Source: Felis catus
Lineage: Eukaryota
DNA: 64,000 nucleotides
Direction of reading: 5' to 3'
NCBI RefSeq assembly: GCF_018350175.1
Contig: NC_058368.1
Span: forward strand, 15,998,001-16,062,000
Every line of letters starts with the position of its first letter. The first letter of the stretch is position 1. Shown here piece by piece: positions 1-64,000 of the stretch. Position numbers and translations under genes: made by a program. Under the pieces are notes generated by a model. The model ran no database searches. It was not told the DNA's origin and was given only the letters and a program-made list of their open reading frames with translations.

Positions 1-719
1 ACAGGGGCAAGTTTTTGGTGTTTTGATTTTATAATCTCATTCAGTAATTAATGCTTTTGGTTACATTAATTATTTGTGAGCAAATACGTAAATAGCTCAA
101 TTGATCAAAATAATTCCCATTTGTATAAAAAATACATATATATTTTTTACTTCATTGAGTTGCATTCATTCGGTTGTCTCTTCAAGACAAAGTTAATAAA
201 GTGGCTTCTTTGGTTCACTTTGCTTTTGCCAGCCTGTGCTCAGCGCATGCAAATGAGTAAGTGGCATCTGCCTGGGTTACTCATTATGTGTGTAGGAGAT
301 AACACATTGTGAGATGAAAATTATTCTATCCTCCCTCCTACCACCCCATAGGATATTCTGGCAAAAGGGTAGGGGAAAGAATTTGAAAACTTATCTTGAC
401 TCCTTATTATATAAAGGACTTATTATATACTAGTTATTATATACTAGTTACAAGAATCAGGTGCTGTGGGGTACTTCCATACTTTGGGTTGAACATAATT
501 TTTTTTTTTATAATTTTGAGTTTACCAATTTTTATCATGTGGACTTATGGGAATTCTTAAATTTTTGCTTTAATTTTCCTTATCTTTAAAGTGGGGATTA
601 TAATATAACTTTTGAGGACTGGGGTTATGATTAAAGGAGTTATACATATATGGTACTTAGAAGAGTACCTGTATGGTACTGAGAAGAGATAGTAAGTATT
701 CTGTAGATGTTGACCATTA

Positions 720-972
720 TAATGGAATACAACATGGCAGGTAAGAACCAAGGCTTTGGAGTCAAACTTGCTTGAATTTTTTTTTTTTTAGTTCTGCCTT
801 GGGCAAGATATTTAATCTCACTGGGTCATAATTCTCTCATTTGTAAAATTGGTATAATAATGGTATCAAAGTTAGAGAGTTGTTGTGATTTTAAATGAGG
901 TAGTATATACAAAACACAATAATGCTTGGAGTATGTGAGCAATCAACAAATATAAACTATTATTATTATTAT
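720..972 (+). mobile_element. MIR SINE relic
   Basis: MIR core-like motifs ggctttggagtcaaac, ttgggcaagatatttaatctc, ctcatttgtaaaattggtataataat and a (tat)n tail; heavily diverged. Confidence 0.6.
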
Positions 973-2381
973 TTGCAGCATTTGTGTTAGATTATAAATG
1001 CCACCAGAACATATAGAAGATATTTACTTAATTTAATCTGCATAGATTTTAAGAGAGACACTTTATGGATAAATGGTTCCGAATATTAAGTTTTAAATTT
1101 GGATTTAGCTGTGCTTTATTTTTTTTTTTCACTCCATCACCCAGTATTTGGGTAAGTGGTTGTATTCTTTTAACAAATATAAATAAACACACATATACTA
1201 AATATGAAACAGTTAAACAGCAAAAGCCTGTGTTAGATAGATTAGGCTCAGCTCCAAGAGAGAATGGATCCTGAACATACAAATATTTGTATCAAGAGTC
1301 AGGAAATAAATAAAAAGGAATGAACTTTATGGAATAAAGCAATGGAGAAGAGTCTCAGGGAAATTTTTTAGTACAGAAAGAGCATATTCACCTTAGTCCT
1401 TCCCTCTTCAGTGGTGTAGCACAGAAGATGTTCACAAACATTCAAATGGTTGGTGATGGGGGAAGGTTGGTGGTGTAGGAAGACACTGGGCTCACCGCGT
1501 CCTGCGGATCACTTAGATTCCACCAACACCTGCCTAAATAACCCAGAAAATCGCCAGAAGACTGGCAGAACGGATTCTCCAGAGCCAAGCATAGACAAGA
1601 GGGGCACGAAAGAGGGAAGGAAAGGCGGAGAGGCGGTGCGCGCTACACGGACTGGCGGGAGGGAGCCGGGGTGGTGGAGGGGCAGCCAGCCCACCCAACA
1701 AGGCAGAGCCCCCGAGTCTGGCTTGCAAAAGCGGAGGGGCCAGACTCTGTGAGTTCTGACAACCAGTGGGACTTAACATCTGGAAAGTTATAAATTAACA
1801 GATCTGCTCAGAGAATGGAAGGGCTGGAGGACAACGGGAGGGAAAGTTGTTGAGCCCCGGACAACAGAGCACAGCTTGGCAGGAAACAGAGGTGCTCACT
1901 AGTGCCATCTCCTTCGCCCATCCCCCAGCCAAAATCCCAAAGGAACCAGTTCCTGTCAGGAAACTTGCTTGCTCGGGGCAAACACCGAACCCTGTGCTTC
2001 TGCAGATCCGTCCCTCCGGCGGGTCTGACTACATCCTGGTGCCACAGGGCCCCTCCAGAAGTGGATCTCCAAAGGAAAAGTGAGCTGATCCTGCCCCTCC
2101 TGCCCCTGAGCACCTTGACGATCCACCCCAGCTAATACACCAGGTCCCCAGCACCACAAGCCTGGCAGTGCACAAGTAGCCCAGACTGGCCACGCCACCC
2201 CACAGTGAATCCTGCCCCTAGGAGAGGGGAAGAGAAGGCACACACCAGTCTGAGTGTGGCCCCAGTGGTGGACTGGGGACAGACATCAGGTCAGACTGTG
2301 GCCCACCCACCAATGCAAGTTATTCAAGACAGCACAGGGGAAGTGCCCTGCAGTTCTGCACCACTCCAGGGACAATCCAAA

Positions 2382-3273
2382 ATGACGAAACAGAAAAATT
2401 CCCCTCAAAAAAACCTCCAGGAAATAACGACAGCTAATGAACTGATCAAAAACGAATTGAACAATATAACAGAAAGTGAATTTAGATTAATAGTCACAAA
2501 ATTAATCGCTGGGCTTGAAAACAGTATAAAGGACAGCAGAGAATCTATTCCTACAGAGATCAAGGGACTAAGAAAGCCAGGAGGAACTAAAAAATGCTAT
2601 TAATGAGCAGCAAAATAAAATGGAGATGACCATGGCTAGGATTGAAGAGGCAGAGGAGAGAATAGGTGAACTAGAAGATAAAATTATGGAAAAAGAGGAA
2701 GCTGAGAAAAAGAGAGATAAAAAAAATCCAGGCGTTTGAGGGGAAAATTAGAGAACTAAGTGATGTACTAAAGAGAAATAATCTATGCATAATTGGTATT
2801 GCAGAGGAGGAAGAGAGAGGGAAAGGTGCTGAAGGTATACTTGAAGACATCATGGCTGAGAACTTCCCTGATCTGGGGAAGGAAAAAGGCATTGAAATCC
2901 AAGAGGCACAGAGAACTCCCTTCAGACGTAACTTGAATCGATCTTCTGCACGACATATCATAGTGAAACTGGCAAAATACAGGGATAAAGAGAAAATTCT
3001 GAAAGCAGCTAGGGATAAACGTGCTCTAACATATCAAGGGAGACCTATAAGACTCGTGACGGATCTCTCTACTGAAACTTGGCAGGCCAGAAAGGAATGG
3101 CAGGAAATCTTCAATGTGATGAACAGAAAAATAATCAGCCGAGATTCCTCTATCCAGGAAATCTGTCATTTAGAATAGAAGGAGAGATAAAGGTCTTCCC
3201 AAACAAACAAAAACTGTAGGAATTCATCACCACTAAACCAGCCCTACAAGAGATCCTAAGGGGGATCCTGTGA
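2382..3273 (+). pseudogene. L1 ORF1p (RNA-binding chaperone), disrupted
   Basis: MTKQKNSPQK...MAENFPDLGKE...RHIIVKLAK...ALQEILRGIL*; frameshifts near 2575, 2720 and 3130; in-frame TAG at 3217-3219. Confidence 0.95.
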
Positions 3274-3323
3274 GACAAAGTACCAGAGACATCGCTACAA
3301 GCATGAAACCTACAGACATCACA

Positions 3324-6300
3324 ATGACTCTAAACCCATATCTTTCTATAATAACACTGAATGTAAATGGACTAAATGCGCCAACCAAAAGACATAGGGT
3401 ATCAGAATGGATAAAAAAAACAAGATCCATCTATTTGCTGTCTACAAGAGGCTCATTTTAGACCTGAGGACACTTTCAGATTGAAAGTGAGGGGGTGGAG
3501 AACTATTTATCATGCTACTGGAAGACAAAAGAAAGCTGGAGTAGCCATACTTATATCAGACAAACTAGACTTTAAATTAAAGGCTGTAACAAGAGATGAA
3601 GAAGGGAATTATATAATAATTACAGGGTCTATCCATCAAGAAGAGCTAACAATTATCAACGTCTATGTGCCGAATACAGGAGCCCCCAAATATATAAAAC
3701 AATTACTCACAAACATAAGCAACCTTATTGACAAGAATGTGGTAATTGCAGGGGACTTTAATACCCCACTTACAACAATGGATAGATCATCTAGACACAT
3801 GGTCAATAAAGAAACAAGGGCCCTGAATGACACATTGGATCAGATGGACTTGACAGATATATTTAGAACTCTGCATCCCAAAGCAACAGAATATACTTTC
3901 TTCTCGAGTGCACATGGAACATTCTCTAAGATAGATCACATTCTGGGTCACAAAACAGCCCTTCATAAGTATACAAGAATTGAGATCATACCATGCATAC
4001 TTTCAGACCACAATGCTATGAAGCTTGAAATCAACCACAGGAAAGTCTGGAAAACCTCCAAAAGCATGGAGGTTAAAGAACACCCTACTAAAGAATGAAT
4101 GGGTCAACCAGGCAATTAGAGAAGAAATTAAAAAATATATGGAAACAAATGAAAATGAAAATACAATAACCCAAACACCTTGGGATTCAGCGAAGGCAGT
4201 CCTGAGAGGAAAATACATTGCAATCCAGGCCTATCTCAAGAAACAAGAAAAATCCCAAGTCAAAATCTAACAGCCCACCTAAAGGAAATAGAAGCAGAGC
4301 AGCAAAGACACTCCAAACCGAGAAGAAGAAGAGAAATAATAAAGATCAGAGCAGAAATAAACAATATAGAATCTAAAAAAACTGTAGAGCAGATCAACAA
4401 AACCAAGAGTTGGTTTTTTGAAAAAATAAACAAAATTGACAAACTTCTAGCCAGGCTTCTCAAAAAGAAAAGGGAGATGACCCAAATAGATAAAATCATG
4501 AATGAAAATGGAATTATTACAACCAACCCCTCAGAAATACAAGCAATTATCAGGGAATACTATGAAAAATTATATGCCAACAAACTGGACAACCTGGAAG
4601 AAATGGACAAATTCCTAAACACCCACACACTTCCAAAACTGAAACAGGAAGAAATAGAAAGCTTGAACAGACCCATAACCAGCGAAGAAATTGAATCAGT
4701 TATCAAAAATCTCCCAACAAATAAGAGTCCAGGACCAGATGGCTTCCCTGGGGAATTCTACCAGACGTTTAAAGCAGAGATAATACCTATCCTTCTCAAG
4801 GTATTCCAAAAAATAGAAAGGGAAGGAAAACTTCCAGACTCATTCTATGAAGCCAGTATTACTTTGATTCCTAAACCAGACAGAGACCCGGTAAAAAAAG
4901 AACTACAGTACAATATCCCTGATGAATATGGATGCAAAAATTCTCAATAAGATACTAGCAAATCGAATTCAACGGCATATAAAAAGAATTATTCACCATG
5001 ATCAAGTGGGGTTCATTCCTGGCATACAGGGCTGGTTCAACATTCACAAATCAATCAACGTGATACATCACATTAATAAAAGAAAAGAGAAGAACCATAT
5101 GATCCTGTCAATCAATGCAGAAAAAGCATTTGACAAAATTCAGCATACTTTCTTAATAAAAATCCTCGAGAAAGTCGGGATAGAAGGAACATACTTAAAG
5201 ATCATAAAAGCCATTTATGAAAAGCCCACAGCTAATATCCTCCTCAATGGGGAAAAACTGAGAGCTTATCCCCAGAGATCAGGAACACGACAGGGATGTC
5301 CACTCTCACCACTGTTGTTTAACATAGTGTTGGAAGTTCTAGCACCAGCAATCAGACAACAAAAGGAAATCAAAGGCATCAAAATTGGCAAAGATGAAGT
5401 CAAGCTTTTACTTTTTGCAGATGACATGATACTATACATGGAAAATCCGAAAGACTCCACAAAAGTCTGCTAGAACTGATACATGAATTCAGCAAAGTTG
5501 CAGGATACAAAAATCAATGTACAGAAATCAGTTGCATTCTTATACACTAATAATGAAGCAACAGAAAGAGAAATAAAGAAACCAATCCCATTCACAATTG
5601 CACCAAGAAGCATAAAATACCTAGGAATAAATCTAACCAAAGATGTACAAGATCTGTATGCTGAAAACTCTAGAAAGCTTATGAAGGAAATTGAAGAAGA
5701 TATAACGAAATGGAAAAACATTCCGTGCTCATGGGTTGGAAGAATAAATATTGTCAAAATGTCAATACTACCCAAAGCCATCTACACATTCAATGCAATC
5801 CCAATCAAAATTGCACCAGCATTCTTCTTGAAGCTAGAACAAGCAATCCTAAAATTTATATGGAACCACAAAAGGCCCCGAATAGCCAAAGTAATTTTGA
5901 AGAAGACCAAAGCGGGAGGCCTCACAATCCCAGACTTTAGCCTCTACTACAAAGCTGTAATCATCAAGACAGCATGGTATTGGCACAAAAACAGACACAT
6001 AGACCAATGGAATAGAATAGAAACCCCAGAACTAGACCCACAAAAGTATGGCCAACTAATCTTTGACAAAGCAGGAAAGAATATCCAATGGAAAAAAGAC
6101 AGTGTCTTTGACAAATGGTGCTGGGAGAACTGGACAGCAACATGCAGAAGAATGAAAGTAGACCACTTTCTTACACCATTCACAAAAAGAAACTCAAAAT
6201 GGATAAAGGACCTGAATGTGAGACAGGAAACCATCAAAATCCTAGAGGAGAAAGCAGGAAAAGACCTTTCTGACCTTAGCCGCAGCAATTTCTTACTTGA

Positions 6301-7141
6301 CACATCCCCAAAGGCAAGGGAATTAAAAGCAAAAATGAACTATTGGGACCTCATGAAGATAAAAAGCTTCTGCACAGCAAAGGAAACAATCAACAAAACT
6401 AAAAGGCAACCAACAGAATGGGAAAAGATATTTGCAAATGACATATCGGACAAAGGGCTAGTATCCAAAATCTATAAAGAGCTCACCAAACTCCACGCCC
6501 GAAAAACAAATAACCCAGTGAAGAAATGGGCAGAAAACATGAATAGACACTTCTCTAAAGAAGACATCCGCATGGTCAACAGGCACATGAAAAGATGCTC
6601 AACATTGCTCCTCATCAGGGAAATACAAATCAAAACCACACTCAGATATCACCTCACGCCAGTCAGAGTGGCCAAAATGAACATATCAGGAGACTATAGA
6701 TGCTGGAGAGGATGTGGAGAAATGGGAACCCTCTTGCACTGTTGGTGGGAGTGCAAACTGGTACAGCCACTCTGGAAAACAGTGTGGAGGTTCTTCAAAA
6801 AATTAAAAATAGACCTACCCTATGACCCAGCAATAGCACTGCTAGGAATTTACCCAAGGGATACAGGAATACTGATGCATAGGGGCACTTGTACCCCAAT
6901 GTTTATAGGAGCACTCTCAACAATAGCCAAATTGTGGGAAAAGCCTAAATGTTCATCAACTGATGAATAGATAAAGAAATTGTGGTTTCTATACACAATG
7001 GAATACTACATGGCAATGAGAAAGAATGAAATATGGCCCTTTGCAGCAACGTGGATGGAACTGGCAAATGTGATGCTAAGTGAAATAAGCCATACAGAGA
7101 AAGACAGATACCATATGTTTTCACTCTTATATGGATCCTGA
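3324..7141 (+). pseudogene. L1 ORF2p (APE endonuclease + reverse transcriptase + Cys-rich domain), disrupted
   Basis: ITLNVNGLN, GDFN and SDH endonuclease motifs; QGCPLSP and FADD RT motifs; HCWWEC; split across ORFs 3481-4098, 4180-4950, 4922-5473 and 5483-6970. Confidence 0.97.
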
Positions 7142-7729
7142 GAAACTTAGCAGGAACCCATGGGGGAGGGGAAGGAAAAAAAAAGAGGTTAGAGTGGGAG
7201 AGAGCCAAAGCATAAGAGACTCTTAAAAACTGAGAACAAACTGAGGGTTGATGGGGGGTGGGAGGGAGGGGTGGGTAGGTGATGCGCATTGAAGAGGGCA
7301 TCTTTTGGGATGAGCACTGGGTGTTGTATGGAAACCAATTTGACAATAAATTTCATATATTAAAAAAAAATAGTTGGTGATGGAGAGACCTAACTTCTGT
7401 AGTTTCTGGGTTGTGCATATTAGTGCAAACACAGCTCTAAAGAGAAAAATGAAGTACTAACATAAAAGTGATAGACATACAGTTGATGCTCTACATGTAG
7501 ATTAGGCACTAAACCCATACTTTGTTAACTGAACTTTCAGCAATTGCAGACATTGATTTTTGTTTGCAATGGTATACAGCATTGGTGTCAGGAACATAAC
7601 CTGCCTGTTGTGAATTAGCTTAGTGAAAGCAAATCTCCTAAAACCCAGAATAGTTCATGCAGGCTAAATACTGCATCAATGACATCAGAAGAGCAGGTTA
7701 GTGATATCACCCAAATTATTCATAACCAA

Positions 7730-7990
7730 TGGTTTTATCATCTTCACTGGGTACTTACTACGTACCAGGTACTGTGCCAAGTGCTTTAGACATATAATTT
7801 AATCTTCATTTCAACCTTTTAGACACTATTATTGTCAACTGCATTTTATAGTGGTATAGTTTTTTCATTGTTGTTTAAAGGTTAGAAATGGTTGAACTGG
7901 GGTGAAAGACTTTTTGAGTTAGACTTTTTGAGTCCAGAATCCATGTTTAATTGTTGTTCCATACTTCATACAATCCATTATAGAAGAGGA
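7730..7990 (-). mobile_element. MIR SINE relic
   Basis: ccaggtactgtgccaagtgcttta...tttaatcttca...attattgtcaactgcattttatag resembles antisense MIR. Confidence 0.5.
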
Positions 7991-10900
7991 GTTCACAGTT
8001 CAAGGCAACAACAACAACAGCAGCAATCCTACCCTGTGGTTATAGCCATTTTTAAGTTAATGCTAATGAGATACTTAGAGTTAATGATGCAGGCTAAATT
8101 CATTGTGGTTATTTCAAGGTCCTGAGTTAAAAACACTGCCCAGGTGAACAGGTAGGACTAGCGGCTCTCTGGCCTGAGACTGCGGTCCCATTTGAGGTAA
8201 ATGGTGGACTAGTAGATCAGCTGGGGATTTATCAGGGGTTCCCAGGAAGTGAAACAATCCTAGGGTTTGATAAGCTCTCCACATATCTCAGTTTAACCAG
8301 TGCCTATGTTCATGTGCAGCAGAGACAGAAATGGGCCCAAGCCTTCCATACATTCCTGGCTAATGGAATGTCACATGCTTAGGGAAGACTCAAAAGAACT
8401 TGGTAGAAAGTAAAAGCTGGAGCAGGTTTGAAACTGGCCTGAACTTTGAATGTACTCTAGGCCACACACAGATCCATCAGAAGAGCAGAAAGCCTTATTA
8501 GACTGAGGTCCTTGAGCACAATCTGTGAAAAGTCTTTGCATGAACAGTAAGCTATATGTATACTCAGTGATTCCTGGGAAACCAGGCTTAAAAATAAAAG
8601 CAAGAAAAAAAATAGTGGAGACATGAGACACACTTCACAGACTTAGTTCAGGTTAGTTATCAAAGAATCAACAATAACAACTCTCCGAGAGTAAAATAAC
8701 AATCTAGAGTTGGTATGGTATATTATGTAAAATTTCAAGTACTCAATAAGAGATTAGAAGACATGCAAGAAAACCATAAATTATGTCCCATACTTAGCAA
8801 AATAAATAGTGGTGTGAAACTCCATTTAACTTACAAAGACTTTAAGCAACTATCATAATAATGTTTAGTGACCTAAAAAAATCATGTCTATAGAATAAAA
8901 AAAGTATAATAAGAATGATTTAACAAAATATGAAGAGATAGAAATTATAAAAAAAAGAACCAAATGGAAATCCTACCATTGAAAAGTATACTAAGTGAAT
9001 TGAAAACCTTACTAATGGCATTCAGTAGCAGATTTGATATAGCAGAAAAGAGAATTTGTGAACTTGAACATAGATCAATAGAGGCTATCCATTCTGAAGA
9101 CAGAAAAATAATTGAAGAAAATGAACAGAGCTTCAGAGAACCATGGAACGACATAAAGCATACTAAATTATGGTAGCCTTAAGAAGAGAGGAGATAACGA
9201 GGCAGAAATAACATTTGAAGAAATAATGGCTGCAGATTTTCCATATTCACAGAGTCAAGAAGTGCAACAGAACCCAACAGAACCAAGAAAACTAAACATA
9301 GTTATAGACCTAAACACATCATAGTCAACCTGTTGAGAAACAAAGAGAACATTTTGAAAGAAGCAAGAGACAATGTTTCATCAAGTACAAGATAACAAGT
9401 AAAAATTAATGGCTGACTTCACATTAAAAGCAATAAAAGTCAGAAGGTAGTAGGATGCCATATTCAAAGTGTTGAAGCAAAAATCTGTCAAGATAATTTT
9501 GTAGCAATGTAGCAATATTGTTCTTCAAAATTTGGACACAATAAAGAAAACCAAAATAAACAAAAATGGAAGGAATTAGTTGTCAACATATATGTCTTAC
9601 AAGAAGTACTAAAGGATGTAAGTTTTAGTCTAGAAGGACGTGACACCAAATAGTAACTCAAATCCACTTAAAAAATGAGAAATGATAGAAATGACAAGTG
9701 GATAAATACAAGATTCTATTAATATATTTATTTCATTTCTCTTTAAAGATTCTTCAAAGGACAAAACTCTATAAAGCAGTACTTATAACACTGTAATGGT
9801 GAGTTTTAACATAGTATAGGTGTTAGATATAATAATAACACTAAGGAGTAGAGGAGAAAAGGAGATATATTGGAAAAAAGTTTGTATATTTTGCCATAGT
9901 TGTTAGTGTTATTCTGAAAAAGATTGTGAAAAGGTAATCATAATAACTAAGAAAATAACTAAAAAATATGGGAAAAAATTAACAGAGGAATTAAAATAGT
10001 ACACACACAGACACAATACAAAGTTAGACACTAAACAAAATATATTGAATCAAAAAGACATGAGACATGTAGAAAATAAAAAGAAAAATACAGACATATA
10101 TCCTAACATATCAATATTATTTTAATGTGAATGGACAAACACACCATTCAAAAGACAATGATTGTCAGACTAAATAAAAATACAATACACAACCATAAGC
10201 TGTCAATAAGAGACACATCTTAAATTCAAAGACATGGATATGTTGGAAATAAAAGAATGGAAAGTTACACTATGCAAGCAAATAACCATATGAAAGCTAG
10301 TCATTATATTAATATAGCAAATAGACTTTATGATGAGAAATATTACTAAAGAAAAAGGATATTTTGTAATGATGATGGAAGGAAGATGTAAATGCACCTA
10401 ACAACAGAACTCTAAATACATGAAGCAAAATGTGACAAAAGTGAAAAGAAAGACATTTAACAAACGTAACTGGAGATGTAAATACTTTACTTTTAATAAT
10501 TGATAGGACCATTAGACAGGAAATCACCAAGCTTAAAGAAGACTTGAGCAACACAAACAGCTCTACTGACACATCCACCCAATGACTACAGAGTACACAT
10601 TCTTTTCTAGTGCATATGTGACACTCTCCAGGGTAGGCCATTTAGTGGCCACAAAACAAGTCTAAATTTTAAAATATTGAAATTGTAAGTATATTCTCTG
10701 ACCATTGTGGAATTTGATTAGATCTCCATATAGAAAAAAAATCTTAGAAACTTCCATATATTTCAAAATTAAACACACTTTTACATAACTCAGGGGTGAA
10801 AGAGGAAATGATAGTGAAAATGAATGAACTGGATAGAAATAATACAACATATCAAAATTGAGAGGATGTAGTTAAAACAATGTTTAGAGAAAAAATTAAA

Positions 10901-11119
10901 ATTCCAAATACCTATATTAGAAAAAAAGAAAGGTCTTAAATAATCCAAACTTTCACCTTAATTTTAAAGATATTCAAACTAAATATAGCATATGGAAAAA
11001 TAATATGGAATGTAGAGAGATACAGAAGTAAAAAAATATAGAATATAGAAATATCAAAAAAGGAAAACTAACTATCCCCAAGTAAACAGAAGGAATGAAA
11101 TAATAAAGATTATTGTGGA

Positions 11120-11329
11120 GAGGTGCCTGGGTGGCTCAGTCAGTTAAGTGTGCAATTTTGACTCAGATCATGAATTCACGGTTTTTGACTTTGAGCCCCA
11201 CATTGGGCTATGCGCTGACAGCCGAGAGCCTGGAGACTGCTTTCAGATTCTGTGTCTCCCTCTCTCTCTGTCCTTCCCCTGCTTGTTCTCTTTCTCTCAA
11301 AAATAAATGAATAAATAAACTTAAAAAAA
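11120..11329 (+). mobile_element. Carnivore SINE (SINEC)
   Basis: ggtgcctgggtggctcagtcagttaag head, (CT)n region, A-tail, short TSD attgtgga. Confidence 0.95.
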
Positions 11330-12191
11330 CATTGTGGAAATCAATGAAATAGAAAACAGAGCAATAAAGAAAAGTAGTGAGGCTAAATGTTGGTTCTTTG
11401 AAAAGACCAACAAAATTGAAAAGCCTTTTAGATAGAATTACAAAGAAAGAAAGCAGACTTAAAATACCAACCAAAGTCATGAATGAAAGATATGACAACA
11501 CTATTAATTCTACAAAAATTTAAAAAGATTTTAAGGGAATATTATAAAAAACACTACCAACAAGTTATCTTAGATGAAACACAAATTTCTAAAAAAATAC
11601 AAATTACTGGGATGGAGTCTATAAGAGATAAAATATGATTAGATCTATAAGAAGTATAGGTATTGAATTAGTTATTAAAAATATTTTCATAAAGAAATGT
11701 CCAGGCCTAAACTGGCTTTATTAGTTAATTTTATCAACTATTTAAATAAATGATATCAAATATATAAGCTTTCTCAAAAAACAGTAGAGGAAGGAACAGT
11801 TTCCAAGTCATTCTCAAGTCACTATTACCCTGATACCAGAACCAGACAAAGGAAGCAAAATAAAACTGCAGACCAAGATCCTTCATGGATATAAATATAA
11901 AAATTCTTGAAAAGGCATTAACTAATCTAATATAGCAAACTACAAATGAATTAATACACCTGGGTTTTAGTATAGGATTTATTCCATGAATGAAAAATTG
12001 GTTTAATATTTGAACATCCATTAAGGAGAAAAAAACTTATATGATCACGTTAATGGACCCAGAAAAAGCATTTCACAAAATCCAACATCCATCCATGATT
12101 TAAAAAAAAACATGTACAAAAAACTAAAAGTCTGGGTATAGAAGGAAACTTCCTTTCTCTGTTAAAGGCACTTAATGAAAAATCTATTACC

Positions 12192-12670
12192 AGAGCCAGT
12201 TTTGTGGGCATGGACTTTTGCAGTCACACAATCTGTGTTTAGGAGGGCCCTGAAGTCATCTACTTGAAAGTCTTAATATTTTATCTTTGAGCCTGTGTGT
12301 TTTGTAAGTTAAGTCCAATGGGACACTGAAACATTCATGCGAGCAGATCTTGTGCAAGTATGCCCACTGTTTCTGACTGCCCTATTTACATAGAATTTGT
12401 GCAATGCTCCCATTAACATAGAATTCTTGTGGACTTACAGGCAGTTCAGTGAGAGTCAAAGCAAGTGCAAGATAAACGCATTTTGTTACATCTGCAAAGA
12501 GTAAATGGATTCTTACAACCCTGAGAGGCCATGCTTTCCATTTGAATTAGTACTTGGAAAAACAGAAAGAAGACAATGGCATTCTAATAAACACAAACAA
12601 CCAAGGAATTGTATCTTTTCTTACTTGTGTTACTTCCAAACATTTATGCTGAATAGGATGACATAGAAGG
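12192..12670 (+). mobile_element. hAT-Tip100 DNA transposon fragment (MER45B/Zaphod-like), right end missing
   Basis: cagagccagttttgtgggcatg start, then ttgtaagttaagtccaatgggaca and agaaagaagacaatggcattctaa, matching recalled MER45B consensus. Confidence 0.7.
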
Positions 12671-13237
12671 AACTTTTAGAAGAAAACGTGGGAGAAAATC
12701 TTTGTGCCCTTGGATTAGGTGGAGATTTTTCTTAGATAAGAGATCAAAAGTGTAAGCCATAAATATAAAATTTAATAAATTGCATTTTATCAAAATTAAA
12801 ACTTTTATGCTTCAAAATATATCATTGAGAAAATCTAGAAAAGTCATAGACTGGGAGAAAATATTTGTGAGTCATATATTTGACAAAGGACTTGCATGAG
12901 AATGTATGAAGGATTCTTAGAAGTAAAGAATAAACAGATAAACCAATTGCAAAATGGGCAAAGACTTGAATAGACATCGCACTAACAAATACATATGAAT
13001 GCCTGAGAAGCACATGAAAAGATGCTAACATCATTAGTTGTTAGGGAAATGCAAATCAAAGCCATAATGAAGTTCACACCCAATAGTATGGATAAAAAAA
13101 AGGCAGGGGATGATTCCAAGTGTGGGGGAGGGGGGTTGGTGTGGAAAAACTTGAATCTTCATGTTTTTTATGGGAATGTAAAAATGGTACAGCCTCTTTG
13201 GAAAAGTTTGGTAGTTTCTTAAATAGTTACAAATGTA

Positions 13238-13455
13238 GGGGCGCCTGGGTGGCTCAGTCGGTTAAGCGTCAGACTTCAGCTCAGGTCACGATCTCGCGGT
13301 CAGTGAGTTCGAACCCCGCCTCGGGCTCTGGGCTGATGGCTCAGAGCCTGGAGCCTGTTTCTGATTCTGTGTCTCCCTCTCTCTCTGCCCCTCCCCCGTT
13401 CATGCTCTGTCTCTCTGTCTCAAAAATAAATAAAACGTTAAAAAAAATTAAAAAA
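13238..13455 (+). mobile_element. SINEC_Fc-type SINE
   Basis: ggggcgcctgggtggctcagtcggttaagcgt head; TSD aaata(g/t)ttacaaatgta at 13221-13237 and 13456-13472. Confidence 0.97.
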
Positions 13456-14169
13456 AAATATTTACAAATGTAAACTTACCAGGTGACCCAGCAATTCCAC
13501 TTCATTTCTATACTCAAGATAAATGAAGACTTATTGGCCCACAAAGATGTGTATGCAAATGTTCATAGCAGCATTAGTCATAAAAGAGAAAAACTGGAAA
13601 CAATTCCAATGTCCATCAACTAAAGACTGAATAAACAAAATGTGCCTTATCCTTACAATAGAGTGGTATTTATCAATTAAAAGGAATGAAATACTGATAT
13701 ATGCTACATGAATAAACCTTCAAAAATGGTAAGAAAAAGAAGGCACATGCAAAACACTGAACATTGTAAGACTCCATTTATATGAAGTGTGCAGAAAAAG
13801 AAAATTTATTGTCATAGAAAGCAGATCAGTGGTTACCTGTGTCTAGGATGGGAGCACAGAATAACGGTAAATGGACTTGGAGAGAATTTTTTCAAATGAT
13901 GAAGATGTTCTAAAATTGGATTGTGTAGTTGATTGTATAACTCCATAATTTTGCTAAATAAATTTACTAAAAATTACTGAATTGTGCACTTACAATGGGT
14001 AAATTACTTGACATGTAAATTATTTATTATTAAACCTATTAAAAAACACTGCCACCAACACAAAATGCCAAATACTATTGAGTAACCCCAACTGATGGAC
14101 TGAGTTACATGCATTTACTATTTTTATAATCCAATTAGGAAAATACAGAAAACTCTGTTTTTAAGAAAC

Positions 14170-14392
14170 ATTTTTTTTTAAATGTTTGTTCATTTTTGAG
14201 AGAGAGAGTGAGAGAAAGAGAGAGAGAGAAAGAGAGTATGAGTGAGGGAAGGCCAGGGGGCGGGGGGGCAGAGAATCCAAAGCAGGGTCTCTGCGCTGAC
14301 AACAGTCAGCCCGATGTGGGGCTTGAACTCATGAACTGTGAGATCATGACCTGAGCCCAAGTCGACGCTCAACTGATTGAGCCACCCAGGCA
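14170..14392 (-). mobile_element. Carnivore SINE (SINEC)
   Basis: poly-T, (GA)n, ...gagccacccaggca; imperfect TSD agaaaca. Confidence 0.93.
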
Positions 14393-17300
14393 ACTGAGAA
14401 ACACTCTTAATGAAAATTAATGAATCACCTTTTAATGAATTATTCTTAATTCTTCTTATTAATGTATCTCTTCAGTAGATAATATTTATCCAAATTCCAA
14501 TTTTTCCCACTTTGAATACCTTTTAGTGTCTACTTTGATAATCCAAGATATTTGCACATGTGATGAATTTTACAGTATTGGAAAAGTTAAGTCTCTGTGA
14601 TTATATCTTTAGGAGTGGATGTGGATAATGGGAGTAAATGAATGCTTATTTGCTTATTTATTAACTTAAAAATTTATAAAAATACTTATTTACTTACCTA
14701 GTGCCCACTATCTGCCAAGTTCTGGAGAGAAGGAGATACAGACCAATAGACCAAGAAAGCTTAGCAAAGTTCAGAAAACCTAGTCACAATCTGAAAACTT
14801 ATAGTTTGTTCATGAAATGTGGGTGGTTGAAACATCAGCAGCAGAATTTCCTGTTTAATCATGACTTTGTAATGCTATGAGTGGGTGTGTGCATTAGGTT
14901 TTCTAATGTCTAAGTGGATTCTTCATGCTAATCATCATTTAAACAGAAAAATTAAAAAACACATGTATGCTTCCCCCCCCCCAAGTGTCTTTACACTTTA
15001 CTGTTCAATTACAAGTTTCAACAGGAAAAGATTTTTAAAAGTATTTATGAGGCATTAAATAATAAAACCAGAAGTACTAAAGTATTTATGAATTATGATG
15101 GAATATAACATTGATTACTACACAAAAATTAATTTATACGATTTTATGCCTTGGCAGTTCAGTCTGACAATGGTACATTTTTGTAGACTTATTGTTCCCA
15201 GAAGAATTTAGATGAACAAGGCTGCCAAATGTCTATTTCATGTATTTATTTGAAATGTTTAATAATTCAAATGTTAAGTGCTTAGAAAAAAATTAAAAGT
15301 CAGGAAAAGCTATGTATCAATCATACACTGATCCTGGCCAAATAAACTATTACTGCTTGAATATCTTCCATTTTAGTATTTCTTCTATGCATAATTTTTT
15401 CTGACATAATTGTAATCATATTACATAAGTGCTAAGCAGCTTACTTCAATTAGTCATAATTGGTTTTCATGTCATTACACAGTCTTTATAAGCCATTCTG
15501 TAAAATAATTGGATAATCATTGAATGCAAGTTCCTTATTTAATTATTTCACTGATCCTTTGAACAGTCTTCAAATTTCTGGATATAATGTTTGTAAGCTT
15601 TTATTGGCATTAACATTATTTTGTTGAGATAACTTTATAAAGTTGGTGAATGTTTTATCATTTTGATACATGTTGCCAAATCACTTTCCATAAGATAGCA
15701 TTTTCTACTACCACTAATGTATATAGTTTGGTTTCTCTTTTGTGAGTTATTTATGTCCTTTCACAGTTGAACTTTTAATATCTTAGTATTTCTCTCCTCA
15801 ATTTGTAGGTTATTGATATGATTAAACTGTTAAATACTTGCTTTAAAAATACATTTTCTAATCTGTTGTTTATCAGTAATTTCTTTTTTTTTATATTGTC
15901 AAAGAAATGTTCACATTTCTATGTAGTCAAATCTTCCAATTATTTTTCTATTTTCCAGGTAATTTTTTCCTATCAACTTTGTAAAAACTTCTTATGGAGA
16001 TTGATTACTATTGTCTTTTGATTTTTCTGTTTGGTTTTGGAATGTACTATTGTACTACACAATGCTGAGTTGAAGGGATAATATATATTATTTTTTCTAT
16101 TTAATTATTAACCAATTATTTCAGTGCCATTTCCTCCAAAAATTTTTTTCTTCTTTGTGAATTTCTGATGACAGCCTTGTCATTGGCAAAATGTTTATAT
16201 ATAAAATAATATGTTTCTGAGCTACTTATGGTTTTTTATTAACATATTTGCTGTCTATTCTTAAATCAGTACACAAATATTTCTAAAATCCGTGTGGAAA
16301 AAAAATAGGTAAAACCAGGAGGAAAAATACGCCTAGGAATTATATTTATTTGGCCTCCCACTCATTCGTGGTTCATGCCTAGAACACTGCCTTTCACATA
16401 AAAGGCAATCAGTCAGTATTGGTTAGTAATTGAATGAATGAAAAATACACTCAATAGAATAGGATTAATTTAGCAAGTTTTGAAGCTTTTAGAATATTCA
16501 TCAATGATATCATTTCAGTATATCTCTCAGCTGATTTCCCAATAACATATAGCTAGAGATTGAATCCAGATGAGAAACTGGATGGCAGTCTGTAATAATT
16601 GACTTCTGGTGGACAGGGACAAATTTGTCACTCTTTTGAATGATTTGAGAAGTTTTATCTGGATTCTTGATTGGTAGAGGGCCATTTATCTTCATGAAGT
16701 GGTTCAAGTGGCAGGAATATTTGGAATTGTGGTACATATATTTATAACAATTTTCATGAGTTTCCTTAAATAATGTTTCATGGAACATTGCTAGTGGTAT
16801 ATACCTTATTTCCCAGCAGCATTTTCAATGTGTAAACTATGGGACAAATGCACAATTGTGTTAAGAAAATTAAGCAACAGAAATCTATGCTAAGAAATTT
16901 AATTAAAAAGAAAATCCTATATTATACACCTAATATTAATTATGTAAGCAAATTTCTGGGTAACCAATGGCAGCCATAAATAATTAACAAATTCCCCTTT
17001 AGTTATATATAAAACTTGTAATTGTTTCTGGTTGTCACCATGACCTCACATTTTCCATTTTGAGCATGTGTTCAATATAGTACTCCTTATAAAATTGGTA
17101 ATTCTGTTGGCTTCTGCTGGTCTATCTAGATCCTACACTGAACTCTACATTTTTTGTCTTCAAAGATACTCCATCTTATGCCAAGGTCATGAGATACTCA
17201 TCTAAAGGATGATATCTTTAGGATCTGCTCCCTGTTGTCCATACATTTAAAATGGGTGAGAGAAGGCCAATGAATTTGAAGTCAAAGGTATGAAATTCAG

Positions 17301-17464
17301 TAATTATAATGAAGTCTCAAATGAGAAGCTTATTTTAGTTTTAGAAGGTAATTCACTCTTGTTTCTGTTACTTAAAATTTACATTAAGAATTGGAGCAGT
17401 ACGGTTTCAACTTGAAAGGACAGTGTGGAGGCAAATTAGAGTAAATTAAGGAGGCTTTATTATG

Positions 17465-17810
17465 AGAGGGATAATTCATAACCTGCAACAGAAATGGTGG
17501 AGGTGCTCTATCATTCCTACTTGGAAAAGAATATGTGAAGAATCCAGAAGCAGAGAATTATGAAGAGATAGCAGTCCTGAGAGGTACAGTGACCATGGGG
17601 GATACAGCTAGTGAAATAAATATCCTGACTTACCTTCCTCCCTCCTTCTGATCACCTGGCTTGGTTCTTTATTGGCTGAATCCAATAAGAAGCCAGGGAC
17701 ATGGAAATCTGTTGATGTTGTCCACACAGACCAACCTCTTAGGGCCAGAGATCAAAATGGAAAAATAATTGGAGAAGGAAATGAAAGTGTTCAGCACAGA
17801 TGAGGGGGTG
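17465..17810. mobile_element. Old MaLR LTR relic (MLT1-like)
   Basis: ttattggctgaatccaataagaagccaggg...gttgatgttgtccacacagaccaacctc resembles old MLT1 LTRs. Confidence 0.4.
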
Positions 17811-18694
17811 GGGTGAGTGGTGGAATTACCTGATTTACACCATGTCATGTGCATGTTTTACTACAAAGAACCTTAACTGTGGAATGAGATTTGATAATAT
17901 TATAACTTGAGAAGTTCTTACAAGCTATAATTCTGGACATTATTTTATGAATAATTCCCACTATACATAAAAATATAATAAATCACTTCATTTGAAAAAC
18001 TTGTTTGTCATGAACATCATGTTTCTTTTGGAAAGATCTGGATCAATTTTCATATGGGCTGTGTTTTCCATTGATGGAAAGGAGAAGATACAAAGAGGTA
18101 TAAAAGACAAGTGAGAGGACACTGCTCAGATTTTGACGTTGAGCTTGAAAAGAAAAAAAAAACCAACACTTGTATAAAAAGAAAATAAGGCAGAAGATAT
18201 ACATAGTGTGGTAAACATAACTTTACCTTGATTTCTTCTATAATTAAAAAATTATATTTTGTATGTAAAGAGACACTAAAGAAGAAATGCAAATTGATGA
18301 TAATTATTTTTAGAAGTCAACATTACTAATACACACATGTAAATTAAATTCATGGTGGAATTTAATTTTCAAACATTGCAAAAAGATGTGTTGGCAAGGT
18401 TGCAGTGAGACAAGCTTTCAAAGAGTCCTATGGGAATTTATATTGATACCATCTTTTTTGGAAATCATTTTGACAATACGAATTAGTAACCTTAAAACAG
18501 TTCACACACATTGAGTATAATTGCATTTAGTTCCACCTGAGAGAGCTTAAATGTTTAACATTATAGATATGCTTGAGGGCAATATGCATTATCCGTGAAA
18601 TGGACAATTATGCAGCTACTTGTTATTTTTTTTAAATTCTTAATTCATGAGAAATGTTAATGATGTCTTGTTAGGTTAAAAATTATATATTTTA

Positions 18695-18891
18695 GGGGCG
18701 CCTGGGTGGCGCAGTCGGTTAAGCGTCCGACTTCAGCCAGGTCACGATCTCGCGGTCCGTGAGTTCGAGCCCCGCGTCAGGCTCTGGGCTGATGGCTCGG
18801 AGCCTGGAGCCTGTTTCCGATTCTGTGTCTCCCTCTCTCTCTGCCCCTGCCCCGTTCATGCTCTGTCTCTCTCTGTCCCAAAAATTAAAAA
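18695..18891 (+). mobile_element. Young SINEC_Fc SINE
   Basis: CpGs intact; perfect 17-bp TSD aaaaattatatatttta. Confidence 0.97.
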
Positions 18892-19109
18892 AAAAATTAT
18901 ATATTTTATAAATTTATAATTTATAATTTTATATATATAAATTGTAATTCCAATAATGTGAGTAGATGCCAATAGTGACCATCAATATAATAGTGGATGA
19001 TTTCTATTCTCTCTTTCTACTTCAGTGTTTCTTACAATTTTTGTTTTGTTTGTTTTGCAGTGAGCATGTTCCACTTTTATAATATATAAATACTTATAAA
19101 CTTTATAAA

Positions 19110-19300
19110 TGTGTATTTATTTATTTTGAGAGAGAGAGAATGAGTGGGGGAGCGGCAGAGAAACAGAGAGAGAATCTCAAGCAGGTTCCATGCTGCCAAT
19201 GCAGAGCCTGATGTGGGGCTTGATCTCATGAATGGTGAGATCATGACCTGAGCCCAAATCAAGAGTTGGACGCTTAACTAGCTAGCCACCCAGGCTCCCC
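19110..19300 (-). mobile_element. Older carnivore SINE
   Basis: tttatttattttgagagag...tcatgacctgagcccaaatcaagagttggacgcttaac...ccacccaggctcccc. Confidence 0.92.
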
Positions 19301-19521
19301 TATAAACATATTTTTTAAAAAGTTGTGTCTTTCTGTTGCCAGCTCTGTGAACACATGCAAAATGTTTGACAATCATCTAGAGACATTGGTCTATTCCATT
19401 TTTTCTTTGTAAAGAATAAAAGGAGTGGAGAAATTAAATCCAAACTGTTTTGGGAATCATGTGGAATTTGAAAGCCCCAGAAATATTTATATTTAGACTC
19501 TTTTTAAAAATACACAAGTTT

Positions 19522-19649
19522 TGGGGTACGTGGGTGGCTCAGTCGGTTTAGTATCTAACTCTTGATCTCAGGTTAGGTATGATCTCAGGGTTGTGAGTTC
19601 AAGCCCGCCTTGGGCTCCCTGTTGGGGGTGGAGCCTACTTAAAAAAAAA
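19522..19649 (+). mobile_element. Short old carnivore SINE lacking the CT region
   Basis: ggggtacgtgggtggctcagtcgg...ggagcctacttaaaaaaaaa; TSD aaaaataca(c/a)a(a/c)gtttt. Confidence 0.88.
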
Positions 19650-19848
19650 TACAAACGTTTTGAGAAGAAGAGTGATTTTAATATTCTTTATACTTTAATA
19701 TATTTTCCAAGTGCTATTATGAGGATGTCACTTTTTATAATTAAAAATCCAGTTTTATCTAACATATAAATTATGTAAACTGGTCATGGTAGGAAAAATT
19801 AAGCAGTTAGGTACATGAAAGTTTTTCTTTCGTGTGCTTTGAAAGTAA

Positions 19849-20072
19849 TTTTTTTTTAATTTTTTTTTTCAACGTTTATTTATTTTTGGGACAGAGAGAG
19901 ACAGAGCATGAACGGGGGAGGGGCAGAGAGAGAGGGAGACACAGAATCGGAAACAGGCTCCAGGCTCTGAGCCATCAGCCCAGAGCCCGACGTGGGGCTT
20001 GAACTCACGGACCACGAGATCGTGACCTGGCTGAAGTGGGACGCTTAACCGACTGTGCCACCCAGGCGCCCC
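19849..20072 (-). mobile_element. Young SINEC_Fc SINE without visible TSD
   Basis: Reverse complement of the same subfamily as 18695, 27750 and 54363. Confidence 0.97.
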
Positions 20073-20473
20073 TAGCTACTCTCGGTTTTGTGTGTTACTC
20101 AGGTGATAACCATATGATAGAGATTTTCTTTTGCTTTCTGAAGGACTATGCAGATAAGAGGTATACAAAGAAGTATAGGAGAACTTATTTTCTTCTCTTA
20201 TTGTCTTAATACTGAATTAACATGTGGGGTAAATAGTGTGTGCTTCAGAGAATTAAAAAAGAGCAGGAGATTTAGATATATTAAGAAAATTTGTTAGCAA
20301 AGCAAGTATTACCCATTTTTAGACAATACTGAAGGGCATGAGAAGGGAAGGGGAGAGGTCAGCTGTCATTCCTCCTTGTTTCTTCTTTGCTGATTTCTTC
20401 ACTCCCTGCCAGTTAATTTCCATCTTCTTACTTTTCATCTGTATCAATTTTGCTCTCTCTCCCTCTCTGCCTC

Positions 20474-20478
<5 letters not shown>

Positions 20479-20531
<53 letters not shown>
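20479..20531. repeat. (CT)n microsatellite
   Basis: Long near-perfect CT dinucleotide run. Confidence 0.95.
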
Positions 20532-20532
<1 letters not shown>

Positions 20533-20583
20533 TCCACTCTCCCTATCCCTCTTCTCTGTTTCTGGATCTTTCTCTTAATACAA

Positions 20584-21040
20584 GCATTTCAGTTTCCTAA
20601 GGCTGTTGTAAGAAAGTACCATATACTGGGTGGCTTAAAACATCATAAACGTATTCTCTCACAGTTCCGAAGATCCAAGGTCCAAAATCATGGTGTCTGC
20701 AGAGTTGGTTCCTTCTGAGGTTTCTGAGGAATAATTTGTTCCATGCATTATTCTTAGCTTTTGATGACTTTCAGAAATCCTTGGTGTTTCTTGTTTTCTA
20801 GATGTATTGCTCCAATCTTTGCCTTTCCTGTCTTCCTATCACCTCTCCTCTATGTTCTCCCCTTCTCTTTTCTTATCAGAGCACTTGTCATTGGATTTAG
20901 GGCTCACTCTAATCTAGGATGATCTCATCTTGAGATTCTTAACTGAGTTACATCTGCAAAGACCCTTTTTAAAAATAAGGTCACATTCACATGTTCTGGG
21001 TAAACATATCTTATGGGAGTCACCATTCAGCCCACTACAA
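20584..21040 (-). mobile_element. MaLR solo LTR (MLT1C/D-like)
   Basis: agtttcctaaggctgttgtaagaaagtaccat...ctgggtggcttaaaaca...attcagcccactaca matches antisense MLT1. Confidence 0.85.
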
Positions 21041-23006
21041 TAGGAAATCTTTTCTGGCAGCATTTCTTTCTACTTCGTATTCTCTCTCCTTATTCCTACT
21101 TTCCTTGTTGCTATTCTTTCCTCTGCTGTCTAGGACTTGGAACTGATATTTTCTGTTGTAAAATTTCATGGCACAGCTATGCTAGATCCACTCTCTAGGA
21201 AGTTCTAACATCAAACCAGTTTAGGAAATGCTGCATTCTTTATCTTCCTGTTGGAAGTTCATGACATGCACTACCGTATTGAGGGGCTGAGAAGTCCTGC
21301 TGTCTTTACTTTCTAAACTACAGAGCTCCTTCAGCATAACATCTAGTAGAATCTTGTGAAAGTCTGCTTTGTAGGACACACTTTTAGGAACCACCATGGG
21401 ACTGTTTCCCTTTCTTCTAACTGCAGTACTACTTTGGTAGCTTTTTAAAGAATCTGTTTCCTGAATATTTCTGAGTCGGTCTCAGTTTTTGTTTTTCAAC
21501 TCCTTCTTACTTTTTGTAAAAATTATTATATTGTCCTTAAAATTACTACCCCATATTTGTGTAGGTGACCCCTAAATTCACATTTCTAGGTTTGACCTAT
21601 ATTAGCTTAAATTTTCTACATTTCCTATCCAGTGTTAGCAGTAAATAAGCAATTCCTTTCTTTTTCCAGACTTTTCCAGTGGCATTTAAAACTCTTGTTT
21701 TATATTGTTTTTCAAAATAACAGCCTTGAAGAATTTAAAAAGAATTTTTGCTTCAAATTTCCTATAGAGGGACAGAAGAAAGTAACTGGCCTAGAACTTT
21801 TAATACCTATATGTGAAACAATAAAGCTTCAAAATGTTTTGGTAAATGGCTTCTAGAGCAAACCATATTGTATCATTAAAGCTTCAGAAAGAAAATGCAA
21901 AATAGCTGCATATTTATAAGACACATTTAGGCTACTCCCATTACTCATGGGATTTTCTGCACATTTGAAGTTGGAGTTGGAATTTTAAAAGATACTAGGC
22001 AACAGCACATTGATTATTTCAGGGCTCATTCATCTTGATAAATTCCATGATTTGTAGTTACTTTTCCACATAACTCTGATAACTTTTCTTTCTACAGAGC
22101 TAAAACAAAAAGAAGTTTAACCTCTTTTTTTTTAATGCCTCTAAAATAAAATTTAAGTAAAATATCTTAAACAAAGTAAAAATAGTTATTTTTTAGAAAT
22201 AATATGCCTAAATTACAGTGCTCCTCTGAACTATATAACACCAAAGGACTGTGTGGCTGAGACTTTATTCTCTAGATAGTCTTAAAACCTTTAATACAGT
22301 GAAATACTAACAAATTAGTCAGAGTGTCATGTAACTCTCTGATCCTGATTTTCCATTATCATAGATGACACATACATTTGGTTTTCTTTACATAGACCAT
22401 TACTCCATTTATTCCATTGTATTTGAGCCCATCTAACAAGCTTCTGGTTCTACCCAGAGGCAGTACTTTGAGTGGCTTGCCAAGCTCTTATGAAATGCTT
22501 AGGTGTGTGCTGAGCCCCGTCTGACAGCCGCTGTTCTCATTTAATGATTTTGCCAGGGATTCAGTAACTGACTTGCCATTGGCTTGAGTTTGCCTGCATT
22601 TTTGCTTCTTATAATTTTAAGAGTATGGAAAAAAGCCCTCTTACCCCAGGTTAAACCAAATAAAGAGAAATATTACCGTAGGGAAAGAGGGAATACTGTA
22701 CATAGCAATTTGCCAAAATTTTGATATATCTATGGAATATGAGAATCTTTAGATATGGGGATTAATCAAATAATTAAGAATGGCATTTGGGTAGTGATAA
22801 AGCTTAAATTTGAATTTAATTTCCTCTTCTCTTCCATTATTCCAGAAATTAACTGAAAGAGTGACTAAATTCCAAGGTATTTCTTCATGGAGATGAAAAC
22901 TTAAAATTTTTGTTGTAAGTATATTGGAGATACAGCTCAGTAGATTGTTTTGGACTTATGCAAACTAGGTATGATAGACTTATTGAACTAGTTACTTACT
23001 TTTATG

Positions 23007-23445
23007 ACTGATGGGAAACAATTCTCTATGGGTCTCTCTTGTGTCTTTACATCTTGTGAGCAGATGTTCTAGCTGCCCTTTCATTCCACATTATGTTTGT
23101 AAGGATATCTGTATGGAGAATAGCTTTGAAAGATAAAGATAATGTCTCCTTCTCTAGAAGAGTGCAGATGTGCTAGTTTTACAGTAAAATAAACATAATA
23201 TCTCCTTTCAGAGCAAAGATAAGGCAGGTTTGCTTATTGCTCATTATAAAATATTTGCTCAATATAAAATATTACTGTACAATAAGTGCAGTGTTCTTCA
23301 GCTATGACACTAACCCGCTATGTGTATAGCATCTGCCTGACCCACTTTGTGTTATTCTCATGGGACTTGGGGGCAAGGGGAACAGACACAACCATAAAGC
23401 TGAATTTTCATGAGTAAAAATGTCTTCTGTCTCTGATGCAGAGGT
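23007..23445 (+). mobile_element. ERV-L solo LTR (LTR40-like)
   Basis: gggaaaacaattctctatgggtctctc...gataaagataatgtctcct...gagcaaagataaggcaggtttgctta resembles recalled LTR40 consensus. Confidence 0.65.
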
Positions 23446-25739
23446 TTTTTTTCTCAGATCTATAAGTGTTAATTCTTTAGGCTAACTTTGGAAAGCAACT
23501 TCACTTTCCCTATTTCCAAGGTTTCAGGGGGCTGTACTCAACTCAGATGACTAAGGATTAAAATTATTTCTAGCTCACACAGCCTTCATTGAGAATTGGA
23601 TGCCTACTACTGCTTCATCCTTCATCCTTCACATGATTAACTCAGGCTGTTCCCATTTTGGGTATTGCCATTTGAATTTTTATACTCCTGATGGCAAACA
23701 AAGCAGGGGATGAGAGTAAGTGGAGAACTTTCACCCACCCTTTTGTGACTTGACTCCTATTACTTCCTGTTCATTTTCTAGAACTAGTCACATGGTTCCA
23801 CCAAGATGCAAAGTGATTGAGAATTTTAGAGGAAATCATGGACATTCAGTAAACAGTAATGTCTCTGTCAATTTCATGAATATCTTTGTAAATTCTTTTA
23901 AGTATAGGTTGATCTGCCCAAGATTTGCCTGAATAATCTCAGGCAAGCACTGCGCTTTAGAAATTGTTATAGTCTCATAACAAATTTCAGTGACTGCTAT
24001 GTGTGAACCCCTACTTCCTTTAAAAAAAAAGTGTCTCTGCTATTTCTGTCTGATTATTCTTCCAGATGAAATTCAAAATCCTTTTTGGGCATTAAAATTC
24101 TTTAAAATATTTTGTTATTTTTATTGGAATAAGTTAAAGCAGTAAAGTAATTAAGAATAACTGATATTTTTACAATATTAATCTTTCAGTGTGGAAACAA
24201 GAATATATTCTAGTTTATGTAGCAGTAAAGGATTTATAATTTCCTTCATAATATTCAAATACATTTCTAAAATAATTGCTCTTAGGTATTTTAGGTTTTA
24301 AATTGTTTCTTGTGAATGATATTTCCTTTTTATTGCTGAAATCTGTTTCTTTGAAAAGATTCATAAGCTAGATAAACCTATAGAAAAGTGAATCAAGGAA
24401 ATGTAGAAGAAAGAAAACCAAATATAGAAAACAAAACATAAATAATTATATACATGTGTAAAAATGGTTTGAAAATCAAAAGTAAATATTATGAACAATC
24501 ATATACTAGTTAGAAAACCAAATGACATCGTTACATTTCTGGAAAAAATATAAATGTTGAAGTTGGTTCTTAGTCAAATAGAAATAGAAGTAGAAATAGA
24601 AAAGAAGCAGAAAAGTTGAAAAGAAAATGACCATAAAATAAATTGAAGTGGCAATCAAAACCATCCCTCTATAAAAGCACCAGGATGGATGATTTTTCAG
24701 GCTAGTTTTATCCAACTTTCAAATGATACATAACCAGAACCATGTTATTGGTGGTATCCTTATTTTAGGATGTCCAAAAATTGAGTAAAAGAGGTAAAAA
24801 TTGCTTGATACTTTTTATTAGGCTAGATAAGATACCAGATACTGCATTCTCAAAAGCAGAAAAAGAAAGGTAAATCATAGGTCAATTTAGTTTATGATTA
24901 GAGATGAGAAATCTGTGATAAAATCATACAGTAGTAATTGAATGAGCTTTGGCATTTTGATGAAGTATTTAAGGCATATAGTAAGATAGCTATAATCATA
25001 AAAGTACATTGGGATTAATAATATCTTGATTCCCCAAACCTTTCTGTAGATGTAGAGTTAATTAGATGCCTCTAAATGAAAAAAAAAAATGGGTATAGTT
25101 AATGTGACAATTCCTCTCAGAAATGGGAATGTGAACAACACTACTGATTGTGTGGCAGACCTTTTTGCAATCAGTTGGCTTTCAGTTCTTTGTTTTCAAC
25201 AGTATTAGAGAAGGACCTAATTGAGTTTCCAACTATTTATCATGGAAAGTGATTTTTTTTTTACTTTTAAATCACTGTATGGTTTGGGTGAAGTAGTGGC
25301 AAAGAATTGAATGATATTTGCTAAAGAAACAAACTCCTTCCATTATTTTTTGTTTGTTGATGTGACGGAAGTTTTTAATACTTGTGTCTATAAAAATGGA
25401 AAATATAAATAGAATTGACTCTGTTACCTTACTTTAGCAATAGTTAATATTCCACAATGGATTACATTAACTAATGGGGAAACATACAAACAAACAAAAA
25501 TACCTTTACCTATGTAATGAAGAAGTACATTTCCAAGAAAATTTACTTTTATTTTTAAAATATATTTATGAAAATTTGTAATGTTTTGATGAATTGTGCA
25601 TTAATAATAACATTAACAAATAAATGAAAACTAAAGTTTTAAACTCAGTTTTGTTCCCTCTCGGCTCTCACTTGATTACAAAGCTGCTGATTGGGTCTGC
25701 ACCTCAAGAAGCAGGTTCTAATATTTAAAAAATTTTTTT

Positions 25740-26377
25740 GAATTTTATTTTTTATTTGTTTAAATTTACATCCAAATTAGTTAGCATATAGTGCAACAAT
25801 GATTTCAGGAGTAGATTCTTTAGTGCCCCTTACCCATTTAGCCCATCCCCCCTCCCACAACCCCTCCAGTAACCCTTAGTTTGTTCTCCATATTTATGAG
25901 TCTCTTCTGTTTTGTCCCCCTCCCTATTTTTATATTATTTTTTTTCCCTTCCCTTATGTTCATCTGTTTTGTGTCTTAAAGTCCTCATATGAGTGAAGTC
26001 ATATGATTTTTGTCTTTCTCTGACTGATTTCACTTAGCATAATATCCTCCAGTTCCATCCACGTAGTTGCAAATGGCAGGATTTCATTCTTTTTGATTGC
26101 TGAGTAATACTCCATTATATACATTGGCTATTGTTGACAGTGCTGCTTTAAACATGTGGTGTATGTGTCCCTTCGAAACAGCACACCTGTATCCCATGGA
26201 TAAATGCCTAGTAGTGCAATTGCTGGGTCGTAAGGTAGTTCTATTTTTAGTTTTTTGAGGAACCTCCATACTGTTTTCTAGAGTGTCTGCACCAGCTTGC
26301 ATTGCCACCAACAATGCAAAAGAGATCCTCTTTCTTTGCATCCTCGCCAACATCTGTTGTTGCCTGAGTTGTTAATG
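25740..26377 (-). mobile_element. 5'-truncated carnivore L1 3' end with an internal deletion near 26120
   Basis: T-rich tail, L1 3'UTR and ORF2 C-terminal sequence; flanked by aaaaaattttttt at 25727-25739 and 26381-26393. Confidence 0.9.
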
Positions 26378-26380
26378 AAA

Positions 26381-26601
26381 AAAAAATTTTTTTAAGTGTT
26401 CATTTATTTTTGAGAAAGAGACAGACAGAGAGAGTGTGAGAGGGGGAGGAACAGAGAGAGAGGGAGACATGGAATCTGAAGCAGGCTCTAGGCTCTGAGC
26501 TGTTAGCACGGAGCCAGATGTGGGGCTCGAACTCACAAACCATGAGATCGTGGCCTGAGCCAAAGTCAGATGCTTAACTGACTGAGCCACCCAGGCACCC
26601 C
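26381..26601 (-). mobile_element. Carnivore SINE whose tail hosts the adjacent L1
   Basis: TSD agaag(c/t)aggttctaatat at 25707-25724 and 26602-26619 encloses both SINE and L1. Confidence 0.93.
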
Positions 26602-27749
26602 AGAAGTAGGTTCTAATATACTTGGAAAGTTTGTAGTTGGATGGGAAAGGTCTGTCCCACAGAATAAGGGCAATAAGGACACTATGATCCTTTGTGTTCC
26701 AATGAGGTGAGGCACTAAGGAGTCATTCAGAAAAAAATAAAACTATGAACACTAACCAAAGGAGGGTTAGTTGTGCAGGAGGGTGACACGAAATTGACAT
26801 GATTAGAAACAGAACTTAGTTTTCTGTAATCAGGACCTCCTGAATTAAAGCATGAAATGAAGGAAATTGTTATTTTTGCGCAGCCAACTAACCTTTTCTT
26901 TATTTTCTCAAGTCTTTTGAAGTACAATCTTTCAGTCTGCTCTTAAAGCTGGATCAAATACTTAACCTTATTCAGTGATGCTCTCAATGTAAGCTTATTG
27001 AGTGTTTTGGCTCAAAACAATCAGACTTTTCATGAGTGTAGAATTTAAGCAGAATTTGAATATACCTGTACTTCTTTGACGTGAGTTAGAGGTGAGAGGG
27101 CTTTAATCACGATGGTCTGAGTATGCATTTAATAACCTCATCACTCAGTATAAACACATTACTATACACATGTCAAATTGAATTATTAAGCTTATGAAAC
27201 TGAGCCAAAGATAAAAATTTTCTTTAAAAATGGACTAAGACTGTAGTTATTAAGAAATAAAGCATAATTGCTAAATTATGTCAGTGATATACCCAATCTG
27301 GATATATATCTTGAAAATATTTAAGTTGTGATGTTCCCATATTAGAAGGATTCCTGGAAAGGCTTTTCCTGCCATTAGGCAAATTTATACTTAAATAGTT
27401 CTAGTGGGATATTTGGCATTTGTTTACTTTTGTGGGGCAATTTAAACTGTGGCATTTTTACTTCCATGATGGAACTTTGCTAAATTACTAGACCTAGTAG
27501 AAATTTATTCCACCTGCTGCATAAAGATAGTCTAATTCTAAATTATGTAATACCAATTTGAAAATTATATTATTAATTCATGATGTGGTTAAGAGAACAG
27601 GCTCCGAAGTCAGACTGCTAATGTTGAAATTCTAGCTCTATGATTGAATGGTTTCTTAATCTAAGCAAGTTTCTTAATTTTTCACAGCTCCTGTTTTTCT
27701 CATCCATAAATCAGTAATAATAATTAGGTTAATTAAAATGATACATGTA

Positions 27750-27972
27750 GGGGTGCCTGGGTGGCGCAGTCGGTTAAGCATCCGACTTCAGCCAGGTCAC
27801 GATCTCGCGGTCCGTGAGTTCGAGCCCTGCGTCAGGCTCTGGCCTGATGGCTCAGAGCCTGGAGCCTGTTTCCGATTCTGTGTCTCCCTCTCTTTCTGCC
27901 CCTCCCCCGTTCATGCTCTGTCTCTCTCTGTCCCAAAAATAAATAAACGTTGAAAAAAAAATTAAAAAAAAA
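27750..27972 (+). mobile_element. Young SINEC_Fc SINE inserted in a MIR relic (~27580-28050)
   Basis: Perfect TSD taaaatgatacatgta at 27734-27749 and 27973-27988. Confidence 0.96.
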
Positions 27973-28059
27973 TAAAATGATACATGTAAAACACTTAGCA
28001 TAGTGGATGGCATATATAAATTAGACAATAAATGTTCACTCTTATTGTATGTAGCCATC

Positions 28060-28400
28060 TGTTCATTTATTTATTCAACCTGTATTTATTGCATTCCCAG
28101 AGATGAAGTGCATGGAAATCAGATATAAATGTTTTGCCCCAGTCATAAATGAACTCACTGTCTAGTTGGAGGTATAGACAAGTATATATACATGTCTTGG
28201 AGGTATAGACAAGTAAAGAAATGAATACAATTCAGTGTCAGAAGTGGTAAGACAGAGAATATTATGAGCCACCCAATCTGGGTGGGAAATGGAGGCCATG
28301 GAAGATTACTTGGAGGAGATGCTATCCAAATTGAGGTTTAAAGGATGAGTCAGATTTATAGATCAGTAAATAATAGTGTTCTAGGCAGAGGGAATAGGAT
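28060..28400 (-). mobile_element. LINE-2 relic
   Basis: ttcatttatttattcaacc...gaactcactgtctagttgga...ttgaggtttaaaggatgagt...ctaggcagagggaatag resembles antisense L2 3' region. Confidence 0.5.
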
Positions 28401-29456
28401 TGGTTGACTGAAAATATATATGAATATGACCTATTCATGTAAAGTCTTGTTTTAAAGTTAACTGATAAGATTTGTAGAATTATGTGTGTGTGAACCTCTG
28501 TCTCTCACTTTCCTATTTGTAATAGAATCCTCCTGGACCATGAGTTCCTTGAGATAGGAGTGGTGCCTCAGTAACTAATACAATGGCTGGCACATAGTAG
28601 GAGATAATAGATAATTATTGTATCAAATTAAGTGAAATTAATTCTTAGAAAGGGAGTTTTTTAGAATTAAAAATACAGGCCAGAACTCCTAATCCTAGGA
28701 AAGATCATCAGGGAGAGATTAATTACAAGTGTGTAGTGTGTTACAGCAGGGAGGTAACTCAAATTCAGGTGGAAAGAGCCAGCACCTCTCTAACCCCTTT
28801 TGGAACAGAGCAATCGAAATACATTTTTGAAATATCAGATAAATTTAAATACAAGCACAGAAAAGCATTCTAAAATGCTTTTTATTTCATTTGTTTCTGT
28901 TTATTAGTATAAATAATTGAGAAATATGGATGGTCTCATATACTTGAGATTGAAAATAAATATAAGAAGAGAACATAGTTTAAAACATATAAAAGGATGT
29001 CTAATTTAGTGAGCATTAAAAGATAATCACATTTAGGAATGGCAGCCTAAGAAGCTTTGCAAAACTCTTTGTTTTAGAACAAAATACTTCATCACTGAGG
29101 AATAGTTTTCAATGTCTGTATATTTTCTAAACAGTGTGGAGTCTAAATAGATAAATCTCAAGTGAGTAATTTGGAACATTTATCTGTATTGAATATGAAG
29201 GTGTGAAAAAGTAAATTTACCTTCAAAGGAAATTTTAGACTTTGATTTTTTCACTTCAGAGAATTTGTATGTACCTTTTTTATCTTTGTGGTACTAAATA
29301 CAACCCCTGTATAATTATACCAACAAGTGAAACAATCTTCTTAAATATTTTTGTGACCTTTATAATCATAGAGGTTCAATTGGATATCAAATTAAACAAA
29401 GTAAGCTGAGTAAGAAGAACAGAATCTAGACATTGGTGATATGCATTGCATGCGCT

Positions 29457-29680
29457 GTCATAGCGGCAAATAAGATGGTTGAGTCAACCGTACTGTTCTC
29501 CTCATCTTGAATAGAACAGGTTCTTTGTGCATCTTGGCCCCTGATCTTTTTCCTAGAGCATTTACATGAAAATTTCATACTGTCAATTTTTTCTCTGCTT
29601 CATTGAGATGTATGTAAAACCTCTTGCCAGTTTTATAACCCAGGAGTGTCTTTCTTAAGGATCTGGGAGCTGTCATCTGT
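29457..29680 (+). mobile_element. Possible ERV1 LTR fragment (MER34/MER39 group)
   Basis: cctagagcatttac...cctcttgccagttttataacccaggagtgtctttcttaaggatctgggagc. Confidence 0.4.
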
Positions 29681-31146
29681 GGCCTGTTAAGACCAGCATA
29701 ATTTCAGTATTATTTAAGATAAGAAAGTAAATCCAGACTTAAAAATCTTTTCCCTCCATCAAAGCTTGGGAAGATGATGGAGTAGGAGGCCTCTGAGCTC
29801 ACCCCATCCCATGTTTTCAACTAGATATCATCCACATCCAAACCAACAAACCAGAGAGTAATCTGAAGACTGGAAGAACAAACTCCACAATTAATATAGA
29901 GAAGAAGTTGCATCTGAAAGGTTACGAAGATCAGATAGGTAGAGGGAGGCTTCCCGAAGGCGGGAGCTCGCATGCCAGAGAGGGCAGAGAAATGGGGGAA
30001 AGACTAATCCACACAGACTAATGTGCTGGGCTTTAGAAACCAGAGGGGCTGCATTCTGTAAGTTTATAAAACCAGTGGGTCTTGAAAGCTTTGGAGGTCA
30101 GCTGACTCAGCACTGAATGACCTGGGAGGGCAAGTGATAGCTGGGTCACCCTCCTTAAAGAGACAGCAGCCTGTGTGAAGAGGTAACATAAAAATGGCAG
30201 TTTGCACAATGTGGGGGGCAAACAGGAGACAGATCATTTCATATTGATTTCTGAGAATTTCGGGGGAATTCTCAAAAAACAAGGTAGCTGGCAGGTGACA
30301 CCTTCCTCCCCCCATTCCCAGCACAAGCACAGAGACACTTGTGGGAAGGGGGGCTGCACAGACACTACCTAACCTGCTATCAGTGCATCATGCCCACAAG
30401 TTCTCCTGAGGACTCACCCACTCCAAACCTTCTGGTCTCAGCCCTGAGCTCAGGGGGAATTTTGTTAAAGCCAAGCCTGTCTCCTGCCCAGCTGCTGGGT
30501 AAACAGCTGCCACCTCGTGCTGCACTAAGCCACATGACTCCTGCATTCAGAGCACTTCAAAGAATTTGGCATAGGGCTAGTGGCCCAGAAGGTATTTTGC
30601 TAACATCATCACCCTGCTCCCAAGTTCCCTGGGGAGGGGCACATACTCCCCAGAGCTAGCCTTTCTGGGTCCCACTAACACAACAGAGAGTAAGCACAGC
30701 ACACAATAGGCAAAGTTAGTACAGGCAACTGCATGAAAAGGAAAAGTGACTCAGATACAAAAAACAGGGCATAAGCAACACACATAGGATAGCCTTCTGA
30801 AGTGCCAAGTTCTGGTAAACAAGGGAAACTGCACTGAAGGGCACTCCAGGACCTCTTCTACATAAAGTCCCTACTTTCAAGAGCAGAAGACATAGCTGAC
30901 TTTATTAACACACAAAAATAGACACAGAGAGGCAAGCAAAATGAAGAAAGAGCAATTTATTCCAAATGAAAGAACAGGACAACGCCACAGCCAGAGATCT
31001 AAGTGAAACAGATATAAGTAACATGTCTATAAATAATTTAAAACAATAATCATAAGACAGTCACCGAACTTGAGAGAGTGGAAGACATGAGTAAGACCCT
31101 TAATATGGAAAAGGAATAACATAGTATATAGAGTGAAGTAAGGAGG

Positions 31147-31157
31147 AAGATGGCGGC
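31147..31157 (+). promoter_or_regulatory. YY1-type motif at the L1 5' end (internal promoter)
   Basis: AAGATGGCGGC fits the YY1 consensus at the position expected for L1 5' ends; decayed in copy A (aaggttggtggt). Confidence 0.6.
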
Positions 31158-32044
31158 ATAGGAGTACACTGGGCTCACCACTTCCTGCGGATCACTTAGA
31201 TTCCACCCACACCTGCCTAAATAACCGAGAAAACTAGCAGAACGGATTCTCCAGAGCCAAGCATAGACGAGAGGCTCACGGAAGAGAGTAGGAAGGACGG
31301 AGAGGCAGTGCGTGCTACACGGACTGGAGGGAGGGACCCAGGGCGGGGGCGGCCCCCCAGCCAAGCAGAGCCCCCGAGTCTGGCTGGTAAAAATGGAGGG
31401 GCTGGATGGAGTGTGTTCTGACAGCAAGCGGGACTTAACATCTGGAAGGTTATAAGTTAACAGATCTGCTCGGAGAACAGGAGGGCTGCAGGACAACAGG
31501 AGGGAGAGTTGTTGAGTCCCAGACAACAGAGCGCAGCTTGGCGGGGAACAAAGGCGCTAGCCAGTACCATCTCCCTTGCCCATCCCCCAGCCAAAATCCC
31601 AAAGGGAACCAATTCCTGTCAGGGAATTTTCTTGCACCGCCCAAACACCAAAATGCTGTACTTCTTCAGATCCATCCCTCCGACGGGTCTGACAAACTCC
31701 CAGTGCCGCAGGACCACTCCAGAAGTGGATCTCCTAAGGAAAAGGGAGCTGAGCCTGCCCCTCGCGCCCCTGTGCACCTTGCCAATACACCCCAGCTAAT
31801 GCGCCAGAACCCCAGCACCACAAGCCTGGCAGTGTGTAAGTAGCCCAGACGGCCACGCCACCCCACATTGAATCCCGCCGCTAGGAGAGGGGAAGAGAAG
31901 GCACACACCAGTCTGAGTGTGGCCCCAGAGTTGGCTGGAGGCAGACATCAGTTCTGACTGCGGCCCCGCCCAGCAATGCAAGTTATTCAAGACAGCACAG
32001 GGGAAGTGCCCTGCAGCTCTGCACCACTCCAGGGACTATCCAAA

Positions 32045-32934
32045 ATGAAACGGAAGAATTCCCCTCAAAAGAATCTCCAGGAAATAACGACAGCTAACGA
32101 ACTGATCAAAAACGATTTAAACAATATAACAGAAAGTGAATTTAGAATAATACTCATAAAATTAATCGCTGGGCTTGAAAACAGTATAGAGGACAGTAGA
32201 GAATCTATTGCTACAGAGATCAAGGGACTAAGGAACAGCCAGGAGGAGCTAAAAATGCTATAAATGAGCTGCAAAATAAAATAGAGACAACCACAGCTCG
32301 GATTGAAGAGGCAGAGGAGAGAATAGGTGAAATAGAAGATAAAATTATGGAAAAAGAGGAAGCTGAGAAAAAGAGAGATAAAAAAAATCCAGGCGTATGA
32401 GGGGAAAATTAGAGAACTAAGTGATGCACTAAAGAGAAATAATCTACACATAATTGGTATCCCAGAGGAGGAAGAGAGAGGGAAAGGTGCTGAAGATATA
32501 CTTGAAGACATCATGGCTGAGAACTTCCCTGATCTGGGGAAGGAAAAAGGCATTGAAATCCAAGAGGCACAGAGAACTCCCTTCAGACGTAACTTGAATC
32601 GATCTTCTGCATGACATATCATAGTGAAACTGGCAAAATACAGGGATAAAGAGAAAATTCTGAAAGCAGCTAGGGATAAACGTGCTCTAACATATAAAGG
32701 GAGACCTATAAGACTCGTGACGGATCTCTCTACTGAAACTTGGCAGGCCAGAAAGGAATGGCAGGAAATCTTCAATGTGATGAACAGAAAAATAATCAGC
32801 CGAGATTCCTCTATCCAGGAAATCTGTCATTTAGAATAGAAGGAGAGATAAAGGTCTTCCCAAACAAACAAAAACTGTAGGAATTCATCACCACTAAACC
32901 AGCCCTACAAGAGATCCTAAGGGGGATCCTGTGA
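32045..32934 (+). pseudogene. L1 ORF1p of copy B, disrupted
   Basis: MKRKNSPQK...; frameshifts near 32250, 32380 and 32790; stops near 32612 (TGA) and at 32878-32880 (TAG). Confidence 0.95.
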
Positions 32935-32984
32935 GACAAAGTACCAGAGACATCGCTACAAGCATGAAACCTACAGACATCACA

Positions 32985-35900
32985 ATGACTCTAAACCCAT
33001 ATCTTTCTATAATAACACTGAATGTAAATGGACTAAATGCACCAACCAAAAGACATAGGGTATCAGAATGGATAAAAAAAACAAGACCCATCTATTTGCT
33101 GTCTACAAGAGGCTCATTTTAGACCTGAGGACACTTTCAGATTGAAAGTGAGGAGATGGAGAACTATTTATCATGCTACTGGAAGTCAAAAGATAGCTGG
33201 AGTAGCCATACTTATATCAGACAAACTAGACTTTAAATTAAAGGCTGTAACAAGAGATGAAGAAGGGAATTATATAATAATTACAGGGTCTATCCATCAA
33301 GAAGAGCTAACAATTATAAATATCTATGTGCCGAATACGGGAGCCCCCAAATATATAAAACAATTACTCACAAACATAAGCAACCTTCTTGACAAGAATG
33401 TGGTAATTGCAGGGGACTTTAATACCCCACTTACAACAATGGATAGATCATCTAGACACACGGTCAATAAAGAAACAAGGGCCCTGAATGACACATTGGA
33501 TCAGATGGACTTGACAGATATATTTAGAACTCTGCATCCCAAAGCAACAGAATATACTTTTTTCTCGAGTGCACATGGAACATTCTCCAAGATAGATCAC
33601 ATTCTGGGTCACAAAACAGCCCTTCATAAGTATACAAGAATTGAGATCATACCATGCATACTTTCAGACCACAATGCTATGAAGCTTGAAATCAACCACA
33701 GGAAAAAGTCTGGAAAACCTCCAAAAGCATGGAGGTTAAAGAACACCCTACTAAAGAATGAATGGGTCAACCAGGCAATTAGAGAAGAAATTTAAAAATA
33801 TATGGAAACAAACAAAAATGAAAATACACTAACCCAAACACCTTGGGATGCCGCTAAGGCAGTCCTGAGAGGAAAATACATTGCAATCCAGGCCTATCTC
33901 AAGAAACAAGAAAAATCCCAAATACAAAATCTAACAGCACACCTAAAGGAAATAGAAGCAGAGCAGCAAAGACACCCCAAACCCAGCAGAAGAAGAGAAA
34001 TAATAAAGATCAGAGCAGAAATAAACAATATAGAATCTAAAAAAAACTGTAGAGCATATCAATGAAACCAAGAGTTGGTTTTTTGAAAAAATAAACAAAA
34101 TTGTTAAACCTCTAGCCAGGCTTCTCAAAAAGAAAAGGGAGATGACCGAAATAGATAAAATCATGAATGAAAATGGAATTATTACAACCAACCCTTCAGA
34201 AATACAAGCAATTATCAGGGAATACTATGAAAAATTATATGCCAACAAACTGGACAACTTGGAAGAAATGGACAAATTCCTAAACATCCACACACTTCCA
34301 AAACTCAAACAGGAAGAAATAGAAAGCTTGCACAGACCCATAACCAGCAAAGAAATTGAATCAGTTATCAAAAATCTCCCAACAAATAAGAGTCCAGGAC
34401 CAGATGGCTTCCCTGGGGAATTCTACCAGACGTTTAAAGCAGAGATAATACCTATCCTTCTCAAGGTATTCCAAAAAATAGAAAGGGAAGGAAAACTTCC
34501 AGACTCATTCTATGAAGCCAGTATTACTTTGATCCCTAAACCAGACAGAGACCCGGTAAAAAAAGAACTACAGGCCAATATCCCTGATGAATATGGATGC
34601 AAAAATTCTCAATAAGATACTAGTAAATCGAATTCAACAGCTTATAGAAAGAATTATTCACCAGGATCAAATGGGATTCATTCCTGGCATGCAGGGCTGG
34701 CTCAACATTCGCAAATCAATCAACGTGATACATCACATTAATAAAAGAAAAGAGAAGAACCATATGATCCTGTCAATCGATGCAGAAAAAGCATTTGGCA
34801 AAATTCAGCATCGATTCTTAATAAAAACCCTCGAGAAAGTCGGGATAGAAGGAAAATACTTAAACATTATAAAAGCCATTTATGAAAAGCCCACAGCTAA
34901 TATCCTCCTCAATGGGGAAAAACTGAGAGCTTATCCCCAGAGATCAGGAACACGACAGGGATGTCCACTCTCACCGCTGTTGTTTAACATAATGTTGGAA
35001 GTTCTAACACCAGCAATCAGACAACAAAAGGAAATCAAAGGCATCAAAATTGGCAAAGATGAAGTCAAGCTTTCACTTTTTGCAGATGACATGACATTAT
35101 ACATGGAAAATCCGAAAGACTCCACAAAAGTCTGCTAGAACTGATACATGAATTCAGCAAAGTTGCAGGATACAAAAATCAATGTACAGAAATCAGTTGC
35201 ATTCTTATACACTAATAATGAAGCAACAGAAAGAGAAATAAAGAAACCGATCCCATTCACAATTGCACCAAGAAGCATAAAATACCTAGGAATAAATCTA
35301 ACCAAAGATGTACAAGATCTGTATGCTGAAAACTCTAGAAAGCTTATGAAGGAAATTGAAGAAGATATAAAGAAATGGAAAAACATTCCATGCTCATGGG
35401 TTGGAAGAATAAATATTGTCAAAATGTCAATACTACCCAAAGCCATCTACACATTCAATGCAATCCCAATCAAAATTGCACCAGCATTCTTCTTGAAGCT
35501 AGAACAAGCAATCCTAAAATTCATATGGAACCACAAAAGACCCCAAATAGCCAAAGTAATTTTGAAGAAGAAGACCAAAGCAGGAGGCATCACAATGCCA
35601 GACTTTAGCCTCTACTACAAAGCTGTAATCATTAAGACAGCATGGTATTGGCACAAAAACAGACACATAGACCAATGGAATAGAATAGAAACCCCAGAAC
35701 TAGACCCACAAAAGTATGGCCAACTAATCTTTGACAAAGCAGGAAAGAATATCCAATGGAAAAAAGACAGTGTCTTTGACAAATGGTGCTGGGAGAACTG
35801 GACAGCAACATGCAGAAGAATGAAAGTAGACCACTTTCTTACACCATTCACAAAAGTAAACTCAAAATGGATAAAGGACCTGAATGTGAGACAGGAAACC

Positions 35901-36808
35901 ATCAAAATCCTAGAGGAGAAAACAGGAAAAGACCTTTCTGACCTTAGCCGCAGCAATTTCTTACTTGACACATCCCCAAAGGCAAGGGAATTTAAAGCAA
36001 AAATGAACTATTGGGACCTCATGAAGATCAAAACTTCTGCACAGCAAAGGAAACAACCAACAAAACTAAAAGGCAACCAACAGAATGGGAAAAGATATTT
36101 GCAAATGACATATCAGACAAAGGGCTAGTATCCTAAATCTATAAAGAGCTCACCAAACTCCACACCCAAAAAACAAATAACCCAGTGAAGAAATGGGCAG
36201 AAAACATGAATAGACACTTCTCTAAAGAAGACATCCGCATGGTCAACAGGCACATGAAAAGATGCTCAACATTGCTCCTCATCAGGGAAATACAAATCAA
36301 AACCACACTCAGATATCACCTCACGCCAGTCAGAGTGGCGAAAATGAACATATCAGGAGACTATAGATGCTGGAGAGGATGTGGAGAAACGGGAACCTTC
36401 TTGCACTGTTGGTGGGAGTGCAAACTGGTACTTTCACTTTGGAAAACAGTGTGGAGGTTCTTTAAAAAGTTAAAAATAGACCTACCCTATGACCCAGCAA
36501 TAGCACTGCTAGGAATTTACCCAAGGAATACAGGAGTACTGATGCATAGGGGCACTTGTAACCCAATGTGTATAGCAGCACTCTCAACAATAGCCAAATT
36601 ATGGAAAGAGCCTAAATGTCCATCAACTGATGAATGGATAAAGAAATTGTGGTTTCTGTACACAATAGAGTACCACGTGGCAATGAGAAAGAATGAAATA
36701 TGGCCCTTTGTAGCAACATGGATGGAACTGGCGACTGTGATGCTAAGTGAAATAAGCCATACAGAGAAAGACAGATACCATATGTGTTCACTCTTATATG
36801 GATCCTGA
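32985..36808 (+). pseudogene. L1 ORF2p of copy B, disrupted
   Basis: GDFN/SDH, QGCPLSP/FADD and HCWWEC motifs spread over six ORF fragments. Confidence 0.97.
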
Positions 36809-37029
36809 GAAACTTAACAGGAACCCATGGGGGAGGGGAAGGAAAAAAAAAAGAGGTTAGAGTGGGAGATAGCCAAAGCATAAGAGACTCTTAAAAACTG
36901 AGAATAAACTGAGGGTTGATAGGTGGTGGGAGGGCGGGGAGGGTGGGCAATTGGTATTGAGGAGGGCACCTGTTGGGATGAGCACTGGGTGTTGTATGGA
37001 AACCAGTTTGACAATAAATTTCATATATT

Positions 37030-37074
<45 letters not shown>

Positions 37075-40000
37075 ATAGTAAAATAAAATCATATAAAAAA
37101 AATTGGAAGCATTTTTAAATGGGGAAAATTATACTCTGTGCTTTTAAAGAAGATTAAAAGTCTTCTTTGTAAAATAAAAAAAAAATAGGAATAACATAGT
37201 AGACATAAAAGATACAATAAATGAAATGAGAAACACACTTGATAGAATGAACAGCTAGATGAATGAAGCAGAGGAATGAATTAGTGACCTAGAAGACAGT
37301 GGGTGGGGCAAATAATCAAGCTAAACAAAAGAGAGAAAAGAATTATATAAAGTAAGAATATACTTAGGGAACTCCATGACTCCATCAAATGTTAACTTTC
37401 ATATTATAGGAGTATCGAGAGATGGAGAGACAGAAAGGGGGGCAGATAATTTATTTGAAGAAATAATAGCTGAAAACTTCCCTAATCTGGGGAAGGAAAC
37501 AGATATCCAGACCCAGAAGGCACAGAGTACACCAACAGAATCAACAAAAGCAAGCCTACACCAAGACATATTGTAATTAAATTTACAAAATATAGTGATA
37601 AAGAAAAAATTCTAAAAGCATCAAGACAAAGAAATCACTGACTTACAAAGGAAAACCCGTAAAGGTAGCAGGAGATTTTTCCAACGGAAACTTTGCAAGC
37701 CAGAAGGGAGTAGCATGATATATTCAAAGTGCTGAATGAGAAAAATCTGCAGCCAAGAATATTCTATCCACAAGGCTATCAATCAGAATAGAGGAGAGAG
37801 AAAATGTTTACCAAACAAACAACAACTAAAGGAGTTCATGACCACTAAACCAGTTCTGCAAGACAAGGGACTCTTTGAGTGGAGAAGAGAGACCAAGAGA
37901 CAGTATAGAGGTAAGAAACATAGAAACAGTAAAAATGAATATTTCTGTAAAAGAAACTGTCTAGGAATGCACACAAAAAGGATATAAAATAAAATAATGT
38001 ATACCTAAAAAATGGAGAAGAGAGGAGAAAACAAAGGTTTCAAACTTAAATGACAATCAACTTAATATAGACTGCTGTATGCAGAAAAGGTGGTATACAA
38101 ACTGAGTGGTAACAGCGTATCAGAAACCACTAATAAATATGCAAAGAATAAAGAAAGGAATCCAAGTATATCACTAAAAAAAATCAGCAAAACATTAGAA
38201 AGATAAGAAAGGATCAGAGAATATCTTCAGAAACAACCACAAAACAAGTAATAGCATGGCAGTAAGTACATACATATTAATAATTACTTTGAATGTAAAT
38301 GGACTAAAAGCTTCGGTCAAAAAGCATAGGATGGCAGAGTGGATAAAAAAACAAGACCCATCTATATGTTGCCTACAAGATACCCATTTTAGACCTAAAG
38401 ACAACTGCAGATTGAAAGTGAGAGGATGGAGAAACATCTGTCACACAAATGGATGTTAAAAGGAAGCTGGAATAGCAATACATAAATCAGACAAAATAAA
38501 CTTAAAAACAAAGGCTGTAACAAGAGACAAAGAAGGACACTATATAATCATGTGGGGACACTCCAACAAGAAGATATAACAATTCTAAATATTTATGCAT
38601 CCAACATGCATAAATACATAAATATGTAAAACACTTAATAACAAACATAAAGAAACTAATTGATAATAATTAAATAGTACTAAGAGACTTGAACACCGCT
38701 TACATCAATACACAGATCATCTAAATAGAACATCAACAAATAAAATACAGCTTTGGATGACACACTGGAACAAATGGATTTAACATATATATTCAGAACA
38801 TTCCATCTTACTATAACAGAATACGTATTCTTTTCAAGTGTACATGGAACATTCTCCAGAATAGATCATATATTAGCACAGAAAACAAACCTCCACAAGT
38901 TCAAGATTGAGATAATATCATGCATATTTTATGACCACAACTCTATGAAACTATAAGTCAACCACCAGAAAAAAACTGGAAAGACCACAAATACATGGAA
39001 GTTAAATGACATGCTACTAAACAATTAATGGGTCAACCAGGAAATAAAAGAGAAAATTAAAAAATACATGGAAACAAATGAAAATGAAAACACCATGGTC
39101 CAAAATCTTTGGGATGTGGCAAAAGCAGTTCTAAGAGGCCTACCTCAAGAAGCAAGAAAAATCTTAAATACACAACCTAACCTTGCACCTAAAGAAGCTA
39201 GAAAAAGAACAAACAACACCTAATGCCAACAGAAGGAAAGAAATAATAAAGATTAGAACAGAAATAAATGATATAGAAACTAAAAACAAAACAAAAGTAA
39301 ATAGAGCAAATCAATGAAACCACAAAACTTGTAGCCAATCTTATCCAGAAGAAAAGAGAAAGGAGTCAAATTAATAAGATCACGAATGAGAGAGGAGAAA
39401 TAACAACCACTACCACAGGAATACAAATAATCATAAGAGAATATTATGAAAAGTTGTATGCCAACAAATTGGACAACCTATAAGAAATGGATAAATTCCT
39501 AGAATCATAAATACTACCAGAAATGAAACAGGAGGAAATAGAAAATTTGAACAGATAACCAACAAAGAAATTGAGTCAGTAACAAAAAACTCCCAACAAA
39601 CAAGTCTAGGACCAGATGGCTTCACAGGTGAATTCTACCAAACATTTAAAAAAGAGTTAATGCCTATTCTTCTCAAACTATTCCAAAAAATATAAAAGGA
39701 AAGAAAACTTCCAAATTCATTCTATGAAGTCATCATTACCCTGATACCAAATCCAGATAAAGACAGCACTAAAAATGAGAACTATAGACCAATATCCCTG
39801 ATGAACATAGATGCAAAAATTTGCAATAAAATACTAGCAAACTGAATTCAACAATACATTAAAAAATCATTCACCATGATCAAATGGTATCAATTCCTGG
39901 GTTGCAAGTGTCATTTAATATTCACAAATCAATCAATGTGATACAGCACATCAATAGGAGAAATGATAAGAACCATATGATCATTTCAATAGATTACAAA

Positions 40001-40459
40001 AAAAGCATTTAACAGTGTTCAACATCGATTTGTCATAAAAACTCTCAACAAAATAAGTTTACAGGGAACATACCTCAACATAATAAACACCATCTATGAA
40101 AAACCTACAGCTGACGTTATCCTTAATGGGGGAAAAAAATGAGAGCGGTTTGCTTAAGGACAGGATAAAGACAAGGATATCCACTCTCATCACCTTTATT
40201 CAACATAGTACTGCAAATCCTAGCTGCAGCGATCAGACAAAAAAGAAGTAAAAGGAATCTAAATCAGTAAAGAAGAAGTAAAACTTTCACTATTTGCAGA
40301 TGACATACTATATGTAGAAAGCCCTAAAGACTCCACCAAAAAAACTGATAGAACTGATAAATGAATTCACTAAACACAGGATACAAAATCAACATACAGA
40401 AATCTGTTGCATTTTTATACACCAATAATGAAGCAGCAGAAAGAGAAATTAAGAAATTA

Positions 40460-41039
40460 CGGCAAAACCTTGGTTTGCAAGCATAATTCGTTCTGGAAAC
40501 ATGTTTGTAATACAAAGCACTTGCCTATCAAAGCGGATTTCCCCTTAAGATATAATGGGAACTCAGGTAGTTTGTTCTACAACCCAAAAATATTCATATA
40601 TAGAAATGATTACAATACTGTAATATAATACAAAATAATAAAATGCAAAATATAAGAAAAATAAACAAATTAACCTGCTCTTATCTTTGAAAACCTTTGT
40701 GGCTGGTGTGAGGGAGACAAGAGAGAGGAGGGTTATTGTGTAGGATGATTTTCACTATCACTAAGGGAATCACTGCTATCTATTGGCTCAATGGAATCTT
40801 TTTCTTCATGTGCAGCTTTGACAAGGAACCTATCCAATGACCTAGAGTGAAGCAAAGCATTCCTAAGTTTACTCTTGTATGGAAAAGCAAAGACTGTCCA
40901 TAGTTACTTTGAAGTAACAAAAAAATACACTAGTGCCAGTTGTGGGCCCCTTCCAACATTCTGAAAAATCACTGATTTCTGTCAAACACTGCAGCCTGAG
41001 ACTGAGCATCAGAGCCTGGAAGACAGTCACCCACAATCC

Positions 41040-41082
<43 letters not shown>

Positions 41083-41236
41083 GAACCATTGGGTCAGTTG
41101 TGATCACATGACATTCAGCATCACATACTAGTCGTATTGCAAGATATTGCTCATCTATCAAGTTAAAATTTATTAGAAATGTTTGCTCATCTTGAGGAAC
41201 ACTCACAGAAGTTATTCACAATCCAAGGTTTTACTG
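40460..41236. mobile_element. Non-autonomous Tc1/mariner (Tigger/pogo-type) DNA transposon, 777 bp
   Basis: TA duplication at 40458-40459 and 41237-41238; TIRs cggcaaaaccttggtttg vs reverse complement cagtaaaaccttggattg; removal restores L1 ORF2 aagaaattaatcccattt; internal (GA)n 41043-41079. Confidence 0.88.
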
Positions 41237-42012
41237 TAATCCCATTTACAACTGCACCAAATATAATAAAACACCTAGGAATAAACCCAACCAAAGAGGT
41301 GAAAGAAAATTACTCTGTACTCTGAAATTTATTAAAAAAAATACTCTGCACTCTGAAAATTATAAAAAAACTATACCAGAAATTCAAGATGACACAAAGA
41401 AATGGAAAGACATTCCATGCTTATGGATTGGAAGAACAAAACTTGTTAAAATGTTTATACTAGCCAGGCAATCTACAGATTTAATGCAATCCTTATCAAA
41501 ATACCAACAACATTTTTCACAGAACTAGAACAAACAATTCTAAAATTTGTAGGGAACCGCAAATGGGGATGCAGCAAAAGCAGTTCTAAGAGTTAAAGTT
41601 TCTAATAGCCAAAGTAATCTTGAAAAAGAAAAGAAAATTTGGAGGCATCATAATTCTGGACTTCAAGTTATATTACAAACATCCTTTAACTTTTGTAGTA
41701 ATCAAAACAGTATGGTACTGGCACAAAAGTAGGTACATAGATCAATGTAACAGAATAGAAAATCCAGATATAAACCCACAACTCTATGGTCAATTAATCT
41801 TCATCAAGCAGGAAAGAATATGCAATGGGAAAAAGACAGTGTATTCAAATCGTGTTGGGAAAACTGGAGAGCAACATGTAAAAGAATGAAATTAGAACAC
41901 TTACACAATACACAAAAAGGATTAAAGACCTAAATGTGAAACCTGAAACCATAAAAATACTAGAAGAGGACATAGGCAATAACATCTTTGCCACTAGCCA
42001 TAGCAACTTTTT

Positions 42013-42232
42013 AAATAAATGTTTTAATGTTTATTTATTTTTGAGAGAGAGACAGAGACAGGGACAGAGTGCCAGCAGGGGAGGGGAAGAGAGAGGGAGA
42101 AAGAATCTGAAGCAGGCTCCAGGCTCTGAGCTGTCAGCATAGAACATGATGCGGGGCTCAAACTTATGAACCACAGGATCATGACCTGAGCTGAAGTCAT
42201 ATGCCTAACCAACTGAGCCACCCAGGTGCCCT
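42013..42232 (-). mobile_element. Carnivore SINE inside old L1 ORF2
   Basis: TSD catagcaacttttt on both sides. Confidence 0.95.
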
Positions 42233-43118
42233 CATAGCAACTTTTTTCTAGATACGTCTCCTTAAGCAAGGGAAACAAAAGCATAATTAAACTATTGGGA
42301 CTACATCAAAATGAAAAGCTTCTGCATAGCAAGTGAAACAATCCACAAAATTAAAAGGCAGAATGAGAGATATATGAATGGGAGAAGATATTTGCAAATG
42401 ATGTATCTGATAAATGGCTAGTATCCAAAATATGTGAAGAACTTACAACACTCAGCACCCAAAAAACAAATAAACCAATTAACAAATGGGCAGAAGACAT
42501 GAGCAGACATTTCAAAAAAGACATCCAGATCATCAACAGACATATGAAGAGATGTTCATTGTCATTCATCATCAGAGAAATAAATTTAAATTAAACCTAC
42601 AGTAAGAAACAACCTCACACCTGTCAGAATGGCTAAAATCAATGAAACAAGAAACAACAGGTGTAAGCAGAGATGTGGAGAAAAAGAAACACCCCTGCAC
42701 TGTTGGTGGGAATGCAAACTGGTGCAGCCGCTGTGGAAAACAGTGTGGAGATTCCTCAAAAAGTTAAAAATACAACTACCTTACAACCCAACAATCGCAC
42801 TACTGGGTATTTACCCAAAGAATAAAAAAAACACTAAGTCAAAGGGATACATGCACACTGATGTTTATAGTAGCATTATTTACAATAGCCAAATTGTGGA
42901 AGCAGCCCAAATGTCCACTGATTAGTGAATGGTTAAAGAAGAAGTCGTGTATGTGTATATAATGGAATATTATTTACCATAAAAAGAATGAAATACTGCC
43001 ATTTTCAACAACATGGATGGAGCTAGGGAGTATAATGTCAAACAAAATAAGTTAAAGAAAGACAAATACCACATGATTTTACTCATATGTGAAATTTAAG
43101 AAATAAACAAGCAAAGGA

Positions 43119-43149
<31 letters not shown>

Positions 43150-44559
43150 CAGTCAAACCAAGAAATAGACTCTTAACTATGAAAAACAAACTGATGGTTA
43201 CCAGCAGAGAGGTGGGTGGGGGGGATGAGTTAAATAGATGATGGAGTTTAAGGAGAGCACTTGTGATGAGTACTGGGTGATGATTGGAAGTGTTGAATCA
43301 CTATATTGTGCACCTGAAAATAATATGACACTGTATGTCAACCAACTGGAATTAAAATAAAAAAATATAAAAATTAATAAAAGCCTTTATAGGGTTCTGA
43401 TGGAGCCATTTTGTAAGACATTTACACATAGGAAACTCTCAAAAGTAAGTTCCTCACAAAAACAAAATCTTTTTCTCTCTAAGATGTATTGGTATAACTA
43501 AAAATCATTAGGAAAAAAAAAGACTTCGGCATTAAAAAATGCTGGCATGAGTTAAACAATGCAAACAAAGGGCTTTGGCTGGTGAAAGAACAAGTGACAT
43601 TTCCATGAGTTACAATGAGCTTGCTTGGAACAGCTCAGAGCAGGTTCTGACTTTCTCATACAGGAGCAATGGCAGTGCAAGTCAGGCAAGATGGAAGTGA
43701 GGAAATGGCTGTAGATAAACACAATCCTGAAAAATGTAATGCATCATCATGTAGTAGTGGCAGAAGCAGAGACAGAGATAAGATGTGGCAGCGATGGGAG
43801 AAGATGTAGAAATGCATTTGAAGTTAAAAACCTCTTTCCTGCCTTTCTGTTTGCCCTTCAGTGTCAGGAAAAATGAGTGTACCATATTTGGAGCCTGATG
43901 TTGGGGATGAAAAAGTAAGAAAAAAGATGACAGGATCCTAAAAATATTTAATACCTATTAATATAGGAATAAACAGAAATAAAGAGAAGAGGAGATCTAA
44001 GACTAGATCTTCTGCGAGAGGCCAGGAAAGAGATGAGCTAAGTGCTAAGAGCATCTGGTAAAGTTCCCTTGACCACACTGTGGATTCTTAACACAGGGAC
44101 CAAATGACAAAACAATTCCATCCCACAAACCCCATTTTCCTCTCTTCCTCTTTTGGAGAATAGAAGTGGCTGGTGGGGAAGTAAAAGTGATGTGTGGTTA
44201 GGGAAAAATTCAGGCAGGGTTGAAGCTAAGTTTCCAGAGGTACACAATCGAATTGGAGGAATTATTGAATTTAAAATTATTCACACTGGATTAAGATAAA
44301 CTCAAGATTAGGTAGAGAGAACTGGAGCAGAGAATATTTAACCAAAGAAGGGTCATCATACTAACAAAAACTACCCACACAGCCCCATCTGAAACTTACT
44401 TTTCTCCAAACCCAAGCCATAAGGCCAGAGGCTACAGTAAATAAAACTGAAAGTTCAGTGTAAAGGGTATCACAAGGAGTTCATCCAGATTCCATCAGAT
44501 CAAACAGCAGATGTTGACTCAGTTTCTCAGTCACCCTCAGTCACTGAAATAAAAACCAG

Positions 44560-45185
44560 TATACCAGCCTGGGGTCTATGTAAATAAATTGTAGTAAATA
44601 TATTACGTAAAAAGTGGGAGGATAAGAAAGAAAACATCATTACAGACAAAATATGGATTTAAAAATGTATTCTAAAAGTAAACATAATCCAGTCAAAAGA
44701 AGAAACAGCTCCATGAAAGCATCTTATTAAGGAATTCACAAAGAATATGAATTTAACAAGATAATCTCAAAGATAAGAGCATAAAACCAGACTCAGAATG
44801 AAAAAAGGTTTCCCAGATTAGGAGTCACATTGAACACAAAGAGTCACTGTTCCAGAACTAATAAAAAATAAATTGCAAATGGAAAATATATGACTTAAAG
44901 TTTATTTTCATAATAAAATACTTAAGGTAATGAAAATAAAGGTAGAAGAAGAAGACATGAAGATTAAAGCAATTAAAGAGAGCTTAATTAATAGAAAGAA
45001 GAGATCAAGATGATCCAACAAAAGAATAAATGGCGTCCCTGAAGCAGAATTCAACAACTCAAACAATGAACGTACTTAAGGCATATAATGAAAGATTTTT
45101 TTATAATGAAAGATTTTTTCCTTAATTGAATGGAAACTGCCTCTGTAGATCGAAAGGAACCCTCGGTTCTAGGAAAAATTGATTG
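44560..45185 (+). mobile_element. Very old L1 ORF1-like relic (HAL1/L1ME-like)
   Basis: A-rich with gatccaacaaaagaataaatggcgtccctgaag and gtagatcgaaaggaac...aggaaaaattgat. Confidence 0.45.
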
Positions 45186-45915
45186 CATTAGAGGATCTAC
45201 TTATATGGACTCTAAACCAATAAGCTCTCATGGTGATTAAATCTAATTTTGAAAATATATATTCTCCTCTGCCATTTGATTGCTGTTACATTTAACTTGA
45301 AGAGACCATAACAAAACAAGCCCCTACCAAAAACATGTTTATAATTGATATTTGGGGCTAACCTGGATTTTCAAAAATCTTAAAACTTGAGCTAATTAAT
45401 TTTGAGGGAGAAATCAATGAAATGTTAAGTTATTGCTAATATTTGATGTGCAGATTAGTGATCATATATTCTAGACTCAAACTGAGACACATGGTGTCAG
45501 AAATGTATTCACATTTTCTTCTACCTGTTCTTTTTGGTCTCTGAGCATTGTTAACGAACCATTTTAGAAAGGTATTTATTAAGAAGTAGAGGAACTGTGG
45601 CATTTAGAAATGCAAAGACAAGTTAATCATTGACAGATGAGGTCATTCAAAAGCCCTTTGCGTGATGCTTACTATGTACAAGGCTTTGTGTCAGAATCTC
45701 TTACGTGAGGGATCTTGTAATTTAATACAAGGCAATACTGAGGCAAATCACAGGAGGCAGTTACAGTGCTGTGTAATTTAGTAGCATGGTGTTTTTTCTA
45801 TAGGAGCACATAGCCAGGATATGCATTATCCTAGACGAGTTGACTTCTAAGTAGAATCTTCCTCAGGACATGCTTTTCATTGTACTACACAGCCTCTTTT
45901 AAAAAATAGATTTAA

Positions 45916-46143
45916 GGGGTGTCTGGGCGGCTCAGTTGGTTAAGCATCCGACTTAGACTCAGGTCATGATCTCATGGTTCATGAGTTTGAGCCCCACGTT
46001 GGCCTCTGTGCTGACAGCTTGGAGCCTGGAGCCAGCTTCAGATTCTGTGTCTTCCTCTCTGTCTGCCCACCTCTCCCCTCTCCCCGCCCCCCTCCCCCCC
46101 GCACTCTCCCCCCCTCTCTCTCTCTCAAAAATAAATAAACATT
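45916..46143 (+). mobile_element. Carnivore SINE with C-expanded CT region
   Basis: SINEC head and tail; TSD aaaaaatag(a/c)ttt. Confidence 0.94.
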
Positions 46144-46416
46144 AAAAAATAGCTTTTATCTATTGGGGTTAATGTTTAACTGAGGAATTGACTTTCATAT
46201 CTTTCAATGTATTTCTGTATATCCGAAAATTAACAGAGTTCCACTTGTTTTACAACTAAACTTTAATTTAGATTTCTCCATATGTAGGGCAAGCCTTTTT
46301 CTCCTTCATTTCAAGGAAGGATATAATTAAAATTGTTTAATTATGGAGAAGTTACTGAAGATAACCCAAATCCCTATGAATAATTTGTTCTCTCCATAAT
46401 GCTCCATAATTAAATA

Positions 46417-46609
46417 ATTAATGAATGGATAAAGAAGAAGTGGTATATGTGTATTTAATGGAATATTATTTACCATAAAAAGAATGAAATACTGCCATTT
46501 TCAACAACATGGATGTTGCTAGGGAATATAATGCCAAACAAAATAAGTTAAAGAAAGACAAATACCACATGATTTTACTCATATGTGAAATTTGAGAAAT
46601 AAGCAAAGG

Positions 46610-46645
<36 letters not shown>

Positions 46646-46922
46646 TCAAACCAAGAAATAGACTCTTAACTATGAAAAACAAACTGATGGTTACCAGCAG
46701 GGAGGTGGGTGGGGGGATGAGTTAAATAGATGATGGAGTTTAAGGAGGGCACTTGTGATGAGTACTGGGTGATGATTGGAAGTGTTGAATCACTATATTG
46801 TGCACCTGAAAATAATATGACACTGTATGTCAACCAACTGGAATTAAAATAAAAAAATATAAAAATTAATAAAAGCCTTTATAGGGTTCTGATGGAGCCA
46901 TTTTGTAAGACATTTATACATA
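46417..46922 (+). repeat. Local duplicate of 42921-43430 (old L1 3' end plus ~50 bp of its 3' flank)
   Basis: Near-identical throughout, including aagcctttatagggttctgatggagccattttgtaagacattta(c/t)acata. Confidence 0.95.
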
Positions 46923-47346
46923 ATAATTTATATTGTTCATTATCCTTTTATGGTGCTTATAGATTGTATTTAATTATTTATGCATGTCTTGACTCATCCT
47001 TCTAATACCTTCATCCACCAAAGAATGTGAGTGCTTTCAAGGAAAGGAAGATACCATACTTAATTTTGTATCTTATCACATAGTAGAGAGCCTAGCACAT
47101 AAGGGCTCTCAGACACTCTTCCAATATAAGCCTTACATGGCCAGGGGAATGTCTTACCTTTCAGTAAATATTAAAGTGTATTATCTTGGACTAAACAGAT
47201 CATATTTCTGTAATATATTCAGGTGACTAGAGAATTATTTTATATGTAAAATAAAAAAGAAAATCATGGGGCATAGTGAGTTTTTATCTGATGGCAAGGA
47301 AAATGTTTCCCCCATTGAAATGGAATACCAAGAAAGTTGTATTTTC

Positions 47347-47572
47347 TTCTTTTTTAAACATTTTTAAAAATATTTATTTATTTTTGAGAGAGAGAGAGAG
47401 ACAGAGCATGAACGGCGAGGAGCAGAGAGAGAGGGAGACACAGAATTCGAAGCAGGCTCCAGGCTCTGAGCTGTCAGCACAGAGCCCGACATGGGGCTGC
47501 AACTCACCAACCGTGAGATCATAATGTGAGCCAAAGTTGGACACTTGACCAACTAAGCCATCCAGGTGCCCC
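47347..47572 (-). mobile_element. Carnivore SINE
   Basis: TSD aag(a/g)aagttgtattttc. Confidence 0.95.
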
Positions 47573-48798
47573 AAGGAAGTTGTATTTTCATTACAGTTCA
47601 GGTTGTTCTTGTTCAATATAATATAATGTAATGTAATTATTATCACTTCTTATAGTAAGTTTTCTGTCTTCCCTGCCCTTCTCTCAGTTTGGCCAGAGCC
47701 TCATCGAAGAGACTGTGTAGATCTGATCCTGTTTTGTTCTGAAGGGAAATGATAACCTCTGTTCACTTGTGTTATTTTGAGCATGGAGGAAACCCAGTGG
47801 ACATATCTGGGTGATTAGATAACAGGAGGCCAACTTTCCTAAAGCAGGGCAAGGGAAGGAGGAAGAGGCTATTTATGCATCTACTGTATATCTTCTGTAG
47901 CTCTCTGAGTCCTAGATAGGCTCTGTAGTAAACTCCCAGTCACAGGCTTGGAGTATAGCTTCAAAAACACTTTTGAAAGTAAGTTTAAAGTCTAGGTAGG
48001 CAGAGTGCTGGGCAATCATATTTTCCTTTAGTCTGTTCTTTTGCAACTTTAGTTTAATTTTTAGACAAATCGTCTGCCCCAGAATTAAAATAGCAAAGTG
48101 TCTGTGGAAAAAGCATGTGCGTCCTCAGCCAATGGTAAGACATAGCACGTGTTGCCCTGGGAATGCCAGCAGGCTCGTGTTCTATCAGCCTCATAATTAA
48201 CGTAGTGATTTTATCTCATGCCAACTTCTGGCCTTTATCTTTCAGACTTGGAAATGTGATTTTGGCAGGTTCAGATCCATTTCACAGAGAAGCTTCTCAG
48301 AAACCATGTTCAAAATACTGATATCTAAAACCAAAATGATAATAATTCACAATGAGAAAAGAAAAGCTCTCATGAGGAATAGAATATTTGTCCTGGCATC
48401 GTTGCTTTTTTTCTTTCTTTGGTCAGGAAACCTGGGTAATAAAATTATAAGCAAAAGTTTCTTGGTACCAAGACTCAGCATGAAGTGAGATTGATTGTGG
48501 GCCGCTGCAGTCCAGCAGTGCTCCAAGAGGGTGGTGGTTTTGAGGGTGTCCCCTTTATCTGTTTGTTAGCTGCACAATTGTTTTATGCATTCTTCTGCAT
48601 ACCCAAAATTTCACAAAAGATGCTAGAAAAACAGAAGAGTACACAATATCTGAAATTGTAAAAGTACTGTTCATGTATGAAAAAACGGTAAGGAATTACA
48701 TTAACATAGTAACACCAATGATCTCTGCTGGTATACTTACTTTCTTCTTTTTAATTTTCTACAGAGTATTTATTTAAAATTACTACATGTGGTTTTTA

Positions 48799-49503
48799 TT
48801 TACTTTTTGTGGTAGTTATGTTTTTTTTTCTTTATTTAAATTTTGGTTAGTTAACATATAGTGTAATATTGTTTTCAGGAGTAGTATTTAGTGATTCATT
48901 ACTTGTCTATAACACCCAGTGCTCAACACGACACATGTCCTCCTTAATATTCATCACCTATTTAGCCCATTCCCCAGCCATCTCCTTCGATCCACCTTTA
49001 GTCTGACTTCTTTTTTCTTTTCTTCCTTTCTTTTCTTTTCTTTTTTTTCCCTTTTTAATTTGAAAGAAAGAGAGTACAACCTGGGGTGGGAACAGAAGGA
49101 GATAGAATCTTAAGTAGGCTCCATGCTCAGTGCTGAACCTGACACAGGGCTCCATCCCATAACCCTGGGTTCATGATCTGAGCTAAAGCCAAGAGTTGGA
49201 TACTCAACTGAGTCACCCAGGCAACCCCCCCCCCCAGTCTATTTTCTGTTATAAAGAGCCTGTTTTTGTTTTCCCCTTCCTGTATGTTCATCAACAATAG
49301 CCAAACCATGGAAAGAGCCCAAATGTCATAAACTGATGAATAGATAAAGAACAAAAGAACATGTGTGTGTGTGGCCATCAAAAGGAATGAAATCTTGCCA
49401 TTTGCAATGATTTGAATGAAGCTAGAGTATATTATGCTAAGTGAAATGAGTCAGGCAGAGAAGGGCAAATACCATATGATTTCACTCATGTGGAATTTAA
49501 GAA
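48799..49503 (-). mobile_element. 5'-inverted (twin-primed) truncated L1
   Basis: Minus-strand 3'UTR 48799-49291 joined to plus-strand ORF2 end 49292-49503; perfect TSD actacatgtggttttta at 48782-48798 and 49504-49520. Confidence 0.9.
49010..49235 (-). mobile_element. Old carnivore SINE nested in the inverted L1
   Basis: T/C-rich tail, gaatcttaagtaggctccatg...gagtcacccaggca; degenerate TSD agtct...ttct. Confidence 0.85.
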
Positions 49504-50330
49504 ACTACATGTGGTTTTTAAAACATTATTTTGATATAGTTTAGCTTTATTTGTTTCTATTTGTAAAATCCTATTTAAAAAGGGAAATGAGTCTAAATAT
49601 TTGAGCAGAAGAAGAGACTTTATGAAATTTTTATATGCCTTTATATTTTACTAAAAACTCCCAAATGTTTAAAAGATTCATTGAAAGCTTGTAGAAAGAG
49701 TGTAAGCTTTATACTGTTTTTTATTGCATATGAGCAGTGTGCTAATTTTAGTTAAGTGTTTACCCAAATCATTCTTTCACCTTCATCAGATTTAAGGCTC
49801 ACACTATGTCCCAAGTTATGAAAACTATAATTAAATGAAAGAAAATAATGTAATAGAATAGAGCATTCAACCATCCCTTAAATGCCAAAGCTTTTATTTT
49901 CAGCTGTTGCAAATTTTCTTCATATCCCAGTGCTATGGGTAGAAATGAACCCACAAACTAAGACAGATCAGACCTACTAACTGGTAGCCAATTTATTTGC
50001 TTGGTGTGATTTCCATTTTCCCCTGGCTTATATTAACACCAGTTGCAGTTGTATATACTCCTTCCTTCAAATAGCACAGCTTCAAGCCTGTGGGAAGGAT
50101 AAACAGAAAGCTGAGAAGGAGATTCTTCAAAGTAGCCTTTGTGCTGGGTTGTGTTCTTGCCTCCTAGAAGCAGCCTTTCTCCTGGAGATGGAAATGTTGG
50201 ATCATTTCTGAGCCCTGCAGAGACTGCTTCACTGCATCTCAGGTTAGGCTGGCAACAAACCCCGCACTTGCCATGAATCCCCCAGATGGAGGCAAGCATT
50301 AGCACCGGTTGGCCTTCATAAAAAAGTCTT

Positions 50331-50495
50331 GGGGCACCTGGGTGGCTCAGTTGGTTAAGTGTCTCTCAGGTCATGATCTCACGGTTTTTTGAGTTTGAGC
50401 CCCATGATGGGCTCCTGTGCTGACAGTAGGGAGCCTGCTTGGGATTCTGTGTCTCCCTTTCTCTTTGCCCTTCCCCCATTTGTGCTGTCTCTTTC

Positions 50496-50536
<41 letters not shown>

Positions 50537-50572
50537 ATATAAATAAACTTAAAAATTTTCTTTAAAAAAAAA
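50331..50572 (+). mobile_element. Carnivore SINE with (TAAA)n tail
   Basis: ggggcacctgggtggctcagttggttaag head; TSD-like aaaa(a/g)agtct. Confidence 0.93.
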
Positions 50573-50788
50573 AAGAGTCTGACTGCGGAGAACAACTGCC
50601 CTCCTACTTAGCTCACATTTCTCTGGAGCAACGTAGGTTCTCAGCAACCAGAACAGAATTGGTACAGAGCAAAGTAGGGGATGAGAGATACAAAGTGTCT
50701 AAGGATGACAAGGAGAAGAAGAAAGAAGTAAGAGAAAGGAGGTACTGATGGATAGTTTATCTCACGCCTGGCTTCCTTCCTTCCTTTC

Positions 50789-50998
50789 TTTTTTTTTTAA
50801 CGTTTATTTTTGAAGGAGAGAGAGACAGAGCGTGAGGGGCGGAGGGGCAGAGAGAGAGGGAGACACAGAATCTGAAGCAGGTTCCAGGCTTTGACCCATC
50901 AGCACAGAGCCCGACGTGGGGCTTAAACCCATGAACTGTGAGATCATGACTTGGGCCAGAGTCGGACGCTCAACCAGCTGAGCCACCCAGGTGTCCCC
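50789..50998 (-). mobile_element. Carnivore SINE
   Basis: TSD tggcttcctt(c/t)ctt. Confidence 0.95.
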
Positions 50999-51369
50999 TG
51001 GCTTCCTTTCTTAAAGCAACAATTCTTCTAATTCTTTTAATCCTTTGAAGCTGACAATCATCTGACATGAGCAAAAGATATAAATGCCAACTGTAGATAC
51101 AGATTATAATCTCTAAAACCAGAAAAAAAACTTTCAACAAAAATAGTCCAGCACATTTAATGACAAAGATGATGATATAGCACTGTATGATAATTTGGAA
51201 TAAATGAATAAGTTCATAAAAGCTAATATAATTTCTGCTACTTTTATAATGTCAAAGTATTTTTATCTTATATCCTTTAACTTTGTGACTTCTTTAGTCT
51301 CCATTATCATTATCAATATTCACATTATTCACTGAATACTTTGTGACATTTAACCATCTTTTGTGTTTG

Positions 51370-51402
51370 CACACACACACTCACACACACACACACACAC
51401 AC
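51370..51402. repeat. (CA)n microsatellite, one interruption
   Basis: Direct reading. Confidence 0.9.
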
Positions 51403-51749
51403 TCCATACCCCACACCATTCATAGTTTTCTGGGCTTCTACTTCTATTCCCACCACATTTCAGGGCCTCATCCTGTATCTACACATCCATATTCTGGCCA
51501 TTCTGCTCCCTCTGAGGGCTTTTGCACCATGTAGGGAACTTTGGAGATTCTCAATAATTTGGGTGAGCAGAAGCACAGATCATGAGACCATGGACTCCCT
51601 GACCATAGAATGACAGCATGATCACCCTATTCAGGAGTAGGAAGAGAAGATTCGAGCAGAGTGATGGTCCAGGAAAGAGTGCATTTTTGAGGAGGCCGAG
51701 TAGGAAGATGGGCTTTCATGTCAGGAAAAGGGCATTCATGTTCAGGTGA

Positions 51750-52184
51750 TGTTATGAGTTGAATTGTGTTCCCCTAAAAAAGATGTGTGGTAGTTCTAAT
51801 GCCCAGTACTTTAGAATATGACCTTATTTGGAGATAGGGTTTTTACATAGATAATCGAGTAAAGACATGATCCTTAGGGTGGGCTCTAATCCAGTATGAC
51901 TGGCATCCAGAGGGGAGACGATATGAAGAGACACAGGAAAAACATTATATGAAGACAGGAAGAGATTGGAGTCATGCAGCCATAAGCCAAGGAACCTCTG
52001 GCAATACCAGAAACTAGAAGAGGTGAAGAGGAAGCTTTCCCAAGCATCCTCAGAGGGAGACTGTTCCTGCTGACACCTTGATTTCAGACTTCTGGTTTCC
52101 CGATTTGTGAGACAATATATTTCTGTTGCTTTAGTCCACTCAGTTTGTGATACTTTGTTACAGCAGCTCCAGGAAACTAATACA
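51750..52184 (+). mobile_element. MaLR solo LTR (MLT1B/C-like)
   Basis: TG...CA termini (tgttatgagttgaattgtg...ggaaactaataca); 5-bp TSD ggtga/ggtgg. Confidence 0.88.
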
Positions 52185-52229
52185 GGTGGCTGTAGGTGGT
52201 GTTCTAGTGCTAGAATATAAGATATGCAG

Positions 52230-52830
52230 GATCAAAATTGTAAGGGGTTTGAATGACATGCTAAAAACATTCTATTTTACTTTACAGACAAAAATTGGAT
52301 GATAGAAGAAACTAAAGCAAATGTTGAGCTATCAAAGGTGTTAAAAGAGAGGAATAGCATGATCAGATGGATGTATACAAAGAAATATATTTGATGGTGC
52401 TTTAGCAACAGTATATTTTATAACCCAAAGTTTTCATCAGCATAGACGTTCTGGCAACAAATGGTAAATTAGAAAAGGTATATAAAAGTGGAACAGAGCC
52501 TTGTTAGGAAGATTTTGCCATAGTTCAGGCAGTGAAGAAGTGGCATTGTACTAACAGTGGCCATTAGAATGAGTAGAAAAGGCAATTTTTAGAGACATTA
52601 TATAGGATGATATAGAAAACTTGATGACTTATGGATGGTTGGTTTTGAAAGAATTTGAATTGAAAATACCCTAAATGTCTTGGGTACAGGACAATGATTA
52701 ACCAGAATAATGCTCAAAGAAGAAGGAAGATATTTGGAGAATAATGAGTTTAATGTTGGGCCTGTTGAATATGAGGTGCCTGTGGCACATAGTAACATTT
52801 AACTGGTAATTTGGAAACTTGAATTTAGGA
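52230..52830 (-). mobile_element. LINE-2 relic
   Basis: ggaatagcatgatcagat...aatgagtttaatgttgggcctgttgaatatgaggtgcctgtgg resembles antisense L2. Confidence 0.5.
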
Positions 52831-54362
52831 GAGACTAAATTCAGACCTCTGGTTCCTAGTCCAAGGCACTTTCAGCTTATCATAGTGGTTGTGAGAGGAA
52901 CTGCTGGACTTCTACTCTATGGCGGAAGGTATATAAAAACACTTTCTTTTAGGCTCCAATATTACCATGAAAGTATTAGTATATTATGATCTGGTGGCTA
53001 TTTAAAGCATATGGATCGCTCCTAAACATAAATTGCTTTGGGAAGTACATGATGGGATATAAAGCATATATAAGTTCTATATTTTTTCTCTCAGATGTCC
53101 TACAGACATGTAATAAATAAAAGTGAGGAACTAAAAGTAATTATTTCTGTGAAACTAGAAATAAATGAGTAATAAGGCCAAATATAAGGGTTTTTTGGGG
53201 GGGGGGGTGGGGTGTTAAAAGAAAATTTTGAACTTGAAAACTATGAAGACCTATATAAGAAAAGGAAAAAATATTGCTAGGAAAATTCCCAAGTACACTG
53301 GATTTATAGAATTTTGGAACCACAAGAGAACATCTGTTGATATTGGACACTTTGCTTAAATTCTCATCTGTAAAAAAATCTTAAATCCATATAATTCACC
53401 TCTATTATTCATTTAAAAACTAACAAAATCATGAATGCAGTTGGACAAGTTGAATCGTCTGGGGTATAATATAGATTAATGACACTCCTTAGAAGTGCAC
53501 TTAGAAAAGCACTCAAGGAATGATAATATTTCAATCTGCTGTAACATGTAAATAAGTAAGCAAATAATGAGTAAAATGTATATCCACATATAATGTGGTT
53601 TTCTTTATTACCTTTTCCCCTTGTTGTCCTGAAACACCCTTCTACTTGAAGGATGACTAAAGAAATAAGCAGCCTCTGACATCCAAAATATGATATTGCA
53701 ACAAGCAACTAGCCTTGAAAGTTAGATTACTCTCTTGAGGCAGGCTTCTAAAAATTGTGTTTTCTCTCCTTTTAAACAATCAGCAACAAAGCCTGGAGAA
53801 TATAGGCTCACAGAATTCCACCTTCATACATATGATATTACTCTGTAAAGCCATGAAATCTCTGCCCAGTGGGAGAAGGAGGGCATGACACAGGGGAGGT
53901 AAAACAAAAGGCAACCTGTTGTCCATCATGAAGGAATTGAGGGGTAAAGAGGAGAGATCAGTCAGGCAGATGTATGCTCTGATTTTCTACTCTCCAAGCT
54001 TTGGCCTGGAAAAAGAGAGGTATGTTAAGAGAGTGGAGGTAACAAGAGGAGAAAGCTTTCCTTGACTCCCACCACTTGTGCCCTGCTTCCAGACCTCCCC
54101 CTCTCCCACCATAATGCCCATTTAGAATTCTTGACTGGCTGACACTGTAGAGAAACAAAGGGAATGCCTGAGGCTGAGTTTTCCTCATCTGCCTTTGGTT
54201 TCCTTGAGACATAGATGGGTCTCAGAGGAGAGTCTGTCTGGGTTGAGCTTGCCGGAGAGGCTCACCTTAGCAGAGGCAAGGTGGATGGCCAAGGGAGAGA
54301 GAGTAAACTGCCCAGACTGCAGACAAATGGGAGTTCTAACTGACTTTAAAGAGTTATTAGTA

Positions 54363-54589
54363 GGGGCGCCTGGGTGGCGCAGTCGGTTAAGCGTCCGACT
54401 TCAGCCAGGTCACGATCTCGCGGTCCGTGAGTTCGAGCCCCGCGTCGGGCTCTGGGCTGATGGCTCAGAGCCTGGAGCCTGTTTCCGTTTCTGTGTCTCC
54501 CTCTCTCTCTGCCCCTCCCCCATTCATGCTCTGTCTCTCTCTGTCCCAAAAATAAATAAACGCTGAAAAAAAAAATTAAAAAAAAAAAA
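54363..54589 (+). mobile_element. Young SINEC_Fc SINE
   Basis: CpGs intact, long A-tail, perfect TSD aaagagttattagta at 54348-54362 and 54590-54604. Confidence 0.97.
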
Positions 54590-55358
54590 AAAGAGTTATT
54601 AGTATATGTGGGAACTGAGGCAAGGCTGAGTCAGCCAGGCAGTCCTAGTGTGGACTTGAACAAGCAGGTAGAAAATGAGTAGCTGCAGGAACAGACTTCG
54701 GTCATGAATGCCAGGAGGCAAGCAGCAGCAGGGTGAAAAAGGACATTGCCCTGAGACAATGTAGAGGACGAAGGAGAGGACCACTGAAGGTGACTCAGTT
54801 CACAGCCCTCTAGGGAACAAAGCAAGGGGAGGAAAGTTTTTCTGAGATCCTGAGCATATTTGTCCAAGAGAGAGTGCGCTAGCTAAAGGGACAGTGTAAA
54901 TGTTTAGATCAGGCCAAGTTTAAATTGGACTGGACATTTACTTCATCCTCCCATGTCCATTCTTTGCTCTGCTTCTAACCAGAGGGTTGAAAATAACCAT
55001 GAGGGAGATCAGGTAATCCACAGACAAAATTAACAAGTTAAATTTTTTTCACATGCATGAATGATACTTGGTAATATCTAATTTCCTAATTGTGTGAGTA
55101 GAATTTACTTTTCCTTGATTACTAGTGAGGCTAATTGTGTCTTCCCAGTGATTTTATTTTCCCTTCCATGCATTGCTTATTCATGTACTTTGCTCTTTTT
55201 CTCTATTGACTCCTGCCTTTTCTTGCTGGACTGACAGATACTTTAGTATATTTTTAATACAAATCCCATGTCAGCTTTTGCTGTCACAGATAAATTTCCC
55301 CATCTGGTCTGTTGAATTTTCCTTGATGACCTTTATTTAATAGAAATCTTTAAGGTAG

Positions 55359-55542
55359 CCTAGGTGGCTCAGTTGGTTAAGTGTCTGACTCTTGGTTTTG
55401 GCATGGGATGGAGCCACGTGTCGGGCTCTGCACTGAATGTAGAGCCTGCTTGGGATTCTCTCTCTCCCTCTCTCTCTCTGCCCCTCCTCTGCTTGCTTGC
55501 ATTCTCTCTCTTGTTCTCTCAAAATAAATTAATTAATTAAAA
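55359..55542 (+). mobile_element. Older carnivore SINE, slightly 5'-truncated and internally deleted
   Basis: TSD aaatctt(t/g)aaggtag. Confidence 0.9.
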
Positions 55543-55988
55543 AAATCTTGAAGGTAGTCAAATCCATATAGTTTAGTTTATACATTTTGTTGTCATTGTT
55601 TAGGAAATCACTTCTCATTCTGAGCTTCTAAAGATACTTTCTTCTGGTAGCTTTATAAGTGATATTTTGTATTTAGGCCTGTGAGCATTTTCATGGAAGG
55701 CCATTTTTGATCACTATTTCCTTTATTCATCATGGACAACTTTGTCAGTTCCAAAGGACTGTCTCCCTTATGGCCTGTTTTCTATACTTCTCTTTCTATT
55801 CATTTAATTTATGAATTATGATCTATTTCATCTTCTCATTTTATAGTTGAAGAAGGCAGCCAGAGAGATCAAAGAGACCAAGGATGACAAGGACCCCAAA
55901 GGGTGACTTCTTAAATACTTGCTAAGAGAATTCTTCTGCCCAGAGGGAGCTATTTTGGCTCATTCATAAGTTTAAAAATAGATTAATT

Positions 55989-56206
55989 GGGGTGCCTGGG
56001 TGGCTCAGTCAGTTGAGCATCTGACTTTGGCTCACTCAGATCATGATCTCGCGGTTCCTGAGCTCGAGCCTCCTGACGGGCTCTTTGCCGACAGTTGGAG
56101 ACACTGAGTCTGCTTTGGATTCTGGGTCTCCCTCTCTCTCAGCCCCTCCCCTGCTCGTTCTCTGTCTCTGTCTCTCTCTCAAAAAATAAAAATAAACATT
56201 TAAAAA
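55989..56206 (+). mobile_element. Carnivore SINE
   Basis: ggggtgcctgggtggctcagtcag head, CT region, A-tail; TSD-like atagatt. Confidence 0.93.
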
Positions 56207-56409
56207 ATATAGATTTAAGGTTTGATTTTTCCAGATACTGCAGTTGGGGAAACTAATATACTAGAAAAGTGGGCAAGGATATAAATAGGAAATTTATAAA
56301 GGGTAACCAAAATAAACTTCACAGAAGAACTATGAAGAAAAAAGAAGTACCTGGGAGTATCAGAGCAAATGAGCCTTACATAATGTGTACATACAATTTG
56401 GTCTAAAGA

Positions 56410-56662
56410 ATTGGTGTTCAACTTGGGGGGATTTTTCCCCCCTTCCTCTACTCCTCTGTTCTCCCCGGACATTCGATAATGTTTGGTGACATTTTGGGTT
56501 GTCATAAATGGGAGAGAGGGTGGTACAGAGAGTGTTGTTACTGGCATCTGGTGGATACAGACTAGGGATATTGCTAAATATCCTACAATGTACAGGACAG
56601 CCCCTTCCAACAAAGAGTTATCAGTCTCTAATTGTTAATAGTGCTGTGGTTGAGAAATCCTA
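56410..56662 (+). mobile_element. MER20-like hAT-Charlie DNA transposon
   Basis: gacattttgggttgtcat...tactggcatctggtggatacaga...atattgctaaatatcctacaatgtacaggacagcccc...gtgctgtggttgagaaatcct. Confidence 0.85.
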
Positions 56663-57025
56663 TTTGAAGAGATCATTCAGAGCTTGAGAAAGCAGTGACC
56701 CAAATCGGTGACATCAAGTGGCAATTGTGAGAATGAGGGGAATTGATTTAAAAGCGTACCTAAGTTGGAGGCTATGTGAACTGATAGAAGTGTCCTTTTT
56801 GGGAGACATAGCCATAGCTGTAAGCAGAAATTTAAAGACTGAAAAACACCAAATCCTACCTAAAGCAAAATCACATCACATATGCACGGTTATTTATGTT
56901 AAACACCTGCTGTAGGATTGCTATAACAGGCCATACAAGATGATCTGCAGTCAAGCTTCTCTTTCAGAGAACCCTCAGAATGCTTGCCACACCCATAGTC
57001 TTTATCTACATGTTGCTATGCTCTT

Positions 57026-57374
57026 GTCTTCATCTGTTTGCACTCCTATAACAAATTACCATAAACGGAGTAGCTTATGAACAACAGAGATTTATTTCTC
57101 ACGCTTCTGGAGGCTGAAGGTCTAAGATCAGGGTGCCAGCATGATCATGTGAGGGCCCCCTTCTGGGTTTCAGACTTCTCATTGTATCTTTACATGTTGG
57201 GCTCTGTTGGGCTTCTTTCATAACAGCTCTAATCTCATTTATGAGGGCTCTGCTCTCATGACCTACTCTCTTCCCAAAGGCCCTACCTCTAAATGCTATC
57301 ACCCTGGGGATTAGGTTTTAATATTTCAATGTTAGGTTTGAGTAGGGTAGGCACACAAACAATTGGACCATAGT
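57026..57374 (-). mobile_element. MaLR solo LTR (MLT1A-like)
   Basis: ctataacaaattaccata...atttatttctcacgcttctggaggctg...tctaagatcagggtgccagcatg. Confidence 0.82.
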
Positions 57375-58259
57375 GGCACTATTCCCTGAGCATCTCATCT
57401 CTCCACCCTCTCACCACTGGCCTCTGCTGAATTCCACAACACATGGATACCTAACTCTGTTACGTTTTCAAGCCATAAGGCTTCCAAGAGCCAAAATGTG
57501 ATCTTTGGCCACTGGTAAATGACAGCCTACTCAGATCCATCAGTGGGAAAGTTTGAATTTTGTACTTGTAGAGGGAGACTTGATTAGCAACTGTGCAGAA
57601 AGAGGAAGTAGAATCTTTTCCTGTGTGTCAAATTAAACTGAAGTGATTAGGGAATAGGCCAAAATCTATTATCAGTCAGGTTCAGTTTCCAAAGGCTCAG
57701 ATCTGCAGGATCGCAGAGGTAGAAGTCCTCTGTCCCACAGAGGGACAGCATTCCAAGAGCCAGTGTAGTACCACTAAATGGGGGAAGAGAATAAAAAAGA
57801 GAAGTAATAAACAGTGTCCTATGGACAGGTTTGGACCTCAAGGTGGAAAGCACTGCCTTTTGCCTTTAGATATTCTTGGGGTGGGTAGATAAAGACAGGC
57901 ATAGTTAATAAGTGGTTGCTGGCTTCCAGGCTGAAGCAAGTTTCTCCCTATAAGTGCCCATGATAGCAATTTTGGCAGTAGACAAGCCACTGGATGCTCT
58001 GGGGAGTCTTCCTTGTTCCAAAGCCTATGTACCTCTTCCTAGACCACATTGTGGGGGAAATATTTCAGAAAAGAATTGTAGTAGTTTTTCACATCCTAGA
58101 TGCTGAGGGTTTAGAGACAACTGGTTACTTATTCGATGAATGATATAGTTCTTTGGTTTTCATAAACATTATCAGACCTATCAGATTATGGAATATTGCT
58201 AACAGTTATGGATTATTAATGATAACTCTCAACTTTAATCTAAATTCTAGATGGTACCA

Positions 58260-58510
58260 TTATTATTTACTGAGTGTTTTTTTTTTTTATGTGACACACA
58301 TGGTTCTAAATTCTTTCAATGTATTAACTGTTAATTCTGATGCAGAGCCTGTAAAGTTAGTACTATATTTTATCCCCATTCGTCCCACAAGTTTTGGAAC
58401 TGAGGTACAAAGACATTATGCAACTTGCTCATGGCTACATAGCCAGCAAACAGCAGGCTAGGGTAGTATCCAGGAAAGTCTATTTCCAGAACCCCCTATC
58501 TCAGCTCTAT
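58260..58510 (-). mobile_element. MIR relic
   Basis: tattatttactgagtg...tatccccatt...gaactgaggtacaaaga...caacttgctcatggctacatagc. Confidence 0.55.
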
Positions 58511-59351
58511 TTCCTCCCTGAGGACAGTATCTTAGTATTCACATTCATCTGGTCCCATCAAATACTAGAGGCATCCACTCCATCTCACTGGGGTTGGTTA
58601 GCATGCTTATTTTGACTTTTAAGTCCGGGTGACAGAGGCTCTTCCCACCACGCAATAGGTGTTCGGTGGATATCCTCAGTGGTTGCTAAAGCTCAGCCTG
58701 TGTGTGGCTCTTTTCCCACAATAACTGGGTGAGGTACTTTGTGAAGAAGGGGAAGTTCTTACTCAAATGGTGACATTGGCTACCCAACTAGGACTGTAGA
58801 TCTTACTACAAGGCCTCTAGACATTTGAACAGTGGCCATAGCAGCAATTCTTGTTGGTCACTTGCCAGTACCTTCTGAGGCAGCACCCCATTCTTGGGAC
58901 TCTCTTGGCTTTCAGGCCCCTGGCAGTTAGATTCCTTCCTCCTCCTGCCTTTCTTACATTCCTTTCCAAGCATCCCCACTTCTGCTTTCTCCATGGCTTT
59001 GTTTCCCTATTTCTTTTGTCTCATAACACTGAACTTGATATCTAATCTGGAAGGTCTGTGATATCCTATTTAAAGTTGCTTCCAAAAATAATTGCAATAG
59101 AAAACCTGACTACTCCTCCATTTAGGTAGAGAGAATTCCTCATTAGAAACACAATATCTGGTTCTTACTCCCTGGATCTTAGGGCAAAGTTTCAAATTCC
59201 ACTAAGGGGAGGGTTGCCTTGCCTTTTAGCCAAAATAATGAATCTATGGAATACAACTGAGGTTTTATATTTAAAAATAGGTTAAATATTTGTGTTGTGT
59301 TATAATTGGCTGATAGAAGGCTATAAGAAATCTTAAACTCTTTTATAATTA

Positions 59352-59560
59352 TTTTTTTTAATGTTTGTTCATTTTTAAGAGTGAGAGACACAGAACACAA
59401 GCAGGGGAGGTGGAGAGAGAGAGGGACACACAGAATTCGAGACAGGCTCCAGGCTCTGAGCTGTCAGCACAGAGCTGGATGTGGGGCTCAAATTCAAGGA
59501 CCACGAGATCATGACTTGAGCTGAAGTTGGACACTTAACTGACTGAGGCACCCAGGTGCC
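59352..59560 (-). mobile_element. Carnivore SINE
   Basis: SINEC reverse complement; degenerate TSD actc...ta(t/c)aatt. Confidence 0.93.
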
Positions 59561-59639
59561 ACTCCTTACAATTCTTAATAGAATATAATCAACGAAGTTC
59601 CAATAGTCCCTAATCTACCATACTCTAAGAAAGAGGTAG

Positions 59640-60130
59640 TGAAGAAGTTTAGGACATACCATCCCAAAATATGTCACTTTGACATATTGATTATTCTGAG
59701 CTAAAGGCACTTTAAAATCAAAGTGCAAGAAGGACACTCAGACATCCCCCTTTCTTCCTGAAAGCAGGACATAAAATTCCCATGTATAAGATGCCCTCCC
59801 AGTACCAGGAGTAAAGAGACATTCTTACCATCGAAGATGTAGAGTCCAAGTGGAGAGAAATTTGTACAAATAGACTGTGTTAAAATAGTTCTTAGCTTCC
59901 TTTAGTCTCCCATATATTTTAATTACTTTTCTACAACTGCCACTGTTTGTTCAATCTGGTATGTAAGCACTTAGGCCTAGCCATTCTTTGGGTCTTCATT
60001 TTTCTCGTAAAGACTACAATTTATATATAAAAATTACTAAACAAAATTTCCGAGTTTTTCTCCTGTTCAATTCTGAGGCCCATCTGAAAACCATAAGAAG
60101 GTCTAGAGAAGAATTTTTTCCTCCCCTACA
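59640..60130 (+). mobile_element. ERV1 solo LTR (MER34A-like)
   Basis: TG...CA termini; ccatcccaaaatatgtcactttgacatattgattattctgagctaaaggca and cctcccctaca resemble recalled MER34A consensus. Confidence 0.8.
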
Positions 60131-62699
60131 ATGGAACATACCTGGGTAGTAGAAAGAAGTTTAGAGTCAGATGGTTTGGGATTCAAATCTTGATTCTAAC
60201 ACTTGAGATTTATGGCTCTTGAATAAATAACTTACAGTTTTCTGAGTCTCTGCTTACAGCACTGATTATGATCATGTGGTGGTGAGTGCATATGGTGGTA
60301 GGTGCTGGGGTTGGGGGCCAGAGGACACTAATTACTTGCTCTAAGAAATTCTTCCAAGTGAAAGGGACTTTATTAGCATATGAATTCCCCCCTGCCCCCA
60401 GCACCTCTCCAGGGAAGGAGTGGTTTATGAGTGGTGAGTTAGAGTGAGGAACTGGGCATGCTTCACCCAAGCAATCCTTCTCACCTATCCCACCCCCATG
60501 AACGTGGGTCAATCTGACTAATTCTATGGCTCAACAACACCTAGCCATTTTCTCTCACATAGCCTTTGTCAGTAATGAGGTGACACTTCAATCTCTTTCT
60601 GCCTTAACTGTTTCTTTTTTAATGGGTTCCAATCTTTAGGAAAGGGGGAAGTATTTATGGAGTCTCTCAAATTCTAAGAGAGTCAATATATTTTATAAAT
60701 GGCTAATTTTTAAAAGTGTTTTACGAATGTTAGTTTTCTTTCTCTCTTTCAGTTGACTATCCTGACACATATCTAAGCCAGTCTTTTCTACCACAGCCTG
60801 TTTCCTCTTATTCAGTTTTCACAGGAAATAAATTGATGGTGGAAGGAAAACAGCTGGTTGCAATTTCTTTGAAGTTTTTTAATCAGAAAATTCCCTGGTT
60901 TATTTTATTTGGCTACTTTCTAGGGCACAACTGTTTAGCTTGAACATTTAAATATCTTTCTCAAACCTTCCATGAAAGATTTGCAACCCAAAGGGTATGA
61001 ACTTATAAACTAGAACTGTTAATGGAGATGAAAGGTAAACCTTAAACAACTGAATTAAAGATCCTCCAATGTATTTAAACTTAGTCTTATATAGACTTAG
61101 GAAACTAGAAACATTTGTCCTTGGGGGCCATTGGACTAATGATACATTTCTGCATTCTAATATAGTACATTGAAGGGGAAATATAGTACATTGAAGCGAG
61201 TGAGTAAGTTATTACTGTGTCACTAAGGACTTTATTTCCAGAGTTATTCCCATGCCATAGTTGAAACTTTTTTGTGACTTACACTGCTCTGGTTAAAATT
61301 TTTGTCTTAAATGCTTCTCAATTCTATAATATTAATTCATGCTTAGTCTGACTTTCTCTATTTAGGTCAAGAGAAATAAAGAAGTGATAGGAAAAGCCCT
61401 ACCATTGAGAATTAAACAGATATATTATTTGGATTTATCAAACTGATCACAGCTGCTCACATTTACTGTATCCATTAGTACCCCATTTACTTTTTGCAGA
61501 TACAAGCTCAATGGGAAAAAAGCAGAAAAAAGAAGTCACACAGGGATACTCAGTGTTAAAAACTAATATGTTCTGATGTTCTCTCCTTCCACCTACTTTT
61601 AGCCTTCCAGCCCAGTCTCTACAGTTCACGAAGTGTTTTTTCTAATCATTAATCTGTTTATATCCTTCTGGCATGAAGCTCTCCAGTGACTTCCTGTCTC
61701 CCACAGGGTCAAGTTCTAGTTTGTTAGCTTTGCATACAAAACTATGAAGGAACTAGCCTCTTATCAGCATATCCTCCCCAAACTTCAGGCTGTCAAAGTA
61801 TATATGCTTCACAGTGTTAGTTGTGAGGAAGTCAGACATCATTGGTTCCTTTAGTTACTAGGGTTTTATGGTGAGGATGTATGGCGAACTATGGGGAGTC
61901 TCATAGTCTCTTAGCCAGCCTTGTGGGGAGTAAGGACTATTGTCCCAGATCAGCCCAACTCACTCAATAGCAATCCCATAGCTCCTCAGAAAAGGGCAAT
62001 TTTGGGTCTCTCTTCTAGGGTCTACTTTTCTTTCTACCTGCTTTGTCTTCCTGCACTTTTCCTGACTGCCTCTTTGTCTTTCTCCATCACTATCTGCACA
62101 TGTGAAAGAACAATGAAAAAGTAGTAACTGGGCATTCTTTCCTTAGCGACTTGGAAAAAAAGCCTTCTCCAAAAGATCTCTAGATTTGATTACTCTATAA
62201 TGGAACTCAAAAGAGGAGACTGATTGCCCTACAAAGGAACTCCTGATCAGGTACTAGGCCATGGGAGTCCTTATGGGCAGTTCTGTTAGAGTCCACATGA
62301 CTGACACAAGTATCATACCCTCCTTCTCTCTCAGTGAGTCTGGAGATGAATTGGACAGCTACAAAAACCTTTATCCAGAATTCTTAGCTTTACAAATAAG
62401 CAGGAATAGGGGTTAGTTTGAGGTCCCTCAGACCCTCAAGGGGACTGGAGTTCTTATGCCAAGGTCAGGGTTCAATGGAGATGTGGGGAAGAATTATACT
62501 TCTTGAGACTTTCAGATGCTTGTTCACAGGTGACTGTGTTCCCCATGATCCTTGGCACCAGGATGAGGGGAACAGATAATAGTTTATAGTTTTAGTGCCT
62601 CTGGGACCTTTGTGCAAACTTGGCTATGCATGGGTAGTTTTGGGTCCCTACAAATCTCCATTGTTAGGACTTACACTAGGTAATGTATTATTGGAATAA

Positions 62700-64000
62700 A
62701 TGTATTATTTATGTGTACTCAGGCTCACCTTCACCTCTAACCCCTGATGGGATTTACTTCAATTAGTGCCATCTTAGTGGGGCATATGGAAGATCCTGAA
62801 TTTACCTGACTACCAGTGCGTTGTGCCATTATGTCCCCAAAACAGTATCAGCTGCCTGGGGGAGAAAAAGACAAAATGCTCTGTTTCCAAGCTTAAGAAA
62901 TCCAAAGTGAAATTATTTCTCCATTTAAGAGTCCCATCTGGCCTGTGTGCAAGACCTCTGGTAGCTAGAGAATTACCACTGAGGAAGCTCAGTATTATAG
63001 TACTGTCCTTGGCACTGGTGTAGCTAACATTGTGACTTCCCTGGAGGCTATTGCTCAAGCTAAGGGAACTTGGTATGTGGCATTTGATATCTAAAATGCA
63101 TTTTTGAGCATCACTTTCCATCCAGATAAATTTGCCTTTATTGGAATAGATTGCAGTATGCCTTTAATGTCCTTCCACAAGGCTATGTAAAGTCCTTGGC
63201 TACATGCAATGAATAGGTATGCTGTGATCTGGCAAAAGCCTCATTCCCCAGGGGCACCTGGCTGGCTCAGTTGGTTGAGTGTCCGACTTTGGCTCAGGTC
63301 ATGATCTCGTGATTTGTGGGTTTGAGCTGTGTGTTGGGCTCTGTGCTGACAGCTCAGAGCCTGGAGCCTGCTTCAGATTCTGTGTCTCCTCCTCTCTCTG
63401 CTCCTCCCATGTTCATGCTTTGTCTCTGTCTCTCAATGAATAAACATTAAAAAAAAAGTAAAAAAAAAAGCCTCACTCCCTGGGGGAGCATTGGCCTTCC
63501 ACTATATTGGCCTCCTGGTGCATCCAAACAAGGGTACTGCCCAGAAAGGACTGGATAACCTGAGATCATGTTGAGACTCATGCACAACATAGCTGGGTCA
63601 TTAACACAGACAAATTACAAGGACCTAGTATATTCAAATAAAATTTCTGGGAATGATCTGAGATCTGATTCAAGAGGAGACATTTGCCAACCTTTTGACC
63701 CTCTCTGCCCCCACAAATAAAAAAGAGACCTAGTAATTGGAGGGCCTACTTGACTTTGGAGCTCTCACGTAGCCCATGAGAGGTCCTGATGGCATCTCTC
63801 TAGATCATGTTGGGCCTCTTGTCCAGTCCAGAAGGTTGTGCTTGAGTCTGACTGCATTTGACAATTTTTAGGTGGTTGGGCTAGCCATTTCCACTAATTC
63901 AGGCCACACTTTCTAGGACCTACAAGGCCACATTTGTATTCTCTTTGGGTTCCTTGAGCACAATGCTTTTGATAATGGCTCTGGATTTTGGCTCAAGGTA
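62700..64000 (+). pseudogene. Decayed class III (ERV-L) pol: reverse transcriptase region, probably running to the window end
   Basis: Manual translation: SPFKSPIWPVCK (62918), KGTWYVAFDI*NAFLSI (63062), QYAFNVLPQGYVKS (63154), INTDKLQGP and IKFLGMIW-like (~63600-63660); absent from the ORF track because of stops and frameshifts. Confidence 0.85.
63251..63465 (+). mobile_element. Carnivore SINE inserted in the ERV-L RT
   Basis: TSD aaaagcctca(t/c)tccc. Confidence 0.95.

Follow-up and report, generated by a model that had tools for sequence, protein, structure and literature searches.

Shared lesions and mosaic divergence in two neighbouring full-length felid L1 copies, consistent with ectopic gene conversion

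Two full-length L1 insertions and their surroundings

The window, meaning the whole 64-kb stretch of DNA analysed, contains two full-length felid L1 elements, copy A (1460..7372) and copy B (31127..37186), offset by ~29.66 kb; these and all other features described here lie on the plus strand. Copy A comprises a 5'UTR to ~2381, a broken ORF1 (2382-3273), a broken ORF2 (3324-7141), a 3'UTR and a short A tail (7362-7370), and is flanked by target-site duplications (TSDs) at 1449..1459 and 7373..7383, with 15/16 positions matching when the five preceding bases are included. Copy B starts with ~15 additional bases, its L1 homology beginning near 31142, carries an (AAAT)n tail at 37033-37077, and is enclosed by a perfect 15-bp TSD (31112..31126 and 37187..37201). 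Within its TSDs, B also contains a 3' extension (37098..37186) of ~78 non-L1 bases and a second A tract, probably a 3' transduction from the source locus of B; it has no other match within the 64-kb window and is therefore not the flank of A. Copy B sits in the ORF1 of an older L1 (37202..43096; ~74% identity to A and B in ORF2), whose ORF1 homology restarts at reference residue 69 immediately past the TSD of B.

Pieces of copy A match the Pfam domains PF02994, PF03372 and PF00078 and the human ORF2p (E=6e-217), the ORF1 RNA-binding domain together with the ORF2 endonuclease/reverse transcriptase marking the element as LINE-1. Five non-L1 ORFs of 123-143 aa gave no Pfam match. A HAL1 identity for A and B was rejected, as frameshift-aware alignment covers ORF2 residues 2-1274 in both copies and ORF1 is broken four times in A and five times in B.

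The two copies align by self-BLAST over 1458-7372 and 31142-37041 with 94.5% identity across 5929 columns, and the homology ends at the element boundaries. Each has its own TSD and 3' A-rich tail, the TSDs differ, and the flanks have only four short matches (28-230 bp), none at the junctions, in agreement with the preliminary description of unrelated TSDs and flanks. A and B were inserted independently. Segmental duplication as the source of the pair is ruled out by the unrelated flanks, and descent of B from A is ruled out by the 3' extension of B and by the divergence of the 5'UTRs.

Common lesions and patchy divergence

Lesions were mapped with frameshift-aware alignments, the references being an open-frame dingo ORF2 (P0200) and Felis catus or ENA ORF1 proteins (P0011, P0014, P0018). 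All seven inactivating lesions previously ascribed to both copies were confirmed against these open-frame references. In ORF1 they are a +1 shift near 2722 (A; 2719-2726) and 32383 (B), a -1 shift near 3126 and 32787, and a TAG stop at 3217-3219 and 32878-32880; in ORF2 they are a +1 near 3417 and 33078, a -2 near 4900 and 34565, a -1 near 5463 and 35128, and a +1 near 5512 and 35177. Six of the seven are small indels, mostly at short A-runs. Further lesions are private to A (-2 at 2574, -2 at 4042, -1 at 4260, a 3-bp loss at 5899 and TAG at 6970) or to B (-1 at 32250, TGA at 32614, TAA at 33795, +1 at 34042, -1 at 36034 and TAA at 36136). These copy-specific lesions had been missed earlier, as had the slippage hot spots in ORF1 and the strongly patchy divergence described below.

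Slippage recurs at both A-runs of ORF1, which act as hot spots in unrelated copies too: of the 120 ORF1 homologues listed, five are shifted at the first run into the frame seen in A and B, and at the second run five are in the -1 frame and 14 in the +1 frame. On their own, the two A-run lesions are consequently weak evidence of common origin. This slippage (5/120 and 19/120 of the homologues listed) favours a reading without exchange, in which A and B belong to one narrow subfamily and the same lesions arose independently at hot spots. Independent slippage cannot yield the shared ORF1 TAG: none of the 120 listed homologues ends there, and 21 read through the site.

Divergence between A and B in order along the element is 15.6%, 7.4%, 1.3%, 4.5%, 0%, 6.6%, 1.8% and 7.1%. 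The first segment, in the 5'UTR (A 1470..2145, B 31153-31809; 102/655 differences), appears unconverted, and the second (A 2146..2801; 48/650) mostly so, although it encloses a 64-bp identical run (2672-2735) containing the common ORF1 +1. Putative conversion tract 1 (A 2802..4129, B 32463-33792) has 17/1328 differences and includes a 344-bp identical run (3036-3379), the ORF1 -1, the TAG and the ORF2 +1. A short identical patch (A 4685..4868, B 34350-34533; 0/184) ends 31 bases before the common ORF2 -2. Putative tract 2 (A 5204..6722, B 34869-36389; 27/1518) contains the common ORF2 -1 and second +1, and the 3' segment (A 6723..7360; 45/638) is again mostly unconverted. Five of the seven common lesions thus fall in the two long tracts, one in the 64-bp identical run and one just past the identical patch. 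The heterogeneity exceeds chance for non-CpG differences (chi-square 63 on 23 df, p=1.4e-5), and the lowest 1000-column coding window, with 8/125 differences, was matched in 0/10000 permutations. Such a mosaic of low- and high-divergence segments is what gene conversion predicts, and tracts 1 and 2 do not differ in age within error (p=0.29). The coding differences between A and B include 52/148 synonymous changes compared with 38 in a neutral simulation (p=0.006), an excess that loses significance after splitting and removal of CpG sites (p=0.08-0.09).

Assembly or polishing cross-talk, placing the sequence of one copy into the other, would fit the predominance of small indels at short A-runs among the common lesions (6/7), as well as the identical runs of 344, 222 and 184 bp. 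The tracts are nevertheless not letter-perfect: 17 and 27 differences are left, 6 and 8 of them CpG-type, including the private TGA of B at 32614. Copy-specific differences at four sites lie only 3-14 bases from shared changes, where read mis-mapping would not leave them, and homopolymer errors cannot account for the TAG or the missense changes, which are substitutions. Judged on evidence within the window, cross-talk appears unlikely, with a very low probability.

Shared derived residues and the search for relatives

Codons were polarised at alignment columns with the same state in dog and the feliform references, superseding an earlier ORF2 polarisation in which a dog-dominated panel confounded felid family residues with true shared changes. 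A and B have 24 derived codon states in common, concentrated in the tracts: 19/544 codons in low-divergence tracts compared with 5/392 elsewhere (Fisher p=0.037, a modest value), a count that omits ORF2 A 3324-4140, where there is no felid reference, and that draws on one or two felid references for part of ORF2. Private derived codons have the opposite distribution, with 15 in the low-divergence tracts and 41 elsewhere; the shared-to-private contrast (p=2e-5) is partly circular, the segments having been defined by A-B divergence. Total decay per copy is similar in the two classes, 4.9% in the tracts and 6.5% elsewhere. The preferential sharing of derived mutations within low-divergence tracts is the pattern expected of gene conversion. 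Regarding independent lesions without exchange, several shared residues are ancestral and present in dog too, as that reading would have it, but it cannot yield the 24 shared derived codon states, nor a 1.3-kb stretch at 1.3% divergence in copies whose two ends differ by 7%. Given the divergence pattern and the polarised codons it is largely refuted, and its probability is close to negligible.

The novel reading favoured in the preliminary description had A and B as members of a non-autonomous lineage, descended from a defective full-length L1 master that active L1 proteins mobilised in trans. Both copies are true insertions with TSDs, have seven lesions and 24 derived codon states in common, and share a few residues outside the clear tracts (5/392 codons), as such a lineage would predict. 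In the accessible text of the sources, L1 proteins are able to act in trans (PMC5605252) and non-autonomous L1 derivatives such as HAL1 exist (PMC5753468), whereas cis preference restricts the rescue of dead L1s (PMC5605252). A single master would, however, give uniform divergence over the whole length, 5'UTR included, and the observed range is 0-15.6%; one master cannot produce a 5'UTR at 15.6% and ends at about 7% around cores of 1-2% (1.3-1.8% in the tracts). The distribution of shared changes is likewise non-uniform, the 3' extension of B does not resemble the flank of A, and two members 30 kb apart would require a very abundant family.

Three homologue searches with 120 matches listed per search (360 in total; best identities among those listed 88%, 92% and 91%) bear on the same question. 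The residues noted earlier as odd (RFLYPGN, EAHF, AYPQR, ENSRK, DSVFDK) are real and absent from the listed homologues: RFLYP and YPGN occur in 0/120, QEAH and AYPQ in 0/120, and ENSRK and DSVFDK in 0/360. The diagnostic ORF1 states were found in 0/41, 0/81, 0/32 and 0/30 listed homologues covering each site, and of seven diagnostic ORF2 residues, the 28 listed feliform-like proteins have at most one each (a single protein has one, and another covers none of the sites). No further copy with the diagnostic changes is present among the 360 listed homologues, which limits an abundant family to about 4-11% of the copies sampled; a rare or species-specific family would escape. The idea that the lesions are the normal state of the family was checked as well and does not hold. 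Of ten exact peptides taken from A and B, none (0/10) occurs in the protein collection, a weak result given that start codons can be called in different places.

Metagenome contigs were also scanned with a pattern spanning the TAG site; the two matches, neither of them BLAST-similar to the window, were set aside as chance and provided no felid DNA outgroup. In a sequencing-run search, 24 runs from 12 studies and 3 organisms contain 0.61-0.76 of the words sampled from the 5' portion of A together with its 5' flank, values that cannot distinguish real lesions from family words. In literature searches that covered few subscription papers, neither a non-autonomous felid L1 family of full-length, multi-lesion copies nor L1 conversion between neighbours in felids came up.

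Mobilisation in trans from one defective master is accordingly given little credence. A rare recombinant lineage, fully defective, full-length, limited to this felid and copied in trans several times, with A and B as members that exchanged their ends with other L1s, would be absent from protein collections on account of that limitation, and is judged just as improbable. A non-autonomous full-length L1 lineage, if true, would call cis preference into question, but the evidence tells against one.

Probable ectopic gene conversion and known systems

The mosaic divergence, with shared derived residues enriched and private ones depleted in the tracts, points to ectopic gene conversion and not to two daughters of one dead master. 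The common defects of A and B are thus very probably patches of one copy copied into the other by DNA repair after separate insertion, a known process most likely, not a new kind of mobile element. The preliminary description had also raised interlocus conversion, and this part of its interpretation is supported by the patchy divergence and by the concentration of shared changes, while the trans-mobilised lineage is not. Against conversion stand five shared derived residues and two lesions in high-divergence segments; these would have to be explained by tracts that are older or shorter, by homoplasy or by subfamily states outside the sample. The excess of synonymous A-B differences and the peak of Alu conversion below 10 kb also count against it.

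We infer the repair mechanism and the number of conversion events as follows. A and B would belong to one older family of ordinary felid L1s, each arising from a separate event of target-primed reverse transcription, with B landing inside a still older L1, and both would have decayed as dead copies before the exchange. Homology-directed repair without crossover may then have templated one copy on its directly oriented partner at a distance of 29.7 kb, replacing two tracts of 1.3 and 1.5 kb and shorter patches. The stop, frameshifts and missense changes already gathered by the donor would have moved to the acceptor, after which the tracts presumably diverged again by 1-2%.

L1-L1 gene conversion was reportedly described by Burton et al. 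in 1991 and later in primates and mouse cells; most of these cases reportedly involve the replacement of an old L1 by a young one at a single site, with a remote or unknown donor. The A/B case resembles these in that one L1 sequence was probably overwritten by another, and differs in that the donor would be a neighbour of the acceptor and would have passed on sequence that was already dead. For non-allelic conversion between transposon copies, mosaic sharing is a described signature in the accessible text of Fawcett and Innan (2019, PMC6598467), and the Alu and LTR cases there likewise involve separately inserted copies, mosaics of high-identity patches, shared mutations and a preference for nearby copies. 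Conversion is most elevated below 10 kb for Alu in that part of the review (PMC6598467); unlike its Alu, LTR, Ty and Tf2 cases, with elevated rates below 10 kb, A and B are full-length felid L1s 29.7 kb apart with tracts of 1.3-1.5 kb. HAL1, as far as the accessible text of PMC5753468 and PMC13756887 describes it, is also L1-derived and would also need ORF2p in trans; it contains ORF1 only and forms dispersed families, whereas A and B retain the whole ORF2 length with both ORFs broken, and no third member was found among the listed homologues. The A/B pair is a single clean example of a known process with an ordinary mechanism. When neighbouring L1s have inactivating mutations in common and low divergence, they can be mistaken for a subfamily and skew estimates of age.

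Structure and insertion of the two L1 copies

Copy A (1460-7372) and copy B (31127-37186, with L1 homology at 31142-37041) are full-length L1s on the same strand, aligning with 94.5% identity over 5929 columns. Pieces of A match the L1 families PF02994 (ORF1), PF03372 (endonuclease) and PF00078 (reverse transcriptase). Among the matches listed, the closest named homologues are proteins of lion and cat, which identifies the host as a felid. Copy A is bounded by target site duplications (TSDs) at 1449-1459 and 7373-7383, and copy B by TSDs at 31112-31126 and 37187-37201, while their flanks share only four short matches, all away from the junctions. Copy B is inserted in ORF1 of an older L1 (30900-43100), homology to which picks up again at 37202. 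The ORF2 homology of this older L1 breaks off twice, at about 40456-41238 and at about 42014-42232; the second gap matches the SINE-sized repeat of the window. Inside the TSDs of B, 37098-37186 contains some 78 non-L1 bases along with a second A tract. This extension, which has no other match within the window and differs from the flank of A, is probably a 3' transduction, a feature described as a parent marker (PMC13756887), and could point to the source locus of B in a whole genome. About 15 extra bases (31127-31141) also separate the left TSD of B from the start of L1 homology, and may represent untemplated addition or a short 5' transduction.

Lesions shared by the two copies

The preliminary description listed seven inactivating ORF1 and ORF2 lesions common to A and B, all of which were borne out, positions included, by frameshift-aware alignment to open-frame references, with five further private breaks in A and six in B. 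The lesions are not the family norm, a possibility that it had named as a refutation. The shared in-frame TAG of ORF1 (3217-3219 in A, 32878-32880 in B) is read through in 21 of the 120 listed ORF1 homologues and ends none of them, and the site near 4900 is intact in 95 of 120 listed ORF2 homologues, with a shifted frame in 0/120. Independent origin of the same lesions in A and B is very unlikely. The case for a common origin rests on the TAG and on the missense changes that the copies share; the two ORF1 A-run lesions are weak evidence by themselves. The first A-run is slipped in 5/120 listed homologues, all unrelated copies, and the second (A 3127-3131, near the ORF1 end) shows -1 in 5/120 and +1 in 14/120, counts obtained with a query biased toward such frames. 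As a separate observation, this second run is a strong slippage hot spot in felid ORF1, with a frame change in 19 of the 120 listed homologues (P0001-P0120).

Divergence pattern and probable gene conversion

Under the lowest segmentation penalty, the alignment divides into eight segments, with A-B divergence of 15.6% (A 1470-2145), 7.4% (2146-2801), 1.3% (2802-4129), 4.5% (4130-4684), 0/184 differences (4685-4868), 6.6% (4869-5203), 1.8% (5204-6722) and 7.1% (6723-7360). With the middle penalty, the three segments in the centre become one, at 4.4%; under the strictest, a single 2.4% core remains, with ends of 12.5% and 7.1%. The heterogeneity is significant (p=1.4e-5), the lowest 1000-column window was matched in 0/10000 permutations, and the contrast is also present with non-CpG differences and with transversions. 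The two long tracts (A 2802-4129 and 5204-6722) do not differ in divergence beyond error (p=0.29) and could therefore stem from a single discontinuous event or from two events close in age; their divergence is roughly a fifth of that at the element ends. Assembly or polishing cross-talk between A and B, also raised in the preliminary description, is very unlikely on evidence within the window: the long tracts still hold 17 and 27 differences (14 CpG-type), and copy-specific differences lie only 3-14 bases from four shared changes.

A single dead master predicts evenly distributed shared derived changes. Under conversion, shared changes should rise where private ones fall, leaving their total level. 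The polarised set comprised 936 conserved codons, drawn from a felid-like ORF1 panel and from ORF2 columns with feliform references and dog in agreement, leaving out A 3324-4140 and 17 out-of-frame codons. Shared derived states occur at 19/544 codons in low-divergence tracts versus 5/392 elsewhere (p=0.037), private derived states number 15 versus 41, and total decay per copy is 4.9% versus 6.5%, counts that fit conversion. A point against it is that high-divergence segments hold five of the shared residues and two of the lesions, though one of these lesions sits within an identical run of 64 bp and the other comes 31 bases after a patch of full identity. Synonymous changes account for 52/148 A-B coding differences versus 38 expected, an enrichment that weakens once CpG sites are set aside and may be due to different source elements of A and B.

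A defective lineage mobilised in trans, with A and B as members, is very unlikely. Three protein searches, with the best 120 of 1067, 2478 and 8000 matches examined, gave best identities of 88%, 92% and 91%. Diagnostic ORF1 states are present in 0/41, 0/81, 0/32 and 0/30 listed homologues covering the sites, and other shared states in 1/82, 1/31 and 5/81. Among the matches listed, each of 28 feliform-like ORF2 proteins carries at most one of seven diagnostic residues, and two distant non-felid-like proteins carry two each; ten exact A/B peptides were not found in the protein collection. The 360 homologues listed hold no further member, which limits an A/B-type family in the sampled cats to roughly 4-11% of the sampled copies and speaks against an abundant one. 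A rare or species-specific family is compatible with the searches, since the best-matching sequencing runs contain only 0.76 of sampled words and may come from related species. Rescue of dead L1s is described as limited by cis preference (PMC5605252), and A and B are unlike HAL1, a known non-autonomous derivative described as coding for ORF1 only (PMC5753468).

Interlocus gene conversion, one of the readings first proposed, is favoured by the patchy divergence and the concentration of shared derived codons in the tracts. The feature is real and very probably reflects patchy ectopic conversion between two dead neighbouring L1s. Both copies are independent insertions that have since decayed. In the proposed repair pathway, one of them suffered a break that was mended from the other, 29.7 kb off in direct orientation, without crossover, since a crossover would delete or duplicate the ~24 kb between them; tracts of 1.3 and 1.5 kb, with shorter patches, would thereby have been copied, including the donor's lesions. 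Either A or B may have been the donor. The mechanism is already known, L1 conversion reportedly being the subject of a 1991 paper, from its title. Non-allelic conversion between transposon copies is described with mosaic sharing and distance dependence (PMC6598467). The literature, incompletely covered, yielded no felid report of conversion between L1 neighbours or of a trans-mobilised defective lineage.

Other repeats in the window

From the 3' end of the older L1, 510 bp (42921-43430) recur 3.5 kb downstream (46417-46922) with 95.9% identity and abrupt edges; inspection by eye found no clear TSD, and the second occurrence may have arisen by local templated insertion or as a small duplication. 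Very old L1 fragments (8979-13744), with 28-50% amino-acid identity to references, lie downstream of A. Five SINE-sized repeats (13219-13468, 18671-18892, 19838-20074, 27724-27980 and 54346-54594) share 91-96% mutual identity and are younger than the window's many ~75-80% copies.
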